Positions 1 to 64,000 of a stretch of 64,000 nt of DNA are shown here, piece by piece. The stretch lies in IMG/VR virus record IMGVR_UViG_3300021399_000142, one strand, 5' to 3'. Both the position numbers and the translations under genes were made by a program. This DNA comes from an uncultured virus (IMG/VR IMGVR_UViG_3300021399_000142). Its lineage: Duplodnaviria; Heunggongvirae; Uroviricota; Caudoviricetes. The number at the start of each line of letters is the position of its first letter. The first letter of the stretch is position 1. The notes beneath the pieces were generated by a model. It was not told where the DNA came from and searched no databases. It saw nothing but the letters and a program-made list of their open reading frames with translations.

Positions 1-16
1 GAAAGGAAAAAGAAAT

Positions 17-982
17 ATGAGAAAGACAGTAAACAAGGAAAGAATTGAAGGAAGACTTTATGACATTAGTCAGCTTGCACTTAAGACAGTGCAGAATACT
101 GACTCAAAGCATTTTGGCGAAGATTTTATTGGTGGATCGATTGATATTGCTACTGATGAAGACTGCCTTAATATCGTAACAGTTCATTTTACTTTTGTTC
201 AGGCGACTTATAGTTCAGGTAAGCCTAATAACACTTTCGGTGTTCTTAAGAATCTTATCGAAAATGGAAAAACAGTTCTTGCAGACGGCAAGGATAATGC
301 TTCATTAGTTCGTATTGATGCATCACTTGGATTAAATGATTTCTATACTTCAAGAAATGGAGAGGAAACTCTTGTAAGTGCGAAGAGAAACATGGGAAGC
401 TTTGTAAATAGCGTTACTAGACTTGCTGAGGAAGATGCTCGTAATACATTTGAATGTGATATGCTTATCAATGGTACTAGATATGTTGACGCAAATCCAG
501 AGAGAAACATCTCAGAGGATTACCTTGTGGTTAAGGGCGCAGTATTTGATTTCCGTGGCTCACTTCTTCCTGTAGAATTTGTTGTTCATAACAAGGGTGG
601 AATTAACTATTTCGAATCACTTGACGCTTCTCCTCAGAATCTTGTATTTACAAAGGTATGGGGAAAGATTAATAGTGAAACTATTGTAGATAGACGTGAA
701 GAGGAATCTGCATTTGGTGAGCCTGCTGTTAAGGAATTTAACAGAACTGTTCGTGAGTGGGTTATTACTGGTACTTCTAAACCAGATGCAGTTTATGAAA
801 TTGGCAATAGCGAGAATGGTATCACCGCTGAAGAAATTAAGAAAGCTAATGCTGATAGAGAAGTTTACCTTGCTGGTGTTAAGAAGAGATCTGATGAATA
901 TCAGGCTTCTAGGAATAGCGGTAATACAGGCAGCTCTGCAATTGTAACAGCTCCTGCAGCACAGGGCGGATTTAATTTCTAG
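17..982 (+). CDS. Putative phage single-stranded DNA-binding protein
   Basis: 321-aa ORF with GAAAGGA RBS. Low-complexity flexible tail ending in an aromatic residue (GGFNF). Adjacent to a Sak4-like ATPase, a common pairing. Confidence 0.5.
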   Translation: MRKTVNKERIEGRLYDISQLALKTVQNTDSKHFGEDFIGGSIDIATDEDCLNIVTVHFTFVQATYSSGKPNNTFGVLKNLIENGKTVLADGKDNASLVRIDASLGLNDFYTSRNGEETLVSAKRNMGSFVNSVTRLAEEDARNTFECDMLINGTRYVDANPERNISEDYLVVKGAVFDFRGSLLPVEFVVHNKGGINYFESLDASPQNLVFTKVWGKINSETIVDRREEESAFGEPAVKEFNRTVREWVITGTSKPDAVYEIGNSENGITAEEIKKANADREVYLAGVKKRSDEYQASRNSGNTGSSAIVTAPAAQGGFNF

Positions 983-1000
983 TAAAAAGAAAGTAAATCC

Positions 1001-1034
1001 AGTGGGAAGCTATTAAATAGCTTCCCATTTATTT
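1001..1034 (+). terminator. Rho-independent terminator
   Basis: TGGGAAGCTATT/AATAGCTTCCCA inverted repeat followed by TTTATTT. Confidence 0.75.
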
Positions 1035-1182
1035 CATCTTAATGTTGTACTTGTTCTTCGAGTTCAAAGAAGAATTTAGGTGCTCGGGGCGAAAACATTC
1101 GAATAAGTAAAACTAAAAGTGAGTTTGGATTTTTTAAAAGCAAATTTTAAGGATAAAGATTTTTATATAAAGGAGATTACAA

Positions 1183-2211
1183 ATGGGTTCTATTGATATT
1201 TTTGGAGTACAGCCACATCAGGTTAGTAGAGATATGAGAGGATATTCAGTCTTTCTTTATGGTGGATGGAAAACTGGCAAGACTACTACGGCAGTAAAGT
1301 TTCCTAAGCACTTTCTTTTAGCATTTGAAAAAGGCTACTCTGCGATTCCAGGTGCTATGGCGCAGCCAATTAATAGTTGGTCTGAGTTTAGACAAGTTCT
1401 TCGTCAGTTAAAGGATGAGCGTGCTAAGGAAATGTTTGAAACGATTATTATTGATACAGCGGATATTGCTTATGATTACTGTACTAAATATATTTGTGCA
1501 AATAACAATGCAGATACAGTAAGTGACATTCCATTTGGAAAAGGATATGGGCTTATTGAGAAAGAATTTGATGAATGTCTAAGACAGATCGTTCAGATGG
1601 GATATGGTCTTGTAGTAATTTCCCATGAAACAGACAAGTCATTTACCGATGAAAGCGGAAAGCAGTATAATAAAATCGTTCCTACATTAGACAAGAGAGC
1701 GAATAATGTATTAGCAAGAATGTGTGATATTATCATGTATACTCGCTCTGTTACCGATGAAGCTGGAAACGAAAAAGTTGTAGGTTTTATGCGTGGAACT
1801 TCTCGCTACGAAGCTGGTTCCCGTTTTAAGTATACACCAGATTACATTGATTTAAGCTATGATAACCTAGTTAAGGCTATTGGTGATGCTCTAGATAAGC
1901 AGATGGCGGAAGACGGAGCAGATCTCTTTACAGACAAGAGAGAAAATGTTCATATTGATACAACTTCTAATCTTGATTTTGACGAGTTAATGAAAGAATT
2001 TGGTAATATTATTGCAAATATTCCTGGTTCTTCTGACGGAAAAGCTGAAACTGAAGAGGGTGTTAAGTTCAGAGACTTCTGGCAGCCACGTATCACTCAG
2101 ATTATTGAGCATTATTTGGGTAAGGGGCATAAGATGAAGGATGCTACTCGTGACCAGGTTGAGGCTATCGACCTTATCGTAACAGAGTTAAAAGATATTA
2201 CAAAAGGTTAA
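1183..2211 (+). CDS. AAA_24 / Sak4-like P-loop ATPase (recombination/annealing protein)
   Basis: Walker A YGGWKTGKTT, Walker B TIIIDT, VVISH motif; next to the SSB-like gene. Confidence 0.75.
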   Translation: MGSIDIFGVQPHQVSRDMRGYSVFLYGGWKTGKTTTAVKFPKHFLLAFEKGYSAIPGAMAQPINSWSEFRQVLRQLKDERAKEMFETIIIDTADIAYDYCTKYICANNNADTVSDIPFGKGYGLIEKEFDECLRQIVQMGYGLVVISHETDKSFTDESGKQYNKIVPTLDKRANNVLARMCDIIMYTRSVTDEAGNEKVVGFMRGTSRYEAGSRFKYTPDYIDLSYDNLVKAIGDALDKQMAEDGADLFTDKRENVHIDTTSNLDFDELMKEFGNIIANIPGSSDGKAETEEGVKFRDFWQPRITQIIEHYLGKGHKMKDATRDQVEAIDLIVTELKDITKG

Positions 2212-2228
2212 ATATATATAGCTGCTTT

Positions 2229-2260
2229 AGGAGTGGGTCGAGGACCCACTCCTTATTTTT
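2229..2260 (+). terminator. Rho-independent terminator
   Basis: AGGAGTGGGTC-GAG-GACCCACTCCT hairpin followed by TATTTTT. Confidence 0.8.
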
Positions 2261-2287
2261 GACTTTTCATAAAAATTATGATATAAT
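2259..2287 (+). promoter_or_regulatory. sigmaA-type promoter with extended -10
   Basis: TTGACT-17 bp-TATAAT with TG at -15/-14. Confidence 0.8.
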
Positions 2288-2326
2288 ATATATAGAAAAA
2301 TATTAAAGAGAGGACAGTGGACTTAT

Positions 2327-2830
2327 ATGCATTATGTTATATGTAAAGTATGCGGAAAACGCTTCGATAGAGACGTCGTTCAAGCAGTAAAAGCCAGCGC
2401 CCGCAGATATGCACATCAAACTTGTCTCCCGACTGGGGAAATAGTTCCCCTTCCTCAGGTAGATTCTGATTTAGTTAAGCTCGAAGAATATATTGAGAAA
2501 CTTCTAGGAAAAGAATATAATCGAGCAAGAGTTAAGAAACAAATTAAAGATTTTATCGAAGAAAATCATTATAGTTATTCAGGCATTTTAAAATCTTTGG
2601 TGTATTTTTATGAAATTAAAGGCAACTCCATAGAAAAAGCGAATGGCGGAATTGGTATTGTTCCTTTTGTTTACAATCAAGCCCGTGATTATTATTATTC
2701 CTTATGGGTGGCCCAACAGCAGAACCAAGATAAAGTATTCGAGAATAAAGAAAAAGAAGTTATTATAAAAGAACCTCGTAAAAAAGGTTTATTTAAAAAA
2801 TTTTTTAGTTTAGGAGATGAAGATGAGTAA
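2327..2830 (+). CDS. Zinc-finger replication protein (possible helicase loader)
   Basis: N-terminal CxxC...HxxC; overlaps the start of the DnaB-like helicase. Confidence 0.45.
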   Translation: MHYVICKVCGKRFDRDVVQAVKASARRYAHQTCLPTGEIVPLPQVDSDLVKLEEYIEKLLGKEYNRARVKKQIKDFIEENHYSYSGILKSLVYFYEIKGNSIEKANGGIGIVPFVYNQARDYYYSLWVAQQQNQDKVFENKEKEVIIKEPRKKGLFKKFFSLGDEDE

Positions 2831-4361
2831 TAGACAAGCATACATAGATATTCCTTCAGTAGTTCAAATAATTGGAAACATATATAAAAATCCTAGTCTC
2901 TTATCGAATGATGATAAATATAAATTTAAAGAAGAAGATTTTCCATCTTCTTTTCAAAGGATAATTTTTGGTTGCCTATATAATTTGTATCAGATGGGTG
3001 CGAAGGAGTTTAGCTTAGAGGCGGTGAATGATTATTTATCAAGCAGACCAAAAGCACAAGCCGAGTATAAGGTAAATAAAGGGGATGAATATCTTCTTAA
3101 ATGTGCTGAGTTAGCGAACCCCGCAACAATGAACTATTATTATAATAGATTAAAGAAGATGACTTTGTTAAGAGCATATGCAGATTTAGGGATGGACTTA
3201 ACTTGGTTATATGACCCAGATAATATACTTGATAGCAAGAAAAAGCAAAAACAAGAAGACTATCTTGATAAAGCAACTCTTGATGAGATTGCAACTTTGA
3301 TTGATGATAAAATTGATGCAATTAAAATGCAATATGTTGAACAGACTGAAACATCGGGCGCTAAGTTAGGAGACGGAATAGAAGAACTCTTAACTTCATT
3401 AGAAGAATCTCCTGCATATGGATATCCTTTTTATACAAAGTATATGAATTTAATAACCCGCGGCGCGCGACTAGGGACTTTTTATTTGCGTTCAGCTCCA
3501 TCTGGAGTGGGTAAAAGTAGATCGATGGTAGCCGACTGTTGTTATTGGGGTTGCGATCAAATGTGGGATATTCGTACAAATAAATGGGTGACAATCGGTC
3601 TTCCGCAGCCTACATTATATATTGCGACAGAGCAAGATATTGATGAAATTACTACTATGGCATTATCTTTCATTTCTGGTGTTGATGAGGATCATATTCT
3701 AAAGAATGAATATTTTAGTGGTGAAAGAGAGCGTATAGCGAAAGCCGCTCAAATACTAAAAAATGGTAAAGTTTATTTTGAGTGTATTCCTAACTTTGGG
3801 ATTAATGACATAGAGAATGTTATTAAAATGCACATTAGAGAGCATCAAATTTTATATTGTGCTTTTGATTATATCCATTCAAGTGCAAAAATATTAACCG
3901 AAGTAGGCGGAAAGTCAGGAGTTAAAAATCTTCGTGAAGATAATGTTTTATTTTTATTATCTTCCGCATTGAAAGAATTAACTGTAAAATATGGAATTTT
4001 TATTTTATCATCAACACAGTTAAATGCTTCATATCACGATTCAGATACCCCAGATGAGTCTTTACTTCGTGGTTCTAAAGCTATAGCAGACAGACTAGAT
4101 ATGGGTTGTATTATGTTAGATGTAACCCCACAAGACAAAGAAAAACTTGAGCCTTTTGTTAAAAAAAATAATTTACAGATGCCTAATATGAAATTAAGTA
4201 TCTATAAAAATAGAGGTAACAAATATAGAGCTTGTTATTTATGGCTTAATGCTAATAAAGGATGTTGTCGTTTTGAAGGCTCTTTTTTAACAAATTGGAA
4301 TTTTGAATATATTGAAGCAGAGGATATTAAAATCCATGTTGAAGAGTCATCTGCCTTCTGA
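2823..4361 (+). CDS. DnaB-like (SF4) replicative helicase
   Basis: Walker A APSGVGKS, YIATEQ, AFDYIH, STQLN, LRGSKAIAD and YKNR motifs. Start placed at ATG 2823 after AGGAG. Confidence 0.85.
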   Translation: MSNRQAYIDIPSVVQIIGNIYKNPSLLSNDDKYKFKEEDFPSSFQRIIFGCLYNLYQMGAKEFSLEAVNDYLSSRPKAQAEYKVNKGDEYLLKCAELANPATMNYYYNRLKKMTLLRAYADLGMDLTWLYDPDNILDSKKKQKQEDYLDKATLDEIATLIDDKIDAIKMQYVEQTETSGAKLGDGIEELLTSLEESPAYGYPFYTKYMNLITRGARLGTFYLRSAPSGVGKSRSMVADCCYWGCDQMWDIRTNKWVTIGLPQPTLYIATEQDIDEITTMALSFISGVDEDHILKNEYFSGERERIAKAAQILKNGKVYFECIPNFGINDIENVIKMHIREHQILYCAFDYIHSSAKILTEVGGKSGVKNLREDNVLFLLSSALKELTVKYGIFILSSTQLNASYHDSDTPDESLLRGSKAIADRLDMGCIMLDVTPQDKEKLEPFVKKNNLQMPNMKLSIYKNRGNKYRACYLWLNANKGCCRFEGSFLTNWNFEYIEAEDIKIHVEESSAF

Positions 4362-4380
4362 TTAAATAAAGGAGATAAAA

Positions 4381-4827
4381 ATGATATATAAAGAAGAAAA
4401 TAGAGATTTGTTTACAGTACCATCAGACTATTGTTTAGCTCATTGTATTAGTGCAGATTTTGGTATGGGTAAAGGAATTGTTGTTGAATTTAATAAACGA
4501 TTTGATATGAAAAATAAAATTATTCAACTTTGTCATGGCGATATAGTTAAAGATTGGGATAATTCAGAAATTAAAGGAAGATGTATAAAGATAGACAGAG
4601 TATTTAATCTTATTACAAAAAGAAATTATTGGGGAAAACCAACATATTCAACATTGAATGAAGCTCTGCAAGATATGAAAGTCATTGCAATTAAAAATAA
4701 TATAACTAAAATAGCGATGCCTATAATTGGATGTGGCTTGGATAGATTGAATTGGGAACAAGTATCTAAAAATATTCAAAATATTTTTAGTGATACAGAT
4801 ATTGAAATTTTAGTTTGTAAGGTATGA
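4381..4827 (+). CDS. Macrodomain protein (TARG1/Poa1p-like ADP-ribose hydrolase)
   Basis: DLF...LAHCISADFGMGKGI, NLITK and MPIIGCGLDRLNW signature motifs. Confidence 0.85.
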   Translation: MIYKEENRDLFTVPSDYCLAHCISADFGMGKGIVVEFNKRFDMKNKIIQLCHGDIVKDWDNSEIKGRCIKIDRVFNLITKRNYWGKPTYSTLNEALQDMKVIAIKNNITKIAMPIIGCGLDRLNWEQVSKNIQNIFSDTDIEILVCKV

Positions 4828-5957
4828 ATATGGATAATTTACAACTTTATGATTATAATCTTCAAGAGATAAAGGAAAATCTTTCTCTTGAAGACATAGC
4901 ACAAATATTAGATGAATATAATGCAGAACCAGAAATCAAAGAAAATATGATTATTGCAAGAACAATAGACCATAATTATTTAGATGATAGTTCTGCTAGT
5001 AGAAAATTGTATTATTATGACAACTCTCATTTATTTATGTCTTGGACAGGCGGAAATGATGCCTTTGATATTTTTCAATTAGTTTTAATTGTGGAAAATA
5101 GAGAGCATAATGCTGAATGGGAATTGCCTCAAGCTGTTGCTTTTGTTGCACAGAAATTTGGATATGCAGCAAACAATAGAAAAGAAACTCTTCAGCTCAA
5201 AAATCTAGAAGAATTTAAACTGTTACACAATTATGAAAGAATTAAAGAAATTAAACCTAGTACTCAAGAAATTCAACTAAAAGAGTATGATGGTAGTTTC
5301 TTAAAGAATTTACCGCATCCTCTTATCGTAGACTGGTTAAATGACAACATTACTGAGGATGAAATGGTCAGACATGAGATATGCTATGATCCAAAGAATC
5401 AGGGTATAGTTATTCCGCATAGAGATGCGGAAGGTCGCCTTATAGGCATCAGAGAACGAACTCTTATTCAAGAAAATGCTGAATTGTATGGCAAATATAT
5501 GCCTGCCCGTATAGGTGGTAAGATGTATAATCATCCGCTTTCATTTTCACTCTATAATCTTTATTATAGCAAAGAGAATATTAAAAGGGTTAAAAGAGCA
5601 TTTGTATTCGAGTCTGAAAAGGCAACGATGCAGTATGCAAGTATGTTTGGGGCGGAAAATGATATTTCAGTCGCGATTTGTGGATCTTCGTTCTTAGCAT
5701 ATCAAGCTTGGTTATTAATTAACCTAGGAGTAGAAGAAATTATTGTAGGTCTTGATAAACAGTTTAAAGAAAAAAGTGATAATGAATTTAAAAAATTGAC
5801 TAAAAATTTAACGAATATTCATCACAAATACGGAAATTATGCAAAAATTAGTTTTATGTTCGATAAGACTGATATATTAAGATATAAATCTAGTCCTACG
5901 GACGAAGGTGTAGAAAAGTTTATGTATCTTTATAAAAATAGAATTTGTTTGTATTAA
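4824..5957 (+). CDS. DNA primase (TOPRIM domain)
   Basis: IVIPHRD..GRLIGIRER, FVFESEK, ICGS and IVGLDK TOPRIM motifs; syntenic with the helicase. Confidence 0.8.
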   Translation: MNMDNLQLYDYNLQEIKENLSLEDIAQILDEYNAEPEIKENMIIARTIDHNYLDDSSASRKLYYYDNSHLFMSWTGGNDAFDIFQLVLIVENREHNAEWELPQAVAFVAQKFGYAANNRKETLQLKNLEEFKLLHNYERIKEIKPSTQEIQLKEYDGSFLKNLPHPLIVDWLNDNITEDEMVRHEICYDPKNQGIVIPHRDAEGRLIGIRERTLIQENAELYGKYMPARIGGKMYNHPLSFSLYNLYYSKENIKRVKRAFVFESEKATMQYASMFGAENDISVAICGSSFLAYQAWLLINLGVEEIIVGLDKQFKEKSDNEFKKLTKNLTNIHHKYGNYAKISFMFDKTDILRYKSSPTDEGVEKFMYLYKNRICLY

Positions 5958-5969
5958 GGAGGGGTTAAT

Positions 5970-6149
5970 ATGATTAAAATAATTAAAAAGGGAACAAAAC
6001 AAGTAAAAGAATGTGAAGATTGTGGATGTGTATTTTCTTTTGATGAAGAAGATATTGAAAAAATAAATTATAGTTCCCATCCAGGATATAAAAGGATAAT
6101 TCGATGTCCACAATGTGAAACAGTAATAATTTTGGAGGCTACTAGATGA
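5970..6149 (+). CDS. Small zinc-ribbon protein (59 aa, not in ORF track)
   Basis: AAGGAGG RBS; MIKIIKKGTKQVKECEDCGCVFSF...RCPQC; stop overlaps the recJ ATG. Confidence 0.7.
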   Translation: MIKIIKKGTKQVKECEDCGCVFSFDEEDIEKINYSSHPGYKRIIRCPQCETVIILEATR

Positions 6150-7897
6150 AATTTGAATTAATAAATCAACCAGATGATGGTTTAACTGCAACACAACAAT
6201 TATTCATAAATAGAGGATTACAGTTAAATGAAATAGAACATTATATGAATTTAACTGATGATGATATAAATTCGCCTTTACTATTAGGAGAAGAAAAATT
6301 AAAAGAAATTGCGGGAATCGTTACTTCAATGGTGCCGAGTGGTCAGAACCTTGCCGTAATAGTCGACGCAGATGCAGATGGATACACTAGTTCGGCGACG
6401 CTGTTGAACTGGTTTTATTATTCATATCCCGAGTGGACTAAAGAGCATGCATTTTATTATTTACATGATGGAAAAACTCATGGATTAACCCCTGGAGCTA
6501 TGTCTTTTATTCGAGATATAGAGGCTGATGTTGTATTCATTCCAGACGCCGGAAGTAATGATCTAGAGCAGATAGAACAGTTATATAATGATAACAGAAA
6601 AATAGTTGTGCTGGATCATCATATTATCGAAGATGGTTGTAGTCCTTATGCTATTACTATTAATAGTCAAATTGATGATTACCCAAATAAAGAACTTACT
6701 GGTGCGGGTGTAACTTGGCAAACGTGTAGATACTTAGATTCAGTTAATGGGACTAACTATGCTGAGAAGTTAGTAGATTTGGTAGCCACTGGACAAATCG
6801 CAGATATGGCTCAACTCTCTTCGACAGAGACCCGCCGCATCATAACAAAAGGACTGATACCAGACAATATTATTAATCCATATCTTTTTGAAATGTGGGA
6901 AAAGAATAAATTTAAATTGGGTGATAAACCAACCGATTGGGGATGGACTTTTTATGTATGTCCTATGATTAATGCCATCACTCGCTCCGGAACAATAGAA
7001 GAGAAGACTCTAATCTTTGAGTCTATGCTCTTGTTTAAAGCATTTGAAAAAATACCTTCTACTAAAAGAGGACATAAACCAGGAGAGATGGAAAGATTGG
7101 TAGACCAGGCAGTAAGAACTTCTACCAACGTTAAAAATCGCCAAACTCGAAGCGAAAAGGCGGGAATGGATAAGCTTGAAAGTCTTATTAAAGAAAATGA
7201 TATGCTTAAGCATAAAGTGTTATTATTTACTATTAATCCTTCAGATATAGAACCTGCGATCCGTGGACTGGTTGCAAACAAAATTATGGCTAAGTATCAG
7301 AGGTGTTGTGCTGTACTTAGTGATGATGGTGAGAATTGTGCGGGAAGTATGCGAGGTTGCGGTTTAACAGGTATTATGGACTTCAAGAGTATCTGTGAAG
7401 CAAGTGGTGTAATAAACTGGGCCAGAGGGCATGAAAACGCAGCTGGTTTAAGCATCCCAACGGCCAACATAAAGAAGTTCTTGGAGAAAACTGATGAACT
7501 TTTAGCGGGAACTGCAGAAGAAGCTATATATAGAGTAGACTATATATGGGATTCCGAAAAGGTTGATTCAGCTAAAATATTAGATATTGCAGATTTTGAT
7601 CCATATATTGGACAAGGATTTTCAGAACCTCTTGTTGCTATTAAGAATATTCATATAACAAAGAATGATTTAACAATGATGAAATCAAATACTGTTAAGA
7701 TAATGACACGAGCAGGAGTTCCTATTATCTGTTTTTCTATGCCTGATGAAGAGTATGAGAAACTATACTCAGAGAATGGTGAAGTTGTAATCAATTTAAT
7801 TGGAACTGCGAATAAGAATGAATGGAATGGGAATGTTTCTGCACAGATCCTGATGAAGGATTATGAAATTGTAAAACAGTGTGCTTATGTTTTTTAA
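6146..7897 (+). CDS. recJ: RecJ-like ssDNA-specific exonuclease (DHH/DHHA1)
   Basis: DADADG, PDAG, LDHH, GQIAD and GHENAAG motifs. Confidence 0.9.
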   Translation: MKFELINQPDDGLTATQQLFINRGLQLNEIEHYMNLTDDDINSPLLLGEEKLKEIAGIVTSMVPSGQNLAVIVDADADGYTSSATLLNWFYYSYPEWTKEHAFYYLHDGKTHGLTPGAMSFIRDIEADVVFIPDAGSNDLEQIEQLYNDNRKIVVLDHHIIEDGCSPYAITINSQIDDYPNKELTGAGVTWQTCRYLDSVNGTNYAEKLVDLVATGQIADMAQLSSTETRRIITKGLIPDNIINPYLFEMWEKNKFKLGDKPTDWGWTFYVCPMINAITRSGTIEEKTLIFESMLLFKAFEKIPSTKRGHKPGEMERLVDQAVRTSTNVKNRQTRSEKAGMDKLESLIKENDMLKHKVLLFTINPSDIEPAIRGLVANKIMAKYQRCCAVLSDDGENCAGSMRGCGLTGIMDFKSICEASGVINWARGHENAAGLSIPTANIKKFLEKTDELLAGTAEEAIYRVDYIWDSEKVDSAKILDIADFDPYIGQGFSEPLVAIKNIHITKNDLTMMKSNTVKIMTRAGVPIICFSMPDEEYEKLYSENGEVVINLIGTANKNEWNGNVSAQILMKDYEIVKQCAYVF

Positions 7898-7909
7898 GGA
7901 GGAAATAAT

Positions 7910-8062
7910 ATGGAACAAAAATTAGAATTTATAGATGATAAATTATATTGTTACACTCCTGTTCCTCAATATGGAGAAGAAATTTATAAAACTGATTTAG
8001 TTATGACAAAAGAAATTTTTGTTGCTTGTTATAATAAATGGATTAAAGAAGAGGAGAACTAA
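7910..8062 (+). CDS. Hypothetical protein (50 aa)
   Basis: AAGGAGG RBS; MEQKLEFIDDK...; fills the gap exactly. Confidence 0.6.
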   Translation: MEQKLEFIDDKLYCYTPVPQYGEEIYKTDLVMTKEIFVACYNKWIKEEEN

Positions 8063-8590
8063 ATGCCGTTAAATATTGGTTATTTACAAGCTAAAACAGA
8101 CAAAGCTTCAGATGAAGTATACACACCAGAGATTGCTGTTTTACCATTATTAAAATATATAGATAAATCAAAAACAGTTTGGTGTCCTTTTGATATAGAA
8201 GGACAAAGTAAATATATTGAAGTTTTTAAAAAGAATGGAATAAAAACAATAGCAAGTCATATAGACACAGGACAGAACTTCTTTGAATATGAGCCGGATG
8301 AAGAGTATGATTATATCATTTCTAATCCGCCTTTCAGTATTAAGGATATGATATTGAAGAGATTAGATGAATTAAATAAACCTTTTGCTATGTTACTTCC
8401 TTTGCCAACTTTACAAGGACAAAAGAGATTTGATTATTTAAAGAATTGTCAAGCATTAATCTTTGATAAAAGAATAAATTTTTATAAAGATAAAAAAATG
8501 AAACAAGTTCAGCAAGGAGTCTCATTTGCTAGCATTTATATTTGTAAAAATTTCTTACCAGAAAAATTAATTTTTGAAGAATTAAATTAA
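8063..8590 (+). CDS. Orphan N6-adenine DNA methyltransferase
   Basis: DEVYTP, VWCPFD, GQNFFEY and catalytic ISNPPFS motif. Confidence 0.8.
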   Translation: MPLNIGYLQAKTDKASDEVYTPEIAVLPLLKYIDKSKTVWCPFDIEGQSKYIEVFKKNGIKTIASHIDTGQNFFEYEPDEEYDYIISNPPFSIKDMILKRLDELNKPFAMLLPLPTLQGQKRFDYLKNCQALIFDKRINFYKDKKMKQVQQGVSFASIYICKNFLPEKLIFEELN

Positions 8591-8599
8591 TAATTTTAG

Positions 8600-8650
8600 G
8601 TGCGGGAACCAGCTTAAAGATACACGAGGCTGGCTCCCGCACATTTTATT
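8600..8650 (+). terminator. Rho-independent terminator
   Basis: GTGCGGGAACCAGC...GCTGGCTCCCGCAC stem followed by ATTTTATTTT. Confidence 0.7.
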
Positions 8651-8673
8651 TTTTAAAAAAAATATGTTATAAT
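8645..8673 (+). promoter_or_regulatory. sigmaA-type extended -10 promoter
   Basis: TTTATT-17 bp-TATAAT with TG; same A-tract spacer as the other copies. Confidence 0.6.
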
Positions 8674-8706
8674 AAATTATAAGAAAAAGTAAAGGAGTTA
8701 ATATAA

Positions 8707-8955
8707 ATGTTGAAATTTTATACTTTAGAAGAGCTAGAGCCAACTGAATGTGTTGATATATTAATAAAAACTAAATCTAGACGTATTCAAGCAGGAAAAG
8801 CTCAACCTTTTTATTATGTTGTTTGTCCTTATAAAAATACAGATAATAAATGGATTTTTGAAGAGGCTGTCGGTGAACAATACGCTTGTTGGACGGAAGA
8901 GGAAATTGAAGGTTGGTGTTCTTTAAATGATATTGAAAAAAATGAAATTTGGTAA
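8707..8955 (+). CDS. Hypothetical protein
   Basis: 82-aa ORF with AAGGAG RBS downstream of a promoter. Confidence 0.65.
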   Translation: MLKFYTLEELEPTECVDILIKTKSRRIQAGKAQPFYYVVCPYKNTDNKWIFEEAVGEQYACWTEEEIEGWCSLNDIEKNEIW

Positions 8956-9010
8956 TTATTAAACAAGAGAGAAGAAATAAAATTATAAGCGTGATTAAGG
9001 AGAAAATATT

Positions 9011-9286
9011 GTGTTAGATAAGAAGAATTTTTGTTTAATAGTAGACGCGATGAAGGAAAATTATGATAGAGGAAATCGAATTTATGACGATTTAAAGAAG
9101 TATAATATTTATATTGATAAGGAGAATCAGCCTCTTGATGTCATGTTAGAAAAGCTGATAAAAATAAATTTTAATAAATGGCAGAGTGATATTATTTTGA
9201 ATTACGCTTATCCTATTGAGAAAAGAGAAAATATATCTTCCGCAGATTTATATGATGAACTCGTTGGAACAGGAGATGAAAATTAA
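9011..9286 (+). CDS. Hypothetical protein
   Basis: GTG start with AAGGAG RBS; TAATG coupling to the helicase gene. Confidence 0.65.
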   Translation: MLDKKNFCLIVDAMKENYDRGNRIYDDLKKYNIYIDKENQPLDVMLEKLIKINFNKWQSDIILNYAYPIEKRENISSADLYDELVGTGDEN

Positions 9287-10488
9287 TGATATTAAATAAA
9301 AAGCAGCAAGATGGTTTAGATCTAGCAGTAAGGAGGTACTTAGCCGGTGAATCTTATACTACTATCGCCGGCTATGCCTAAGCTGGTTCTGGTAAAAGTA
9401 CTTTAGTCAGATTTATAGTAGAAGCTTTGGGCAATACAGGAATCAATCCAGATGAAGATATTGTTTATGCTTGTTATTGCGGAAAAGCCGTACAAGTTCT
9501 GATTGACAAAGGTAATCAAAATGCAATGACTCTTCATAAATTATTATATGATGCTATCCCAATGCCAAATGGTAAATTCTATTTTAAGCCTAAGATTCCA
9601 GGTTCTTTAGAATATAAAATTATAATAGTAGATGAAGTAAGTATGGTAAGTCAAGATTTTATTGATTTATTATTATCTCATGGTATTTACATTATTTTTA
9701 TGGGAGACCCAGGCCAACTAGGTGCTATAAAAGGTCAAGGAAATAATTTGTTAGCTCATCCGCATGTATTTTTAGATGAAATTCAAAGACAAGCCGCGGA
9801 ATCTGATATTATTAAACTTAGTATGTTAATTAGAGAAGGCAAAACAATTACGGGATTTAAAGGAAAAGATGCTATGGTTTTACCTAAAGGAACTTTAAAT
9901 ACAGGTATGTTATTATGGGCAGACCAAATCATTTGTGCAACTAATGCGACTCGAATAGCTCTTAATACTCAAGTAAGACAATTAAAAGGCTATACTAGAC
10001 CAGTAGAAGAAGGCGAAAAATTAATTTGTCTTAATAATAAATGGGATACGATAAGTGATAGAGGTAATGCTTTAACTAATGGAACAATAGGAACATTAAC
10101 AAATGTATTTGATAGTTGGCAAAGTTATCCTCAATATTTAAAAGTAAAAGACAATAAAGTTCCTCTTATAGTTGGAGCTTTTAATTCTAATAATGGAGAT
10201 GATTTTGGAAACTTATTTCTAGATAAACATTGTATTATTGAAGGAATTCCTTATTTAGATGGAATACAAAAGTATAGAATAGGAAAAATAAAAAAATATA
10301 AAGATACAATACCTTATGAATTTACTTATGCTTATGCAGCGACTTGTTGGAAATTTCAAGGTAGTTCTGCTGGAAAGGTCTTAGGTATTGAAGAAGGTTT
10401 CCCTTACAATAGAGAAGAACATAAAAAATTTTTATATACGATGTGTACTCGCGCAGAATCTAGATTTGTTCTTATTTTAAAAAATTAA
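9286..10488 (+). CDS. RecD/Dda-like SF1B helicase interrupted by an in-frame TAA in Walker A (proposed stop-hop, ~398 aa)
   Basis: ATG 9286 gives MILNKKQ...TTIAGYA*AGSGKSTL, in frame with ORF 9427-10488 (IVDEVSMV, MGDPGQL, IQRQ, KFQGS, YTMCTRA). Confidence 0.85.
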
Positions 10489-10556
10489 AATTTTTATGAT
10501 TTAAAACTTGAAACAACAAGATTTTTATTAACCCCAGATAAATGGAAAGGAATATT

Positions 10557-10763
10557 ATGAATCACGAGTTTGAAATAGAACCAGGTGTTATTTTATCTAA
10601 GTTAGATATAAAAGATGGAGACACTATTGTAGTAACAATAGACACAAATAAATGGGACCTTATACAAGCAACTGAAATGCTATATGCTTATCAGGAAATT
10701 TTTCCAAATAATAAAATAGTCGGTGCTTTAAAAGGAATGGAGATAAATAAAAATGAGCAATAA
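10557..10763 (+). CDS. Hypothetical protein
   Basis: ORF with GAAAGG RBS before ATG 10557. Confidence 0.55.
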   Translation: MNHEFEIEPGVILSKLDIKDGDTIVVTIDTNKWDLIQATEMLYAYQEIFPNNKIVGALKGMEINKNEQ

Positions 10764-10797
10764 ATATATTATTTTAGAATAGAATAAAGTCATTATT

Positions 10798-10826
10798 TTG
10801 TTTTTAATGAAAAATTATGATATAAT
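10798..10826 (+). promoter_or_regulatory. sigmaA-type promoter
   Basis: TTGTTT-17 bp-TATAAT with TG. Confidence 0.65.
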
Positions 10827-10853
10827 AAATTATAAAATGAAAGGAAAGAGTAA

Positions 10854-11051
10854 ATGTTTACATTTGAATTTTTTGTTAGATTATTCTTTAGTGGATTGTT
10901 TAGTGCTTGGCTTTTTTCGGTTTGTTCAGAAAATTTCATTTTTGAAGAAACATTGGCGGAAAAGATAGCATATTGGATTTCGACTATATTGTTCTACATT
11001 GCTTGTGTATGTACTGTAATAAGTGTATTCGGAATGGTTTGGAGATTTTAA
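10854..11051 (+). CDS. Small membrane protein with two hydrophobic segments
   Basis: 65 aa, two hydrophobic stretches, GAAAGGA RBS, first gene after a promoter. Confidence 0.6.
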   Translation: MFTFEFFVRLFFSGLFSAWLFSVCSENFIFEETLAEKIAYWISTILFYIACVCTVISVFGMVWRF

Positions 11052-11065
11052 AAAGGATAGAATAA

Positions 11066-11335
11066 ATGAAAGAGTATATAAATAAAGAAGATATAATTAA
11101 TTTTCTTAAGGGAATAGAAGCTTTACATTATAATGATAAATTAAGAATTAATATTATAAATGGAATAAATGCTATATCATCTACTACAGATGTAATAGAA
11201 CGTGAGAAGATTGATAAGGCTATTGAAGAACTTAAGCACGAAATTGGAGAAATAGCATTTGTATTGGATGATAGTTGGAATGATGGTCTTGAATTAATTT
11301 TAGAGATTCTTAAAAGAAATATAGGAGAAGAATAA
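11066..11335 (+). CDS. Hypothetical protein
   Basis: 89-aa ORF with RBS in a tightly packed cluster. Confidence 0.6.
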   Translation: MKEYINKEDIINFLKGIEALHYNDKLRINIINGINAISSTTDVIEREKIDKAIEELKHEIGEIAFVLDDSWNDGLELILEILKRNIGEE

Positions 11336-11442
11336 TGATTTATACAGGACAGAAAGTATATGACCCATTAACAAAAACATACAGTACGGGTTATTGGATT
11401 AAAGATAATCGAGGATATCGGTATCCTGTATGGACAGAGTGA
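11335..11442 (+). CDS. Hypothetical peptide (35 aa)
   Basis: TAATG coupling with AGGAG RBS; MIYTGQKVYDPLTKTYSTGYW... Confidence 0.5.
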   Translation: MIYTGQKVYDPLTKTYSTGYWIKDNRGYRYPVWTE

Positions 11443-11452
11443 GTGGGAAAAG

Positions 11453-11680
11453 ATGATAAGAAATAAAAGAAGATTAGAAAAAGCCTTAGAAATTACTTGC
11501 GAGCTGATGAATGGCTCTATCCTATATGGAATTGATGCGGATATATTGTGGAGCAAAATAATGGAGATAGACGGCGTTGTAAGTTCGGGGATTATCAAAG
11601 AATTTATACTTACTAATATTGATAGATTCAGTGATGATGATGAAGAAAGAAATAAAGCCATTAAAAGACTAGGATGGTAA
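11453..11680 (+). CDS. Hypothetical protein
   Basis: 75-aa ORF in the accessory cluster. Confidence 0.55.
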   Translation: MIRNKRRLEKALEITCELMNGSILYGIDADILWSKIMEIDGVVSSGIIKEFILTNIDRFSDDDEERNKAIKRLGW

Positions 11681-11694
11681 AGAGGTAAAAACAA

Positions 11695-11922
11695 ATGACT
11701 AAGTATAAGAAATATTTAGATATATGGTTTGCAAAAGGCACAAAGAATATCAGTCTACTTAATTATAAAGAACCATGGAAAGAAGTCGGTAATAAACCAA
11801 TGTGGGAAATAAGAACAAATGGCGGCAAAAGAAAAAATGGAGATACTTGTTTTGATTTTTTTATTCATTTGGGCTATTTAGTGTTTAATTATACTAACTT
11901 TAATTTACAAGGTAGAAAATGA
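11695..11922 (+). CDS. Hypothetical protein
   Basis: 75-aa ORF with GAGGT RBS. Confidence 0.55.
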   Translation: MTKYKKYLDIWFAKGTKNISLLNYKEPWKEVGNKPMWEIRTNGGKRKNGDTCFDFFIHLGYLVFNYTNFNLQGRK

Positions 11923-11929
11923 GGAGAAA

Positions 11930-12121
11930 ATGACAAAGGAAGAATTAAAAAGGGTGATACATAGTAAAACGCTTATTGAACTTAAACCTTGTTGCGCTTA
12001 TTATGAAGAGGAATGCCTTAGTGAACTCAAACCTTGTAGCGTTTATGAAGATGGATGCAACGACTGGGCTGGGTGTCCTTGTGTGTATTACAAGTCAGAA
12101 AGTGAGGGAGAAAATGACTAA
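11930..12121 (+). CDS. Cys-rich hypothetical protein
   Basis: 63 aa, GAGGAG RBS, internal repeat ELKPC x2. Confidence 0.55.
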   Translation: MTKEELKRVIHSKTLIELKPCCAYYEEECLSELKPCSVYEDGCNDWAGCPCVYYKSESEGEND

Positions 12122-12623
12122 GGAAGAACGAGAAAAGGCAATAGACTTATTAGACAATTTACTCGGTATGATAGAAGACAATCAAGGCAATGACTACGAT
12201 TTTGCACTTAAGAAGGGTATTGAAGCACTAAAACAAGAGTCAAAGGAAGGCAGAGATATTCATTTACCTTTATATAATGTTGGCGACTGGATAGAGTCTG
12301 GTACTGACGGAAATGCCTATAAATTATATATGAGTAATGGAATAGAGTTTGAAAAGCAACCTTATGAGGATGCAGTGAGCAGACAGGCGGTGCTTGATCT
12401 AGTTAATTCGGATTGGAAGTATGAAGAATTGGAAGTGCCTATAAATTGTTTGCCATCCGTAACACCTATACGCAAGGAGGGGTATTGGATAGAAGTCGAT
12501 GCCAACATGTATACATGCAGTAATTGTAGCCATTGCTTTACTATTGTACCAGAAGATAATCGGATACAACAGTTTAACTATTGCCCTAACTGTAAAACAA
12601 AGATGCAGGGGGTGAAAGAATGA
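12114..12623 (+). CDS. Phage protein with C-terminal zinc ribbon
   Basis: GAGGGAG RBS before ATG 12114; EDAVSRQAV...GYW..CSNC...YCPNC. Confidence 0.65.
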   Translation: MTKEEREKAIDLLDNLLGMIEDNQGNDYDFALKKGIEALKQESKEGRDIHLPLYNVGDWIESGTDGNAYKLYMSNGIEFEKQPYEDAVSRQAVLDLVNSDWKYEELEVPINCLPSVTPIRKEGYWIEVDANMYTCSNCSHCFTIVPEDNRIQQFNYCPNCKTKMQGVKE

Positions 12624-13012
12624 CAAGAGAAAAAGCAATAAAAGCAATACAAGATTTTCGAAATGATTACGATTCAAATGGTAGCGGGTATCTTGATGAA
12701 GCTTTAGAAATGGCAATTAAAGCACTAGAGCAAGAGCCTTGTGAGGATGCAGTGAGCAGACAAGCTGTTCACGATGGAATGATTAAATACGGATTTCATG
12801 CATCCGATATGACAATCACAGAATTTGTAGAAGATGTTCTACCACCCGTGACACCTATACGCAAAAAAGGAAAGTGGATTAAAACTGGACAGAGTTTCAT
12901 AGACCCAAACAAGTTTCTTTGTTATTCGTGTTCTGAATGTGGCAGTGATTCTGGAAAAGTAAAAACTAAATTCTGTCCTAATTGCGGTGCAGAAATGAAG
13001 AATGAATTATGA
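12620..13012 (+). CDS. Phage protein with C-terminal zinc ribbon (paralogue of the previous gene)
   Basis: EDAVSRQAV...GKW...CSEC...FCPNCGA. Confidence 0.7.
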   Translation: MTREKAIKAIQDFRNDYDSNGSGYLDEALEMAIKALEQEPCEDAVSRQAVHDGMIKYGFHASDMTITEFVEDVLPPVTPIRKKGKWIKTGQSFIDPNKFLCYSCSECGSDSGKVKTKFCPNCGAEMKNEL

Positions 13013-13025
13013 TAAGGAGATAATT

Positions 13026-13295
13026 ATGAAAATTTATATGGATATGGATTATATAGTTGGACGCCTCCGCTATGGTCATCTTGAAGGCGAAATTGATTTC
13101 ACTGAAGAGCAAGAAAAAGATTTTAAAACTCTTTTAAAGAAAGAATTAAATAAAGAAGAAATGACAGAAGAAGAACTTGATAGACTAGATGGATACAAAG
13201 AAGATATTCGTGATTGTAGCGAGATTATTGTGGACGATTGGCGAATTGATGGCTGCGGAGATTATCACTGGGAGGAGCTACTTGAAGAAGATTAA
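13026..13295 (+). CDS. Acidic hypothetical protein
   Basis: AAGGAG RBS before ATG 13026. Confidence 0.6.
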   Translation: MKIYMDMDYIVGRLRYGHLEGEIDFTEEQEKDFKTLLKKELNKEEMTEEELDRLDGYKEDIRDCSEIIVDDWRIDGCGDYHWEELLEED

Positions 13296-13440
13296 AATAA
13301 CTTTTACTTTTGAACCAGTGGAAGATAAACCCGGATATTATTGGTTTAACAAGAGAAACTGTCAAATAATATCAGAAAAAGTTTTAAAGGAGTCGTTTAA
13401 AAATTATGATAATAAAGACTTCATATTTTTACCAGATTAG
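13282..13440 (+). CDS. Hypothetical protein (52 aa, TTG start)
   Basis: GGAGGAG RBS before TTG; fills the gap between neighbours. Confidence 0.45.
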   Translation: MKKIKITFTFEPVEDKPGYYWFNKRNCQIISEKVLKESFKNYDNKDFIFLPD

Positions 13441-13858
13441 AAACTTTACTTCTAATCTCATACCTATATCCACCGCGATTTCAGACCCAATCTGGTACCG
13501 CCCGCCGCAAGATAAGGAATATTATATAGACAAGAGAGGAATAGTATGCGGGCTCCGATATGAGCCACTAATCGTGCAATTGCATGGACAAGGTGGGTGT
13601 CCATGCGAAGAGCGGAACCCCGCGAATTGTGAGTGTATGAAAGAGTATAAGCAATTACTTTACTCTCTTGTTGATAAAGAAAAAACCTTAAAAGCATTTG
13701 AATATTGTGCTAATAAAATTCAAAAAGAATTGGGATTTAAAGAAGAGCCTATTATTTGTCTTATTGTTTACGAAGCGCCGAATAATCCTTGTAGTGAGCG
13801 GAAGGCACTTCAAGAATTTTTTAATTGTAAAGAATTGGAGTATCCAATTAGGAGTTAG
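13406..13858 (+). CDS. DUF488-like protein
   Basis: N-terminal IKTSYF and C-terminal CLIVYEAPNNPCSER resemble the DUF488 pattern. Confidence 0.45.
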   Translation: MIIKTSYFYQIRNFTSNLIPISTAISDPIWYRPPQDKEYYIDKRGIVCGLRYEPLIVQLHGQGGCPCEERNPANCECMKEYKQLLYSLVDKEKTLKAFEYCANKIQKELGFKEEPIICLIVYEAPNNPCSERKALQEFFNCKELEYPIRS

Positions 13859-13869
13859 GAGGAAAAAAT

Positions 13870-14130
13870 ATGAAAATTGAAGATTATGAAAAAGTACGAA
13901 AATTATTAAGATCAAAAGAAGAATTAAATCAACTAGATAGAATATTTAATCGTCCTTGTCCTTCACTATTTTATTCTATTAAAAATTTTTCATTTTTTCA
14001 TAAATACGAGGGAGAAGAAGTTCCCCTTTACTCTTTTGATGAACAAACGCAGGAAGAGCTAAGAGAAAGTATTAAACAAGTAATTCATAAAAGATTAAAA
14101 GAAATTGACGAGGAGATAGAGAATATTTAG
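13870..14130 (+). CDS. Hypothetical protein
   Basis: 86 aa, AGGAGG RBS. Confidence 0.6.
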   Translation: MKIEDYEKVRKLLRSKEELNQLDRIFNRPCPSLFYSIKNFSFFHKYEGEEVPLYSFDEQTQEELRESIKQVIHKRLKEIDEEIENI

Positions 14131-14152
14131 ACGGAAGATAAATATCCTCCAC

Positions 14153-14181
14153 TTGATTTTTAATAAAAAATATGGTATAAT
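14153..14181 (+). promoter_or_regulatory. sigmaA-type promoter (copy 1 of a 39-bp direct repeat)
   Basis: TTGATT-17 bp-TATAAT with TG. Confidence 0.75.
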
Positions 14182-14211
14182 ATTTATATAAAAATGAAAG
14201 GATAAATAATC

Positions 14212-14625
14212 ATGGAAAAAGTAAAAAGAACTGAACGAGGATGGGCAGGACATTATTGCTGCTCTGGAGATTGCACTTTCCGCAGAAATACTTTACTTGA
14301 ATATAAAAATAAAAAATGGGTAATCTCAACAGTAGGTTGTCAAATTTGTAGACATGATGTTCTACCTTATTATAAGGCAGGAGATGTAATGACAATTGAC
14401 TCAAACCGCTGGTATGAAACAATGGCATTTGAAGCTTTTTCTGATGAATATAATGACGCAGATGTTTCAAAAGAAATTGAGTTTAATAGTGAATGGGGTA
14501 TCTGGGGTAAAACATGGGATGAGGTTAGGAAAAAATGTAATCAATATCCTGATCTTGCCGCGAATGAAATGCACGAAAAGGTTGTTAAAGAATTGACGGA
14601 GAAAATAAAACATGAAGAAATATAG
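14212..14625 (+). CDS. Hypothetical protein
   Basis: 137 aa, GAAAGGA RBS after a promoter. Confidence 0.65.
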   Translation: MEKVKRTERGWAGHYCCSGDCTFRRNTLLEYKNKKWVISTVGCQICRHDVLPYYKAGDVMTIDSNRWYETMAFEAFSDEYNDADVSKEIEFNSEWGIWGKTWDEVRKKCNQYPDLAANEMHEKVVKELTEKIKHEEI

Positions 14626-14809
14626 ATTGGTAGAAGAAAATCAATTGATAAGATTGCTTGAAGGGAATATGATTTACGAAGAATTATGTGCTCAAGGAGT
14701 GGATAACTGGACTGGATGTGATTTTATACATTATCCAGATGAGGATGAAATTGAAGCAGAGTTAAATAAATTTAATAATTATGTTAAAGTAATGGAGGTA
14801 GGTGACTAA
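14612..14809 (+). CDS. Hypothetical protein
   Basis: 65 aa with a GVDNW motif seen in small phage proteins. Confidence 0.6.
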   Translation: MKKYRLVEENQLIRLLEGNMIYEELCAQGVDNWTGCDFIHYPDEDEIEAELNKFNNYVKVMEVGD

Positions 14810-15044
14810 TATGAACGCAAAAGAAATAGAATTAATCAATCTTCTTATTAGAGAAAGTGTTGCTCATGGCGGAGATGTTGGTGGTGCTTATTTTTCAAAT
14901 ACTAATAGTCTTTTAAATACGATAGAAAATTATCTTGAGTATAAAGGGATTAAAGATCAATACGAAGTTATTACAACGCTTATAGATCCTTATGGTTGCA
15001 AGTGTGAAATTCCGCCAAAGATAGTAAAAAAGATACAGAATTAA
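14802..15044 (+). CDS. Hypothetical protein
   Basis: 80 aa, GGAGGT RBS. Confidence 0.6.
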   Translation: MTNMNAKEIELINLLIRESVAHGGDVGGAYFSNTNSLLNTIENYLEYKGIKDQYEVITTLIDPYGCKCEIPPKIVKKIQN

Positions 15045-15115
15045 TTCGCAAAGAATCTTTTTGGGGGTTTTAATTAGGTATATTATTTCTATATCTAAAT
15101 CTTTTTTATTATTTT

Positions 15116-15154
15116 ATTTTTAATAAAAAATATGGTATAATATTTATATAAAAA
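15116..15154 (+). repeat. 39-bp exact direct repeat of 14156-14194 containing an extended -10 promoter
   Basis: ATTTTTAATAAAAAATATGGTATAATATTTATATAAAAA at both positions. Confidence 0.85.
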
Positions 15155-15166
15155 AGAAAAATAATT

Positions 15167-15207
15167 TTGGTCAAATAAGTTTAAAGTTCATATTAACAAA
15201 ATTATAT
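15167..15207 (+). promoter_or_regulatory. Putative phage-specific (late) promoter motif upstream of the HNH gene
   Basis: TTGGTCAA-N25-AATTATAT; one of six fixed-spacing intergenic copies. Confidence 0.5.
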
Positions 15208-15253
15208 ATTTATAGAAACTATAAGTTTCAATAAATATTAAGGAGCATAGATT

Positions 15254-16117
15254 ATGTCAAATTATCAAGAATTAAATGAAATTTATCATCAATATTATCA
15301 AAAAGATTTTCCAAAGAGTACTTTATCTAAATGGAGAAAAGAAGGAAGAATAAAATCTGAATTGATTCCAGAAGGACAAAGAAAAGGTGGTGAATTATAT
15401 AATTATGATTTAAAAAGTTTTAAACAAGAAATTTTAAACCCAGATTATGCAAAAAAAATCAAAGCATATAAAGAAAAACCTGAAGATTATATTGGTAAAC
15501 AATGTGGATATTTATTAATAAAAGGAATTGTTCCTAAAGAAGAAAAAAAAGAACCTAATTACTCAGGAACTCTAATGTATTGTGAATGTTTAAAATGTAA
15601 AAGACCAGATTTAATACAAGTAAGATTTTCATATTTAACTCCAAATGGTAACTATACTCAAACTACTTGTGGATGTGGTAGAAAAGAAAGAGCATTTTTA
15701 GCATCATCAAGAGAAGGAGTTACAGAAAATTTTCTTTTAAATTTTAGTGAAGATTTTGAAAAATTTTTATTTACTCATAAAATGTTAGTTTCTACAACTG
15801 ATAAATATTATATTCAATGTAATATTAAAGAATATGAACAAGCAATAACGCATTTTTATAATGATAAAAATTTTAATAAAATATATAATTTTTGGTTAGA
15901 GCATAAAAAAGAAAATAATACTTTTTATGATTGGGCAAAACCAAGTTTAGATCATATAATTCCTAAATCTAAAGGCGGCACTAATAAACTAGAAAATTTA
16001 CAAGTATTAACTGTTTTTGAAAATCTATCAAAAAGAGATTTGACACAGCAAGAATGGAATGATTTTAAAATAAAAACTAATACAACTTCAGATTATTTTA
16101 TAGAAAATATACAATAG
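15254..16117 (+). mobile_element. Free-standing HNH homing endonuclease gene
   Basis: C-terminal PSLDHIIPKSKGGTNKLENLQVLTVFENLSK (HNH), central DYIGKQCGYL...CECLKC...TCGCG domain; more AT-rich than its neighbours. Confidence 0.85.
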
Positions 16118-16138
16118 AAGGGAGGGAGAATATACTAA

Positions 16139-19100
16139 ATGAATAGAATTGAAATTCACTCACATAGTCATTATAGTAATATTCGTTTACTTTGACTCTA
16201 TTAATAGACTTCCTCAACTAGCTGATTATGCGGCTGAGATTGGTCTTGCGGGAATTGCCTTAACTGATCACGAAACGGTAGCAGGGGCAGTTCAATGGAA
16301 AAAACAAGAGAAGAGAATAAGAGAAAAATATCCAAACTTTAAATGTATTATTGGTAATGAAATTTATCTTAAAAAAGAAAGAGATATGGGCGGGAAATAT
16401 CCGCATTTCATTTTATTAGCAAAGGATAAAGAGGGATTTCGTCAACTTAGAATTTTATCTTCTATTGCGTGGATGAATAGCTACTTTGATAGAAGAATGG
16501 AAAGAGTTGTAACTTTAAGAGAAGACATAGAAAAGATAATAGGCGGGAACCCGGGTCATGTGATTGCGTCTACAGCTTGTTTAGCGGGAACCGTGAATTC
16601 AAATGTTCTTATAATGGAGAATGCTCGCAGAATAGGTGATGCAGAAACAGCGGAGAAAGCAAAGAACGAGATTATCGAATTTGTGCTCTGGTGTAAGAAA
16701 ATCTTTGGTGAAGATTTTTATTTGGAAGTAGCACCTGCCGCAAACAGAGAACAGATAATTGTCAATAAAAAGGTCGCAGAATTATCAAAAGTCTTTAATG
16801 TAAAGATGGTAATTGGATCAGATGCTCATTATTTAAAGAAAGAAGATGCTGTAGTACATGAAGCATTTCTTAACTCTAAAGGCGGAGAACGTGAAACAAA
16901 AGATTTTTATGAGTATGCTTATCTTCAAACAGAAGAAGAAATAAAAGAGAATTTAACTCCTTCTATTGTTGATTTGTATGAAGATATGTGTGCAAACTCA
17001 ATGGAAATCTTTGATAAAATAGAAGATTATTATTTAGATTATCCTCAACAAATTCCAAAGGTTGTTGTTCCTTTTGTTGAAAAAGGATATTATACAATTA
17101 ACGGAGTAACAAAAGAAGAATATCCAACTTTATATAGTATGGGTATTTCTGATGACAATATTGAAAGATATTGGTTATCTGAATGTCTTGATGCGTTAGT
17201 TAAAAAACATTTAATAGGTGATAAAAGATATTTAGAAGAACTTGAACTCGAAGCAAAGATTAAGAGAATTGTAGGTGAAAGACTTAATACTAATATGTTT
17301 TATTATCCTATAACTCTTAAACATTATATTGATTTAATTTGGGAGTGCGGGAGTCCGGTTGGTCCGGGAAGAGGTTCAGCTCCAACAGGTCTTAATCACT
17401 GGTTGTTGGGGATTACACAATACGACCCAATCAAGTATGGTCAGCAGTTCAGAAGATATATGAACGAGGGTACGAGAGAATTAGGGGACATAGATATTGA
17501 CATCTCACCAGCTAGACGTAGTTATATCATAGACCAGATTAAGAAGGAACGAGGCGAGCACTTCCGCAAAGACATAGACGATTTAAGTAAAAAGAATTTA
17601 GGAGCAGCTCTTGTTGCGACATTTGGTACAGCGACAACAAAGAAAGCTATCCAGATTGCTTGTAAAGGCTATCGTTCAGAAGAATATCCAGATGGTATTG
17701 ACGTAGATACTTCACAATATATTTCTTCTCTTGTTCCATCAGAAAGAGGATTCGTATGGAGTCTTAAAGACTGTTATTATGGAAATAAAGAAAAAGGTCG
17801 TAAACCAGTTCAGACATTTATAAATACAGTAGATGAATATCCTGGTTTATTTAATGTTATGACAGGCATTGAGAATATGATTGTAAGTCGTAGTTCTCAT
17901 GCATCTGGAGTTATTTTTATGGACGAAGATCCATATCAGTTTGGTGCATTTATGAGAACACCGAGCGGAGACATTATAACTCAGTTTGACCTTCATGATT
18001 GTGAAAGTATAGGTATGACGAAATATGATTTCTTGGTTACATCCGCTATGGATAAACTTACGCAGGCAATTAAATTTTTACAAGAAGATAATCAGATTGA
18101 CCCAAGCTTAAGTTTAAGAGAAGTATATGAAAAATATTTCCACCCAGATGTAATTAATTTTGAGGATAAAGAAGTATGGGATTCAATTAAAAGGAATGAT
18201 GTGCTTGATCTTTTTCAGTTTGATTCGGTCGAGGGTGGTAAAGGTATAAAGTCAATTCAGCCAGAGAACTTAACTGAATTATCAAACGTTAATGGTCTTA
18301 TCCGATTAGTAGCTCCAGAAGGTTCTACAGAGAGACCGATAGAAAAGTATCAAAGATTTAAAGCGAATCCGCAACTTTGGTATGATGAAATGAAGTCTTA
18401 TGGTTTAACAGAAGAGAATGTTAAAACTCTTGAAAAATATTATAAGACAAGTTATGGTATTAGTATTTCACAGGAAAATTTCTTGTTTTCTCTTGGTGAC
18501 GAAGGAGTATGCGGTTGGGACTTCAGTAGATGTAATGATGCAAGACGAGTTATTTCTAAAAAGAAAATGGATAAACTTCCAATTCTCAAACAAGAAATAA
18601 TAAATGACGCGGCAACCCCAGAACTAGGAAGATATTATTGGGATCATGTAGTACTTCCAATTTCGTCATATGCCTTTTCAGACCCACACGCATTGGCTTA
18701 TGGTATGGTGGCATATCAAATGGCTTATATAGCAACAAAGTGGAATCCGCTTTATTGGACAACCGCTTGTTTAGTTGTTAATAGTGAAAGTTTGGAGATT
18801 GAGTCTGATGATTTAGATGATGACGAACAAAAGAAAAAGAATAGAAACTGTGATTATGGTAGAATAGCGAGTGCGATTAGTAGAATTAAACAGAATGGTG
18901 TAGAAATATCTTTGATTAATATTAATACATCTGATTATGGATTTAAGCCTGATGTTGAAAATAATCGTATCCTTTATGGTCTCAAACCTTTAAGTAATAT
19001 TAACGAGGAAACTATTGAACAAATTAAGGCGGGAAGACCTTATATTGGAATTAAGGACTTTATGAATAGATGTCCTCTTGGAAAGAAGGCAATGATAAAT

Positions 19101-20078
19101 CTTATTAAGGCGGGAGCTTTTGATGAAGTTGAAACAGAGTTATCTTCAAGAAAAGAAATTATGGCATATTATATTTATAAAGTCTGCGGTATGAAAACAA
19201 GATTAACTTTACAGAATTGGAACGGTTTAGTTCAGAGTAATTTAGTACCTAAAAATTTAGAGTTACAGATTAGAATTTTTAATTTTAATAAATATATAAA
19301 GGCTTATTGTAAGGTTGGTCAATATTATCAGTTTAATGATATTTGTATGCAGTTTTTTGAGAAATTTATGCCAGAAGTCTTGGATAGTGTTGAAACAATT
19401 AATGGAGCATTTTGTATGTTGCAGAAAGACTGGGACAAGATTTATCAAGCTGGAATGGGCGTGGCACGAGATTGGATTAAGGATAACCAAGTAGAAATCT
19501 TGAAAAAGTATAATGCATCAATATTTAAAGAAATGTGGGATAAATATGCGGAAGGCAATTACTCACATTGGGAAATGGATTCAGTATGTTTCTATCATGG
19601 TGAGCATGAATTAGAAAATATTGATTATAATAAATATGCTTTATCTGATTTTAATAATTTAAGAACAGATGATATTGAATATTATTATAAAAGAGGAAAT
19701 CTTAATATTCCTATTTATAATTTGCACAGAATTGCGGGTACTGTTTTGGATAAAAATGACACAAAGAATTATGTTGTGTTACTCACAAAAACTGGTGTTG
19801 TAAATGTTAAATTGAGTCGTGACCAGTATGCAAAGTATAAGAAAAGAATTAGTGAAATTCAGCCAGATGGTTCAAAAAAGATTGTTGAGCAAGGTTGGTT
19901 CACAAGAGGAAGAATGTTGATGTTTACAGGATATAGGTCAGATGATATAACTTTCAGAGTTAAGACTTATAAGAATACAATGACACATCAGATTTATTTG
20001 ATTGAGGATGTTGTTGGTGATGAAATTAAACTGAGACATGAAAGAGTCAATGGAATAGAAGAAGATTATGATGAATAA
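16139..20078 (+). CDS. dnaE: DNA polymerase III alpha-like (family C); requires a +1 frameshift at codon 18 (CTT TGA C), ~1312 aa
   Basis: GGAGGGAG RBS + ATG 16139 gives MNRIEIHSHSHYSNIRLL*. The +1 frame continues DSINRL...ALTDHE, GPGRGS, GDIDID, SHASG, KYDFL. Confidence 0.9.
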
Positions 20079-20079
20079 T

Positions 20080-20120
20080 GCGGAAACCGGGTCCCATCTA
20101 AAGGACTCGGATTCCCGCGA
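20080..20120 (+). terminator. GC-rich hairpin after dnaE
   Basis: GCGGAAACCGGGTCC...GGACTCGGATTCCCGC imperfect stem; no clear U tract. Confidence 0.35.
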
Positions 20121-20131
20121 AAGGGGTATAA

Positions 20132-20398
20132 ATGAAAGATAATAAGAATAATTATGATTCAATAATAATGACAAAGGAAAATATGGTTAATCATCCCCCT
20201 CATTATTCAGAGGGTAGAAAATATGAGCCAATTGATGTAATTGTAGATTGGAATCTTAACTTCCCGCTCGGAAACACTATCAAGTATATATCTCGTGCTG
20301 GACGAAAAATTGATACACTCGAAGATTTAAAGAAAGCGGCTTGGTATTTAAATTATGAGATACAACGTCTAGAGGTTGAATTGGACACGAATGATTAA
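20132..20398 (+). CDS. DUF3310 family protein
   Basis: VNHPPHY...IDVI...GNTIKYISRAGRK...EDLKKAAWYL. Confidence 0.85.
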   Translation: MKDNKNNYDSIIMTKENMVNHPPHYSEGRKYEPIDVIVDWNLNFPLGNTIKYISRAGRKIDTLEDLKKAAWYLNYEIQRLEVELDTND

Positions 20399-20421
20399 TT
20401 AAGATACAGTAATTTTCAAAT
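20381..20421 (+). promoter_or_regulatory. Putative phage-specific promoter motif upstream of nrdD
   Basis: TTGGACAC-N25-TTTCAAAT. Confidence 0.45.
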
Positions 20422-20473
20422 AATATTACAAACCCTTTAAAATACTTTAATTAATTAAGGAGGAAGTAATCAA

Positions 20474-22621
20474 ATGGAATATTTTATTATTAAACGTGAT
20501 GGAGTTAGACAGAAGTTTAATCCGCAGAAAATTAAGGATGCTATCCTTAAAGCTTTTTATGAGGTAGATGGCGAAATTTCTGATTATGCAAAAACAAAAG
20601 CCGATAATATTGCTAACTATATTGAAGGTTATATGGAAGGTGAGCCAGATGAACTTACTATTGATGAAATTCAATCTCTTGTTGAACATGGTCTTATGAG
20701 TCTGAAGCAAAAGGATGTAGCAACCGCATACATTGAATACCGTCACGAAAGAGATTTATCAAGAAAAAACACAATGGACGACACACTTTCAGAAATGTTG
20801 AAAAATGAAAGTGAATATTGGACAAAAGAAAACAGTAATAAGAATAGTAAAATTTTAACTACTCAAAGAGATTATATGGCGGGAATTATGTCTACCGATT
20901 ATTCTCGTAGATATATACTTCCTAAAGATGTAGTTCAAGCGCATGATAAGGGCGCTATTCATATCCATGATCTAGATTATTTAGCAGAGAATGCAATCAC
21001 AAATTGTTGTCTTATTAATCTGGAAGATATGCTTCAGAATGGTACAGTAGTAAATAATGAGATGATTGAAAAACCGCATAGATTTATTACTGCTATGACT
21101 ATTGCTACTCAAATTATGTTAGGTGTTAGTTCTAGTCAGTATGGCGGCGAGACCATTACAGTATCGCATTTAGCACCTTTTGTTAGAGATAGTTATAATA
21201 GATTTTTAAATAAATATCTTGAAAGAGGCGTTGAAGAAGAAAAAGCAAAAGAATGGGCAGAGTTAGATACTCGTAAAGAAATTTCGGACGGGGTTCAAAC
21301 TTTTAATTACCAGCTTAATTCCATGACAAACACAAATGGACAGTCACCATTCTGCACCGTGTTCTTTTATCTAAACGAAAACCCTGAATATACAAAAGAA
21401 ATTGCGATGATTACAGAAGAATTCTTTAAGCAGAGAATTCAAGGTATTAAAAATAAAGCTGGTGTATATGTAACTCAAGCGTTTCCTAAACTTATCTATT
21501 GTTTAGATGAAAACAATATAACAGAAGATAGTGAATATTGGTGGTTGACAAAATTGGCTGCGGAATGTACTGCTAAACGAATGGTTCCAGACTATATCTC
21601 AGCCAAGGTAATGAAAGAACTTAAGCAAGGTGATGTATACCCTAGCATGGGTTGTCGCTCCTTCTTAACTCCAGACCCTGTGAATCATAAGTACTGGGGT
21701 AGATTTAATATCGGCGTATCTACTGTCAATCTTCCTTATGTAGCTCTTGAAGCAAAGAAAGAAAATAAAGACTTCTTTGAAGTTTTAGATAAATACTTAA
21801 ATCTTTGTCATAAAGCACAGAAAATTAGACTTCAAAGATTAGAGAATGTAACTTCAGATGTTGCTCCTATCCTTTGGCAGAATGGCGCTTTTGCAAGACT
21901 TGCGGAAGGTGCTAGTCTACATGAACTTTTACATGACAACTATTGCACATCTAGTTTAGGTTATGCTGGCTTATATGAAGCTGTTATGATTTTGACAGGA
22001 GAGAGTCATAGTAAGAGGGGCACTAAAGGATATAATCTTGGAATTAAAATAATGCAACATTTAAATGATGCTTGTTCTGCTTGGCGAGAAGCAGAGAATG
22101 TAAGTTATTCTCTTTATGGTACCCCAATTGAAAGCACAACATTTAAATTTGCTAAGGCATTAAAAAAAGACTTTGACATAATTGAAGGTATTACCGATAA
22201 AGATTATGTAACTAATAGTTATCATGTAACACCTTCAGAAGAAATTTCTGCTTTTGATAAAATTGATATTGAGGCTGACTTCCAGAGACTTAGTCCAGGA
22301 GGCGCTATTAGTTATATTGAAGTTGGAAATTTACAGAAAAATATTCCCGCAGTTCTTCAATTATTACAATATATGTATGATAAAATTATGTATTGTGAAA
22401 TGAATACTAAATCTGACTATTGTTATAATTGCGGATATGATGGGGAGATTGAGATAAAAAAAGATGAAAATGGAAAATTCTATTGGCAATGTCCTTGTTG
22501 CGGGAACCAGGACGAGGATCGAATGGCTGTAACCAGACGTGTGTGCGGATATCTAGGTACAAATGGTTATAACCAAGGCCGCATGAATGATATAGCTGAT
22601 AGATATGTTCATCTTCAATAA
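20474..22621 (+). CDS. nrdD: Anaerobic (class III) ribonucleotide reductase
   Basis: ATP cone (IIKRDG), NCCL, MGCRSFL, CxxC/CxxC and glycyl-radical RRVCGYL. Confidence 0.95.
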   Translation: MEYFIIKRDGVRQKFNPQKIKDAILKAFYEVDGEISDYAKTKADNIANYIEGYMEGEPDELTIDEIQSLVEHGLMSLKQKDVATAYIEYRHERDLSRKNTMDDTLSEMLKNESEYWTKENSNKNSKILTTQRDYMAGIMSTDYSRRYILPKDVVQAHDKGAIHIHDLDYLAENAITNCCLINLEDMLQNGTVVNNEMIEKPHRFITAMTIATQIMLGVSSSQYGGETITVSHLAPFVRDSYNRFLNKYLERGVEEEKAKEWAELDTRKEISDGVQTFNYQLNSMTNTNGQSPFCTVFFYLNENPEYTKEIAMITEEFFKQRIQGIKNKAGVYVTQAFPKLIYCLDENNITEDSEYWWLTKLAAECTAKRMVPDYISAKVMKELKQGDVYPSMGCRSFLTPDPVNHKYWGRFNIGVSTVNLPYVALEAKKENKDFFEVLDKYLNLCHKAQKIRLQRLENVTSDVAPILWQNGAFARLAEGASLHELLHDNYCTSSLGYAGLYEAVMILTGESHSKRGTKGYNLGIKIMQHLNDACSAWREAENVSYSLYGTPIESTTFKFAKALKKDFDIIEGITDKDYVTNSYHVTPSEEISAFDKIDIEADFQRLSPGGAISYIEVGNLQKNIPAVLQLLQYMYDKIMYCEMNTKSDYCYNCGYDGEIEIKKDENGKFYWQCPCCGNQDEDRMAVTRRVCGYLGTNGYNQGRMNDIADRYVHLQ

Positions 22622-22632
22622 GAGGTGATAAT

Positions 22633-23172
22633 ATGCGTTATGCAGGATTAAAACTTAATGATGCAACGAATTGTGACCAGGGCATCGTAGTTTCTTTCTG
22701 GGTGCAGGGCTGCCCGCACAAATGTGCGGGTTGTCATAACCCAGAGACTTGGTCTACAGAGGGAGGTAAAGAGCTTCCCGCTAATATAAAAGAACAAATA
22801 GTTAAAGCGATTTCCGCAAATGGAGTTCAAAGAAACTTTAGTGTGCTGGGCGGTGAACCACTGTTTAACGGTAATTCAAAATTGGTTTTGGAAATTTTGA
22901 ATTCGGTTCGTGCCTCTTATCCAAAAATTAGAATTTTCCTCTGGACAGGATATCTTGCAGAGGATTTATTTAACACTACTGATACTGTAATTCAATCTAT
23001 TCTAGAAAAAGTTGATGTTTTGATTGATGGACCGTTTCAGCAAGAAAAGAAGGATTTAACAATACCTTTAAGAGGTTCTAAGAATCAGCGTATATGGGAG
23101 AGAGACCCTGCCGCAGGTTGGATAGATAAGACAGAAGAATATGATAAAGTTGCATTTTCTAAAAAATTATGA
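22633..23172 (+). CDS. nrdG: Anaerobic RNR activating radical-SAM enzyme
   Basis: GCPHKCAGCHN, LGGEP, DVLIDGPF, RGSKNQR. Confidence 0.95.
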   Translation: MRYAGLKLNDATNCDQGIVVSFWVQGCPHKCAGCHNPETWSTEGGKELPANIKEQIVKAISANGVQRNFSVLGGEPLFNGNSKLVLEILNSVRASYPKIRIFLWTGYLAEDLFNTTDTVIQSILEKVDVLIDGPFQQEKKDLTIPLRGSKNQRIWERDPAAGWIDKTEEYDKVAFSKKL

Positions 23173-23178
23173 TATAAT
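23150..23178 (+). promoter_or_regulatory. sigmaA-type promoter
   Basis: TTGCAT-17 bp-TATAAT with TG. Confidence 0.7.
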
Positions 23179-23209
23179 AATATAAGAAAAATATAAGAGG
23201 AGAAAAATT

Positions 23210-23590
23210 ATGGATAATGTAAAATCAAGTATTAATCTCTATGATTTTAATAAAGCAAATATGGCGCAGATTAAACCATACGACCCTATTGCTCTTAATC
23301 TTATATGTAATAAGACAGCAGAGAATATCTGGCATACTTTCTCACAAGGTAATTATTCTTATTGGATGCTCTTATGTAGAGAAAGAAATGATTATACTAT
23401 CTTCCGCCTTGAAGATAGCGTTTCTAGTTTTTCTTCTGCTCTTGTAGAATGTTTAAACAATAGAGGAAGAGTGCTAGATATAACCAAGCAAGAAGATGGG
23501 AACTATGAAATCTGGATTAGAGATTTTGACACAAATGAAAATGTTGTGTATTACCTTTTTGATTATCAAAATGGTATAGTGGAGGTGTAA
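23210..23590 (+). CDS. Hypothetical protein
   Basis: 126 aa, GAGGAG RBS. Confidence 0.7.
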   Translation: MDNVKSSINLYDFNKANMAQIKPYDPIALNLICNKTAENIWHTFSQGNYSYWMLLCRERNDYTIFRLEDSVSSFSSALVECLNNRGRVLDITKQEDGNYEIWIRDFDTNENVVYYLFDYQNGIVEV

Positions 23591-23592
23591 TT

Positions 23593-23847
23593 ATGGGTAA
23601 TAATAGTATAGTTACTGCAATCCGCCCTTTTGTTATAGAACAAGAGGTTCGTGTATATGAAGAGGAAGAGTGCAAGAAAAATGTAAAATGCACTCTTGAT
23701 GAATTAGAAAAGGTTATTATATCTTTAGTCAAAGAATTTAATGTTCAGGAGATAGACTTGGGCGGGAATCAAGCTTTTGCCCTTCATTTAAAAGAAGAAC
23801 TTATGAGTAAATATGCAGAAAATCATTTTAACATTACTATTTATTAA
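23593..23847 (+). CDS. Hypothetical protein
   Basis: 84 aa, GGAGGTG RBS. Confidence 0.65.
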   Translation: MGNNSIVTAIRPFVIEQEVRVYEEEECKKNVKCTLDELEKVIISLVKEFNVQEIDLGGNQAFALHLKEELMSKYAENHFNITIY

Positions 23848-23868
23848 AATATAAAGGAGATAAAGGAT

Positions 23869-24135
23869 ATGAATTATATCACTCAAGTAGTTGAAAACAT
23901 TAGAGTTCCAGATGTGAACGAAGTAGAAAAACTTCATACTCAGTTAAAAAATGATAGAAGATTTGAACTTAAAAAGTTTGAATATCAACACAAGGAAGTA
24001 AAACAAAAGGGAGAAGTTATAGATGAGTATGAGCTTGTAAAAGCAACTATGATATTTAATAATGAAAAAGAACCAACTTATACTGTAAAGATTAATTTTG
24101 ATACTGAGGAAGGAATATTTCCAGAGGTAGAATAA
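23869..24135 (+). CDS. Hypothetical protein
   Basis: 88 aa, AAGGA RBS. Confidence 0.65.
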   Translation: MNYITQVVENIRVPDVNEVEKLHTQLKNDRRFELKKFEYQHKEVKQKGEVIDEYELVKATMIFNNEKEPTYTVKINFDTEEGIFPEVE

Positions 24136-24211
24136 TATAATTTTATTTAGAATGTCATATAAAGATAATATATATTCAAAATTAAAAGAATTTTTAGGAG
24201 GAAATTTTCTA

Positions 24212-24649
24212 ATGATTATTAGTGAACTTAAAGTAAAGAAGCTGGTCTCTGAGGCTATTATCCCAACAAGAGGTAGTAAAGAAGCTGCGGGATGGGATCT
24301 ATATGCTGCAGAAGATGCTACTATTAATCCAGGTGAGACGGTTAAGATTAGCACTGGTATTGCAACTGCACTCCCAGAGAATACCTTTGGCGCTATTTTT
24401 GCGAGGAGCGGACTCGCTACTAAGCAAGGACTAGCCCCAGCTAATAAAGTTGGTGTTGTGGACTCAGACTACCGAGGCGCCGTCATTGTGGCATTACATA
24501 ACCACGGTAAAGAAGAGCAAACAGTGAAAGCTGGAGACCGCATTGCTCAATTAGTTATCCTACCATATGTTCCTACTGTTTTAACAGAAGTAGAGGAATT
24601 AGATGATACTGAGCGCGGGGATGGTGGTTTTGGTCATACAGGTGTTTAG
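24212..24649 (+). CDS. dut: Trimeric dUTPase
   Basis: AAGWDL, ARSG, GVVDSDYRG, RIAQL, RGDGGFGHTG; AGGAGG RBS before ATG 24212. Confidence 0.95.
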   Translation: MIISELKVKKLVSEAIIPTRGSKEAAGWDLYAAEDATINPGETVKISTGIATALPENTFGAIFARSGLATKQGLAPANKVGVVDSDYRGAVIVALHNHGKEEQTVKAGDRIAQLVILPYVPTVLTEVEELDDTERGDGGFGHTGV

Positions 24650-24691
24650 AAGTATAGTTTACAAGCTTGGCTTCGCGCGCTCTTTGAAAAC

Positions 24692-24730
24692 AATAAAAGG
24701 GGAAGACATAAGTCTTCCCCTTATTTTTTT
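24692..24730. terminator. Bidirectional terminator where the two arms converge
   Basis: AATAAAAGGGGAAGAC-ATAA-GTCTTCCCCTTATTTTTTT. Confidence 0.85.
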
Positions 24731-25259
24731 ATGCAAATTCAAAACCGAATTCATCTTTAATTATCTTATCATCTACCACAGGAAGAGGTTCATGAGTATA
24801 CGCAAAATTAATACATATTGCATCAGCTTCATCGTCATTTACATCCAAATTATACATTTTTTTCACAAAAAGTTTATCTACCTTTTTAAGACTCTCTCGA
24901 TGTACACCTGCGCCTGTCTTTATGCCACATCTTTTTCTCCACTCACTGGCTAAATAAAAATCTGGTTTTATATTATAGTCGTTTAATAAGTCACATAAAA
25001 AACCTTGTAAATACATAAGTGGTTTAAAAACATTGTTATTATGTCTTACGTCCTCTGGGATGACATCCTCTACAATACAGCCTGAAAAATTATATTTATC
25101 TAAAATAATTTTTAATTCTGTCATTATTTTATGTATTCTATTATAAAGATTTGCGCTTCCCGCAGTTATAACGCCACTCTCTATTAGCTGTCCATTTTTA
25201 GTTACACTATAACCAGTTGATTTAGTACTTGGGTCTAAGCCCAAAATATATTTATCCAT
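24729..25259 (-). CDS. RuvC-like Holliday junction resolvase
   Basis: ILGLDPSTKSTGYS, IVED, SEWRK and NDDEADAI RNase H-fold motifs. Confidence 0.85.
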   Translation of the reverse strand: MDKYILGLDPSTKSTGYSVTKNGQLIESGVITAGSANLYNRIHKIMTELKIILDKYNFSGCIVEDVIPEDVRHNNNVFKPLMYLQGFLCDLLNDYNIKPDFYLASEWRKRCGIKTGAGVHRESLKKVDKLFVKKMYNLDVNDDEADAICINFAYTHEPLPVVDDKIIKDEFGFEFA

Positions 25260-25362
25260 TAGTATTTTACCTCGCTTATTTCCTTTCTTATATATTCTAT
25301 TACTCCCATATTAAACCAAATCCTTTCTTTTGTTTAGATAAAGACTTCCTCTATCTAACTTC

Positions 25363-25391
25363 AGTATAACAAAAATTTTGCTAAAAGTCAA
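25363..25391 (-). promoter_or_regulatory. sigmaA-type promoter for the resolvase
   Basis: TTGACT-17 bp-TATACT with TG on the - strand. Confidence 0.75.
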
Positions 25392-25403
25392 ATTATTCTA
25401 AAC

Positions 25404-25439
25404 AAAAAAATAGGGCATCTATTACAGATGCCCTTTTTA
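25404..25439. terminator. Terminator at the end of the tail-fibre operon
   Basis: AAAAAAATAGGGCATCT-ATTAC-AGATGCCCTTTTT. Confidence 0.8.
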
Positions 25440-25469
25440 ACCAATCTTAAGTCACATATTTCTAGCTAT

Positions 25470-25898
25470 TTATTTCCAATAATATCTTGGTTTTTCTTGT
25501 CCTAAAAACCAATATCGAACATAATCATCCAATACTATGGCTACCATAGTTAATCCATACCATAGTATAGCAAAAGGTAAGCAAATCTGACCAAATAAAT
25601 TAAATGGTATATTACTATAATCCCATATATTTAATCCTAGAATTATATTTAGAATTACACCCGCAACAAATTCTATCGCTACAACTACACAAGTACCTAT
25701 AAGAGCTTGTTTCCAAAAAGGTGTTCGCCAATTATATCCTTCGTTTAATAAACCAATAATAACGAAACATATACCGCCAACAATTCCCATAGTCCAGTGT
25801 GTATGTCCGCGCCAAAGAATTTCAATACCCATATAAATCAAGGCTCCAACGCAGAATAGAAACAGTAACTGAAGAATTAGTTCTATTTTTTCTTTCAT
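25470..25898 (-). CDS. Four-TM membrane protein (putative ABC-permease/CmpB-like family found in phage tail regions)
   Basis: IEILWRGHTHWTM...NIWDYSNIPFNLFGQICLPF; AGGAGG RBS before ATG 25898. Confidence 0.7.
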   Translation of the reverse strand: MKEKIELILQLLFLFCVGALIYMGIEILWRGHTHWTMGIVGGICFVIIGLLNEGYNWRTPFWKQALIGTCVVVAIEFVAGVILNIILGLNIWDYSNIPFNLFGQICLPFAILWYGLTMVAIVLDDYVRYWFLGQEKPRYYWK

Positions 25899-25949
25899 AC
25901 TAATCCTCCTATTAAAATGCGGAAAGCGAGGTTCCACCACGCATTAAGT

Positions 25950-26867
25950 CTACTTTCCGCCAATAAACTTCTCAATAAGTCGTTGTGACTGAACCATAAT
26001 CATATTATAAGTATCAAGATATTCACCTGTTAAAGGAGTATTGAGAGTAATAGCTTTTACTTCCTCAATAGTAGTTAATGTATTGATATATCTTTTGATT
26101 TGGTTATTAAATGTCATTCGGCTAGTTGCATTTGTTTCAGCTGCTACGTAAATTGCAACAAGTTCTTCTTTGGTAAATAATCTACAGTTCTCATTATCAG
26201 CGTGGTAAGGAACTTTCAAGCCTGTCTGAATTGCTAAAGTCATAGCGTTGTAAAGATTATTCTGGTCGGTTAAAGTATAGCTATAATGAGAGCCATTAAC
26301 ATCTACACCTGCAACGATAGCGTCTGCACAAAGATTAGAAATTTCAGCGATTTTGCTTTCTTTTGCGGATTTTAATTTTTCTGCATCTTTCTCTTTCTGC
26401 CAAGCTGCCTTTTCTTCTGCTGTTACATCAATTTTTTGACCATTTACTATCTTATAAAGACAGAATCCATTCTCATCAAATAGTTTAATATGAGCATACT
26501 CTTGATGAGCTTTACCTGTTCCCTCATCTACAAGGAGGGCATTTTTCTCAATAACTTGAGTTCCTGTTACTTCAGAAATAATATAACCATCTTCATTGTA
26601 AATAAAGTATGTTCTATATATTTGATTATCACTTGATAATACCAATGTGCTCTCAGTATCTTCCCAAATAAAAGAGAATCTACTCATATCCGCAATAAGT
26701 CGAGGTTTTGTCTGTGCAATATCTGAGTATTCAAATACTCCAAAACCGCCTTCAACCTTAGCTGGACGGGAAATGAGTCCTTTGATAGTGGCTAAAGTAC
26801 CTGTAAAAGTACATTCATCACATTCGTAGTAGCGTCTTGAATCACTATTAAATTTTATAAGTGGCAT
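25950..26867 (-). CDS. DUF4376-containing tail-fibre-associated/assembly protein
   Basis: C-terminal AKESKIAEISNLC..I.AG...YSYTLTDQNNL...YHAD pattern; follows the fibre genes. Confidence 0.6.
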   Translation of the reverse strand: MPLIKFNSDSRRYYECDECTFTGTLATIKGLISRPAKVEGGFGVFEYSDIAQTKPRLIADMSRFSFIWEDTESTLVLSSDNQIYRTYFIYNEDGYIISEVTGTQVIEKNALLVDEGTGKAHQEYAHIKLFDENGFCLYKIVNGQKIDVTAEEKAAWQKEKDAEKLKSAKESKIAEISNLCADAIVAGVDVNGSHYSYTLTDQNNLYNAMTLAIQTGLKVPYHADNENCRLFTKEELVAIYVAAETNATSRMTFNNQIKRYINTLTTIEEVKAITLNTPLTGEYLDTYNMIMVQSQRLIEKFIGGK

Positions 26868-27008
26868 TTATTTTTCTCCTTTCTATCAATTAAACCATCT
26901 ATCTCTGTCTTGTAAAACAAGAGATTGGAAATATTTACAAGCTAGAAGTGATTTTTACTCTAGCTCGTAATTATTTCTTTTAAAAATTTTAGATAGTATG
27001 CTTATATT

Positions 27009-28331
27009 TTAAGCAGTTCGTTCCCATATATATACTGATTTATACTTAGGAAGGTTATTATGAGCGTAACCTGAACCTCTAGATCCAGTACTTGTTATAC
27101 TACTACCTCCTGTTGTTCCAGGGTCTGTAGTAATACTATGATTATGTGCGCCTGCTGCACCTGTCCAACATTGTGGATATGCTGCTGACGCGTGATCTTC
27201 ATTAAAATCTAATCGTGAACCGTCAGCGCCATCATTAGCTAAAACAAACTGCTGGTGAACATGATCACCCACCCAACTTGTTGAACCGTTTAATGACGGA
27301 ATAGAATGTGTATGTGACATTCCATGACTGTGATTTGGCATTTCACTTATGGTTAATGTGTGAGTATCTTCACCAGCAGTATAAACAGCACTATTAGCAA
27401 CTACTCCACTAGATGCACCTCTAAGCATATAACCTGTATGTTGAATCCAAGTAGTGTCAGCTCCGTATATCTCTCGAACTTTTGCTAGTGAATTTAATGT
27501 AGTTGAATGAATAATCATACCGATATGCGATGCTTGTTTACTTAATGTATTGTAAACATTATACAAGGCATTTTGACTTGCGGCAAGGCCGCCTGCGGCA
27601 TTGCCTCCAGAAATCGAGCTTGTATATGTATCACTTAATTTAACGTGTCCATAATTACTAGCAGTGCCCATTCCATATCCCGCGTTACTCGATGCATGAG
27701 CCGCGAGACTGAGTATATTACCTGTCAAAGTCAGACCAGGTCCTGCAGAATATTTTGTATCAACACAAGTAAAGGTCTGAGCTCCCGCGCTTGTTAGACG
27801 ACCTTTTTCATCGACAGTAAAATTAGGGACTGAAATAGTAACACCATTAGAGCCAGTTACATCTTCAGTGGGTCCGTATTCACCTGCGGAAACCCCTGTA
27901 CTTGTAAGGTCAATGCTGTTATTTAAACCTATTTCAATATTTTCACTGTTATTATAAGTAGTATCTTGAGGAGTTCCCCAAGTTCCATCACCTTTTAAGA
28001 ATTTAGTGTTATCTGACATGGTAGGTGCAGGTACGAAACCCGCATCCCCATCAGTAGTAGGTGTAGCGCCAGTCATGCCTAAATCAACATTTGAACTATT
28101 GCCACTCCCGTTTATTAATTGTATATTATTAGCGTTCTTAGAAACATCCGCAATATATTCTGTAATATCTTTATCATTTTTATCTGTGGTAGCTTTATCC
28201 GCAGATAAGGCGTGGAAAACAGTTGCTTCTGTTTCAAGACCATCAACATTCTGATAATCAACGCCAATGTCTTTTGTTAAATAAGAGCCATCAAACTGTC
28301 TAATTCCAACTTGTTTTATTGTATTAGCCAT
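27009..28331 (-). CDS. Tail fibre / receptor-binding protein with gp10-C-like, HxH-rich tip
   Basis: YGHVKLSD repeat, GEDTHTLTISEMPNHSH...HNNLPKYKSVYIWERTA. Confidence 0.75.
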   Translation of the reverse strand: MANTIKQVGIRQFDGSYLTKDIGVDYQNVDGLETEATVFHALSADKATTDKNDKDITEYIADVSKNANNIQLINGSGNSSNVDLGMTGATPTTDGDAGFVPAPTMSDNTKFLKGDGTWGTPQDTTYNNSENIEIGLNNSIDLTSTGVSAGEYGPTEDVTGSNGVTISVPNFTVDEKGRLTSAGAQTFTCVDTKYSAGPGLTLTGNILSLAAHASSNAGYGMGTASNYGHVKLSDTYTSSISGGNAAGGLAASQNALYNVYNTLSKQASHIGMIIHSTTLNSLAKVREIYGADTTWIQHTGYMLRGASSGVVANSAVYTAGEDTHTLTISEMPNHSHGMSHTHSIPSLNGSTSWVGDHVHQQFVLANDGADGSRLDFNEDHASAAYPQCWTGAAGAHNHSITTDPGTTGGSSITSTGSRGSGYAHNNLPKYKSVYIWERTA

Positions 28332-28387
28332 CTTATTTTTCTCCTTTCACTCATTGACGATTGCCATTTTAATTTATTGTTTTTATT

Positions 28388-29866
28388 TTACGTTAAGATA
28401 ATAATAGGACAGATCGAGCATTTAACTGTGTCTCTAATAGACCATGCAATTCCCTCTATACCAGCCATGCAATAGAATGAATGACCTGTCGAATCTGCTA
28501 AATCTCTAAGAAGTACTCCGCCTCCTTCATTTGAAGAAACAGGATTGCTTTGACCAAAATTTCTAAGAAATACGTTCGCAAAAGATTCATTTTGAAATAT
28601 TTTTAATTGCCTGTTAGCTTCTGTTGGAGCGTGACTCGTTGATACTATCTTACTTCCATATACTTGGTTTTCACTCATTAAATAAGCATACATAGGATTA
28701 TCTGTAGCCGCACCTGCCTCATACCCTATTTTATGAGTGGCAACTATTGAACCACTAAATAATTCTCGTAAAATAGAAGTGCAATCTCCACTTAACCAAG
28801 CAAACATATTAGTGTCAGCAAAGTCATCTGCCCCACCCATTGCGCGTGGTGCGAAACCTAAAACAATAGCCACCCAGTGAGGGTCACTAGGAGTATATAT
28901 GTCACCGGCGATGGTTGAAAAGTAATTATAATGAGCTAATACGGCTACATAAGTAATCCCGTTGGAGATCTTTTTGATATAATTACCAGGTTGATATTTG
29001 TCAATATTATCACTAAATTCCCCATTATCAAAATCTTCAGTAATATCTACATAATGATTTTGCGTTTTATATAATAATTGAGTATAAGCATTATATAGTG
29101 CAGCCTGACTTGCAGCAATCCCTCCTGTACCGGCTCCTCCTCCAGACTCAAGTACACCGTATTTATTGCTCAACTTAACGTGACCATACTGACTCGCATT
29201 TCCTAATCCATATCCCGCACTATTTGACGCATGAGACGCAAGACTAAATGATGTACCTGTCAAACTTAGTCCCGCTCCAGCGGTGTATCTTGTATCAACA
29301 GAGGTATATGTCTGGGTTCCTGCACTAGTTAAACGACCTTTCGAGTCAACTGTGAATTTAGGAATTACAATAGTAGAACCATTAGAGCCAGTCACGTCCG
29401 CGAGGGGTCCATATGTACCCGCAGAGACTGTAGTGTTTGTAAGGTCAATATTATTACTTGCATTAATACTAATATTTGAACTGCTATTGTAAGTAGTGTC
29501 TTGAGGAATATCCCAAGTTCCATCACCTTTTAAAAATTTTGTATTATCTTCTGTTGTTGGAGCAGGAACGAAGCCAGCCTCTCCATTATTTGTAGGTGTG
29601 GCACCTGTCATACTTAAATCAATATGTGAAACGGTACCAGCACCATTTGTTAGTCTTATCTTTTCATTGTCTTTCGCAACTTGTGAAAGATATTCTGTTA
29701 TATCTTTATCATTCTTATCACTTACCGCTTTATCTGCGCTTTTTGCTTTAAATGCGGTTGCTTCAGTTTCAAGACCATCAATGTTTTGGTAATCAACCCC
29801 GATGTCTTTTCTCAAATAAGAGCCATCAGCTTGTTTGATACCTATTTGTTTTATTGTATCAGCCAT
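28388..29866 (-). CDS. Tail fibre paralogue (shared N-terminal ~260 aa, unrelated C-terminus)
   Basis: N-terminus aligns by eye with 27009-28331 (KDIGVDYQN.DGLETEAT, TKFLKGDGTW, YGHVKLS). Confidence 0.75.
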   Translation of the reverse strand: MADTIKQIGIKQADGSYLRKDIGVDYQNIDGLETEATAFKAKSADKAVSDKNDKDITEYLSQVAKDNEKIRLTNGAGTVSHIDLSMTGATPTNNGEAGFVPAPTTEDNTKFLKGDGTWDIPQDTTYNSSSNISINASNNIDLTNTTVSAGTYGPLADVTGSNGSTIVIPKFTVDSKGRLTSAGTQTYTSVDTRYTAGAGLSLTGTSFSLASHASNSAGYGLGNASQYGHVKLSNKYGVLESGGGAGTGGIAASQAALYNAYTQLLYKTQNHYVDITEDFDNGEFSDNIDKYQPGNYIKKISNGITYVAVLAHYNYFSTIAGDIYTPSDPHWVAIVLGFAPRAMGGADDFADTNMFAWLSGDCTSILRELFSGSIVATHKIGYEAGAATDNPMYAYLMSENQVYGSKIVSTSHAPTEANRQLKIFQNESFANVFLRNFGQSNPVSSNEGGGVLLRDLADSTGHSFYCMAGIEGIAWSIRDTVKCSICPIIILT

Positions 29867-29887
29867 CACATTTTTCCCTTTCTTTTA

Positions 29888-30514
29888 TTAGTTTATTTTA
29901 TTAACTATTGAGGTTCTAAGAGATGTTCTTCCATCATCATCAGTTCCTTTTGTAATTGTTTTTTCAGAAATAACTATATCTGAACCAATCTGTGTATCAG
30001 ATGTGCTAGATAAATCTTTTCTAAAACATAAAATCTCTTTGGTAACAATTCTATCATAAGGCTTGATTTTTAAAGCCTGTTCAGCATCATCAAAAGCATA
30101 AAGCTCTGTTTTATCCATTAAAAGAGAATAGGAACCATCCTCTTCTAATCGGAAGCTAGTTCCACCAGAAGCTGAGTCAGGAAAATATATTTCTACTCCA
30201 TCGAAGTAAAAATCCTCAGTTGCGGTAGATCCACTATAATCACTTGCAAACAAAATATAGTATCCATTTGAAGAGACTGATGAAATGTCACCATTATAAA
30301 ACTTGGTTGTTGTGTACTTAATATTTGTTGTATCATCCACCCAAGCTAATTGAAGACTGTCCAACCCCATAATAGATTGCTCTTCAAGATTATTATTATG
30401 AGTGTTAAGCAGTGCACCAACATATCTTTGTTCTGCACCTAATTTAACAGGAGTCTCAAATTCGCCAGAAGTTTTTCGTCTTACTTCTGTTATTACAGGT
30501 TTTTCGTATGCCAT
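29888..30514 (-). CDS. Putative tail/baseplate protein
   Basis: 208 aa, AGGAGG RBS, position in the tail module. Confidence 0.5.
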   Translation of the reverse strand: MAYEKPVITEVRRKTSGEFETPVKLGAEQRYVGALLNTHNNNLEEQSIMGLDSLQLAWVDDTTNIKYTTTKFYNGDISSVSSNGYYILFASDYSGSTATEDFYFDGVEIYFPDSASGGTSFRLEEDGSYSLLMDKTELYAFDDAEQALKIKPYDRIVTKEILCFRKDLSSTSDTQIGSDIVISEKTITKGTDDDGRTSLRTSIVNKIN

Positions 30515-30562
30515 TTTTGTCCTCCTTCTTTTTTATGAACAAATACTTGGTTCATCACTATT

Positions 30563-30603
30563 ATTTGCAAAGAAACAGTAGTAAATGAACTAATTTTGAC
30601 CAA
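30563..30603 (-). promoter_or_regulatory. Putative phage late promoter motif
   Basis: TTGGTCAA-N25-TTGCAAAT on the - strand. Confidence 0.55.
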
Positions 30604-30658
30604 ATAATAAATGCGGAAATGGGACCAGTCCCTTTCCTTTTAGGACTGGTCCCTCCGC
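30604..30658 (-). terminator. Terminator hairpin
   Basis: GCGGA..GGGACCAGTCC/GGACTGGTCCC.TCCGC stem with an A/T-rich tail. Confidence 0.6.
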
Positions 30659-30660
30659 TC

Positions 30661-33600
30661 TTAATATAATGCTTTTATTTGAGTTTCTACTAGCCATAAA
30701 CCATTTTCCATTGGTGAAGTAGAATAATCAGGGTTTTGAGGAATAATTTTTCCCGATATAGCATCAACCTTTGAAGTATCCATGATTATAACTTGAGTAG
30801 GTTCAGCAACAGCTGCCGCAATATTAGTAATTACAACCCACTTCTCATGTACATAATCGTAAGTATAAATACTTCTTTCTTCAGCTGAAGTTCCAGCTGC
30901 AGGTTTAATAATTAAATAAGCCCAACCGCGTTCTTCTGAAGTATTGCCTGCCATATTCTCAGGAGGGACTCCATCAACCAAATAATCTTGATAAGTTTCT
31001 CCTTCGTTCAATGTATATGAGCCAATGATATGTAAACCACCAGGTTCGCCCTTTACATAACCTAAGTCAAACCAATCTTCTCTTAATTCGTAAACAACAT
31101 TATGAATGTAATAAGTTTTAGTTGAATTGACTGTAGTATCAGAAGTAAGCACATAAGTGTTGTTATATGGTATTAATTCATACCAACCTTCTGTGTTTGG
31201 ATTTTCAGTTCCCGTAGGGGTTACTTCACTATAAGGTTTTGCTGGGTCTTCTTTCGTGAACTTCTGACTAGTATAACTCCAGATTTTGTTCTTCTTAGAG
31301 TCCGCTGAATAATACTTATCTCTTAACCAATGTCTATATGCAGGGTCGCTATATAATACCAGCAAGTGGTTTTGAGGAGTATTAGGGGCAGCCTCATCAT
31401 AAGTAGTAACAATAGCTTCCATGATATAATTTAAAGGAGCGCCAATTACACTTGTATCTTTTGTTCCTGGAATTGTCTCAGTATTATATGTAATTTGGAT
31501 TCTTTGATCTCCACTGCCTTCGCCTTCAAAGTCATACTGGCTATTTTCTTTTACGCCTGTTCTCACCTTAACATCAGTTAAATATTTGATTTTAATATTG
31601 GTATAACCGCTATTAGGAGCTTCTTGTCCATCGCTATACCAGAAATGAATTGTACCATCAGTGTCAATAGTAACATGATCGATAAACTTTATATGGTGAG
31701 TATATGTATTAGTGTCAACATTCCAACCGCTTTTTGGCTCATATAAGCCGTTGGTAACTTTATCAACAAAATTACTTTCAGTAACAGTACTATCATATGA
31801 ATATTGTCCAATGTTGTTCTTTGTATAATATTTTTTCTCACGACTAAAACTGTCCCCGCTTGATACTTGCACAAAGCCATTAACATTATTATTAAAAGTA
31901 ATAACAATTTCACCATTCTGCTTTATGATTGTATCTGTAAGCCAAGGAATTATAGTTGCGTATTCACCTTTCTCTACGTCAGTATAAATACTCTGGTCGT
32001 AGTATAAATTATTATTATATAAGAACTTTAACACGCCATCAGCGGAAAGATTTGCTACTTTAGGCCAAGTAATATCTGTTTCCCATACTGCATGAGCAAC
32101 TCCATTTGAGTCTGTCCAAGTCCCAGTCTGGTTTTCTACTGAGTCATTATTAAAAATAACTCTAAAGTGACCTGCATTTACATTATTGCCCTCTGGGTCG
32201 AATACAGTCGGATTATCAATATTGGCAAGTGCTACCGACTCAACCCAATCGATTGCTTTATTAAAAGTTTGCTGCTTGTGCGTTATCCCATCGCTCTCAA
32301 ATGTATTATAAGTGAAAACAATTGTACCATTTTCAAGCACATCTACACTCTCATACCACTGAATTGGTTGATTTTCATTAATAGCGCTATCTTCATCAGC
32401 ATTGTAACTAACCCAAAGATAGCCATCATCCGCCAACCAAATCTTTCTAACGGTATTGTAGTCACCTAGTTTAATTATTTCATAATCAGAACCATCTTCG
32501 TGGTCATCATACCAAGTCTGACGGTATCTAAACTGTAACATATAAGTATCATCAATCTTAGCATAATATGTTGCACCAGGTTGACTTGCTTTTCTTGCTG
32601 CTACAACAACAGAGCTATCATTATAAGGATAAACACAATCGTGCTCAAACTTTGCATCATCTAAGATAACATATGTTGTATTATCTGCAATACCTACAGG
32701 TTCTTGCGTCAAATCTGTAGAACCCCATAAATTTGCTTCTGGTCTAATTTTTGTAGGAACAATCTCTAATTGAGTTTGTGCGTCACCCTTAATACCTTGT
32801 GGCACTGTTAATTTCCATCTTCTATAAAATGGGTGCCCAGTGTCTCCATGGGTAGGCTCACGATCTGAGGTATTCATTCCGTTATCAACAAATAATACAA
32901 AATTATCTGCGTCACGGATTGGAGTACCAATTAGACTAGCATCTGTAATCCTACCAAGAGCCAAATCTTCTTCTGTGTAGTAAGGACTTCTCTTTATACT
33001 TGTAATCTCAGGCACAAGATAAGGGAATGTAAAACCAATTAAAGCACCTGTGATATTTCCATGGTCATCTCTAACAGTAGCCCAAGCGTAGTCAATATCA
33101 TCATTAAAAGCTGTAGTTCCGGAAGTGGAAGTATACTTACCAGGAACAATACCATCTTGAGCATTTCCTTCAGTCATATCATATGTTCTTACCTGTGATT
33201 CTGTACGAGTAAGAACATCTTTGACAGTAGTCATACCTAACTTTGGAGAATGTCCTGAAGGTCCAACTACTTGTCCGATATATTCTGCGCCACCAAGGTC
33301 TCCATCATAATTCATACCTCTGCGGTAAACCTTACCATTATCTGGGTTAGTGTTTTCACCTATTCCAAACATAGTATCAATCATTACATATTCACCATAG
33401 CCTACTTCAGATAGGGTAATGCCACCTTTTTCAAAGCATTGTTTCATACCTTCCGCATATTCCACCGCGAGTGGTGTGGATGTAACTCCGCTCTGAGATA
33501 CTACTGTTGTAGCACCATCTTTAGGAATTGAACCCCAACCTGGATAGTTGGCATAGTTATCTACAGTTCTCTCAATCAAAGGAACGTAGAAGAAATCGTC

Positions 33601-33726
33601 TTCGTCCTTAGCAAACCAGCCTACGCGGTAAACTGTTTTGTCTGGAATGTCAAGACCATCAAATCTTTTTACAATTACAAAGGACGCACCCTGACGTCCT
33701 CCATAAAAGCTTTCAAAACTACTCAT
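30661..33726 (-). CDS. Large tail/baseplate structural protein
   Basis: 1021 aa, acidic and beta-rich with repeated (D/N)GxxxFxYN units; tail module. Confidence 0.6.
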   Translation of the reverse strand: MSSFESFYGGRQGASFVIVKRFDGLDIPDKTVYRVGWFAKDEDDFFYVPLIERTVDNYANYPGWGSIPKDGATTVVSQSGVTSTPLAVEYAEGMKQCFEKGGITLSEVGYGEYVMIDTMFGIGENTNPDNGKVYRRGMNYDGDLGGAEYIGQVVGPSGHSPKLGMTTVKDVLTRTESQVRTYDMTEGNAQDGIVPGKYTSTSGTTAFNDDIDYAWATVRDDHGNITGALIGFTFPYLVPEITSIKRSPYYTEEDLALGRITDASLIGTPIRDADNFVLFVDNGMNTSDREPTHGDTGHPFYRRWKLTVPQGIKGDAQTQLEIVPTKIRPEANLWGSTDLTQEPVGIADNTTYVILDDAKFEHDCVYPYNDSSVVVAARKASQPGATYYAKIDDTYMLQFRYRQTWYDDHEDGSDYEIIKLGDYNTVRKIWLADDGYLWVSYNADEDSAINENQPIQWYESVDVLENGTIVFTYNTFESDGITHKQQTFNKAIDWVESVALANIDNPTVFDPEGNNVNAGHFRVIFNNDSVENQTGTWTDSNGVAHAVWETDITWPKVANLSADGVLKFLYNNNLYYDQSIYTDVEKGEYATIIPWLTDTIIKQNGEIVITFNNNVNGFVQVSSGDSFSREKKYYTKNNIGQYSYDSTVTESNFVDKVTNGLYEPKSGWNVDTNTYTHHIKFIDHVTIDTDGTIHFWYSDGQEAPNSGYTNIKIKYLTDVKVRTGVKENSQYDFEGEGSGDQRIQITYNTETIPGTKDTSVIGAPLNYIMEAIVTTYDEAAPNTPQNHLLVLYSDPAYRHWLRDKYYSADSKKNKIWSYTSQKFTKEDPAKPYSEVTPTGTENPNTEGWYELIPYNNTYVLTSDTTVNSTKTYYIHNVVYELREDWFDLGYVKGEPGGLHIIGSYTLNEGETYQDYLVDGVPPENMAGNTSEERGWAYLIIKPAAGTSAEERSIYTYDYVHEKWVVITNIAAAVAEPTQVIIMDTSKVDAISGKIIPQNPDYSTSPMENGLWLVETQIKALY

Positions 33727-33741
33727 TTATATGCGTCCTCC

Positions 33742-34602
33742 TTATACGTTATCATACATATAATCTAAAATAAAAGGGTCAATTTTATAAATCTTTGTCG
33801 TACCAAAAAAACATTTACAATCAATCGCCTTGTATCTAGCTTCTTTTTGTTCAATGGTTAATGTAGGGTCATTTTCAATCTCTTCCACCGCCGCATTAAC
33901 CTGTGCTTTCCAACCTTCTACTGAAGTAGCATCAGATGCATCTTGGTTTAATTCTTCTGCTGCATTAACAACAGAAAAGAAGTTCACAGGAAGAACACCG
34001 TTTTTAACTTCATAAATTCCACTGCGGGAAACGTGCATTTCTTCACCATTGACACATAAAGTTAAACCTGGGTGACTCTGTACTCCAATTTTTAATAGTG
34101 AAACGCCATTCGCAATTTTACTGTCAATGATACTATTTATTACGCCCAATTGCTGATAGGCAATTTTAGGAGTTCTTGCAAACTGACGATAATCAGCAAT
34201 CGTTCTTTGTAACTGAAATAGAATAGTATCAAATTGAGCGACAGGATGAAAGATAAACTCAACGCTAACCCACTCTTCACGATCTCCGCCGCGGATTGTC
34301 ACCTGCTTAACGAATTGTTCTACTTCTTCTGTTCCTGTTGACTCATAATTTACTAATTTAATAGTAAAAACTTGCGAGTCTGTCATTCTCTTTACTTGCC
34401 CTCTAAAATAATAATATTCATAGGGACTAAGGTTTAAGCCAGTGATACACTCATCTACGAAAGGATTGAGCGAGCCTCCAATTACCCCCATATCTCCGGG
34501 GTTGCCACGTCTAGCAACAACTCCAGATTTTATAGGAGTGATATAAGAGGAATCATCCCCGATAGTGCTTGTGTGATTATATTGTCCAATAATATAACTC
34601 AA
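33742..34602 (-). CDS. Putative baseplate/tail protein
   Basis: 286 aa, TTG start with AGGAGG RBS. Confidence 0.55.
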   Translation of the reverse strand: MSYIIGQYNHTSTIGDDSSYITPIKSGVVARRGNPGDMGVIGGSLNPFVDECITGLNLSPYEYYYFRGQVKRMTDSQVFTIKLVNYESTGTEEVEQFVKQVTIRGGDREEWVSVEFIFHPVAQFDTILFQLQRTIADYRQFARTPKIAYQQLGVINSIIDSKIANGVSLLKIGVQSHPGLTLCVNGEEMHVSRSGIYEVKNGVLPVNFFSVVNAAEELNQDASDATSVEGWKAQVNAAVEEIENDPTLTIEQKEARYKAIDCKCFFGTTKIYKIDPFILDYMYDNV

Positions 34603-34628
34603 CGTAGTATCCTCCTTTTATATCTATA

Positions 34629-36914
34629 TTAAATTCTATCTAATGCGCGGGAAGCAGATATACTCATATTCCCACTAGGACTTAAAGGTAATGTAATAGA
34701 ATTAATAACATAATCTCCGCTTATTCCTGCTTTTCTATCTTTTACAGTAATCCTTCTATTAACATCAAGATAGTAAATAGGAACGCACTGTATTGAAATA
34801 CTCTCATTATATGTTGTATACTGATACAAAAAATCTCTAATAGTTTCTTGTGCAGAGTATCCTGCTGTACCAATAGCCAACTTAGCATAAATCTCAGGTT
34901 CGACAATGGAATGCGGTTGACCAGACTCATCACATTTTTCAGCGATTGAGTACTTGTAATCATCAGACATATCTTGGTCGATAATAATATAGTTAGGTAC
35001 TGTATTATTATAAAGCCTTGTGATTTTATCTTGCTGATAAGAATAAATTTTTGGATTAATATCATCAACTGCAATCCCATATAACCTGTCTGTTGGTTCA
35101 AGATAATCCAAAAAATAAGTTAGTGAATTAGGTTTGTGTGTAATATCGGCTTTGAACCGCCCCTCGAAAATGAATGTTCCGTCAGATTTATAATAACCCC
35201 ATTCATAAATATTATCAAACAAGTCCAATAATTCTTGTTGATATATATCAGGGCGGCCGCCGCCTTTTGCCACTTCAAGACCTTGTAAATACAACTCAGC
35301 TCGCCAATCATTTGGGGTATAATTAACTCCATTTTCTCCTTCTCTTGCAAGTCTAATTTTACCTGTGTACTGTCCGCTATCTTCATCTTTTAAGAACACA
35401 ACCTGTCGAGTTTGCATCTCTGTTGGTTGGTCTTTAATAACCAAATGATAATGAATAGCTAAGCCATCTGCATTTTTACCCCAGATATGATAATCATTCT
35501 TAAGGTTCATAAAATTTGGAGAATTTGAATAAGAAGTAATTAAGCCATTTCCTTCTTCAAAAGTATATATCGACTTTTGGTCTGCGCAAAGGTCGATTCT
35601 GTAATTATCAGTTCCAATAATTCGTAAACTGTTTGTATTTATATCATAATCTCTACTATTATCTAAATAGAAAGTCTGTGTTTCATTTTGAATTTCTGTT
35701 GGCACATAAGAGGTGTTTAAATAATTCTTAATCTCTTGGAATACAAAGTTTCCATCAATATCATAGAAATATTCATAATTGCCAAGAGTAGTTTTGATTT
35801 TTTCTAAAACCGAACCAACATTATCTCCTATGTTAGTAATCAGCTGACCTGGGTAAGTGAAATCTGTATATGTATATCCTACATCTTCATTATACCCATA
35901 TTCTTGCCAAGTTCCTTCTTGAGTAAGATATAGTTCATCTATTGTATACTGACCTGTTGAAGTATTATGATATAGTGGAGCCTTGCCGACATATCTCACT
36001 AATTGCTTAATCTCTCTTGGAATGTCATTAATAATAACGCGGGAAGGGCTCTCCCCTCCATAATTTACAACAGCAGTATAGATTATATCATAAATAAGTT
36101 GAGGAACTGAAATCGTCTCCCCAACGGTGGAATTGTCTGACTCTTTCCACCCATACTCTCTAGTCCAAGTATAATACTGATTACCATATTTATAAACTGT
36201 ATAATTATTTGGAGTCAATTCCGAATCTGTTCTAGGGTCTCGAGAACAAACTAGTTCGCCTATTACCTGATTATATTCATGGAAAGTAACACTAGTTGGC
36301 AGTCCTCCGCCCATTTCTCCATTTAATAAGCACATCTTATCTTTGCAACTAAGACTAATTACACAGCCATCTGTTGTGTGACTAAGACTGGGCTGATTAA
36401 TAACAAAAACTCCAAGCGGGAACCAGACTAAATCTTTGTCATATTCATATATAGAACCAATCTGTTGATAGCTACGCCCAACCCATTTCCAATAGGTCAT
36501 TGTACTTCTATCTACGTAAATTTTACCTATTTGACCAATTGCAGGAAAACCGTGTGCAAAAGGATTGTTGTTATCCCATACGGTATCTTCCTTATCCTCG
36601 TAATAATAAATATCTTGAGAATAATCAATCCATTTTTCTATCCCTACTGCAATTTTAATTTTTTTATTGATAGAAAGAAAATTTTCAATGTTGGTTAAAT
36701 CATTATCAGCTTCTTGCGCGAGAACTGAAATTGTACAAGTTCTGCGGACACTTGAACTACCATTTATCGAGATGGAAGAGCCATCTAAGACTCTTCCCTC
36801 GATTGATTTGATTGGTCTATCTAATTTATCAAGAACAATAATTCTTGCATAGTAAAATTTGTTTCTTTCGCCATCCAAGGTTTTAAGGAAAGCTGCATCT
36901 TGTATTTTGCTCAT
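34629..36914 (-). CDS. Baseplate hub / Tal-like tail protein (DUF5048-like)
   Basis: SISINGSSSVRRTC, WFPLGVFVI, DKMCLLNG, YEYFYDIDGNFVFQ, YYLDVN...GDYVINSITLPL. Confidence 0.65.
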   Translation of the reverse strand: MSKIQDAAFLKTLDGERNKFYYARIIVLDKLDRPIKSIEGRVLDGSSISINGSSSVRRTCTISVLAQEADNDLTNIENFLSINKKIKIAVGIEKWIDYSQDIYYYEDKEDTVWDNNNPFAHGFPAIGQIGKIYVDRSTMTYWKWVGRSYQQIGSIYEYDKDLVWFPLGVFVINQPSLSHTTDGCVISLSCKDKMCLLNGEMGGGLPTSVTFHEYNQVIGELVCSRDPRTDSELTPNNYTVYKYGNQYYTWTREYGWKESDNSTVGETISVPQLIYDIIYTAVVNYGGESPSRVIINDIPREIKQLVRYVGKAPLYHNTSTGQYTIDELYLTQEGTWQEYGYNEDVGYTYTDFTYPGQLITNIGDNVGSVLEKIKTTLGNYEYFYDIDGNFVFQEIKNYLNTSYVPTEIQNETQTFYLDNSRDYDINTNSLRIIGTDNYRIDLCADQKSIYTFEEGNGLITSYSNSPNFMNLKNDYHIWGKNADGLAIHYHLVIKDQPTEMQTRQVVFLKDEDSGQYTGKIRLAREGENGVNYTPNDWRAELYLQGLEVAKGGGRPDIYQQELLDLFDNIYEWGYYKSDGTFIFEGRFKADITHKPNSLTYFLDYLEPTDRLYGIAVDDINPKIYSYQQDKITRLYNNTVPNYIIIDQDMSDDYKYSIAEKCDESGQPHSIVEPEIYAKLAIGTAGYSAQETIRDFLYQYTTYNESISIQCVPIYYLDVNRRITVKDRKAGISGDYVINSITLPLSPSGNMSISASRALDRI

Positions 36915-36926
36915 TTTAATTCCTCC

Positions 36927-39623
36927 TTATACCTCAGCTTTATATGTTCCTTGCATATCAACATAGTAGTAAGTAACAGAAACATCTGTCGATGCATTTA
37001 AGATGTAATGATTCTTGTCATCAAGAACATCTTCTGTAACAATCTCTTCCGAAAGAGTTGCATCGTCATACGGTGTCTTTAAGTATCTCTTACCAATATA
37101 TTGAATAGCAGTGATATTACTTAATTCATAAAGTCTTAACACACCTGTATCACCAACTTCATGATATTGCATCTCTGTTTCAACGCCATCTCTGATACCA
37201 AATACAGTGTGCGGATTCGCCTCAATCTCAATACTTGAAATTGTTGAAAGGCGTCTAAAAGTTGAAGAAGATTCTATATAATGTTGATAGTAGATTGTAT
37301 TATAAATTGATTCTCCCGGAGCCACTTCTTCATAGAACTGACCAATTCCGCGGATAGGAGTTCTCTCTTGAATCTCGTGAGCTGAATATACTTCTGTCGA
37401 TAATCCATATACGAAATCAATAGTCGCATCTACCGCAGTAACCAGACCTTCCGCATCCCCTAAGAGATAAAGGCTATCATTAGTAAGCGGGTTGCCTGTA
37501 TAATAAAATTTCAATAAACTATCAAACTCATACATGCCACGGGGGTCGTAGATTGTAATTAACTGTTCTCCACTCCCACCGCTGTAATTAAGTAACATAT
37601 TATTACCTAATACTAAAGCACCCTGATTATTATAAATTCTTAACTGATGACCTGGCATAAATTGAGGTTCGAGGGCTCCATCCGGCAAATAGTAATAACC
37701 ATTAATTGTAATACAAACTCTTTCAATTCTAACAAGTTTTCTTCTATAGCCACCATAATTTCTACCTTGGCTATCATATTTTTCATATATCTTTTTAAAT
37801 ACATTATCGTTTGCTGAGAAACTTCCATCAACTTGTCCAATATGATAAGTTACTGCAGCGAGGCTTGCGCTGTAGCTACCTGGATTATAAAATCCATATT
37901 TAAGATAGTTAGTCATTGTGTTCTCATCTATTTCATGTGCGTTTGCGGTTAATGAATAAATCATTCTATCCAAACTCTGATTTGGAGTACAGTTTATATC
38001 CATTAATCTCACGATAATATTTCCTTCTGTTGGTGACTTAAATAATTTTGGTTTACCATCTTGAAGGAAATCTAAGACGAGTTTTCTAAAATCGCGTTCA
38101 TACGTATAATCATATATTTGACGACCATTTTCTACTGTATAATTATCATAAAGATTAACTACATCAGTATATTTATACACATCTTTTTTACCATTATGTA
38201 AGAAAGTATTATTTTCGTCCATTTGAAATGAAATTAACGCACCAATAGGAAAGGTTCTATAATTAACTGCGGCATTGCGGCTAATGAATGGGAACTGACT
38301 TCCAATTGTATCTTTCTTACTATCGTAAATCTGATATTTGAAACTTGATATTGTATTATTAAACTGGAGTTTAAGCTGTTGATTGTCTTGCCCTAAAATA
38401 AAAGAGTATGTGAATAATCTTTGAATAGGTCGAGTAATTTCAACAACAACTCCACGCGTTCCATCTTTATCAATAGATTGAATACCATATTTATACCAAA
38501 CTCCACTTTGAATTGTGTAATCGTATATCACATCAAGAGAGTTAAGGTTCTCTTCCTTAACTGTAAATATCTTAATATCTTCCCAAGTCTGAAAGTTGTC
38601 TTCTTGAGAAGCTCTACGTATACAGATATTGCCAGACCAGAGTTCTGTACTTGGAGAATAAATCTTCAAAGCAATTCGTCCTTCATCTTCTTCTTCATCA
38701 AGAGAAGTAATGTTAGTGAGAAGTCCCTGAGTATCCGCATCAACTGTAACTAACTGAGCATTAATAATCTCTGTTGCTAAATTCTCAATCATAAAGTTGA
38801 ATTTAATAGGTGCGGGAAGGGTATATTCATTTTCAGTTTTATATGTCACATATAAAGTATATTGAGCGTCTTCTCTAAGATTTGTTTTAAATGAATAAGA
38901 AAAATAGGTATTACTTTGTTCCATCTTATAAATTTCTCCAGTATCTTCCAATAAATCCTCTCCTAGATAGAGAGTAAATCGGACATACTCAAAGTCTTCA
39001 TTTGCTTCAGCAATTTTACTTTCAAGTGTTCCAAACAAATCCATTTCTGAAATTGTGTGAATAGTATTTTCATCATAATGACTTGTCAAGTCTCCATCGT
39101 CATAATTAAAAATTGGAATTTTTAATACCATTGGAGAGATTGCTTTCGTATAACAAATAGTTGACCATTCAGAAAAACTATTTGAGAACTCTTGTAACCA
39201 GGCTTCTTGTCTTGGATATAATGTGGGATTATACGCAACTGTACTTAATCTTAATTGGATTTTGTAAGTCCAGCCTGGAATCCATCCCGCGAATGTTGTC
39301 CCACTTAACGTTACTAAAGATTTTAAATCTGAATTATTAATTGTGATATAATAAAGATTATCTTCTGTTTCGCTTTTTGTTGGAACTAAATTTAAAATGA
39401 TACCTGTTGCGCGATAGCGTTTATTTACAATATCATTATTTGTATTTAAAACTTTTACCCCGTCTTGTCTATATATTTGAGCATGCACTGTAAGCTCAGT
39501 GCCGGCAGGAATGTTTGAAAGACGGCTTAAAGAAAAATACACCCTTAATGAAGAGCTAGAACCTGCAATAAAAGCAGGTTCATAAGAATTCACTAGGGGT
39601 GGGTATAATGTAGATGATGCCAT
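36927..39623 (-). CDS. Distal tail / baseplate protein with Ig/Fn3-like region
   Basis: YDYTIQSGVWYKYGIQ and FLQDGKPKLFKSPTEGNIIVRL (Dit-like) segments; synteny. Confidence 0.55.
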   Translation of the reverse strand: MASSTLYPPLVNSYEPAFIAGSSSSLRVYFSLSRLSNIPAGTELTVHAQIYRQDGVKVLNTNNDIVNKRYRATGIILNLVPTKSETEDNLYYITINNSDLKSLVTLSGTTFAGWIPGWTYKIQLRLSTVAYNPTLYPRQEAWLQEFSNSFSEWSTICYTKAISPMVLKIPIFNYDDGDLTSHYDENTIHTISEMDLFGTLESKIAEANEDFEYVRFTLYLGEDLLEDTGEIYKMEQSNTYFSYSFKTNLREDAQYTLYVTYKTENEYTLPAPIKFNFMIENLATEIINAQLVTVDADTQGLLTNITSLDEEEDEGRIALKIYSPSTELWSGNICIRRASQEDNFQTWEDIKIFTVKEENLNSLDVIYDYTIQSGVWYKYGIQSIDKDGTRGVVVEITRPIQRLFTYSFILGQDNQQLKLQFNNTISSFKYQIYDSKKDTIGSQFPFISRNAAVNYRTFPIGALISFQMDENNTFLHNGKKDVYKYTDVVNLYDNYTVENGRQIYDYTYERDFRKLVLDFLQDGKPKLFKSPTEGNIIVRLMDINCTPNQSLDRMIYSLTANAHEIDENTMTNYLKYGFYNPGSYSASLAAVTYHIGQVDGSFSANDNVFKKIYEKYDSQGRNYGGYRRKLVRIERVCITINGYYYLPDGALEPQFMPGHQLRIYNNQGALVLGNNMLLNYSGGSGEQLITIYDPRGMYEFDSLLKFYYTGNPLTNDSLYLLGDAEGLVTAVDATIDFVYGLSTEVYSAHEIQERTPIRGIGQFYEEVAPGESIYNTIYYQHYIESSSTFRRLSTISSIEIEANPHTVFGIRDGVETEMQYHEVGDTGVLRLYELSNITAIQYIGKRYLKTPYDDATLSEEIVTEDVLDDKNHYILNASTDVSVTYYYVDMQGTYKAEV

Positions 39624-39684
39624 CTGGGCCTACCTCCTTTAATCTCTTCTTTATAAAAAATTAATTCTAAATTAACTAAATGTT

Positions 39685-40158
39685 TTACATATCTTTTTGT
39701 GGATGGTGTGGTAGTGCTCTTATTTCATTTACAAGCCCTTCCACATAAGAATTACCATTTTCTTTCTTGTAATCATCAAATCTTTTTTCTATGGTGTCCA
39801 TAGTAAAGTCATCTACCCAGCCAGCTTCTATAAGTTGATGATGTTTTTCAACCATCCAGCTTTTTATATCATGCATATCTGACTGTGTAAGTTGTATTAA
39901 CTGAGAATCTATGCTTTCCATTCTGTTTTCCATTCTTTGACTAAAACTCATTAAAGCATCTAATTGGTCTTTTAATTCATTATATTTCTCTTCGGTGTCC
40001 TCTTCTTTTTCCAGAGCCGAATGATCTTTATTAAATTTTTTATTGTACTTTTCACGCCCCCACTCAACAAAGTCCACTGCACTTTTTACAGCAAATAATA
40101 ACATTACACAAAAAATTAATATTTGTTCAACTGAGTACGCTTTTAATAATTCTAACAA
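39685..40158 (-). CDS. Membrane-anchored coiled-coil protein (holin-like/lysis accessory)
   Basis: One N-terminal TM segment, coiled coil, C-terminal YKKENGNSYV motif; adjacent to the holin. Confidence 0.5.
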   Translation of the reverse strand: MLELLKAYSVEQILIFCVMLLFAVKSAVDFVEWGREKYNKKFNKDHSALEKEEDTEEKYNELKDQLDALMSFSQRMENRMESIDSQLIQLTQSDMHDIKSWMVEKHHQLIEAGWVDDFTMDTIEKRFDDYKKENGNSYVEGLVNEIRALPHHPQKDM

Positions 40159-40182
40159 TTTTTACACTCCTTCATCTTATAT

Positions 40183-40223
40183 ATATAAAATTATAAATAA
40201 GATTTTTAATTTATTTTGCCCTA
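40183..40223 (-). promoter_or_regulatory. Putative phage late promoter motif
   Basis: TAGGGCAA-N25-TTTTATAT on the - strand. Confidence 0.5.
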
Positions 40224-40262
40224 AAAATAAAGGCGGGAAGGCATTTAATCTACCTTCCCGCA
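40223..40262 (-). terminator. Terminator after the holin
   Basis: GCGGGAAGG/CCTTCCCGC stem with a T tract on the - strand. Confidence 0.7.
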
Positions 40263-40267
40263 CACTT

Positions 40268-40597
40268 CTATGCTTTTACATAGTCGTTAATATTCTTATT
40301 AGTTTCAAGCTCTGCTCTCATCCATTCTAGTGCCTCATCTACCCAATCTGAAAATGTATCAAATGAAATAAGAGCCACAATCCAAGGGAATTGTTCTACT
40401 GCTTTGTCATACACATATCTAAGCTTAAGTTGTCCTGTACCAGAACCAAGAGCCTTTTCTGCTTCAACAACAGCGTATTTAAGCCACTGCTTTAAGTTTG
40501 AAATTTTCTTTTCAGTAGGTAATTTGAAAAAACCTATGAACATTGCGATTACTGCGATTAATGCAATAATCAAAGCTACGATAATCTGTGGATTCAT
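40268..40597 (-). CDS. Holin (LL-H-like family)
   Basis: N-terminal TM segment; WLKYAVVEAEKALGSGTGQLKLRYVYD. Confidence 0.75.
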   Translation of the reverse strand: MNPQIIVALIIALIAVIAMFIGFFKLPTEKKISNLKQWLKYAVVEAEKALGSGTGQLKLRYVYDKAVEQFPWIVALISFDTFSDWVDEALEWMRAELETNKNINDYVKA

Positions 40598-40770
40598 TAT
40601 TTGTCCTCACTTTCTTTTGTTTCTATTGGTTTTTGAAGTAAACCAGTTTTAGCCATACGGAGAGTGTCTTCGACATCCCTCCATAGGTCTTTTGTTACAA
40701 ATAAAATTGCCTCGAGCGGCAACCCTGACTCATTACAGCAGTCTAATAGTTTTTGTTTAAGTTCTTCCAT
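40597..40770 (-). CDS. Hypothetical protein (57 aa, not in ORF track)
   Basis: MEELKQKLLDCCNESGLPLEAILFV...; RBS present; TAATG coupling to the holin. Confidence 0.65.
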   Translation of the reverse strand: MEELKQKLLDCCNESGLPLEAILFVTKDLWRDVEDTLRMAKTGLLQKPIETKESEDK

Positions 40771-40790
40771 CCTTTTATCTCCTTTATAGA

Positions 40791-43700
40791 TTATTTTGCC
40801 TTAAAATTATCTCTTACCCATTGCTTAAGATCTTCATCATGCACGCCGCAAACATCATTTGTCCATTCTGATAGGGTTCTGTCTCCTACGAACATTGCAC
40901 TGGAATTTGCGACAGTAAAATTATTGGACTTAACCTCTCCGCTAAGAGTTAGAGTATCTCCCACACCGCCAATATTCGTACACTGAATACCACCTCGTAC
41001 GACTATTCCATCACTTTCAACATTAAGGCCACTTACGTGTGGGTGAACTGTCGATCCCCCCATTTCAAAAAAGCCGCCACCATTATAAATTTCAATACGA
41101 CCATTAGAATGCAAAGTCGTATTTCCTGTTGAGCTAGAAATAGCATTTGAAGTAGTATTCCAACCACCAATAGAACCAGAAGTAGCTTTAATTACACCTG
41201 TTATATCAGCATTCCTTGCGGTTAGTTGACCTTCAGTTGAAACTTGAAAACCATTCCCCCAATCAAGAGAAGACTTAGCTTGAGGGTTTGTAATTGTTAA
41301 ACCATCCTCATTAAGAACAAAACCTTGACCAGATATTGTTCCATCAGCTGCGTTTAATGTAATAGTACCTCCAGTTAAAGTATTGATTCCAATAGTCCAA
41401 CCACCAATATAACCTGTACCATTAGCAGTGATATTATTAAAAGTGGCACTGCCTCTGTAAATACTCCAATTATCACCAGATATATTACCCGTAGAATTAA
41501 TAGTGATACCGTTGGCAGACAAAGCACTATTACTAATAGACCATCCACCTATAACGCCGCCTTCTCTAGCAATCAAATGTTTGGCAACTAAATTACCGCT
41601 ATTATCTACTGCAAATTTATTACCAAGCCTTATACCATCTGTTCCGATATAAACTTGATTTGAATTACCTCCAATAGAGTAGCTATTTACATCTCCTAAA
41701 TTGCTAGATGAAAATTCTGTCGTATTATATGCGATATAAGAATGACCGTTTGAACCATCAATAGCCCAATGTCTTTGTGAACCATCTTCGGAAGTAGCTC
41801 CTAAACCAAGTTGCATCTTTCCATCTGCGTCAATACGAGCTTTTGCCCCAATTGAAAGACCATCTTGTGATAGGTAAAAACCTCTAGAAGTTGCTCCAAT
41901 TGTAGAGTGAGAACCAGAATAAATCTTTCCTGGAGTTGAAGCGGTATATATCTTGTTTCCTCTACTATCATATCCTGAAAAAGTAGCGCCAGAGTCTAAT
42001 ACCATTCTACCAGCGGCAACCGATATTTTACTATAAATACTAGAATCATTAATATTCCAACCCGCTATATTTCCACCACCTGTGGCAGTGATTTTTCCAC
42101 TCGAGTCTACGACAAAATTACCTGAGCCATATCGTATCTCTGGAGTAGTTAAGTCGATTTGCATTCCAGCCCTGTCCGCAATAGAATAATTACCAGATTT
42201 AATAATTGCTTTGTTATTACTTGGATCTATAATAATTTGTCCATCTCCGCTTACTCCAAAAGTAGCAGAACCATCTTGAGCATTCAAGAAAATACTTTGT
42301 TTACCTGAGCTATATCCAAATAGACCAATTTGTTGTCCTATTGTACTCTTCTCTGCGACTTGCTTAACGCCAATAGTCACACCAGTAAATGAGTTATCTG
42401 ACTCTTTTTTACCAGCACCAACCTGTGGAGCGATAAGATAACCATCCCCTGTTTCTAGCTTGTTTCCATCCCAGCCATTAAGGTTACTTAATTCATATCT
42501 ATTAAATATCATAATGATAGGCTTAATGTGAACAATATTCACTGAATTTTCTGGCAATAACATATTACCAATAACTATAGCGCGATTCTTAAGTGTTGTG
42601 ATTGTGTCCTCAATTAAAGTAATTGTAGACGCATATCCGCCTTCGTGATAGAATGTAATATAGTATATCAAATTCTCATACATAGGTTTGAGCACTTTTT
42701 CCAAAAGGTCTGTATAACTATCAGATGCATATACAGATGCAGTTTCCACGTATTGCTTTAGTGTAGCGTGCAATGCAGAATATCTATAACTCTCTTCACT
42801 AATTCCTGCAAAAGATTTTTCTAAATCAAGCCACTTTTCATTATTAACAAAGTTTTTTAATTCATTTATAATATCATATACAGTATCTTCTGCTGATACA
42901 ATAGAACTTGATATTAAATTATTATATGCTTCTGCATATACTCCATTTACCGTATTGTTATAAATATCAATCATATCATTGATTGAAAAATAACAGCTGC
43001 GAGGATTGTCTGTTAAATCAATTTTTTGACCAATAGTTAAGCTCTGTGGAGTTCTAGTTTTAATTTTTTCAATGATTTGAGTTGAAGTACCTAACTTAGA
43101 ACATAAAACGGCTAATTCTGCCACAGTATTTATTCTATCTTGAATTAACTGATAGACTATAGATATTTTTTCATCTATTGTACCATTCTCATAATATCTA
43201 TAAGTGTCTGCAAAATTTGATAAACGATTCGCATATTTAACCAAATCTCTCGCACTATTTATAATTTTAGTTTTGACATTATAAAAATTAGCCACTGCAG
43301 TGACTCTTCTTACATAATCATTATAATCAAAATTTCCAAAGATGTCAAGATTATCCTGTAACGTTTGATAGTAAATGCGGCGGTTGGTCTCTGTCGTTAA
43401 TTGAGTATTTAATAGAGCTAGCTCATCTTGAAGATGACCTGTTTTTTCTGCGCTTCTCTCCATCTGTGCCCTAACATAATTTTTAGCAACTCCATTATCA
43501 TATTTGGATGTAGGCGTCACTTTACAGTTCGGCTCTGTGCTAGAACTAACCTTCATATTAGAACTTGAAGACCAAGTATAATCATAAAGATTGTCAATAT
43601 CATCCCCATATGCCGCGTCTACTATATAAAAGTTCTCGCTATTGTCATATTGAGGATTAGTTCCGTCAGATGCGTAAAGAACCTTTGAGAAACCGCCTTC

Positions 43701-46271
43701 CATACTTGGAAGACAACTTTGTAAATAAATATGTTTCGCCACATAAGTACATTCAATAGGATAATAAGCATAAACATATTCTTCGCTATCTGTTTGAGAA
43801 GCTAATGTAGATGCTCGTCTCGCATTTACTTTCGCCTCAATTGTTGCACAAAAATTCTGCCCTACGTCTGTCCACTTATTACCATTCAAGGTAATCAATC
43901 CTGAAGATGAAATATCAATAGGCGAAACAATAGCGTCCGGACTGTAAGAGTAGTTATTATCGAAGATACTAAAAATAGTATCCCCACTTCCCACAGACTC
44001 GCCATCCGCATAAAGTGTAGTTCCTAGTTGAATTGAACTAAACTCAGAATATTGTCCAGGTTGACTAGGAGTATATAAATACCAAGTATCATTATCACGA
44101 GCATAAACTAATTGTAATTTATGAGTAAAACCATTAATATCCACTTCTCCATATCCGTAACCATCATAAGTAACAATAGCTGAATATTTAGAGCCATTAG
44201 TTCCACCTTCTCCATCTTTAAGGAACTGAAGTGTTACCGCGGTTTTTGCTTCTTCTTTTAAGACAGCAGAAGGAGCAGACGCCTTGACAATAATAGTATT
44301 ATTTGTCTTAGTTTTATTATATGTATTCGCAATTCCATATGATAAAGTTTTATAACCATTAATATATCTTCCACTTATTGTATAATAACCTGGATTAGAT
44401 GTAGTGTCTGTTTTCTGGTCTTGGGTCAAAGTAATCATGCTTTGAGTAGGTATTAACCAAGTTATAGTTGTCACTGCGTATTCGCTTGTGGTCAACTCTG
44501 TACCATCTTCTTTGAACACACTAACATTAAGTGGAGTAATTCCCTTGAGTGCGCTGGTCAAAGGACCGTCGTAATCCGCCACCATAGGAGAGTCGCCATC
44601 CGCATCATATTTATATAACTTATCTCCATTAGATACTACGATACGAGCGATAGTAGCTTCTCCTGTTGTAACCGTTAGCCATACAGTACCAATAGTCTGA
44701 CGTCTGACCGTATTCATAGTAGGAGTATCTACATATACTGTACAAGCGACAGTATTAGATTCATCTAATTCGCTAACCGGATAAGAGATTGTTGTGACAA
44801 AACTATCATCAATCTTTTGGTTAAAAGTTTTAATAGTGTAGAAATCATTATCTAGATATTTTCCTTTTTTATCAAATCTCTGCCAAGCGTATCCTACAAC
44901 AAAAGAAGGATTAGTTACATCGGTAATACCAGACTCTTTATAAGTTATTTTAAGTTCTACATCACCCACTCCAACGGGATAAACTGTAAAACCAGAAGTG
45001 GTTGTTAACTCAACTGTTGCATTACTTGCGAGGTTCTTAATCGTTGTAGTTGCAGAAAAAGTATTATCATTTTTAACTAATACACATTTAAAACGTGTAT
45101 CACAATGCGTCTCTGACTGGAATACAGTCTGAGTATATACGTTAGTTATATATTGGTAACTATTCGTACCATCATCATTAGTTGTCTTCTTGCTTACCTT
45201 ATTTAAGATTTCCCAACCTACTCCACCAAACTTTTGGAATTTATCACTCGTCGCATCTATTAAGACATTCTCTTTGAACCAATAGCAATCAAAGTTGCTA
45301 ACTTGTGTCACTTTCCCATTTAAATATGCGGTAACTGATAAAGTCTTGGTGTCGCCTGTGCGCGAAGCTAAGAAGCTCGTACCCTCTGTTGATGTTATAG
45401 TTGCAAAGTATCCTGTCTTATTTTCATCTGATATTTCAGCCACAGATAATAATTGAATATTTTTAATCCAAATATCATCTAATGCAGTTTGGTCTTCTCC
45501 TAAAAACCCTACAACAAAAGAACGAATACGAGGTTGCTGACTTTCGTTATAAATCATATCCTCTGGCAGTTCAAAATAAAAATTCTGTAGTGTCGGAACT
45601 TGTAAATTATACGCATCGCCAGTAATGTTATTTATATCCATTACAACACTGTAATATTTTGATACTACTGTTCCATCAATTACTTGTTTAATAGGTATAT
45701 CTAAAATAAGACCATAGTTTCCCTTACTTCTTCTCTCTTTTACAATATTTGTTTGAATTTTACAAGTAAAATTAAAAGCGCGGGAGTCGGCAAGTGCGCT
45801 CTGGAATAGAGCCGAGAATCCTGTGGTATCAACTGATACAATGGGACTTGGGTCTGTTCCCGATGGGTCTGCATCGTGGGGTTTATAAGAACATAAAGCT
45901 ACGTCCGCCACATTTACAAAAAGATTTCCTCCAAGAGTAACATAAGAGTGTCCATCGTTGGTTACAGCATAGGCTGCGGTTGATGGTGTTACTGGGGAAA
46001 GGATAACTTTGTTTTTATCAAAGTTACCATTTGGTACAATTACATATACCTTATCTCCTACTGCATATGTAATTTCCGTATGAGCAGTAGTAGCATCGAA
46101 TTTATTGCCTAAGTATAAAACCTTATAAGTGCCGAGGCCTTCATCTAATACTTCTACAATCTCAGCTTCAATTGTCAAAGTCGCATCTTGTGCTTGTGCA
46201 CTTGAATTTGCGATTGCTTTCATTGCAGATGTTAAAGCGTTAGCCACTTCACTCTGTGTAGTTGAACTCAT
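40791..46271 (-). CDS. Large tail tip / central fibre-spike protein
   Basis: 1826 aa: N-terminal OB-like segment, Ig-like beta region, central helical insert, C-terminal GxIGGWxI beta repeats; directly after the TMP. Confidence 0.65.
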   Translation of the reverse strand: MSSTTQSEVANALTSAMKAIANSSAQAQDATLTIEAEIVEVLDEGLGTYKVLYLGNKFDATTAHTEITYAVGDKVYVIVPNGNFDKNKVILSPVTPSTAAYAVTNDGHSYVTLGGNLFVNVADVALCSYKPHDADPSGTDPSPIVSVDTTGFSALFQSALADSRAFNFTCKIQTNIVKERRSKGNYGLILDIPIKQVIDGTVVSKYYSVVMDINNITGDAYNLQVPTLQNFYFELPEDMIYNESQQPRIRSFVVGFLGEDQTALDDIWIKNIQLLSVAEISDENKTGYFATITSTEGTSFLASRTGDTKTLSVTAYLNGKVTQVSNFDCYWFKENVLIDATSDKFQKFGGVGWEILNKVSKKTTNDDGTNSYQYITNVYTQTVFQSETHCDTRFKCVLVKNDNTFSATTTIKNLASNATVELTTTSGFTVYPVGVGDVELKITYKESGITDVTNPSFVVGYAWQRFDKKGKYLDNDFYTIKTFNQKIDDSFVTTISYPVSELDESNTVACTVYVDTPTMNTVRRQTIGTVWLTVTTGEATIARIVVSNGDKLYKYDADGDSPMVADYDGPLTSALKGITPLNVSVFKEDGTELTTSEYAVTTITWLIPTQSMITLTQDQKTDTTSNPGYYTISGRYINGYKTLSYGIANTYNKTKTNNTIIVKASAPSAVLKEEAKTAVTLQFLKDGEGGTNGSKYSAIVTYDGYGYGEVDINGFTHKLQLVYARDNDTWYLYTPSQPGQYSEFSSIQLGTTLYADGESVGSGDTIFSIFDNNYSYSPDAIVSPIDISSSGLITLNGNKWTDVGQNFCATIEAKVNARRASTLASQTDSEEYVYAYYPIECTYVAKHIYLQSCLPSMEGGFSKVLYASDGTNPQYDNSENFYIVDAAYGDDIDNLYDYTWSSSSNMKVSSSTEPNCKVTPTSKYDNGVAKNYVRAQMERSAEKTGHLQDELALLNTQLTTETNRRIYYQTLQDNLDIFGNFDYNDYVRRVTAVANFYNVKTKIINSARDLVKYANRLSNFADTYRYYENGTIDEKISIVYQLIQDRINTVAELAVLCSKLGTSTQIIEKIKTRTPQSLTIGQKIDLTDNPRSCYFSINDMIDIYNNTVNGVYAEAYNNLISSSIVSAEDTVYDIINELKNFVNNEKWLDLEKSFAGISEESYRYSALHATLKQYVETASVYASDSYTDLLEKVLKPMYENLIYYITFYHEGGYASTITLIEDTITTLKNRAIVIGNMLLPENSVNIVHIKPIIMIFNRYELSNLNGWDGNKLETGDGYLIAPQVGAGKKESDNSFTGVTIGVKQVAEKSTIGQQIGLFGYSSGKQSIFLNAQDGSATFGVSGDGQIIIDPSNNKAIIKSGNYSIADRAGMQIDLTTPEIRYGSGNFVVDSSGKITATGGGNIAGWNINDSSIYSKISVAAGRMVLDSGATFSGYDSRGNKIYTASTPGKIYSGSHSTIGATSRGFYLSQDGLSIGAKARIDADGKMQLGLGATSEDGSQRHWAIDGSNGHSYIAYNTTEFSSSNLGDVNSYSIGGNSNQVYIGTDGIRLGNKFAVDNSGNLVAKHLIAREGGVIGGWSISNSALSANGITINSTGNISGDNWSIYRGSATFNNITANGTGYIGGWTIGINTLTGGTITLNAADGTISGQGFVLNEDGLTITNPQAKSSLDWGNGFQVSTEGQLTARNADITGVIKATSGSIGGWNTTSNAISSSTGNTTLHSNGRIEIYNGGGFFEMGGSTVHPHVSGLNVESDGIVVRGGIQCTNIGGVGDTLTLSGEVKSNNFTVANSSAMFVGDRTLSEWTNDVCGVHDEDLKQWVRDNFKAK

Positions 46272-46302
46272 GCGAAAACCTCCTTTTTTCTCTCTTCAAG
46301 AA

Positions 46303-46343
46303 ATATGAAAAGAGTAGAGTGAAAATTGATATAACTTGCCCAA
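46303..46343 (-). promoter_or_regulatory. Putative phage late promoter motif
   Basis: TTGGGCAA-N25-TTTCATAT on the - strand. Confidence 0.55.
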
Positions 46344-46355
46344 TAGAAAGGCAAT

Positions 46356-46413
46356 AAAAAAGGCGGGGACCCAGTCCCACCCCCGTATTAGAGTAGTCCA
46401 GGTCCCCGCTTTT
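46356..46413. terminator. Terminator after the tape measure gene
   Basis: AAAAAGGCGGGGACC...GGTCCCCGCTTTT. Confidence 0.7.
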
Positions 46414-46421
46414 AATTTATT

Positions 46422-49400
46422 TTATTTTTCGTGGATAAATTGACTAGCAATATTAGGAAGACTTAAAATAGCTTCTCTGATAGTTTGTACGTCATCCGCA
46501 TTAGGGAATTCCGCAGTAATATTAAATACATTACTTGTAGAATCATTGCCAGAAGTCTCGTACTGCTTACTAGAAAATCCTAAAGATTTTAGAACCATCT
46601 GAGCGAGAGAATCAGCAATAGTAGAACTAATTGAGTTATTCAAGCCAGTGATATTTTGTACAGTTCTAATTGTTTCTAACAAGTTTTGAGTGTCGTTAGC
46701 ATTTAATACTAATTCTTTTTCGTGTAGAATACCAATTCGACCTTCAGAACCCCATTCACCAGTGTATCCGCCTGTGTAGAATGCAGATGGCCCGTAGTTT
46801 CTATAGTAGTCATAATCGTGTTCCAATCCTCCATTGTAACCATAACCAGCCTCAAATTTAGCTTGAACAGCATTAAAGACTCTGTCGCCTTCCGCATCGC
46901 CGAATTTCTGTCTCATTATGGCATGACGTGTAGGATTATCACCCCACTCACCATATGTCCAAATATTACCAGCGATACCTTCAATGTCAGCATTTCCTAC
47001 AGAACCTATCTCATCACCAGAGCCGTCTCCTCCACCAGCACTTCCACTACTAGAGTCTCCGTCGTTAGAGCTATCTCCTGCAACCGAAACTGTAGCTCCG
47101 GTTGTAACTGCGATGTACTCTTGGAAACTATTTGTCGCTTCTCGGATTTTACTAATGACGCCATTCCAAGCATTTTCAACTTCATTTACAAACCCTCTTA
47201 ATACAGTAAGACTTGAAGTTGCTTTATTAGCCATATCTTCAGTCTTTTGTCCAACTGTATCAATCTCTTTACCAAGACTATTAAAGTCAGATGTCACTCC
47301 ACCTGCATCAGCAATTGTCTTGCCAGAAACCTCTTCAAGAGTTCGCAACTCTTTTTCAAAATTCTGAGTGTATTCAACGACACTGTTAAAGGCATCATTT
47401 AATCCTGCTTTAACGCTGTCACTGTCGCCATCCCACTGCGCTATCACGTCGGCCGCCGCAGTCTTAGAATTTAAATTAGTTTCTTTAAAAGTTTCTTCTG
47501 CTTTTAATCCAATCTCATCATAATTATTTTTGATTGCTTCTCTAATTTCTTCGTAGTCTGTTAAATGCTGTTCTTTCACTGCATCAACCAACTCTTTTTG
47601 AGTCTCTGTTAAAGATTCATAAGCTTCTTTATCTTGATCACAAACCTCTAAAAATACAGCGCCTGTTGCATAGATTGTTTCTTGCTCGTAAAGATTAGCA
47701 TTCTCCATTGCGGCAGTTATGTCAGGCATATATGTGTCACGAAGTTCTTGCATCTTAATATACTTTTCTTCTTCAGAAAGTGTTATATCTTCTGCTATTT
47801 CAGTTAACTTTTCTTTATACTCTTCGTAAGTATCCATTGACAATTCCATAGCGTGTTGATAGGCATTATCCGCAGTAGTATAAAGGTTGTTATAAGCATC
47901 AAGTAATTCTTGCTGCTTACTTAATACATCACTCTCATCTGCTACATATTGGTATGTCCAGTTACCACTCTCATCTCTATTCAACTTCATAGAAGTCTTA
48001 TTGTTCTGAGCATCTTCCAAAGCAATTTCTTTAAGAGCAATTTGATAACGAGCTTCCGCCAAATCAATATCATCTTGAGTTAAGTTCTCCTTTTCTCTTA
48101 GATAATTAATTTCGTCCTCTCTTAATGCCATCAATTTCTGTTGCGCTTTTAAACTTGAAGTCTCTGCAATGCTTGTGTCAATCTTGTTTGCTAAACTCTG
48201 AATTTGATATGCGCCTTCGACATCATCTAAATATTCATCCGCTTTGTTTTGGAGATAATCCCAATCCTCTTTTAAATCATCGAAATTCATACCCCAAAGT
48301 GCTTTATCCATATCTTCTAATGTCTTAGCTATGTTGTTAATATATTCATCACGTAGGTTTTCAATACCTTCGAGAACAAGGTCGTTTAATTTCTTTTGTG
48401 AGGAAATCATTTCTTCGTATGCTTTTTGCATATCTTCTGTCCAAGTAGACATATCATTGAGGTCAACATTATGAGCATCTTTATTCATTTGATACGCTTT
48501 ATTGAACTGGTCTTCCCAAAAGGCAGCTTGAGTACGAATAGACTGAATCTGTTCGTTTATATTCTTACTTTGAGCCTCGTAATATTCATTCATCAAGTCA
48601 TAAGCTTCATCACCATATATAAGTTCGATTAATTCTTTTTCATATTCAAGTCCATCTGTTATATGTTCAAACTCATCATTTATATTACTAAAGTGGTCAG
48701 CTGCTTGTTCTAATCCTTCAATATAATTATCCCAAACCTGCTGATACATTTGATTAAGGTTATTTCCAGCATCAACCAACTCATTTTGAAGTTTCTTAAG
48801 ATACTCTTGTGCCTCTGATATAGAACCAAACAAGAAATTGTCTCCAAGAGTAACTTCACCATTTGCGTTCTTTGAAGCTTCCATCTTATTAATTTCAGCC
48901 ATCACGTTTTGGACTTGTTTCATGCGGGTTTCCACATCATCAACATAAGTGTCCAAATTCTTAGTGTCAAACGCACTATCAATTGTCAAGTCTTTATATA
49001 GCTTTCTAAAGTCTTGTTCTATATCTTTTAAGAAATCGTTAAATTGTCTTTCAGCTTCTGTTGTATCTAACTTAAGTTGGATTTCAGTTTCCCAAGCCTG
49101 AAGATTATTCTCAATAATAGCTAATTGGTTTTCAAGCTGTTGTTGTCTTACTTCTGCGAGCTTATTTTCAGTTTCGTACATTTCGTTATAATAAAGGTCT
49201 TGATAACGCTTAAGAGCCTCGCTGTACGTTTTATAAGCCTCTTCCGCATCTTCAATCATCTGTTTGCCAGACTCTTCTTGTTGTTCAGCGGACATTGCAT
49301 TATAAGTTGCAATAGCTGCATTGTATCTATCTACATTCTCTTGGAATAATTGTGAATAGTTCTGAAGTTCATCACCATTCCAAATACCGCCAAGTTGACT

Positions 49401-52400
49401 CTGTAATTCAGCCAATTCTTGACTTTGAATCTCAAATAATTTTTTATAGTTTTCATATTGAGTATCTAACGCTTCGTTCTTCTGACTTAATAATTTATTT
49501 TCTTGTTTCAAGCTTGCAATTAAAGTTTCACCAGCGTAATGCTCCTGCATTGAATCAAGTCGTTGTTGAATTTGTTCATTTCGTTCAAGCTGTTGGTTAA
49601 CCTTAGAAATTGCATTGTTTACATCATAATAACGGTCAGCCTGGTCCTTAATAGGGTCTTTCTTATCTGGAGTTTTTGGGCTACCGCCGCTACCACTACC
49701 ACCACTGCTCTTTCCTGAAGATTTACCTCCCGCATTAGAAGAAGAATAGTTATTAGAAGACCCAGTAGCCTTCTTAGTGAGTTTATTGATTTTTGGAACT
49801 TTTCCATTCGTAGAGAAAGCCATTGCTTGTGCGGTTGCAGGGATAGGAACTTCCTGAGCGTCTACTATTTCCTCTTTCTCTGTCCAGGATTTAGCGCCTG
49901 TTTTGTCGTTTGTCTGTTCCTCACTAACAGTATGCTTTTTAGTATAAACAGTCTGAGTAGCAGATACATCTTGACCCTCTGAAGCAAAATTCGCTTCAAA
50001 TCCCATTGAATCAAATAAAGCGTTAATTTGGTCAGTGGTCATGCCTGTTGCGGCAATCATATCATTACAAGCCTTAAGGAAATCGCTATCATCAATTTCA
50101 AACCCTGGTTCAAGAGGACCCAATTCATCAAGTTCAGCTTGAAGATTCTGAACGTCCGCAAGAAGCTCTCCTCCGTTTAATTGATTATCAACTTCAATCC
50201 TTGCAACAATAGAATCAGTTAAAGCAGATTTTAATCGATCTATTGCTTCACCATCGCCATCTGCGGCAAGCGTAATGTCCTCTAAGTGTTCTTTAACGAA
50301 GTCGTCATCAATAAAATCTTTACTAACATCAAGCAAGTTAGCCATAGCTCCACGAGTGTCATCCATTGCCTTAGCATACTCTTCGCTAGACTTAGAACTC
50401 TCTTGTAAAATACCAGACCAATTTTCCCAATTACTAGCAAGGTCGTCAATACCGTCATTCATCTTCATAATGCCTTTAGCCACTATCTTAGCAGCGTCCT
50501 CAGACATACCATCTGCGAGGTCTTCCGCAGAATCGCTTATCTCTTGTAAATAATCTGCAAAATTACTAAGCTCTTCCGTATCTAAATCTTTAATATCTTC
50601 AACCGCATCAAGGTTAGTTGCAGCAGTGTTAAAAGCTTCTACTGAAATAGTTCCATCTTCATAAGCTTTTTTCAAATCTTTATAACTGTCATATGAAGAA
50701 GCTATTGCTAATTCTTGTTGAAGTATTGCTGCTTCATTATTAGAAATTGCTCCTGATAAATTATCATACTCACTAGATAATGCGGAAACATTATCAGCAA
50801 TCTCTTGCAATGTTTCAATATTATCAAAACTGCCTTTATTAATCTGCTCTTGCCATCCCGCAATCTTTTCATTAAGTTCATCTGATGCAGGACTAAGTGC
50901 TTTAATTAATTCAACTTGTTGATTAATGGTGTCAAAATCATACTCAATTTCATTATAATCATTTCGACTATTCGCAACTTTGGTTAATCTGTCATAATCA
51001 TATCCAGACACTTCTTTCATGTCATCTGTTTGACTACGGAGATTATCAATATTTGCTTTGGCATCTTCAATTAAACCATTTTGAACTGTTTCGTAAAACT
51101 TCTTTGCATCACCTGTTAATTTGTAAGTTCCATCTAATAATTGAGTAAAATATCCTTTCGCAGAATCACCTAACGCCTTATAGTCTTCAGCGCTAATTGT
51201 GTCTCCTTGTTTAAGCCCATCAATAATCTTATGAATAGATGCATAAGTTTTTGTAAGACTTTCCGCTTTATCTCCCGCAGTAGACATAGAATTAATCAAT
51301 TCTTTAAAGTCTATGTCTAAGTCTTCTGTTTTAATTCCTGCGTCTTCTAATGTATCAATTAATCCAGACTCATCAATAGAATTCCAATCAACTTTATCTA
51401 AATTTTTAGCTAAAGCTCCAAGCTGTTCACTGTCTGCGGCTTTCGCGAAAACCTTATTTAGAGCTGACATAGCCTCTTCCCCGCCATTAGCCATAGCCTT
51501 ATTAAGTGAATCTCCTAAAGCTTTTTGCTGAGCGAGAGACAACTCATCTGTATTTATCTTACCAAAAGCAGTCTTAACAGACTCTAACCAGTCAGAACCT
51601 AAATCATTAACTGCACTATCATAATCAGAAATACCTTGACTAAAAGCATCAACCATCTTTGTAGCTGATTCATAACCAAGAGCCTGTGCTTCTTCATCTG
51701 ATAAGGTGTTATCATCGCCACCAAATTTACCATTAAGATATGCAGAAGTGCCTCCCGCTTCATCAATAGCACCCTTAAGAGCATCAACCTCGCCTTTTGT
51801 AGAGTCTTCAAGATTACCGTGTGCAATCATATCTATAATTGCTTGATCATACGCCTGTCCGCTTTGACCTAATTCCACAAAAGTAGCGTTTAATTTTTCT
51901 GCGGATTTTCCTAATGCTTCTTCTGCATCAGCGACCGCCTTTACTTTCCTCATATTCTCAAGAGAAACAGTATGTTTTTCGCCATCAGCATCTTCATAGA
52001 CAAACGTACGATTACTATCCATACCCGCTGTATCAGTTAAGGTCGCGCCAGTTATATGTGCAGCTTCCGCATACTCAGCAAAAATCCGCTTAGCCTCGTT
52101 ATTTACGCCAGTTCTCTTATTAATACCTTCGGTGCCCCAGCCACTGTTTGTGAGCGCTATGTAAGCTTGGATCTTCAACGGGTCATACATATTTTCACCT
52201 GCAGACATAACATCTTTTGCATAATCAGATTTTTGAATCGTATCATTGTTAGATAAAACATTATCTACAATAGCTTGATTTTCTGTTTTTGTTGCTAAAG
52301 TGTTCTCATCAATTGCGGCAGATAAGTCGTTAATATCATCACTTGCTTTAATGACTGCCTTCTCCCAATCATCAATAACGTGACTATTTGTCACGCCGTA

Positions 52401-55400
52401 TTTTTCGAAAGCGTTAGATAGGACTTCTTTCATTTCAGCATCTGTTTTTCCTGCAAGCTCTGGTAAAACTCCTTTAATAGCCTCTCGAGCAAGAACATCT
52501 TGTACACTACTTACGTTAAGCGTGTTTCCTTTAGCTGACGTACTGATATTCTTTATAAGATTTTCCCTTTGTACTTTAATTTCTTTATTTCTTACTTCCT
52601 GGTCTCCAATAGCTGCTGCTCCTTGAGCAATGGTAACGGCCTTGTCTGCTTCGCTCTGCATAGCCTGACGACCTTTATCACTAATTTGAAGTTGTCCATC
52701 ATCAGTTCTTGTAACGTACTGAGCGAGTTGAGGATAAGTGTGCAGTAATTCAAGAACAGTATTATTAACATCCGTGAGAGCGGACTTCCACTCTTGAGTG
52801 CCTTTTGTACACTCATTAAGTTTGGTAACTACATTATCATAGTCATTAAAAGCAGATGTTAAATCAGTAGCAGCTTGTTTTGCTTCGTTTAATCCCTCAT
52901 GAAGTTGTTTAGCATTCTCTTTTGCAGCCTTTAATCGACCTTCAGGACTATTTGCTTTCGCCCACTGAATGGCTTTTACCACGCCTCCGATAGCCAAAGA
53001 GATGGCTGCTACAGCTCCAACAAGAGCTAAACTGGTAACGATAAAAGACTTTGTTGATAGGTTGAGTGCCACCATGCTACCAGTAGCATCTTTTGCCCCT
53101 AAACTCACTCCAAAAAGACTTCCTATGAATCCTTTATTAACCAAGTTTGCAATTACACCACTCGCATTAACTTTAATTTGTGCTGCATGAAGAGCGCGGT
53201 AAGACATAACCACCATAGGAATTACTGTTCCAAGGGCAGTTAAAGTACCTAATATTTGTTCGCCAAGATTTGCATCTTTTTCTGTCCAAATATCTGCTAA
53301 ACCTTTAATGGTGTTTATACTCATTGTTAAAGCTGATAAAGTCTGCGCAAGAGTTGTAACATACTCTCCTGTTGTCATCGCTTTTGTTTTAATCTTATCA
53401 AAAGCATCTTCTATCTGATCAGATTCTGCCCCTACTTTTCTTTCGGTCTCTGCAAATTTATATGCTGAATCTGTCGCATTATCAATAGATGAAGTCAAAT
53501 GGTTCATTATATCAGCAACAACTTCTTCCTTAAGCCCCGCTTCAGTTAAAGTAGTTTGTAACCTCTTAAATGCCTGTTCATCTAAGCCACCGGCTTCTCC
53601 CACTGTATTTAAGGCGCCGTCAAGTGTACGTAATGCTTCAGTGACTTGATCAATGTTCGCATTTCCTGATTTCAATGTGTCAAAAGCTTGCTTTATGTCG
53701 TCAGAAAACTCACCACTACTTGTATCTATTTTTTGGAATGCCTCAGATATTTCATTTAAACCAGAACCATCTTCTTTTTTTAGCGCTTCAAACGCTTCAT
53801 CTAAGGTATTTCTTAATTTATCAGCAATTTTATTCGTTTCTTCATATGCTTCAATAGCGCCATTAACGTTTTCTCTCTGTTTCTTAGTAGCTTTATTTAG
53901 CATTAGCTGAGTATCTACTCTGTCTTTTTCTTCTTCTGCTGCCTTCTCAGCTTCTTGATTTCGTTTAGCTAAATCAGCTAGTTCTTGTACTCTAGCTTCA
54001 TGCTGACTTAACATATATTCCGCAGTACGTCTCTCTATTTCAGACATATTTTCAGCATTTCTTAAATAAGCTTCTTGAGGGCCTGCTAAATCCTTATAAA
54101 CAGTGCCTAAATTACTATCTTGCGTCATTCTAGCAATAGAATTCATTGCCTGTTCGCGCATATTCTCTGCTACTTTTTGAGAATCTTGTAGATTATATAT
54201 AAACTTATCAATACCATCTGCTATGTCTTTTTTATATACTCTAGATATAACATTGCCAAGCATAGAAATGGCACCTTCTACGCCGCCAATTCCTTTGATA
54301 GCTTCACTTAGTCCTCCTAAGAAACCAGCAAGACCATCATTCATCTTAATGAAAAAATCATCATTAAGTAATTGAGCATAAAGTTCTTCAGAAGCGGCTT
54401 TAACGCGGTTTATAGCAGCTTCCCAAGACTCTTCGTAAGTATCTGCTTGCCTTTGTAAAGTACCTTCGGAATTATTAACAGTATTTAAGTTCTTTTGGAA
54501 GAAGTCCCAGTTATCCATCAACGCAACTAACTGTGAGTACTGGCGGACGCCCGCTACAGTCTGCGCCAAAGCAACCTGTTGATCTTTAGCTAAGGTTCCC
54601 CATTTAGAACCCATTTCGTCCAAAATGGAATCCATATCTTTCAATTCACCATTTTGGTCTTTGATACTAATACCAACAGCCTCAAGAGCTTGAGAGTATT
54701 TATTTAAATCTGTACCATCGTCAAGAGTTTCTCCTAAATTCAAGCCCTGAATACGAGCAAATAATGTTTTATATGCGGTACCAACAACATCTGCACTCTG
54801 ACGAGTTGTTGCAGTAACAGTAGCTAAAGCAGAAGCAGCGTATTCATATGAAAGACCTACTGTGTCAGCAATTGCAGCAAATTGATTTAAACCAGTTGCG
54901 ATTTCGTCTGTACTTGATGAAGTCGCTGCACCTAGTGCAGTCATCGCATCAGCATAATACTCTAGTGATTTAGAACCATCATAGAAGTTGTTCCATACCG
55001 CAGTCATCTGGTCTGCAACAGTTTCTGCAGATTCACGAGCTACATTCGCCATTTTAATAGTAGTATCTGTACGCTCTTTAACTTCTTCACCAGACAAACC
55101 TTGCTGATAATAAATTAATGATGCATTTGTATAATCTGTTGTGGTTGTACTTAAAGCCTTAGCAGCTTTATTAGCTTCGGATGCAAACTCTGTCATCTGG
55201 CCTACGCTTTGTCCTGTTACAATACGAATATTGTTTAATGACTCATTTAAATCTTGAGCATAACCATAAGCATGCTGTAAAGACCCCATAAAGCCATGTA
55301 TTATACTACTTGAAATTTGCCATCTTGCAGCATTTTTTAAAGTGGTGGCAAATTCTTTTAACATAGTATTAGATTGCTTTAAAGGAACTTCCGCCTTTAG

Positions 55401-55745
55401 AATACTATTTGCTAATGTACTAAAAGCCTGCTCTCCACTTGGACCAAGCTTTTGCAATTTAACTCTATAATCGTCCAAAGATACGCCTGCATCCTTAAAA
55501 GACTGGTTTAAAAGACCTAAATCTAATTTGCCAGTTTTAACATTAGTAGCTTGGTCTAAATGAGCTTTAAGGCTAGCTGCGGCTTGTGTTGCTTCTTGTA
55601 GCTCTTTGGTCATACCAAAAGCATCAGCTTTTTTTGTCGCGGTTTCCATAACCTTGGTCAATTGTTTTTGTAAATCATCTAATTGACTTTTTACCTTACT
55701 AGTATCTGCATTAAAGGCAAGATTTACATTTAATTGTTTAGCCAT
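46422..55745 (-). CDS. Tail tape measure protein (TP901-type core), 3107 aa
   Basis: Helical Ala-rich protein with TP901 core (LNNIRIVTG...VVGTAYKTLFARI...MDSILDEMGSKW), hydrophobic segments and C-terminal FYTGGYTG...GILHEKELVLN. Confidence 0.9.
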   Translation of the reverse strand: MAKQLNVNLAFNADTSKVKSQLDDLQKQLTKVMETATKKADAFGMTKELQEATQAAASLKAHLDQATNVKTGKLDLGLLNQSFKDAGVSLDDYRVKLQKLGPSGEQAFSTLANSILKAEVPLKQSNTMLKEFATTLKNAARWQISSSIIHGFMGSLQHAYGYAQDLNESLNNIRIVTGQSVGQMTEFASEANKAAKALSTTTTDYTNASLIYYQQGLSGEEVKERTDTTIKMANVARESAETVADQMTAVWNNFYDGSKSLEYYADAMTALGAATSSSTDEIATGLNQFAAIADTVGLSYEYAASALATVTATTRQSADVVGTAYKTLFARIQGLNLGETLDDGTDLNKYSQALEAVGISIKDQNGELKDMDSILDEMGSKWGTLAKDQQVALAQTVAGVRQYSQLVALMDNWDFFQKNLNTVNNSEGTLQRQADTYEESWEAAINRVKAASEELYAQLLNDDFFIKMNDGLAGFLGGLSEAIKGIGGVEGAISMLGNVISRVYKKDIADGIDKFIYNLQDSQKVAENMREQAMNSIARMTQDSNLGTVYKDLAGPQEAYLRNAENMSEIERRTAEYMLSQHEARVQELADLAKRNQEAEKAAEEEKDRVDTQLMLNKATKKQRENVNGAIEAYEETNKIADKLRNTLDEAFEALKKEDGSGLNEISEAFQKIDTSSGEFSDDIKQAFDTLKSGNANIDQVTEALRTLDGALNTVGEAGGLDEQAFKRLQTTLTEAGLKEEVVADIMNHLTSSIDNATDSAYKFAETERKVGAESDQIEDAFDKIKTKAMTTGEYVTTLAQTLSALTMSINTIKGLADIWTEKDANLGEQILGTLTALGTVIPMVVMSYRALHAAQIKVNASGVIANLVNKGFIGSLFGVSLGAKDATGSMVALNLSTKSFIVTSLALVGAVAAISLAIGGVVKAIQWAKANSPEGRLKAAKENAKQLHEGLNEAKQAATDLTSAFNDYDNVVTKLNECTKGTQEWKSALTDVNNTVLELLHTYPQLAQYVTRTDDGQLQISDKGRQAMQSEADKAVTIAQGAAAIGDQEVRNKEIKVQRENLIKNISTSAKGNTLNVSSVQDVLAREAIKGVLPELAGKTDAEMKEVLSNAFEKYGVTNSHVIDDWEKAVIKASDDINDLSAAIDENTLATKTENQAIVDNVLSNNDTIQKSDYAKDVMSAGENMYDPLKIQAYIALTNSGWGTEGINKRTGVNNEAKRIFAEYAEAAHITGATLTDTAGMDSNRTFVYEDADGEKHTVSLENMRKVKAVADAEEALGKSAEKLNATFVELGQSGQAYDQAIIDMIAHGNLEDSTKGEVDALKGAIDEAGGTSAYLNGKFGGDDNTLSDEEAQALGYESATKMVDAFSQGISDYDSAVNDLGSDWLESVKTAFGKINTDELSLAQQKALGDSLNKAMANGGEEAMSALNKVFAKAADSEQLGALAKNLDKVDWNSIDESGLIDTLEDAGIKTEDLDIDFKELINSMSTAGDKAESLTKTYASIHKIIDGLKQGDTISAEDYKALGDSAKGYFTQLLDGTYKLTGDAKKFYETVQNGLIEDAKANIDNLRSQTDDMKEVSGYDYDRLTKVANSRNDYNEIEYDFDTINQQVELIKALSPASDELNEKIAGWQEQINKGSFDNIETLQEIADNVSALSSEYDNLSGAISNNEAAILQQELAIASSYDSYKDLKKAYEDGTISVEAFNTAATNLDAVEDIKDLDTEELSNFADYLQEISDSAEDLADGMSEDAAKIVAKGIMKMNDGIDDLASNWENWSGILQESSKSSEEYAKAMDDTRGAMANLLDVSKDFIDDDFVKEHLEDITLAADGDGEAIDRLKSALTDSIVARIEVDNQLNGGELLADVQNLQAELDELGPLEPGFEIDDSDFLKACNDMIAATGMTTDQINALFDSMGFEANFASEGQDVSATQTVYTKKHTVSEEQTNDKTGAKSWTEKEEIVDAQEVPIPATAQAMAFSTNGKVPKINKLTKKATGSSNNYSSSNAGGKSSGKSSGGSGSGGSPKTPDKKDPIKDQADRYYDVNNAISKVNQQLERNEQIQQRLDSMQEHYAGETLIASLKQENKLLSQKNEALDTQYENYKKLFEIQSQELAELQSQLGGIWNGDELQNYSQLFQENVDRYNAAIATYNAMSAEQQEESGKQMIEDAEEAYKTYSEALKRYQDLYYNEMYETENKLAEVRQQQLENQLAIIENNLQAWETEIQLKLDTTEAERQFNDFLKDIEQDFRKLYKDLTIDSAFDTKNLDTYVDDVETRMKQVQNVMAEINKMEASKNANGEVTLGDNFLFGSISEAQEYLKKLQNELVDAGNNLNQMYQQVWDNYIEGLEQAADHFSNINDEFEHITDGLEYEKELIELIYGDEAYDLMNEYYEAQSKNINEQIQSIRTQAAFWEDQFNKAYQMNKDAHNVDLNDMSTWTEDMQKAYEEMISSQKKLNDLVLEGIENLRDEYINNIAKTLEDMDKALWGMNFDDLKEDWDYLQNKADEYLDDVEGAYQIQSLANKIDTSIAETSSLKAQQKLMALREDEINYLREKENLTQDDIDLAEARYQIALKEIALEDAQNNKTSMKLNRDESGNWTYQYVADESDVLSKQQELLDAYNNLYTTADNAYQHAMELSMDTYEEYKEKLTEIAEDITLSEEEKYIKMQELRDTYMPDITAAMENANLYEQETIYATGAVFLEVCDQDKEAYESLTETQKELVDAVKEQHLTDYEEIREAIKNNYDEIGLKAEETFKETNLNSKTAAADVIAQWDGDSDSVKAGLNDAFNSVVEYTQNFEKELRTLEEVSGKTIADAGGVTSDFNSLGKEIDTVGQKTEDMANKATSSLTVLRGFVNEVENAWNGVISKIREATNSFQEYIAVTTGATVSVAGDSSNDGDSSSGSAGGGDGSGDEIGSVGNADIEGIAGNIWTYGEWGDNPTRHAIMRQKFGDAEGDRVFNAVQAKFEAGYGYNGGLEHDYDYYRNYGPSAFYTGGYTGEWGSEGRIGILHEKELVLNANDTQNLLETIRTVQNITGLNNSISSTIADSLAQMVLKSLGFSSKQYETSGNDSTSNVFNITAEFPNADDVQTIREAILSLPNIASQFIHEK

Positions 55746-55840
55746 ATGCCCTATCTCCTTTTTCTCGTATTTTAAAAATAAAAAAATCGGCTAGAGTGAT
55801 ATAGTACTCTAGCCGTTTATCCTTTTCACTCTCTAAGATA

Positions 55841-55881
55841 ATTTTAAATTACCAAGAGAAAGATGAAATGTTTTTGTCCAG
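55841..55881 (-). promoter_or_regulatory. Putative phage late promoter motif upstream of the TMP
   Basis: CTGGACAA-N25-TTTAAAAT on the - strand. Confidence 0.5.
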
Positions 55882-55883
55882 AC

Positions 55884-56417
55884 TTAACCAAGCTTCTCAA
55901 CAATAGTCTTAAGTAGAGTTAAATTATCTGGATCTCCTATTTTCTTTTGTATCTCAGTCGCATCCAAGTCAAGGTTCTTATAATCAGTTGTCACATCTTC
56001 GATAATACCCTTAACAGAGTTGCAGTAAGTGTAGTAAGCATTGACAGTCTTTTCAATGCCATCTATTAAAAACTCATATTCAGTTTTAGGAATTGCAGAA
56101 ATTACCATATCCGCAAGGTCATACTTTTCTATTTCATCGTATAATGCTGCGGGGTCCGCCTTATCTTCTTCAGAGAACTCAATTCCTGGAGCATAGGCGT
56201 AGACAATTTCCAAAGTAGTATAAACATCCATCTGCACAGGATTAGCAAAATGATATTCGTTCTGAGCTACCTGCTGTAAAACTGCGGTAATTAATTTGAG
56301 TTTTTCATTAATAGAGAGATACTGTTTAACTTCAATCTCTTTATCATTAATTTTAATCACCTTAATCTTAAGGGGTTGTTCTTTTTTAAGGTCATTAAAA
56401 GCTATATTCTCTATCAT
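55884..56417 (-). CDS. Hypothetical protein upstream of the TMP (possible tail assembly chaperone)
   Basis: 177 aa, acidic, EIEVKQYLSINEK; AGGAGG RBS; synteny. Confidence 0.5.
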   Translation of the reverse strand: MIENIAFNDLKKEQPLKIKVIKINDKEIEVKQYLSINEKLKLITAVLQQVAQNEYHFANPVQMDVYTTLEIVYAYAPGIEFSEEDKADPAALYDEIEKYDLADMVISAIPKTEYEFLIDGIEKTVNAYYTYCNSVKGIIEDVTTDYKNLDLDATEIQKKIGDPDNLTLLKTIVEKLG

Positions 56418-56448
56418 AATAGTTCCTCCTTTTATCTCTATTATCTAT

Positions 56449-56477
56449 AGTATAACAAAAATTTTTCTAGTTGTCAA
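56449..56477 (-). promoter_or_regulatory. Near-consensus sigmaA promoter inside the structural module
   Basis: TTGACA-17 bp-TATACT with TG on the - strand. Confidence 0.75.
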
Positions 56478-57538
56478 GTTTTTGATACGAAAGAAATATC
56501 TTTTAATATTTTATTAACAACAATATCATCTATTGTTGTATCAACCGCTTTACCAGTCGTGTCTATAAACATTTCAGTTAACATGCTTTTTAATTGCGCT
56601 CCATCTGAAATCGTTAAAACATTTTTTAATTTTTTAATTTGATTAAAAATTGTATAATAATCCATTAAATCAGCACCGCTAGCTTTAATTTGGGTATTTG
56701 TGTAGCTATTATCTCCGCCTTTAAAACCGATAACCCTATCATAAGATAAATTTTTAGTAAAAAATAGCTTTTTTGTTAAATCATAATTAAAAGTAATTTG
56801 TTCATCTGAAGCATCGCTTCCAGCTTCATACAAAGACGTATCTAAACCTTCAATTATGTGTCCTTTATTAAACTGCTGATACCTACCTTTTTTATTCCAT
56901 AAATTAGTTGGAGTTTTATTTACTTCACTACCATATTGTTCAATTATGGAACTATGTACCATAAAACCATATGTATATCCTGGTTGCATATCTTTAGCCA
57001 TTATTGAAGTATATAATTTATTAAACGCTGATAAAAAAGCCTCTTCTTGTTCTGTGTGCTTTATTTTTTTAGCTAAAGTATTTAAAGAGGTAGAAATATT
57101 AAAACCTTGTTCTATTCCATGACTTGAAGTTATCTTTAAATATTGTATTATTTCTTCTTCAGATAAAGAAACCATAGCTACAGTTCCTTCCTTAGTCTCT
57201 ACATAATATCTATAATTCACAACAGAACTTCCAGTAACATAGGCTCTAAAATTTTGTAAAAGAAGATAACCCTTCAATAATAGCTGTCGCTTTTTAATGC
57301 TGCCTCGTTGGAAACTATAAATTGTTTCTTCTTTACCTTTAGAATTTATATAGGTTTTTTCAATTAATAAAAATTCTTGCCCTATTTTATCAAGCTCAGT
57401 TAATAATTTTTGTATATCAACAGATACTATTTTTTGACTATCTTTTACAAAAATATCGGCAACTTCATTTACAATAGCTTCTATTTGTTTATCTTTACTT
57501 CGTGATTGAGAAAAAAGATTTGGAGTTTTACTTACCAT
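56474..57538 (-). CDS. Hypothetical protein, possible PD-(D/E)xK-like nuclease
   Basis: 354 aa, AT-rich; GHIIE...GGDN..NTQIK resembles an E..D..QxK motif. Confidence 0.35.
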   Translation of the reverse strand: MVSKTPNLFSQSRSKDKQIEAIVNEVADIFVKDSQKIVSVDIQKLLTELDKIGQEFLLIEKTYINSKGKEETIYSFQRGSIKKRQLLLKGYLLLQNFRAYVTGSSVVNYRYYVETKEGTVAMVSLSEEEIIQYLKITSSHGIEQGFNISTSLNTLAKKIKHTEQEEAFLSAFNKLYTSIMAKDMQPGYTYGFMVHSSIIEQYGSEVNKTPTNLWNKKGRYQQFNKGHIIEGLDTSLYEAGSDASDEQITFNYDLTKKLFFTKNLSYDRVIGFKGGDNSYTNTQIKASGADLMDYYTIFNQIKKLKNVLTISDGAQLKSMLTEMFIDTTGKAVDTTIDDIVVNKILKDISFVSKT

Positions 57539-57554
57539 CTTCTCCTCCTTTCAA

Positions 57555-57598
57555 TAAAAAATAGGGCGGCAGTCAACCGACCACCGCCCGCATTTTTA
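57555..57598. terminator. Terminator after the tail tube gene
   Basis: AAAAAATAGGGCGG...CCGCCCGCATTTTT. Confidence 0.7.
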
Positions 57599-57651
57599 TA
57601 ATTTTAAGCCAAATCAATGACTTTAACTATTAGCCTTCAGCTATGCTTATT

Positions 57652-58917
57652 TTAGTTTCCAGATTGTGTTTCAGTTTTACCACTTTCACCTGGTGTTTCA
57701 GAATTAGTTGACTGAACTGCTGTAAAAGTAGGTGTATCAGTTGCAGGTTTTGTTGTATCACAATCCATGCACTCATCTTCTTCACCGCTAATACTAAGAA
57801 TCTGAATATCGCACATTGTCTTCTTATCACATCTTGTGATAGTATAACCAGGGAATGCATCCATAGTGAAATTGAATGTACTTGGGTCACCAGAAGCCGC
57901 CATAGTAAATGTGAAACCAGACTGAACCTTTACTTTAGGGAAAGTAATGTTAGCAGCAACGTCCTTACCTGTTGCTTCATCACGGAATAATGTTTGTGCT
58001 TCAACGTAGAAGTATCCACCGAAGTCTTCAGGTCCAATAGTAATTGTCTGAACACTATTTGTCATAGCAAGATAGAAATCAACGATAACTGTCTTACCGA
58101 TTGCTGATGCAGGAACCTTAAGAGTTGCAGGAGCATTAGCAGTAACTGTAATAGCTTCTGCAATGTCATCTACCTCTAAAAAGTCCTCAGCTCTGCCAGC
58201 AGAGCCAATAACAGTTGCATACATAGGAATGCAATCGCAAATTAAAAAGCTTGTAGCATTATCGAGACCTGTTTCTTCTTTAAGGTCATTTAATTCAATT
58301 TCAATACCACCTTTAGTAGCGTCGCCAGTGATAGTACCAACAGTCTTTTCAAGAGTAACGTGTACACGTGCACTCTCACCAACAGCATGGTTAATTAAAC
58401 CAGCGCCAGAAAGAACTGCAAGACCCATAGGAGACATAAGAGCGTCTTCTACAGTAAAAGTCATTGTCTTCTCACCTTCCCAAGCGAGCAAACGAGCATA
58501 ACCTCTACCACCCTGTGCATAAACAGTTGTAGATGCCTGTTCAAAGTTAGAAGTTCTAGCTGTATCAATCATAAATACAGGCTGATACTTCTTGAAAACT
58601 TTGTTACCAACCTTCTGGTTGTTAGCTGCTGCTTTGAAGGTTACATCGCAAATTTCTCTTCATAATATTTAATTAATATTATGGACTATCTCTTATAATT
58701 ACTCTAGGTAATTATATACCCATTTCGATTTACATACCAATAGTAAACCTACATAATCTATTAAGATTATTAGTCTCTACATCGCGAGGTGTCGTTAACG
58801 CCCCATGACTCGGGATTCTCACTTTAAGTGCATTCCCCGATAGCCACTCTTATTAAATGACCCCAGTGGTTGCTGGATAGGGTATATTAGTGCGAGATTA
58901 TTCACACCAAATTTCAT
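57652..58917 (-). CDS. Major tail tube protein, split by a group I intron (exon 1 58917-58904, exon 2 58660-57652; 340 aa spliced)
   Basis: AAGGAGG RBS + ATG 58917. Splicing gives MKFGVREICDVTFKAA...MIDTA, in frame with ORF 57652-58572 (YAQGGRG, FTFTMAASGDPSTFNFTMDAFP); synteny. Confidence 0.85.
58661..58903 (-). ncRNA. ORF-less group I self-splicing intron (243 nt, IA-like)
   Basis: 5' exon ends in U paired to G in P1 (GGUGU|GA with UCGCACU). Terminal G. R element GUAGAGACUA (58771-58780), S element AAGAGAUAGUCC (58683-58694), P3 AUAUACCC/GGGUAUAU, P8 and P9 hairpins. Removal restores the frame. Confidence 0.92.
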
Positions 58918-58943
58918 ATTTAATTTTCCTCCTTAAATTTTTC

Positions 58944-59741
58944 TTAATTAAAAAATTTTTGAAATTTATTTCTCTTTCTTAATAAAAATAATTCAGGATT
59001 ATTTTTATACATAAAAGAGTAAAGTTTTAAAGAATCTTTTTTTCCAAAACGAATTGTTCTTGAAGAAGCATCATAACTGCCACCTTCTACCTTAGCTTTT
59101 TCTTTTAAGATTCTTAATAACTCGTCTAGAAATTTTTTACTACCACAACAAAAACTTGTATTTATTCGATTATTTTTTATTAAACAAACACATCCATCTC
59201 CATCAAAATACCCTCTAATAAAATCAGATAAATACTTTTCGGGAATAATTGTAGTAGGAAAAGTTAAAGTCAAACTTTTTTGTTCGGAACCACCTAAATT
59301 AATTAAATCATCATAAATGACCTTACAACAAAAATTAATTCTTGATGCTTGCCTATCTACATAATCTTGAATAGGGCCTTCATACTTTAATTCTTCAGCA
59401 AATTTTTTTATGATATATTTATCTTTATTTTGTACTGTAATATCAAACATCTTCCCGCCATAAATACATCCATCTGCATACCAGAATCCTAACATATAAG
59501 CCATATTAGGTGTCCAAGTTTTAAAATAATCTTGATTTATATGCCACTTTCTACCGTTTTGGCTCTGAATTTGACTTTTTTCTATTTTAGATATTTTTTT
59601 TATTCTTTTTCCATTATGATAACAAAAAGAATATATTTGATTTTTACTGTATTGAGAACCAAAAAACTCAACCCATTCTGGCAAGGTTTTACTCTCACTC
59701 TGAGATAAGAGAATCTCCTTGTGTTCCGGTGTTATTGGCAT
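58944..59741 (-). mobile_element. Free-standing LAGLIDADG homing endonuclease gene
   Basis: Two motifs, AYMLGFWYADGCI and FIRGYFDGDGCV; AAGGAGG RBS before ATG 59741. Confidence 0.88.
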
Positions 59742-59773
59742 AGCACACTTCCTCCTTAAAATTTTGCAAAATA

Positions 59774-60511
59774 TTAGGAATGGATATCTTCCATCCAATT
59801 CTTTACTTCTTCCATATCTTTTGCTCCCGCCATTTTCGCATGAACGTAAATATCAAAATCTTGTTTCAATTTAAAACGTTCAAATTCATCCATTATTTGA
59901 TAAACAGTATATTGCATTAACTCATTCATATCTTTTTGCAATCCAACTGCTAAGATAGAAGTATAACGACTAAACAAATTTACTTTCTGTTCTTCGCCCT
60001 TCATACTAGCAAGTTTCTGTTGCCTCTTTTTAAACTTTTCTGCAATCTTGTTGGCTAGGGCATCCGCGGGATTGTATCTACCCTCATCACCACCCATACC
60101 ATTTAAACAAAATATTTGACGAACTATATCCTGGAATTCGTCAAAGTTATATTCATTGATACTTGACTCGAAATTTTCTAATTGAAGAAGTATTTTATCT
60201 TTATTTATTTTAACCTCTGCGTTTGGAAACATAAGGGTTAAAACCAACATTGCGTCAGTTTTGTGCTTAGCACTTTCCGCACTATTCATTACTGACATAA
60301 ATATATTAAAATTGCTTTGATTCTCTAATCCACTTTTGTCCTGCATATTTAGATTATCTTTATTAAACAAGAGAAAACGAGAGCCAATATGAAAAGCTTC
60401 CTCTCCAATATAAGCAATTTCATTTAGGCGGGGTTGGTGTATTGCACATCGCCCCATCCTAAATGGAATATCGTTTCCTGATAATAATAATAATTCATCT
60501 AACTGCCCCAT
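59774..60511 (-). CDS. Tail morphogenesis protein (chaperone-like)
   Basis: 245 aa; C-terminal NELMQYTVYQIMDEFER resembles tail chaperones; synteny. Confidence 0.45.
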   Translation of the reverse strand: MGQLDELLLLSGNDIPFRMGRCAIHQPRLNEIAYIGEEAFHIGSRFLLFNKDNLNMQDKSGLENQSNFNIFMSVMNSAESAKHKTDAMLVLTLMFPNAEVKINKDKILLQLENFESSINEYNFDEFQDIVRQIFCLNGMGGDEGRYNPADALANKIAEKFKKRQQKLASMKGEEQKVNLFSRYTSILAVGLQKDMNELMQYTVYQIMDEFERFKLKQDFDIYVHAKMAGAKDMEEVKNWMEDIHS

Positions 60512-60517
60512 TTAATT

Positions 60518-61111
60518 TCACTCCCCTTCGATAAGGTCATCATTACCGTGGGTCGCGCTATACATTAAACAATAGCCAGATAAATTTTGATTAAGAACAA
60601 TTTCATTACAGCCTAAAAAGTTTAAAGTTCCAATTCCAGATAACTTTGTATCATTTAAAATACCATCAATATATCCCGCAATCTTAAGCGGTCTTACGGC
60701 AAATCCTTCTAGATCCCAATAATCTGTATGACAAATTATATCAATTTCAATAGTACAATCTCTATAATAGTCATTTTCAGGATTAGGAATAAAATTATCA
60801 AATGTAATCAAGATATAAGATTTAACATCTTCATTTTCTCCCATTGCTAGCTTAGGACTTGTTTTAATATATTGTTGTTTTCTTAAGTCTGCAATTGAAG
60901 TTTCTTTAATCTTCTTATTGTAAATAGGATTAGTTTTAGCAGATTCCAATAAACAATCTTTAGTATTGATTAAAAGCAAGCGTTTTAATTCATCACTATA
61001 AGGTCTACTATCTACAAACAGTTTCTTGATAATTGTTTCTGCATCTTTCTCACAAGAGAGAAAAGAAGAGCGAAACTTACCAACAAAGCCATTCATCTTA
61101 GAACCTCTCAT
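60518..61111 (-). CDS. Putative tail completion/terminator protein
   Basis: 197 aa, DCTIEIDIICH..W...RPLKIAGYID; position between neck and tube. Confidence 0.5.
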   Translation of the reverse strand: MRGSKMNGFVGKFRSSFLSCEKDAETIIKKLFVDSRPYSDELKRLLLINTKDCLLESAKTNPIYNKKIKETSIADLRKQQYIKTSPKLAMGENEDVKSYILITFDNFIPNPENDYYRDCTIEIDIICHTDYWDLEGFAVRPLKIAGYIDGILNDTKLSGIGTLNFLGCNEIVLNQNLSGYCLMYSATHGNDDLIEGE

Positions 61112-61133
61112 ATATATATCCTCCTTTTATCTC

Positions 61134-62090
61134 TTAAAACGACTGAACTATGATTTCCTGTTCTACTACAGCGCCATCATCACTTTGATATGTTAAAATA
61201 AACTTTGTAGGTTTTCCTGTCAAAATTTCTAAAACACACGAAGTTGTCGTCGTTGAACTAATTTTTACTTTATTAGAGTTTACTGCCCATTTACCAGTGG
61301 TTAATCCAACAATAGAATAAGATAAATCAGTGTCATAGCCATATACAGTACGCGGGCCGTCGATATGAGGCTGCTCTTTATTTGGCTCGTCTGGAACAGG
61401 GCTAATCTCAGCATCTTCCATCGGATTATCGTTCCATTCATCTAAATAAACATCAATTAAAGACTGACTTGAGTATTTATCTGTAGCTACGACTTTCCAA
61501 TTATGATACTCTTCTATGATTTCTCCTGTATCTACATCTGGATAGGTTAATTTGATTTTAACTACTTGATGTCTAGTAAAAAACTTTATTGTCTGACTAT
61601 TTTTAATAACCTTCAAAACCAAAGAATAATTAAGATTGTTGAAGGATATTTGATGTGTAGTTTGCCAATCTGTAGAGATCTCATTTGGACCTCGACCAAC
61701 CGCCCAATAAGTATTTCCGTCTATATCTATTTCATAATTAGCACGAGTAATAGTGCCTCTAAAATAGGCTTCTTCTGTATGTTGCTGTAAATCAACCATC
61801 CAGAATGCTTTTGTTCTATCCCACCAAAATACAGTTCCTTCCTGCACGCCAGCATCAAAATCAATTGATAAAATTTTTTTATCATATTCTTCTGTGAGGC
61901 GGGAAGGGTTGATTAAACAACGCCACTTACGTTCTTTTTCTTTACCTTTGTCAAGTGTTATCCATTCAGCTTGATAACTTGAACGCAAGGCACCTTGGAA
62001 ACTTTTGTATTTACCTGTGACGTTACGACCATCCGCCCTATCATATCCAAGATACCCCACTCTTTTCTTCATTCTGTCTAAACCAGACAT
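61134..62090 (-). CDS. Putative head-closure/neck protein with C-terminal Ig-like domain
   Basis: Beta-rich; synteny; start probably MSGLDRMKKR at 62090. Confidence 0.5.
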   Translation of the reverse strand: MSGLDRMKKRVGYLGYDRADGRNVTGKYKSFQGALRSSYQAEWITLDKGKEKERKWRCLINPSRLTEEYDKKILSIDFDAGVQEGTVFWWDRTKAFWMVDLQQHTEEAYFRGTITRANYEIDIDGNTYWAVGRGPNEISTDWQTTHQISFNNLNYSLVLKVIKNSQTIKFFTRHQVVKIKLTYPDVDTGEIIEEYHNWKVVATDKYSSQSLIDVYLDEWNDNPMEDAEISPVPDEPNKEQPHIDGPRTVYGYDTDLSYSIVGLTTGKWAVNSNKVKISSTTTTSCVLEILTGKPTKFILTYQSDDGAVVEQEIIVQSF

Positions 62091-62392
62091 GATTTTAACT
62101 GCTTTAACAAACCTAAGCACTCAAAAATTAACTTTCTGAAAGCAAGATAATCTTCTGTGTTCGTAAGAGTTGTTAAAGCCTCCATTTTGCAAAGTAATGA
62201 GAATAAAATTGTTTGGTCGCATTTTAACATTTTACTCATTCCGCCTACTTCCAAAATTAAATTATGAAGAGGTGTTTCCCAGTCACCGCCCTCTTCTCGA
62301 AAAGGAAGTAATTTAAAAACTTGATTAATGATGCGGTCGAGGTTATCGCAAACCGCATCATTATCAATCTCTATATTGTATTTTAAAACCAT
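62078..62392 (-). CDS. Hypothetical protein in the neck module
   Basis: 104 aa overlapping both neighbours. Confidence 0.6.
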   Translation of the reverse strand: MVLKYNIEIDNDAVCDNLDRIINQVFKLLPFREEGGDWETPLHNLILEVGGMSKMLKCDQTILFSLLCKMEALTTLTNTEDYLAFRKLIFECLGLLKQLKSCLV

Positions 62393-62969
62393 AAGTTGGC
62401 TCGCTCATAATCGATGCCATGGTAGACTGGATTTCCCCATTAGACATTCTTATTCTTCTTTTGTAAAGTCTTTGCAAATGCAAACAATCTGACTTGTGTG
62501 CATCAATTAAAACTTTTAGTTTTGCCATATGATTAGCTTGAGAAGTAAATTTAAAATCACTACCAGAATACTTTAAGCGGGTATTCTCTGTAGTATCAAG
62601 CTGTTGACCTAACCATCCTATAACCATATTTAATGCAATAATATCAATCTCTTCTCTTGTAAGTTCGATATTAAAAGTGCCGCCTACCCATCCGTAGGCG
62701 GCAACTTCTTTACCATCACTTTCTACCCCGCAGTACTCTCCTAAATACCCCCAGGCACCTTCCTCATAATCGAACAAGTCGAAACGAGGAAATTCAAATC
62801 TCGAAAGATTATTTAATAATAAATCCTGTAACATCAAGAAAGTATCTTCTTCAGTAAATTCTAAATCTGTAAACATATCATCTGTGATGTGTGTAAAAAA
62901 TGCATCATATATAGTACAAAATGAGGTTGGGTTATTTGGATCTCTTTTCATCTCTGTTAATTCGCCCAT
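62364..62969 (-). CDS. Putative head-tail adaptor
   Basis: 201 aa, helical; two genes after the capsid. Confidence 0.5.
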   Translation of the reverse strand: MGELTEMKRDPNNPTSFCTIYDAFFTHITDDMFTDLEFTEEDTFLMLQDLLLNNLSRFEFPRFDLFDYEEGAWGYLGEYCGVESDGKEVAAYGWVGGTFNIELTREEIDIIALNMVIGWLGQQLDTTENTRLKYSGSDFKFTSQANHMAKLKVLIDAHKSDCLHLQRLYKRRIRMSNGEIQSTMASIMSEPTYGFKIQYRD

Positions 62970-62987
62970 ACCTTACCCCACTTTCTT

Positions 62988-63596
62988 TTACTTATTTTTG
63001 TTAACCACTTTATATTGAGGAACCTGAGCGGCTGGCTGTGTCTGAATTGGAGTTGTACGACGTGTTTTTCCTTCTGCTACAGGAGTAGAATTCTCTGTCT
63101 TAACTCTTCTTTCTTTCTTAGTGACTTCTTTCTGCTCATCTTCCGCGTTCATAATATGATTTACATTAATAGCATTATTTATATTAAAACCAGTTACTTC
63201 TGTGATAATATCACGTTTTCTAATATCAGGAATTTCTTCCTTAACTGCAATATCTTTACAAAGTTCAATAGCGCCCTCTGGAGCGAAATCTAAGAAATCT
63301 CTTAACTGGTCCATTGTTCCACTTAATAGTAAATTACGAATATCATTTTCTGTATAATTATATTCAGGCTCAACTTTCATATTCAAATATTCAAGAGCTG
63401 ACTGACTTTCAACTACGAATAAGTCATTGAGAGTATAATCACCGCCTGGTTGATACTGTAATTGCTGTAATTCTTCTAAGGGAATTCTTTTTGTTTCGCC
63501 TGGCGCGAAATTTCTCCAGATACCACGATCGGGAATTGAATACCCTGTAAAACCATTATTTCTATTTCGTACTGAAATTAATTCTTTTCCATCCAT
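62988..63596 (-). CDS. Hypothetical protein following the major capsid gene
   Basis: 202 aa, AAGGAG RBS. Confidence 0.6.
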   Translation of the reverse strand: MDGKELISVRNRNNGFTGYSIPDRGIWRNFAPGETKRIPLEELQQLQYQPGGDYTLNDLFVVESQSALEYLNMKVEPEYNYTENDIRNLLLSGTMDQLRDFLDFAPEGAIELCKDIAVKEEIPDIRKRDIITEVTGFNINNAINVNHIMNAEDEQKEVTKKERRVKTENSTPVAEGKTRRTTPIQTQPAAQVPQYKVVNKNK

Positions 63597-63624
63597 AATT
63601 TTTACTCCTTTTATCTCATTATAT

Positions 63625-63668
63625 AAAAAGATTGGGGAAGATAAAATATCTTCCTTTTATCTTCCCCA
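63625..63668 (-). terminator. Terminator after the capsid gene
   Basis: GGGGAAGATAAAA/TTTTATCTTCCCC stem with a T tract on the - strand. Confidence 0.7.
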
Positions 63669-63698
63669 TATTCTTTTATCTATACCTAATTAACTAAA

Positions 63699-64000
63699 TT
63701 ATAAGTTTACAGCTCTCTTAAGACTTGTATTCTGATATACGCAAATTGCGTTAGAGAATACAGCACGAACTCCGACCTTCTTGTAAATCTGAATCTCACG
63801 AGAACGATCATAGTTGTTATATTCATCAACAATTGTACCGCCTTCAAGAGCAATCTTAACTGGCTTCTCTGCGCCTGTAGGGATAATATAAGCAAATGAA
63901 GGATCAATTACCTTAACAGTGTTTGTTTCATCTTCATAAGACTGAGGAAGAACAACAACTGAATGTCCCTTATAACTAGCGAGATAACCACTGTTCCATC
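63699..64000 (-). CDS. Major capsid protein, 3' end (5' truncated by the window edge)
   Basis: Open frame WNSGYLASYKGHSVVVLPQSYEDETN...REIQIYKKVGVRAV...NL*, HK97-like C-terminus, followed by a terminator and neck genes. Confidence 0.7.
   Translation of the reverse strand, partial: WNSGYLASYKGHSVVVLPQSYEDETNTVKVIDPSFAYIIPTGAEKPVKIALEGGTIVDEYNNYDRSREIQIYKKVGVRAVFSNAICVYQNTSLKRAVNL

Follow-up and report, generated by a model that had tools for sequence, protein, structure and literature searches.

Introduction

The bacterial RF2 gene, prfB, is read through a programmed +1 frameshift at CUU UGA C, with slippage at the UGA. The cyanophage psbA/F-CphI pair is reportedly an example of collaborative homing. 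The term "collaborative homing" occurs in PMC2790892, PMC2988022, and PMC3984707. Phage T4 combines MobA with a 50-nt translational bypass in gene 60 (Bonocora et al. 2011, cited in PMC5009743), and Manning & Atkins call this bypass cassette unique, give bypassing as about 50% efficient, and discuss a regulatory role (10.1101/2022.08.31.505936). In E. coli, engineered "stop-hops" operate at low efficiency (Weiss et al., reference 54 of PMC5009743), and no natural in-frame stop hop is known according to the review PMC5009743, which also mentions 81 instances of the mitochondrial "byp" inserts of Magnusiomyces. Decoding across inserts as tiny as those described below is hardly known in nature, and we found no similar micro-gaps in the published literature.

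Here, we analyze a window of 64,000 nucleotides from a virus of the Caudoviricetes (IMG/VR record IMGVR_UViG_3300021399_000142). The source phage is uncultured and comes from the ruminant gut. Three conserved genes in the window, dnaE, a helicase gene, and a structural gene, are interrupted within their first 5−32 codons. An earlier note, written from the sequence alone, had reported three genes broken near their 5′ ends, two of them beside free-standing endonuclease genes (HNH before dnaE, LAGLIDADG before the structural gene), and had joined them into one micro-recoding homing system. The interruptions are real, as they recur in independent assemblies and runs, and the two adjacencies stand, but the three devices are independent elements. 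With moderate confidence, we read them as three independent homing-endonuclease footprints: a dnaE cassette with an RF2-type shift, a helicase stop-hop, and an ORF-less intron.

Results

A free-standing HNH endonuclease gene (15254..16117, + strand; Pfam HNH, 7e-05, 23.3 bits against a cutoff of 21.4), which also matches the PHROG endonuclease VII/HNH families, lies directly upstream of dnaE (ATG 16140), as had been reported. Frame 0 of dnaE consists of 18 codons (MNRIEIHSHSHYSNIRLL) and a TGA (16140..16195, +), and its PHP HxH motif is kept in three lineages through synonymous or conservative changes, including an AGT to TCA serine switch. In the stretch CGT TTA CTT TGA CTC, which starts at 16184, an extra T follows codon 18; frame 0 stops at TGA 16193−16195, and the +1 frame runs on as DSINRLPQ... 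to 20078. This main frame (16194..20078, +) encodes DNA polymerase III alpha (Pfam DNA_pol3_alpha 1.4e-33, PHP 4.8e-17, HHH_6, and a finger domain). The proposed +1 frameshift site, CTT TGA C with its one extra T, was thus rightly placed after the HxH motif by the earlier note; it occupies 16190..16196 (+) and is identical in the window clade, in L016, and in L130/L131.

The extra T is present at 4 of 24 dnaE loci (L001−L003 and L016), and an HNH gene sits immediately upstream of exactly these; at the remaining 20, RLLD[CS]IN is encoded without a break, with CTT/CTN GAY, no extra T, and no HNH gene. Scanning with the HNH alignment brought L130/L131 and L134 into the comparison. L130/L131 carry CGC TTA CTT TGA C, with an HNH 81% and a DnaE 60% identical to those of the window, and L134 (HNH 46%) carries TCT TAG TCT in the dnaE motif, the sole TAG in 826 codons. 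In L132 an HNH gene adjoins an unbroken dnaE without an insert. In all, the break is present in four of the five dnaE lineages that have the HNH alongside and at none of the 20 loci that lack it, and it occurs only where the HNH is directly upstream, in three lineages whose DnaE proteins are 46−60% identical. The break tracks the HNH gene and not phylogeny, because L004, with a DnaE 97% identical to that of the window, has neither the extra T nor the HNH. The first 55 nt of the window dnaE are 78−80% identical to L130 and L016 and 58.6% identical to L004; downstream of them, the window is 87−92% identical to L004 and 57−65% identical to the others. A recombination boundary therefore sits at the insert, and these 55 nt move together with the HNH. 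The insert−endonuclease link that had been put forward for a check across relatives holds at dnaE, in the counts and in the boundary alike.

Homologues of this HNH precede broken dnaE genes or methyltransferase genes, the latter with 6−9-nt stop-containing gaps in the DPPY motif. The gap reads GGT TAA T GGA in L140 and TGA TAA C TGA in L141, where the phage decodes TGA as Gly; from one to the other, the take-off codon and the landing codon change in step.

A mobile HNH cassette with an RF2-type +1 ribosomal shift is the best reading for dnaE. The HNH gene, together with its ribosome-binding site and the opening 18 codons of dnaE, would form one mobile cassette, the right end of which would bring the extra T and convert CTT GAC into CTT TGA C. 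Ribosomes starting at ATG 16140 would arrive at a slow UGA, where the peptidyl-tRNA-Leu would slip from CUU to UUU and the +1 frame would then be read, as in the bacterial RF2 gene. By analogy with T4 MobA/gene 60, the extra base probably shields the carrier genome from its own nuclease; the loss of the endonuclease site through the inserts, as proposed in the earlier note, would follow from the same analogy. The dnaE site has no Shine−Dalgarno-like RF2-shift stimulator and no upstream hairpin (fold −2 to −3.5 kcal/mol), so the shift yield could be low.

The interrupted helicase gene (9286..10488, +) encodes a Dda/RecD-like SF1 enzyme (Pfam AAA_30 8e-19 and UvrD_C_2 2.4e-07, with the stop read as X) that is 36−40% identical to Dda-like helicases encoded by Enterococcus phages and by Bacillus phage AR9. 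From ATG 9286 the frame reaches GCC (9376−9378), TAA (9379−9381), GCT (9382−9384), and GGT (9385−9387) in Walker A and reads IAGYA*AGSGKST. Since 22 aligned homologues have GY--AGSGKST wherever the N terminus is present, the window gene carries 6 additional nt, which bears out the GCC-TAA-GCT insertion described earlier. The 6-nt coding gap (9379..9384, +) comprises the two codons absent from homologues, TAA and the proposed landing codon GCT. The proposed take-off codon, GCC for Ala (9376..9378, +), is the last GYA codon before the break in every interrupted lineage, and an RNA hairpin (9334..9379, +; fold −21.2 kcal/mol; kept in L144−L147) has a 3′ arm that ends there. This helicase had been counted as a core gene, yet it is accessory, and the DnaB-like replicative helicase (2817-4361) is intact. 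Nor does the endonuclease link extend to it: no endonuclease gene lies beside the helicase in the window or its six close relatives, and the HNH beside the broken helicase of L084 is unrelated to the dnaE HNH family.

All six metagenome relatives of the helicase (85−100% amino acid identity) have GCC-stop-GCN, with gaps of TAA GCT, TAA GCA, or TGA GCA, so that a stop persists in each and the Ala codon differs by synonymous changes. The dN/dS ratio is 0.08−0.12 over the gene and 0−0.10 over the 31 codons that precede the stop, with pS up to 0.56. Among 64 helicase loci examined, 10 are cleanly broken at the same codon boundary by five insert types of 5−6 nt (TAAGCT, TAGGTA, TAAACC, TGACT/TAACT, and CGGTG), and skipping the insert gives GYAG[ST]GKST in every type. 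The landing triplets of the other types (GTA, GTG, ACC, and ACT) are only near-cognate to Ala. The 50 nt up to the take-off codon fold at −18.7 (window type), −14.8, −12.4, −9.5, and −5.2 kcal/mol in the five types, versus a mean of −5.2 kcal/mol at 50 uninterrupted loci (Mann−Whitney p 0.0024; 0.0029 against 41 distinct uninterrupted sequences). The hairpin is mostly, though not always, present before the take-off codon; it is weak in the L086 type.

These patterns are best read as a natural stop-hop. With UAA in the A site, the peptidyl-tRNA-Ala would leave GCC and re-pair with GCU six bases on, and decoding would resume at GGT to give the canonical GYAGSGKST; the hairpin closing at the take-off codon probably assists. 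The endonuclease behind this gap may have been lost, may lie elsewhere in the genome outside the window, or may never have been present.

On the minus strand, a free-standing LAGLIDADG endonuclease gene (58944..59741; Pfam LAGLIDADG_3 8.7e-11; PHROG_4645 endonuclease 2.4e-48) lies directly upstream of the structural gene. Exon 1 of the latter is 14 nt long (58904..58917, −; ATG AAA TTT GGT GT) and aligns with MKFGVREICDV of 20 uninterrupted relatives. Exon 2 (57652..58660, −) matches PHROG_2729 virion structural protein (3.2e-48) and is 49−73% identical to 15 relatives in alignment A4. Removal of the 243 nt between them (58661..58903, −), an ORF-less group I-like intron with stops in all three frames, restores MKFGVREICDV in frame. 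The base before the 5′ splice site is a U, which pairs with the internal guide GCACUAA, and the intron ends in G. Its fold has a z-score of −4.26, which none of 200 shuffles equaled, whereas the Rfam RF00028 match, at 16.4 bits (E 0.092), falls far short of the gathering score of 50. A group I intron had been placed after codon 4; the intron stands, but it sits inside codon 5, after 14 nt. Likewise, the reported adjacency to the LAGLIDADG gene is correct, while the "tail tube" label derives only from a position two genes upstream of a 3107-aa tape measure protein and from the PHROG "virion structural protein" match; the gene is a probable major tail gene.

Intron and LAGLIDADG gene occur together at 2 of 22 loci and are both missing from the other 20, the endonuclease being found only at intron loci, in keeping with the co-occurrence that the earlier note expected. 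No intron relatives were found beyond two near-identical contigs; because a single lineage carries the intron, its co-mobility rests on a single event. The LAGLIDADG gene sits as an insertion between duplicated ribosome-binding sites, and together with the adjacent ORF-less intron it has the collaborative-homing layout. An intron with a free-standing LAGLIDADG is an already known arrangement.

Discussion

The presence and conservation of the interruptions, the selection acting around them, their co-occurrence with endonuclease genes, and their mosaic boundaries bear on several other explanations. One holds that sequencing or assembly errors put the extra T and the additional six bases into genes that are in fact intact. 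Some related contigs are error-ridden (the helicase genes of L105, L106, and L108 switch frame several times), but three viral contigs, each from a different metagenome, share the identical dnaE site, as do two further lineages whose proteins are 46% and 60% identical; the helicase insert recurs in six metagenome contigs differing by up to 20% in DNA, and both sites are spanned by contigs of four runs from four studies with no indel among the matches listed. The T run at the dnaE site is merely three bases long. The error explanation is refuted as far as DNA data allow and has next to no credibility left; the extra bases may, however, be taken out at the RNA level, none of the runs listed for this DNA being an RNA run. 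It is also very improbable that dnaE and the accessory helicase were inactivated by small scars of homing-endonuclease cutting and imprecise repair and that the phage does without both. Some phages can dispense with Dda-type helicases, and the breaks lie at places that endonucleases would cut. Yet either gene is broken only once, the frames, of about 1290 and 400 codons, are otherwise intact in diverged relatives, and the window showed no second DNA polymerase. Moreover, the low dN/dS applies on either side of the helicase stop, which stays a stop (TAA/TGA) while flanking codons change synonymously, and the 18 frame-0 dnaE codons keep HxH in three lineages. These data support the conclusion that both small inserts are held under selection and that expression must compensate for the two breaks. 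Alternatively, the inserts could be regulatory, throttling DnaE and helicase or tying their synthesis to release-factor activity, with the endonucleases incidental. RF2 reads both UGA and UAA, which had led the earlier note to suggest coupling to RF2 status. A regulatory role is also discussed for T4 bypassing at about 50% efficiency (10.1101/2022.08.31.505936). We consider this unlikely, as the break follows the HNH and not phylogeny (L004). The RF2 coupling finds no support, since all three stop codons, and in one case a CGG codon, occur among related gaps, and the dnaE UGA is not evidence for it because a T inserted into CTT GAC forces UGA.

Two further explanations concern single sites. 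In dnaE, translation could start at TTG 16149 without any frameshift, yielding a polymerase without the first PHP histidines and leaving the ATG peptide as a leftover. The main frame does open at this TTG in the ORF list, a main-frame TTG also lies a few codons past the ATG in L130, and some DnaE enzymes have degenerate PHP metal ligands. This start is nonetheless improbable: L016 offers no ATG, GTG, or TTG in the main frame before the shift, and the Shine−Dalgarno GGGAGGGAG lies 11 nt from the ATG versus 20 nt from the TTG, a spacing that suits the ATG. Furthermore, frame 0 keeps MNR[IL]EIH[SA]H[ST]HYSN[IL]RLL, including the six-fold serine switch, where the main frame is hydrophobic filler, and the TTG is a by-product of conserved [IF]-E codons. 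For the helicase, a near-cognate or suppressor tRNA could read through UAA and add two residues without a hop. Of the alternatives weighed here this is the strongest, although still doubtful; it is open to the window helicase because its insert, like those of L086 and L095, preserves the frame. The codon that comes next specifies a small residue in every case (A, V, or T), and a two-residue insertion still fits Walker A (A-x4-G-K-S; A-X-A-G-S-G-K-S). However, readthrough cannot rescue the 5-nt inserts at the same boundary in other lineages, and a single suppressor would not serve a stop that alternates between TAA and TGA within the clade. A sense codon, the easy route to a two-residue insertion, is found in none of the six relatives, the window has no tRNA gene, the upstream hairpin enrichment plays no role in readthrough, and all full-length helicase homologues have an uninterrupted loop. 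Ribosomes thus probably shift or hop across the two tiny inserts; we infer these decoding mechanisms, the splicing, and the immunity function from the patterns above.

The structural gene shares with collaborative homing a free-standing endonuclease immediately upstream, an ORF-less intron in the 5′ end of the gene, and the joint presence or absence of both in relatives; it differs in its LAGLIDADG enzyme, in being a phage structural gene, and in an intron only 14 nt in. The dnaE site has the prfB heptamer CUU UGA C, a slippery CUU followed by a poor UGA-C termination context. Unlike prfB, it lacks the Shine−Dalgarno-like stimulator three bases upstream, lies in a phage polymerase gene into which it arrived with a mobile cassette, and shows no evident autoregulatory logic. 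The byp blocks of Magnusiomyces are longer than the phage gaps. There too, ribosomes skip short untranslated blocks within coding sequence, but these are mobile blocks of a yeast mitochondrion with no endonuclease link, whereas the gaps here are 1−9 nt long, in phages, and beside endonuclease genes. T4 MobA/gene 60 resembles the present loci in its HNH-type free-standing endonuclease gene directly upstream, in an untranslated insert in a conserved 5′ region with a stop or hungry codon right after the take-off codon, in a 5′ stem-loop at hop sites, and in the co-movement of cassette and insert, where the endonuclease can vanish while the gap stays. It differs in that its gap is 50 nt rather than 1 and 6 nt (5−9 nt in relatives), its host gene is split into two genes, and its target is a topoisomerase instead of dnaE, a Dda-like helicase, or a methyltransferase; in addition, one device here is a +1 shift and not a bypass. 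As in the synthetic stop-hops, matched codons flank a stop in the helicase, and nine bases, GCC UAA GCU, would yield one amino acid. The helicase site differs from them in that it occurs naturally, is conserved under selection, and has a hairpin in front of it; if the hop is true, this gap is a natural stop-hop.

Interrupted dnaE and the Adjacent HNH Gene

The earlier note had placed interruptions in three genes of the window, a Dda/RecD-like SF1 helicase gene, dnaE, and a structural gene, and the sequences of all three bear this out. In dnaE, which begins at ATG 16140 on the plus strand, frame 0 reads MNRIEIHSHSHYSNIRLL-TGA, and frame +1 continues DSINRLPQ...; the gene caller starts the gene at a false TTG. 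The heptamer CTT TGA C at 16190-16196 is of the RF2 type and is identical in L016 and L130/L131 (L-numbers denote related metagenomic viral loci). RF2-type +1 frameshift sites combine the heptamer CUU UGA C with a Shine-Dalgarno-like stimulator ∼3 nt upstream of CUU. No GGAGG-like run is present at the dnaE site in any of the three lineages (upstream AGT AAT ATT CGT TTA), and no hairpin was found upstream of it. A shift here would presumably proceed as in prfB. Because the uninserted sequence of L010, CGT TTA CTT GAC, is a single T short of the shift site, the device is cheap to evolve. No alternative start exists in the main frame of L016 upstream of the shift. The frame-0 consensus N-R-[ILF]-E-[IC]-H-[SA]-H-[ST]-H-Y-S-N-[IL]-R-L-L is kept in three lineages, including an AGT to TCA serine change; frame 0 is under selection.

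The HNH gene (15254..16117, plus strand) ends 22 nt before the dnaE ATG. It passes Pfam PF01844 narrowly (23.3 bits; curated cut-off, 21.4) and matches PHROG endonuclease VII/HNH families down to 1.7e-11. A DnaE search of viral contigs returned 24 loci. The extra T is found in four, namely, three near-identical contigs from three metagenomes and L016 at 46% identity, and the remaining 20 carry an unbroken RLLD[CS]IN. With the HNH protein as the query, tblastn located a homologue directly upstream of dnaE in exactly the four extra-T loci, and gave one weak, nonadjacent match in L011. A second search with an alignment of two HNH proteins as the query returned 15 loci, four of them contigs already found. 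L130 and L131 (HNH 81%, DnaE 60% identical) read CGC TTA CTT TGA C, and L134 (HNH 46%) reads TCT TAG TCT within the same PHP motif of dnaE; its code is taken as standard since there is no other TAG in 826 codons. The exception is L132 (HNH 58%), in which dnaE is unbroken and the site has diverged to CGT TTG CTT GAT AGT. Overall, dnaE is broken in four of five HNH-adjacent lineages versus none of 20 loci without the HNH gene, which is the co-occurrence that the earlier note had anticipated. At L132:1133-1400, the site differs from the other alleles by synonymous changes (TTG, GAT, AGT); this HNH may have another route to immunity or another target.

The identity profile of the window dnaE changes abruptly at the shift site. 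Its first 55 nt are 78-80% identical to L130 and L016 and 58.6% identical to L004, a relative that lacks both the HNH gene and the extra T; over the 1260 nt after these, the identity is 87-92% to L004 and 57-65% to the others. A recombination boundary lies at the shift site, and what interrupts dnaE is very probably the margin of a mobile HNH cassette.

The dnaE genes of this phage group are crowded with other selfish elements. A GIY-YIG ORF (3518-4402) splits dnaE into two pieces in L016:1094-5859, LAGLIDADG-like matches fall within dnaE in L018 and L019, and at several loci the dnaE span is 1-1.4 kb above the normal length.

A Gap in the Walker A Motif of the Helicase

The window helicase (9286..10488, plus strand) reads IAGYA-TAA-AGSGKST, where homologues in the protein collection read GY--AG[ST]GKST; translation would leave at GCC (9376-9378), pass over TAA GCT (9379-9384), and resume at GGT 9385. 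Its cluster is called as a shortened protein of 353 aa. P0012 and P0021, two further homologues at 74 and 65% identity, one of them from a contig of 76 kb, are predicted as 352-353-aa proteins from the same shortened point and may be further interrupted lineages.

An alignment search for the helicase returned 80 loci, of which the 64 covering the N terminus were examined; L110 and L112-L126 (partial or 26-36% identical) were left out of the count. Fifty-one are intact, and in 13 a break separates the Ala codon of GYA from the Gly codon that follows. Ten of the latter have one break each, with five insert types: GCC TAAGCT GGT (6 nt, the window type); GCC TAGGTA GGT (6 nt, L086, whose code is standard as judged from long neighboring genes without in-frame TAG); GCC TAAACC GGT (6 nt, L095); GCT TGACT or TAACT GGA (5 nt, L099-L103 and L107, with TAG read as Gln); and GCC CGGTG GGT (5 nt, L084, with an HNH gene directly upstream, PHROG 1e-24). 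When the insert is skipped, all five types give GYAG[ST]GKST. The triplet that directly precedes the Gly codon of the resumed frame is GCT, GTA, ACC, ACT, or GTG, and in our reading each would be cognate to Ala or one pairing step off.

The helicases of L099-L103 and L107 (2501-3600 in L099) have in-frame TAG where relatives have Gln (DPF*LPP, KE*V*IL), and these are therefore TAG-to-Gln recoded gut-phage contigs; the stop in their Walker A gap is TGA or TAA, both of which are still stops in that code.

A metagenome search added six members of the window clade at 85-100% identity, four with TAA GCT, one with TAA GCA, and one with TGA GCA. In this clade, dN/dS is 0.08-0.12 over the whole gene and 0-0.10 for the 31 codons before the stop, with pS up to 0.56, so that both sides of the stop must be translated.

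Folding energies of the 50 nt ending with the take-off codon are -18.7, -14.8, -12.4, -9.5, and -5.2 kcal/mol for the five types, versus a mean of -5.2 and a median of -4.5 at 50 uninterrupted loci; only one of 41 distinct uninterrupted sequences attains -12.4 kcal/mol. The enrichment has a Mann-Whitney p of 0.0024, or 0.0029 against the distinct set, with kinship among the controls uncorrected and with the interrupted sequences somewhat higher in G+C. Taken alone, the window hairpin (9334-9379) is unexceptional against shuffles (z -1.5). A perfect Shine-Dalgarno-like AAGGAGG at 9328-9337, 39 nt 5' of the take-off codon, forms part of the hairpin, encodes Arg by two rare AGG codons, and is kept in the close relatives L144-L147.

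No endonuclease was found beside the window helicase, where a 91-aa ORF (9011-9286) and the other neighbors have no family assignment; the 91-aa ORF is not needed, as L146 lacks it. Searches for HNH, GIY-YIG, and LAGLIDADG homologues in six close relatives found none, and Pfam gave no further endonuclease over the window. The HNH protein of L084 was considered as a member of the dnaE HNH family and rejected (no relation, hhalign probability 0.1).

Near the helicase, the window holds a small methyltransferase-like ORF (8063-8590) with an NPPF motif and weak Pfam matches to Dam and Eco57I. Its copies in L049-L051 are 82-84% identical, although the helicases of these loci are only ∼55% identical, a difference suggesting that the methyltransferase-like gene has been exchanged.

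Methyltransferase Gaps and the Case for a Stop-Hop

The second HNH search also led to the methyltransferases. In six of seven further loci, a distant HNH homologue lies upstream of a DNA methyltransferase with a stop-containing gap in its DPPY motif; in L136, the seventh, a different gene follows, and no break is visible in it. The six gaps read CCT TAGCTT TAT, CCA TAACTT TAC, GGC TGAATC GGA, GGT TGAATA GGA, GGT TAAT GGA (L140; 7 nt, frame-changing), and TGA TAAC TGA (L141). In L141:1900-3528, TGA aligns with the G of the methyltransferase GDCLE and the GG of the HNH motif, and L141 apparently reads TGA as glycine (NCBI table 25), so that its take-off and landing codons would have changed together with the genetic code.

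How these stops are crossed can be weighed from several sides. Readthrough does not predict the joint codon change in L141, which is what re-pairing of one peptidyl-tRNA would produce. A stop stands between take-off and landing codons that share a tRNA in GCC TAA GCT of the window, in GCC TAA GCA and GCC TGA GCA of its relatives, in TCT TAG TCT of the L134 dnaE, and in GGT TAA T GGA and TGA TAA C TGA of the methyltransferases. The 5-nt and 7-nt gaps at homologous sites would need a hop and lend indirect support to a product free of the residues that readthrough would add. Reassignment of a stop codon in the window is ruled out because all three stops terminate genes there (TAA 25, TGA 7, and TAG 4 of 36). 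A hungry-codon +1 shift was considered for the three remaining broken helicases, L105, L106, and L108, in which a single extra C before GG at Walker A creates the very rare codon CGG (in the window, 3 among 17,763 codons); these loci were set aside as probable poor assembly or decay because the frame changes repeatedly along the gene. For the window helicase we favor re-pairing: the gap is probably crossed by a natural stop-hop, and the endonuclease belonging to it is out of view.

The Structural Gene and Its Putative Intron

The structural gene (58917..57652, minus strand) consists of a 14-nt exon 1, a 243-nt insert, and exon 2, and its ATG lies 26 nt from the end of the LAGLIDADG gene (59741..58944, minus strand), which scores 42.4 bits with Pfam PF14528 against a curated cut-off of 22.5. 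The ribosome-binding site of the structural gene is a near-copy of the one now preceding the LAGLIDADG gene. Excision of 58903-58661 gives an in-frame MKFGVREICDV. Here, too, the expected co-occurrence holds: insert and LAGLIDADG gene are both present in only two of 22 structural-gene loci, each 98-100% identical to the window, and both are absent from the other 20, where MKFGVREICDV directly follows an upstream 245-aa gene.

The insert has stops in all three frames. Exon 1 ends in U, the exon sequence UUGGUGU is paired in the predicted fold (P1) with GCACUAA, which lies ten bases into the insert, and the insert terminates in G after a 9-bp hairpin. AAGAGAUAGUCC within it aligns to the Rfam group I core, and it folds far better than shuffled sequences (z -4.26). 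The score with Rfam RF00028 is 16.4 bits (E 0.092; gathering score, 50). Blastn against GenBank phages found no match to the intron, and a 29-nt intron core pattern retrieved from viral contigs only the two contigs already known. The insert is predicted to be a group I intron; this assignment is likely but not proven, given an Rfam score well short of the gathering threshold and searches that brought up no related intron. The arrangement of intron and LAGLIDADG gene is of a known kind.

The structural protein was predicted with a mean pLDDT of 51.5, too poor for a fold search, and a sequence search for a relative of solved structure found none (best E-value 0.89), so the label "tail tube" stays positional. 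The interval between the structural gene and the tape measure gene is the usual location of tail-assembly chaperones expressed via programmed frameshift. In the window, this interval holds ORFs of 354 and 177 aa (55884-57538, minus strand).

Genomic Setting of the Window

The G+C content of the window is 34%. The plus strand carries a replication module with a Sak4-like protein, DnaB-like helicase, primase, RecJ, a methyltransferase-like protein, the Dda/RecD-like helicase, DnaE, NrdD/NrdG, and dUTPase; the minus strand carries the structural module, including a 3107-aa tape measure protein. Among GenBank phages, the closest are Enterococcus phages EF1, EF5, H1, and VRE9 together with the SPbeta group, and their proteins are only 36-40% identical; megablast of 9000-20100 against GenBank phages gave no match. 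No tRNA genes were found within the 64-kb window, and Rfam gave no match at gathering score over its whole length. DNA runs containing the window sequence are labeled animal gut, sheep gut, and bovine gut metagenomes, and no RNA run appears among the sequencing runs listed for it.

Implications and Comparison with Known Systems

The overall interpretation is partly supported, with all decoding mechanisms inferred from sequence. The idea of one micro-recoding homing system gives way to three separate elements, and the proposed coupling to RF2 status is unsupported. Evenly balanced in our judgment is the broader reading that these loci represent a broad and undescribed class of phage homing-endonuclease cassettes, self-protected by an untranslated micro-gap of 1-9 nt in the catalytic motif of the target, which would be crossed by an RF2-type +1 shift or a hairpin-assisted stop hop; on the same reading, the self-protection device would be neither an intron nor an intein nor a 50-nt bypass. 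A full-text literature search restricted to main texts turned up no account of gaps of 1-9 nt linked to an endonuclease.

If this is true, the window helicase site would be a first natural stop-hop, with the way in which take-off and landing codons covary between genetic codes (GGT...GGA versus TGA...TGA) as its evolutionary proof. Natural translational bypassing has so far rested mainly on T4 gene 60 and yeast mitochondria. The window and its relatives would offer a graded natural series, with gaps of 1, 5, 6, 7, and 9 nt at homologous sites, with and without hairpins, in three genetic codes, and could thereby open the rules that govern short hops and unstimulated +1 shifts to direct tests. 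These loci further suggest that homing endonucleases are able to enter the most conserved motifs of essential genes at nearly no cost, which would alter the annotation of broken-looking phage genes.

The concept is already present in T4 MobA/gene 60, where a single mobile cassette joins a homing endonuclease to an untranslated insert; the insert guards against the nuclease of the cassette itself, and later loss of the endonuclease is possible (PMC5009743; 10.1101/2022.08.31.505936). The bypass cassette is called unique in the more recent source (10.1101/2022.08.31.505936), and the 2016 review covers synthetic stop-hops but states that none is known to occur naturally in frame (PMC5009743). At dnaE, the likeness to T4 lies in the endonuclease gene directly upstream of the interrupted gene and in the joint presence or absence of insert and endonuclease, L132 excepted, with a recombination boundary at the insert; the window helicase has no endonuclease gene upstream. 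T4 has a 50-nt gap, matched GGA codons, a take-off hairpin, a nascent-peptide signal, and a split topoisomerase gene, whereas the gaps in the window are 1 and 6 nt, in other genes that are unsplit. The window device would work like the T4 MobA/gene 60 family, to which it does not belong.

Follow-up and report, generated by a model that had tools for sequence, protein, structure and literature searches.

The 64,000-nt stretch of phage DNA analysed here (the window) carries a helicase gene that is interrupted by a stop codon within its Walker A motif. We consider it likely that the two open reading frames are joined during translation by a programmed hop over six nucleotides and, going by relatives, that the gap may derive from an HNH-endonuclease cassette. 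The ribosome would translate ORF1 until GCC 9376 occupies the P site and TAA the A site, and termination would be slow enough for the peptidyl-tRNA-Ala to unpair. The tRNA would then re-pair at the first alanine-like triplet, GCT 9382, and GGT 9385 would be decoded next, giving the canonical ...IAGYAGSGKST... enzyme. Relatives would hop likewise over 5, 7 or 8 nt. These are the take-off and landing codons of the 6-nt bypass that had been proposed from the sequence alone, and the comparative data presented here support that proposal.

The interrupted helicase gene in the window

Translated with an X at the stop, the gene product matched Pfam AAA_30 (E 8.1e-19, 68.5 bits at a cut-off of 27), AAA_19 (55.4 bits) and UvrD_C_2 (30.9 bits), which bears out its earlier assignment as a RecD/Dda-like helicase and makes it one of SF1. 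Judged from the sequence of the window, it is the sole visible RecD/Dda-like helicase of this phage. Dda-like helicases of Enterococcus phages shared 40% identity across 99% of the length. The intact homologues P0003 (83% identity) and P0127 (91%) read IAGYAGSGKST, and alignment with two cultured-phage helicases left a 2-column gap precisely at 'A X'; together, these observations indicate that the window carries six extra bases. Searches with the locus and with a majority-type allele (blastn) against 50,697 GenBank phage records gave zero matches, and tblastn among cultured relatives returned intact helicases only, at 40% identity or less. A two-piece match in Bacillus phage BpSp was discarded since its break sits elsewhere in the gene. 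Some relatives have an insertion of another kind in this P-loop, a LAGLIDADG intein that lies 12 nt further on.

Table 1. Features of the helicase locus, in coordinates of the window
Feature	Position	Strand	Remarks
ORF1, helicase codons 1-31, MILNKKQQDGLDLAVRRYLAGESYTTIAGYA	9286..9378	+	ends with putative take-off codon; dN/dS 0-0.10 against L144-L147
Perfect Shine-Dalgarno-like run inside ORF1, TAAGGAGGT	9329..9337	+	codons GTA AGG AGG TAC
5' hairpin	9334..9379	+	main stem 9341-9350 UAGCCGGUGA with 9365-9374 UCGCCGGCUA, 14-nt loop
Outer stem of 5' hairpin	9334-9338 with 9375-9379		covers the take-off codon
Hairpin of the sequence-only reading	9367..9387	+	9367-9373 with 9381-9387; alternative pairing, not conserved
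Putative take-off codon GCC	9376..9378	+	Ala31, invariant Ala of G-Y-A-G-x-G-K-S/T
6-nt coding gap	9379..9384	+	stop TAA 9379-9381 and putative landing triplet GCT 9382-9384
ORF2	9385..10488	+	resume codon GGT 9385, remaining Walker A (GSGKST) and remaining helicase; stop TAA 10486-10488

The letters and positions given previously for this site were correct (GGC 9370, TAT 9373, GCC, TAA and GCT as in Table 1, GGT 9385, then TCT GGT AAA AGT). ORF1 runs from ATG 9286 to the TAA and is similar to the N-terminus of intact homologues; the frame from 9382 stays open until the stop of ORF2. The Shine-Dalgarno-like run was invariant in L004 and L144-L147, and its 3' part makes up the outer stem of the hairpin. 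An upstream ORF at 9011-9286 (91 aa) had no PHROG hit. The nearest related record, a 37.7-kb fragment (G001), is without the helicase.

The six bases had been said to be no typical sequencing error, and this held. They are no assembly slip either: independent contigs, other studies and diverged relatives share the gap. Six further metagenome contigs have a stop-led 6-nt gap, at nucleotide identities of 100% (L142), 99.9% (L143), 94.4% (L144), 92.6% (L145), 91.9% (L146) and 80.3% (L147), and the gap reads TAA GCT, TAA GCA (L145) or TGA GCA (L147) in these relatives. Read support had been called for; at the level of contigs, Logan contigs from two other studies (X5 record 14, X11 record 1) cross the site with 0 gaps and 9376-9384 unchanged. 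X4 is identical to the window yet may be its source, X6 covers 9612-9646 only, and L003, L004 and L125 are the window's own contig and were not counted as independent. In the 90% cluster of ORF2 (18 members), 12 of the 15 members listed are calls of 352-355 aa from the same downstream start; the sources of these calls are JGI, ENA, Logan and NCBI, and their contigs reach 141 kb.

Compared with L144, L145, L146 and L147, respectively, the window showed dN/dS values of 0, 0.08, 0 and 0.10 in ORF1, of 0, 0.15, 0.10 and 0.07 in the 15 codons that follow the gap and offer no start (codons 33-47) and of 0.13, 0.08, 0.11 and 0.10 in the rest of ORF2. Both sides of the gap are under purifying selection. 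The relaxed selection downstream that would mark a pseudogene was not seen, at 0.08-0.13 there and 0-0.15 in the start-less segment. On these sequence comparisons the gap is real and old, being kept in relatives down to 80% nucleotide identity. An artefact of sequencing or assembly, or an inactivating mutation that arose recently in a single genome, would be favoured by prior expectation alone, the window's own contig being in IMG/VR. It was refuted by the independent contigs and studies, by 76 distinct alleles and by dN/dS of about 0.1, which leaves it a negligible probability.

Translation might also simply end at the TAA, so that no helicase is made (a knock-out that is tolerated and hitch-hikes with the cassette) or an N-terminally truncated protein arises by re-initiation. 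The earliest ATG, GTG or TTG 3' of this stop is TTG 9427, from which gene callers annotate an ORF of 353 aa, and short-range 70S re-initiation downstream of a stop is known in bacteria. However, the stretch of 15 codons from the gap to TTG 9427 has no start codon, holds the GSGKST loop and is constrained as described above, as is ORF1 to an equal degree. A protein starting at 9427 would lack Walker A, the landing triplets GCN, ACN and GTN of the alleles described below are no start codons, and the arrangement persists among alleles merely 40-50% identical in protein. We regard an end of translation at the TAA as very improbable.

A family of gap alleles

The sequence-only reading had proposed to look for codon-stop-codon at this site in homologues. 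We found 76 distinct alleles, from IMG/VR, metagenomes and MAGs, with an Ala codon, a stop, 2-5 nt and then the GGN of the P-loop. Non-self IMG/VR relatives found at the protein level (n = 79) comprised 10 with a stop-led gap, four with an intein, one with a 1-nt frameshift and 64 that were intact. Scans with DNA patterns gave 97 matches, 83 of which fall in the helicase gene, and 8 more came from MAGs; since GGC TAY GCN TRR was fixed in these scans, ascertainment bias affects how often those codons were counted, and the protein-found set (10/79) alone is unbiased. After de-duplication, gap lengths were 5 nt (30 alleles), 6 nt (19), 7 nt (14) and 8 nt (13). The stops were TAA in 53, TGA in 19 and TAG in 4 alleles, with switches from stop to stop between close relatives; a stop at the start of the gap was required by the search patterns, yet was also present in 10/10 of the protein-found set. 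In phages that read TAG as Gln, TAG stood at the gap in 0/17. The tree of the alleles, built by NJ from BLOSUM62 distances, is crude and carries no support values. The hosts, going by MAG labels only, are probably gut Firmicutes.

The P-loop lies in any of the three frames relative to ORF1 across the family, the window's own gap being in frame, and the frame differs even between close relatives (7 nt in L087, 8 nt in L110). The family thus has the layout that defines a bypass: two constrained ORFs for what would be one protein, bases between them that would stay untranslated, and a possible resumption in any frame. A hop is the sole single mechanism that would cover gaps of 5-8 nt in three frames, since GYAG[ST]GK[ST] is restored only if the tRNA leaves the Ala codon and lands on the triplet before GGN. 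For the window's lineage, frames alone cannot tell a hop from read-through, since all five of its alleles have an in-frame gap of 6 nt; here the argument for hopping is an extension from relatives.

The putative take-off codon was GCC or GCT in 75/76 gap alleles, a count to be read with the pattern bias in mind; GCC occurred in 2/48 intact alleles. Immediately before the resume GGN stood GCN in 28, ACN in 35, GTN in 12 and TCC in 1 of the 76 alleles. This triplet was thus an Ala codon or one transition away from it in 75/76, and the first such Ala-like triplet after take-off in 73/76, whereas random filler would give an expectation of 0.19. A perfectly matching GCN stood there in 28/76, as in the window, where GCC and GCT are synonymous, and a one-transition neighbour in 47/76. 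Since the Ala is invariant in intact genes and replaced by T or V in 62% of gap alleles (47/76), this triplet would be paired with rather than translated. Three points speak against a hop: the match is perfect in no more than these 28 alleles, GTA following GCC (7 alleles) is poorly matched to the GGC anticodon, and the strong pairing of GCC with its anticodon should disfavour take-off. Five gap-bearing phage records had 10-33 tRNA matches each, and ARAGORN, run on 24 loci covering part of the 126 tRNA matches, identified one tRNA-Ala (TGC) and zero with GGC.

Recoding by standard steps would instead insert two residues. The TAA of the window would be read through to give GYA-x-A-GSGKS, and relatives would arrive at an equally long product by -1, +1 or +2 frameshifts at their stop. 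A wrong P-loop spacing had been predicted for read-through, and this was right in part: the product, A-x-A-G-S-G-K-S in the window and A-x-[A/T/V]-G-x-G-K-[ST] in general, still fits the Walker A pattern [AG]xxxxGK[ST], but two extra residues at this position were present in no full-length homologue among the best 120 matches, P0073 being an apparent exception. In favour of this model, gaps of 5-8 nt correspond to 6 plus -1 to +2, the A, T or V encoded by the final codon of the gap would be a conservative replacement, and GYA-Q-[TV]-GTGKST is the reading given in databases for the P0073 group. However, four different events would be required, at sites without slippery sequence (+2 in L029-type alleles, -1 in L060-type ones), the replacement of an otherwise invariant Ala would need to be tolerated in 47/76 alleles, a sense-codon insertion at the site was found in no homologue, and the hairpin would be left without a role. 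As to P0073, its cluster includes truncated calls of 346-347 aa and its Q is probably TAG read as Gln; the GYAQT/QV calls, which are database protein calls, were on that judgement not retained as a sense-codon counterexample. Read-through also finds little help in the window, since the 64 kb contain no tRNA gene and TAA is the usual terminator (28/40 long ORFs); neither use of TAA as a sense codon elsewhere nor a suppressor tRNA was found there. We consider a two-residue insertion unlikely, and hopping remains our preferred reading.

The 5' hairpin of the window folded with -20.8 kcal/mol (z -4.72, 0/200 shuffles as good), and the same stem was present in the MFE structure of 9320-9400. It is kept in L144-L147, where ATC>ATT yields a G-U pair, and counterparts were found in 71/76 gap alleles. 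A strong hairpin that ends 0-1 nt ahead of take-off was specific to gap alleles: for the 60 nt before take-off, the mean folding energy was -18.8 kcal/mol among the 76 gap alleles and -8.1 kcal/mol among 46 intact alleles (p 6e-19 by Mann-Whitney, a value that overstates the independence of related alleles), and the last 8 nt before take-off were paired 8/8 with upstream sequence in 48/76 vs 3/46. The arms covary, GTAGCC/GGCTAC alternating with ATAGCC/GGCTAT, and ATACAAG/CTTGTAT with TCACAG/CTGTGA and ATATAA/TTATAT. RNAalifold on 58 aligned alleles gave a mere 3-bp local stem because the registers of the inner stem differ between alleles; the evidence for the hairpin consists of single-sequence folds and of how often the outer 8 bp can pair. 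We infer that it may stimulate hopping. The 7-bp hairpin that had been suggested to enclose take-off codon and stop can pair (local fold -9.4 kcal/mol), but is broken in L145 and L147 by GCT -> GCA. It competes for its 5' arm with the stronger hairpin upstream and did not survive as a conserved signal.

A putative HNH-endonuclease cassette

A mobile HNH-endonuclease cassette similar in kind to T4 mobA/gene 60 may be the source of ORF1, the hairpin and the stop-led gap, which would make up its right-hand end. A phrog_2255 HNH gene overlapped the start of ORF1 by 11-14 nt in 13/37 gap alleles tested vs 0/36 intact ones (Fisher p 7e-5, again overstating independence, the alleles being related). 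The relatives form a graded series with flanks about 96-99% identical: L128 and L134 have the HNH gene, ORF1 and the gap, L060 has the last 17 HNH codons, ORF1 and the gap, and L044 has none of these. In the window, no HNH gene adjoins the helicase; it does so in relatives. The likeness of the relatives' HNH gene to MobA noted here is one of position and arrangement. For the window's own lineage a cassette origin of the gap is suggested by these relatives; the missing neighbour and the similar N-terminus of the intact relative P0127 speak against it. Gap-gap pairs had an upstream identity of 0.67-0.87 vs 0.57-0.65 for intact pairs at equal downstream divergence; we dropped this excess as a sign of horizontal spread since it is partly due to the fixed 12-nt search pattern.

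An untranslated insert would spoil the nuclease target in the conserved P-loop DNA and leave the protein unchanged. By analogy with MobA, the gap may thus shield the DNA from the endonuclease.

The bases might also be removed before translation, either by hairpin-guided excision or editing of the RNA or because a subpopulation of genomes is free of the gap, for instance by inverted-repeat slippage. The conserved hairpin does abut the gap, genomes that are nearly identical elsewhere can carry either an intact or a gap allele (L044/L060), and rare variants are hidden by contigs. However, no enzyme is known to excise 5-8 nt from mRNA in bacteria, neither the obligatory stop nor the Ala-like landing triplet would have a role, and L044 and L060 differ by a whole patch of 190 nt, not by a clean deletion. 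We give such a removal only a very small chance.

Going one step further, and with somewhat less confidence than for the hop itself, we favour the view that endonuclease-borne bypass cassettes have in these alleles a second family, independent of the first, and that the site is the first 'stop-hop' to be both natural and widespread. The minimal module would consist of a 31-codon leader, a 10-20-bp hairpin abutting the Ala take-off codon, the stop and 2-5 filler bases with an Ala-like end. It would make the ribosomes of gut Firmicutes slide by 5-8 nt, a movement driven by the hairpin as it refolds at the mRNA exit. By means of this module, HNH homing endonucleases would mark helicase P-loop DNA as 'self' with the enzyme unaltered.

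The putative bypass appears to move together with a selfish gene for a DNA-cutting enzyme, and this suggests that homing endonucleases can guard their own target with a few untranslated bases, in place of an intron or intein. The 76 alleles are natural variants of a much simpler putative bypass site: a gap of 5-8 nt, one hairpin, a stop and an Ala-like landing triplet. The site is portable to reporters, where one may ask what makes the ribosome let go and re-pair, and whether refolding of the mRNA behind it drives forward sliding. In addition, gene callers systematically truncate gap-bearing helicases, with calls of 352-355 aa.

Comparison with known systems

To our knowledge, efficient translational bypassing has had for decades essentially one bacterial example, T4 gene 60. 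A literature search found no paper on the present helicase site.

Synthetic 'stop-hops' in E. coli (Weiss, Dunn, Atkins and Gesteland 1987, via PMC5009743) are hops of +5/+6 across a stop between matched codons, in which, as proposed here, 9 nt specify one amino acid. They were engineered and of low efficiency, whereas the helicase site occurs naturally, is conserved among deeply diverged alleles and has a hairpin dedicated to it. As for natural in-frame stop hopping, the 2016 review states in the part considered here that 'no occurences are known' (PMC5009743).

In the terminase of Streptomyces phage Hau3, inserts of 10 nt, and of 7 nt in one prophage, are candidates for bypassing (PMC10732093). 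As in the helicase, short untranslated inserts would lie in a conserved phage ATPase gene, a 5' stem-loop is the proposed stimulator, and bypassing was preferred over frameshifting since the junction is conserved. The A-site codon there is a rare sense UUA, unlike in the helicase, and a regulatory role linked to a host tRNA was proposed. The Hau3 type counts 3 genes vs 76 helicase alleles, and a link to an endonuclease is not reported in the portion of that paper used here (PMC10732093).

The 'byps' of Magnusiomyces capitatus mitochondria are many short inserts made harmless by bypassing, and there, too, the match of take-off and landing is sometimes imperfect (two-out-of-three pairing). In contrast to the helicase gaps, they are 27-55 nt long, mitochondrial, have an unassigned A-site codon and are largely independent of context (PMC5009743).

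The closest parallel is T4 gene 60/mobA, which combines an HNH homing endonuclease with a 50-nt translational bypass (10.1101/2022.08.31.505936; 10.1101/2024.12.09.627546) and whose cassette has been called unique (10.1101/2022.08.31.505936). The helicase gap is 5-8 nt long vs 50 (20 in one Aeromonas clade), too short for an A-site stem-loop or a gap-internal Shine-Dalgarno sequence; take-off would be from Ala GCY vs Gly GGA, and the target is the Walker A motif of a RecD/Dda-like helicase vs the Toprim domain of a topoisomerase. The helicase 5' hairpin lies 0-1 nt from take-off and is strongly conserved, whereas the gene 60 stem-loop lies 9 nt away and is not conserved (10.1101/2022.08.31.505936). 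Unlike mobA, the helicase cassette sits at the 5' end of the gene, with no need for a split into two tailed proteins. In both systems, however, one enzyme of DNA metabolism is encoded in two ORFs, a landing triplet (putative in the helicase) that matches or nearly matches take-off stands directly 5' of the resume codon, and an RNA structure lies 5' of take-off. In both, an HNH gene directly upstream overlaps the start of the new ORF out of frame (by 11-14 nt in the helicase relatives, 8-32 nt in the T4 type), the replaced homologous stretch stops at the gap, the insert lies in a highly conserved motif, and there are lineages in which the bypass, or the gap that would require it, has been retained and the endonuclease lost.

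The interrupted helicase gene

As the sequence-only reading had it, positions 9370-9399 are GGC TAT GCC TAA GCT GGT TCT GGT AAA AGT, a break inside the Walker A motif (P-loop) of a RecD/Dda-like helicase that separates ORF1 from ORF2 (9385-10488). The earliest possible start codon 3' of the break was TTG 9427. Read through with X, the gene encoded 400 residues with Pfam AAA_30 (E 8.1e-19), AAA_19 and UvrD_C_2 and was 40% identical over 99% of length to Enterococcus phage Dda-like helicases. No second helicase copy was found within the 64-kb window, and the adjoining RecJ-like exonuclease and DNA methyltransferase genes place the locus in a phage replication module.

Alignment with cultured-phage homologues left a two-column gap at 'A X', and the closest intact database homologues, P0003 (83%) and P0127 (91%), read IAGYAGSGKST. 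Six independent metagenome contigs (80-100% nucleotide identity) all retained a stop-led 6-nt gap; L003/L004/L125 in IMG/VR, matching at 100% over 6,743 nt, are the contig of the window itself and were excluded as independent support. Logan contigs from a further two studies, whose records name sheep and bovine gut, also span the site with no indels and leave 9376-9384 unchanged. The 90% cluster of ORF2 had 18 members; 12 of the 15 listed were 352-355-aa calls from the same downstream start, and P0127 was the only full-length protein among those 15.

Between the window and L144/L145/L146/L147, four of these contigs, dN/dS was 0-0.10 in ORF1 and 0-0.15 in the 15 codons from the gap to TTG 9427, which encode GSGKST and lack any start codon; the remainder of ORF2 gave 0.08-0.13. 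The relaxed downstream selection of a pseudogene was thus not borne out, dN/dS staying at 0-0.15 after the break. Together with the independent contigs, these low values show that the six bases are real and of long standing, neither an artefact nor a sign of a decaying gene. Judged from the sequences, the P-loop segment is translated, though no start codon can initiate there.

Features of the helicase locus and of related loci (window coordinates unless a locus is named)
Feature	Location	Remarks
RecJ-like exonuclease	6146-7897	helicase neighbour
DNA methyltransferase	8063-8590	helicase neighbour
ORF1	ATG 9286 to in-frame TAA (9379-9381)	31 codons
Frame open after break	9382 to TAA 10486-10488	same frame as ORF1
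Predicted hairpin	9341-9350 with 9365-9374	14-nt loop; extension 9334-9338 with 9375-9379
Gap letters	L142-L144, L146	GCC TAA GCT
Gap letters	L145	GCC TAA GCA
Gap letters	L147	GCC TGA GCA
Stop-led gap loci from profile search	L029, L039-L042, L055, L056, L059, L060, L067	Ala codon, stop and few bases, then P-loop
Cassette series	L128/L134	HNH, ORF1 and gap
Cassette series	L060	HNH gene lost, last 17 codons left, then ORF1 and gap
Cassette series	L044	neither HNH nor gap; native N-terminus overlapping upstream gene; intact
tRNA-like gene (ARAGORN, record G004)	L194 1812-1884	2-nt anticodon 'tt'
tRNA-like gene (ARAGORN, record G002)	L198 1420-1492	4-nt anticodon 'gatt'

Gap alleles and their rules

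The IMG/VR profile search returned 80 loci, one being the window itself; the other 79 comprised 10 with a stop-led gap, 4 with an intein after GSGK, 1 with a 1-nt frameshift and 64 intact. In L029, L060 and L067 the P-loop frame differed from that of ORF1. A DNA-pattern scan with GCY TAA found 58 sites, 58/58 in the helicase gene, and one with GCN T[AG][AG] found 97 matches, 83 in the helicase gene and 14 by chance elsewhere; because these patterns fixed GGC TAY, counts of GGC and TAY codons are biased. MAGs, whose labels include Clostridia, Bacilli and Mollicutes, added 8 gap sites. After de-duplication there were 48 intact alleles and 76 distinct gap alleles; homologues thus do carry the take-off, stop and landing pattern at this site, with gaps of 5 (30 alleles), 6 (19), 7 (14) or 8 nt (13). 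Gaps of 4 or 9 nt, permitted by the search patterns, were absent from the helicase gene. Gap length varied between close relatives (TAAGGTA in L087, TAAATGCA in L110), so the frame in which reading resumes is not fixed. Excising exactly the stop and filler bases yielded G-Y-A-G-[ST]-G-K-[ST] in 76/76, the same as all intact homologues.

A stop codon came first in every one of the 76 gaps (TAA 53, TGA 19, TAG 4), with stop-to-stop switches among close relatives (window/L147, L090/L151, L121/L153 and the L088 clade). TAG occurred in 0/17 gaps of phages reading TAG as Gln in the same helicase gene. The take-off codon was GCC or GCT in 75/76 gap alleles; the same Ala was GCC in 2/48 intact ones. 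Directly 5' of the resume codon stood GCN (28), ACN (35), GTN (12) or TCC (1). The first three are Ala codons or neighbours that would mispair with an Ala anticodon through A-C or G-U. This landing triplet was the first Ala-like triplet 3' of take-off in 73/76 alleles, where random filler predicts a fraction of 0.19, and 5 nt is the minimum gap permitting a landing triplet with middle C after T-R-R. Ordinary decoding of the gap alleles, with no hop, would demand -1, 0, +1 and +2 events where no slippery sequence is present, and would place T or V (47/76) at an Ala that is invariant in intact genes.

About 30 of 165 related helicase loci (e.g. L086, L092, L096, L097, L100, L139) were open only with TAG as Gln, their in-frame TAG falling where relatives have Q, and four intact loci required TGA as Trp. 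Among the gap-bearing phage records, G002, G004 and G006 hold tRNA genes for anticodon CTA, G006 also for TCA, and ARAGORN reported tRNA-like genes of odd anticodon length in G004 and G002.

Other interruptions were met as well. A LAGLIDADG-type intein follows GSGK of the same Walker A in L034 (425-2692), L038, L047 and L065 (junctions ...GSGK|AQPIN...VTHN|TTLV; 12 nt 3' of the gap position), so that one loop hosts two different selfish solutions. L037 (~2590-2610) has a single extra C within its P-loop codons (GGA ACG CGG AAA AAG) that shifts the frame; either a sequencing error or a further recoding site could account for it. The database protein calls P0018, P0032 and P0034 begin at the P-loop or immediately ahead of it (MPGTGKTT..., ...AAMPGVGKTT..., ...PKDGSGKS...), which suggests that the site is interrupted in yet other ways. 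P0099 and P0147, known as protein sequences, are intact helicases with N-termini of the gap-allele type (KIAVARY/KIAVARH) and could have arisen by loss of the gap with the hairpin-coding leader retained. In the cultured jumbo Bacillus phage vB_BpuM-BpSp (KT895374.1; L231 584-2123), the homologue is annotated as two hypothetical proteins ~320 nt apart, a split at another place than the gap.

Predicted hairpin and putative mobile endonuclease cassette

The last 8 nt before take-off paired with upstream sequence at 8/8 positions in 48/76 gap alleles and at least 7/8 in 71/76; 8/8 pairing was seen in 3/46 intact alleles. Inner stem letters varied with pairing kept (ATACAAG/CTTGTAT, TCACAG/CTGTGA, ATATAA/TTATAT), a TAC to TAT change tended to go with GTA to ATA in the opposite arm, and a few alleles had their 5' arm shifted 6 nt upstream. 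Mean folding energy of the 60 nt 5' of take-off was -18.8 kcal/mol in gap versus -8.1 in intact alleles (p 6e-19, which overstates independence because the alleles are related). The window's own hairpin, at -20.8 kcal/mol (z -4.72), was equalled by 0/200 shuffles and was retained in L144-L147. The 7-bp hairpin proposed earlier around the stop (9367-9373 with 9381-9387) fared less well: it shares its 5' arm with the upstream hairpin, is weaker, and is broken by GCA in place of GCT. ORF1 further contains a perfect Shine-Dalgarno-like TAAGGAGGT at 9329-9337 with two rare AGG codons, invariant among five relatives (80-100% identity); the 3' portion of this run is predicted to base-pair with the take-off codon as part of the hairpin.

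Directly upstream of ORF1, an HNH endonuclease gene (phrog_2255; Pfam HNH_2) was present in 13 of the 37 gap alleles examined, where it and the start of ORF1 share 11-14 nt in different frames; the gap allele L101 has another HNH family there. The phrog_2255 gene was found in 0/36 intact alleles, two of which have other homing-endonuclease families. Across the series L128/L134, L060 and L044 the flanks were ~96-99% identical, and the differing patch stopped exactly at the gap; L060 keeps a 51-nt HNH remnant (NELDFNEMEEVKLDSNP, then stop; ~2365-2415) between the upstream gene and ORF1. For the window's lineage a cassette origin is something we infer, because no HNH gene lies beside the helicase in the window and intact P0127 has a similar N-terminus.

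Proposed hop and comparison with known systems

At its core the sequence-only reading proposes that ribosomes hop 6 nt, from GCC to GCT, in a programmed manner. Of the explanations considered this has the best support and is in our view probably correct, with a predicted junction peptide; the reading's remark on P-loop spacing was not upheld. The hop is strengthened by the frame-free gap lengths across 76 alleles, the dedicated hairpin and the endonuclease cassette. With GCC in the P site, the 3' arm of the hairpin would occupy the E site and exit path; because of this position the hairpin could re-form solely as the mRNA moves forward, and stem refolding would bias the slide forward.

The literature searched, with subscription journals outside its scope, held no report of the helicase gap site. 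Stop-hops were demonstrated in synthetic constructs, and a 2016 review (PMC5009743) knew of no natural in-frame case. The nearest natural short case is a 10-nt bypass proposed for the terminase gene of a Streptomyces phage (PMC10732093). For gene 60, a comparable forward bias was proposed to come from mRNA that pairs up behind the moving ribosome (10.1101/2024.12.09.627546). The T4 mobA/gene 60 element, as described in 10.1101/2022.08.31.505936, has the same layout and endonuclease loss with bypass retained, and there the insert shields the element from its own nuclease; the helicase gap would protect its element in the same way.

Follow-up and report, generated by a model that had tools for sequence, protein, structure and literature searches.

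In the genome of the gut phage analysed here, the start of the tail-tube gene is interrupted by a group I intron that has no open reading frame (ORF), and a free-standing gene for a LAGLIDADG endonuclease lies just upstream. The reading that we favour, with a probability of about 0.8, is collaborative homing: the nuclease would cut the intronless site, and its gene and the intron would be copied together, the intron protecting its carrier. The upstream nuclease is likely to spread itself and the intron into phages that lack both. This reading was part of the original prediction, which was made from the DNA alone, and it is supported by the co-occurrence of the two parts, by an empty allele that lacks both of them, by nuclease copies embedded in the intron and by the symmetry of the insertion site. 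In a mixed infection, the enzyme would cut the empty tube-gene start of another phage. With exon 2 and the upstream gene providing homology, repair from the carrier would then transfer the nuclease gene, a new start region and the intron together. The intron would break the target site and so shield the carrier, and splicing would remove it from the late RNA. The nuclease gene of one host lineage has probably moved into the P3.2 loop of the intron, giving a conventional one-piece mobile intron. Collaborative homing and introns in tail genes have already been published; what is new is that members of the same nuclease family lie upstream of the intron, inside its P3.2 loop, or beside an unrelated intron, all at one site. 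The DNA is a stretch of 64,000 nt from an uncultured virus of the class Caudoviricetes, which is called the window hereafter; its features are listed in Table 1.

Table 1 Features at the start of the tail-tube gene, in window coordinates.
Feature	Coordinates	Strand	Remarks
Upstream gene, 245 aa	59774..60511	-	phrog_4051, unknown function; adjoins the tube gene directly in empty alleles
Ribosome-binding segment before the nuclease gene	59749..59765	-	serves the tube gene in the empty allele
Cassette, 1092 nt	58657..59748	-	nuclease gene, new start region and intron; replaced by 23 nt in the empty allele of the X1 and X8 contigs
Free-standing two-motif LAGLIDADG endonuclease gene, 265 aa	58944..59741	-	PF14528, phrog_4645
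Second ribosome-binding segment	58926..58942	-	used by the tube gene in the window genome
Tube gene start codon	58917-58915	-
Tube gene exon 1, 14 nt	58917-58904	-
Group I intron, ORF-less, 243 nt	58903-58661	-	terminal G 58661
Intron guide sequence	58893-58887	-
P3	58885-58881/58720-58716	-
P3.1	58876-58863	-
P3.2 hairpin	58842..58862	-	site of the embedded nuclease gene in relatives
P4	58840-58836/58814-58810	-
P5 and P6/P6a			also drawn in the intron
P7	58777-58771/58688-58683	-
P7.1	58769-58754	-
P7.2	58749-58727	-
P8	58715-58695	-
P9	58682-58662	-
Tube gene exon 2, 335 codons plus 1 nt	57652..58660	-

The tail-tube gene and its intron

The interrupted gene had been named as the tail tube gene, and this identification was borne out by a match to phrog_2729 (virion structural protein), by annotated relatives and by fold matches. 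GenBank relatives are found in large Enterococcus, Lactococcus and Bacillus phages, and several of them are annotated as tail tube or major tail protein. The predicted model of the protein is weak (pLDDT 59, pTM 0.40); the 11 matches listed at E < 0.001 in a fold search with this model are tail tubes or phage neck/tail assemblies. A sequence search of solved structures matched tail tube chains by profile, but weakly (E 0.17). Furthermore, a gene of 3107 aa, located 1.9 kb downstream of the tube gene, can be taken for the tape measure by its size and position.

The 243-nt stretch is a group I intron: its length, its position 14 nt after the start and its core pairings, all part of the original prediction, were confirmed by the restoration of the reading frame and by covariation in 33 copies. 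The joined exons give a 340-aa frame with a single terminal stop and the N-terminus MKFGVREICDV. Intronless relatives have the same or a closely similar tube start, and the site is uninterrupted in 18 of 20 related loci, the remaining two being copies of the window phage. The last 7 nt of exon 1 form the 5' strand of P1, and the final base is the U of the U-G pair at the splice site. The minus strand of the intron folds better than 200 of 200 shuffled sequences (z -4.1).

Helices P1, P3, P3.1, P3.2, P4, P5, P6, P6a, P7, P7.1, P7.2, P8, P9 and P10 can be drawn in the window intron. Covariation was followed in 33 ORF-less copies, which are that of the window and those of 32 of the other 42 clusters. 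In this set, 95.9% of the cells are paired, compared with 78.6% in shuffles and 37-42% in slid controls, over which the structure has an advantage because it was drawn from one aligned sequence. Changes on both sides were found in 44 of the 70 pairs. P3, P4 and P7 are 100% paired, P7 being nearly invariant, and P3, P4, P6, P8 and P9 covary. The U-G pair at the 5' splice site is present in all 33 copies, and two pairs of P1 show a double change; P10, formed with the 3' exon, is 80.6% paired, with a double change in 3 of its 4 pairs. Changes in the exons are tracked by P1 and P10. All 49 introns listed end in G. P3.1, P3.2, P7.1 and P7.2 are all present and covary, while P2 is absent from the drawn structure; with P7.1 and P7.2 between P7 and P3, and with P3.1 and P3.2, the intron may resemble the IA2 introns of phages.

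A group I scan with Infernal had been proposed in the original prediction. A weak match of RF00028 to the intron was obtained in a local scan (16.4 bits, E 0.15), which is below the gathering score of 50, and at the gathering level Rfam gave nothing in the 64-kb window. The introns of the relatives score 21-28 bits with RF00028, a model described as biased against phage variants (PMC11878797). A model made from the 33 copies has the intron itself as its sole match in the window, which it matches by construction. Introns of the same fold are found in other phage genes (L433, L434, L501, L509, L453, L469, L427, L414); several of them carry an ORF after P6 instead, and the model of the window family scores the best four introns of other genes at 104-115 bits.

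Translation of the unspliced RNA would end after 32 aa, and no ribosome-binding motif precedes the next in-frame ATG (58572), so that synthesis of the tube protein should depend on the predicted splicing of the intron. The N-terminal residues of the tube protein are invariant in 45 homologues. No spliced junction of the window phage was seen in 8 RNA-library runs, whose contigs cover it so thinly and patchily that the missing junction is no evidence against splicing.

The nuclease gene, the empty allele and the distribution of both parts

The nuclease has an N-terminal helical region of about 65 aa, followed by the two LAGLIDADG helices with their acidic catalytic residues in the typical fold; the putative catalytic residues D90 and D182 are intact. 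Its predicted model (pLDDT 87.8) matches the structures of I-Tsp061I, other LAGLIDADG proteins, intein endonucleases and maturases. Together with the matches to PF14528 (LAGLIDADG_3) and phrog_4645, these structures bear out the family that had been assigned to it. Of 44 intact copies, 41 have the aspartate of motif 1 and 42 have that of motif 2, and dN/dS is 0.07-0.16 in 10 close pairs. The gene lies just upstream of the tube start, as had been claimed, with 26 nt between its stop and that start. The two ribosome-binding segments had been described as near-duplicates, and in the window they are identical at 16 of 17 nt; as a conserved feature of the family this did not hold, since an exact shared run of at least 12 nt is present in only 4 of 39 clusters. 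A family-wide target duplication was rejected on the same count. Many relatives read TAG as glutamine (table 15; L028, L032, L034, L035, L037 and others), and there the nuclease gene uses the genetic code of its host phage.

An empty allele, in a strain that is otherwise identical, was found in contigs of runs X1 and X8, which come from two studies. These contigs have zero mismatches to the window at 58468-58656 and from 59749 onward, while the 1092 nt between are replaced by 23 nt, and the nuclease gene and the intron are both missing. A contig of run X7 has the same loose end. The 23-nt replacement encodes a tube start whose junction codons are unlike those of the spliced form. Because the nuclease gene is missing too and the junction codons differ, the joint is an allele, and a splice product was rejected. 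Compared with this allele, the nuclease gene took over the ribosome-binding segment of the tube gene, which uses a second one. Near-identical hosts of unlike state are also seen in the pairs L039/L061 and L034/L116. A terminator-like hairpin (59796-59778, minus strand) lies where the upstream gene ends, immediately ahead of the nuclease start; since empty alleles have a similar sequence, this hairpin does not belong to the cassette. A promoter scan gave a chance-level result (12 vs 13.8 +/- 3.5). In another phage (L129:470 and 1601), two tandem paralogues of the tube gene both have an empty site.

The intron and the nuclease gene occur together. A pattern made of the intron end and exon 2 found 26 viral loci, 20 with the window-type intron at the same site and 6 by chance; all 20 have the nuclease gene, 16 upstream of the intron and 4 inside it. 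A pattern of the intron core found at least 120 loci; among the matches listed, 14 are in the tube gene and all 14 have the nuclease gene, these being largely the same contigs as the 20. The pattern of the empty site also found at least 120 loci, 40 of which had 300-nt flanks only, enough to show the C-terminus of the nuclease. Among the matches listed, 103 lie in tube genes, with a nuclease remnant at one of them and an intact nuclease gene at none.

The intron, empty-site and nuclease-centred scans, pooled, gave 104 loci with both genes, which form 56 clusters at 95% identity. The intron is present in 51 clusters and absent from 5. In 43 clusters, the nuclease gene is upstream of the window-type intron (36 intact, 2 cut by the contig end, 5 decayed or frameshifted); in 6 it is inside the P3.2 loop, and in 2 it is upstream of an unrelated intron one base away. 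In the 5 others, it precedes an uninterrupted site (2 intact, 3 decayed). None of the pooled loci has a nuclease of at least 45% identity elsewhere than at the tube start. Two loci, L267 and L282, were excluded from these counts because exon 2 is missing; L267 shows the start of the intron. At L282:1109-1440, a third type of intron comes after the nuclease gene and exon 1 of the tube gene, and the downstream exon resembles that of L453, which is another gene, and not the tube gene, pointing to a chimeric assembly or a rearrangement.

The two intact nuclease genes before an uninterrupted site, L256 and L264, are not predicted by simple self-protection and run against it. The junction of L264 is exactly of the spliced type, and either a precise loss or assembly from RNA could account for this locus. 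Exon 2 of L256 is a variant one, and L256 cannot be the splice product of L255. Furthermore, the two introns of L201 are precisely missing from L289, a relative with 94-98% identity, a difference compatible with spliced RNA as well as with a precise loss.

The tube gene is a hotspot for introns. Further inserts are located near exon-2 residues 50, 53, 61, 64 and 260, and many of them match RF00028. They were found in about 17 of the 51 clusters with the first intron (L025, L039, L043, L271, L022, L029, L041, L032, L176, L180, L190, L269, L280, L334, L337, L291 and L199) and, by the same test, in none of 59 empty-site clusters, L140 being a probable exception.

Target site, history and alternative explanations

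Homing enzymes that are encoded within an intron cleave the DNA at the insertion site or close to it. The embedded copies (6 clusters) are in the same intron at the same site, and the region upstream of them is intact (L039 compared with the empty L061), which ties the target of the family to the insertion site. The empty site forms a pseudo-palindrome of 22 bp, with the insertion point at its centre. Over 59 empty alleles, the symmetry at this point has a mean of 12.9/22, compared with 5.8 +/- 1.6 over 260 centres; it is on average the highest of the 260 and the best centre in 21 of the 59 alleles, which were gathered by a pattern at this same site, so that the conservation may be inflated. 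A second peak of equal height, 190 nt downstream, coincides with another intron site. The nuclease is predicted to cleave a site of about 22 bp centred on the insertion point, and the intron would shield its carrier from the carrier's own enzyme.

The unrelated intron (L199:3310-3538, L284, L291:495-722) is found in a Gly-Ser allele, where its insertion point is displaced upstream by one base from that of the intron in the window; it scores 78-106 bits with RF00028 and has the same nuclease family upstream. Both enzymes paired with it differ at V128, D129 and Q131, which are otherwise at least 90% conserved. These changes match a swap of partner and, being one event, weakly suggest it.

On a host tree of 86 rows, from which 29 of 115 candidates had been dropped for short cover, presence and absence require 20 changes, and at least 13 of them are forced by well-supported branches. 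Distances between nucleases correlate with those of the host gene (rho 0.59) more than with those of the intron core (rho 0.21), so that much of the inheritance appears vertical; joint horizontal transfer left no clear trace in these correlations. The embedded copies are limited to one host clade (support 100), and their introns form one clade in the intron tree (90/94). Two independent invasions of the intron, which the 59-row nuclease tree would suggest, were set aside as unsupported, as a single embedded clade is not rejected (p-AU 0.56) and the intron tree gives one clade. In four outgroup introns from other genes, P3.2 has no ORF, and a single gain is therefore the shortest account; it is parsimony that favours the direction from beside the intron to inside it. 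The nuclease trees give no polarity: with 59 rows, the embedded copies are nested among free-standing ones, in two places, while with 30 rows they are basal and a clade of all free-standing copies is compatible (p-AU 0.39). In L025, L039 and L043, the frame of the embedded nuclease continues into the intron core, through P4 and beyond, before its stop. In the host clade with the embedded nuclease (L025, L031, L039, L043, L271, L061, L067, L132), the intergenic stretch is longer and includes, some 40-50 nt ahead of the tube start, a conserved motif that is possibly a promoter element and might disfavour insertion upstream.

Hardly any credence can be given to the view that the 243-nt stretch is no intron and that the tube protein begins at the internal ATG. 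The Rfam score is below threshold and the ORF caller gives a 306-aa frame from 58572, but covariation across the 33 copies, the exact restoration of the reading frame, the invariant N-terminal residues of the homologues and the lack of a ribosome-binding motif before this ATG all argue against it. The nuclease could also cut elsewhere, at the end of the upstream gene or in the intergenic region, with the intron hitchhiking by co-conversion. Such cutting of a neighbouring gene is described as frequent for free-standing homing enzymes (PMC6083498), and the intact nuclease genes of L256 and L264, which precede intronless sites, would agree with it. We consider it quite unlikely, as the upstream gene varies far more (mean distance 0.62) than the start of the tube gene (0.35), the members of the family inside the intron leave the upstream region undisturbed, and hitchhiking alone would not yield an intron in 51 of 56 clusters. 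It is somewhat less improbable, although still doubtful, that the main or an additional role of the protein is that of a maturase, which would help splicing in trans and without which the intron could not persist. The intron was never found without an ORF of the nuclease family (20 of 20 loci; 14 of 14 among the matches listed), the frames of L022, L029 and L041 are open despite the loss of one or both catalytic aspartates, and dN/dS in the lineage of L029, L041 and L289 is 0.2-0.31; the 23S intron of Thermotoga has a known LAGLIDADG maturase (PMC3984707). A helper role is conceivable, given that no copy of the intron was found by itself and that frames stay open in decayed copies, in a sample of few independent lineages. 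Against it, nearly all intact copies keep the catalytic residues, the same nuclease family partners an unrelated intron (L199, L291), and related ORF-less introns of the same fold are found in other genes with no such protein nearby.

The most serious competitor concerns the origin of the two arrangements: the nuclease could have been encoded in the intron first and have escaped upstream later. This order is supported by the 30-row tree, with its basal embedded copies and a free-standing clade that is not rejected, and by the intron tree, where the embedded group is near the base too. It is opposed by the 59-row tree, which nests the embedded copies among free-standing ones, and by the restriction of the embedded introns to one clade in one host clade. 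Moreover, with P3.2 empty in the outgroup, one gain suffices, while an escape would require three steps, namely gain, relocation and clean loss. We therefore hold the escape to be the less likely order, though a tenable one. The opposite path, from a free-standing partner to fusion in P3.2, has by itself a little better than an even chance. A fuller reading takes together the free-standing partner of an ORF-less intron, the swap, with matching changes in the DNA-contact residues of the nuclease, and the fusion, and adds a role of the free-standing protein as a maturase in trans, whereby intron and nuclease would make an obligate two-piece element needed for tail assembly; it is speculative and we rate it as improbable. 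If it were true, one family at one phage site would record the whole making of a mobile intron.

Comparison with known systems

Collaborative homing has been described for the group I intron in psbA of cyanophage S-PM2 and the free-standing F-CphI (PMC6083498, PMC3984707, PMC2988022). Both systems have a group I intron that is ORF-less, with an adjacent gene for a free-standing endonuclease, and in both the intron is placed in such a way that it would break the target, a predicted one here. The differences, as far as the published accounts describe S-PM2, are several. F-CphI is of the Endo VII type, whereas the enzyme here has two LAGLIDADG motifs; the host gene here is a structural gene, unlike psbA, with the site 14 nt after its start; the nuclease gene is upstream, on the former ribosome-binding site of the host gene; and the same nuclease family is also found inside the intron. 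In phage T4, the free-standing nuclease mobE promotes homing of the nrdB intron in trans (PMC2988022). The predicted mobilisation of a neighbouring intron by a free-standing nuclease is similar here, but MobE is an HNH enzyme and the nrdB intron has, in that account, a defunct nuclease of its own, while the present intron is ORF-less.

The tail-tube gene orf142 of Staphylococcus phage Twort has group I introns (PMC11878797), and as in Twort, several introns per gene are found in relatives of the window phage. The phage lineage and the site are unrelated to those of Twort, and the adjacent LAGLIDADG partner has no counterpart among the features mentioned for orf142 in that source. There are also reports of group I introns in capsid genes of gut phages (PMC7886860), and the decay of LAGLIDADG genes has been treated in general (PMC13619312). 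In the literature searched, no published description of this nuclease family was found. The Rfam model misses introns of this kind, and ORF callers shorten the tube proteins by 34 residues.

Phages T3 and phiI are reportedly the example used by Bonocora and Shub in 2009. These authors proposed that a pre-adapted free-standing nuclease enters an ORF-less intron and so gives rise to a mobile intron (PMC3984707, PMC2988022). This proposed origin of mobile introns from free-standing nucleases rests on very few phage examples. The present family shares with their model that, at a single site, the nucleases of one family are free-standing in some cases and embedded in the intron in others, and it would carry collaborative homing over to a virion gene and to enzymes of the LAGLIDADG type. 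It goes beyond the case that is described in these sources, since at a single locus the site is found empty, with an ORF-less intron beside its neighbouring nuclease, with the two fused, with a decayed nuclease and with a second intron, all of them states that can be cloned for assay.
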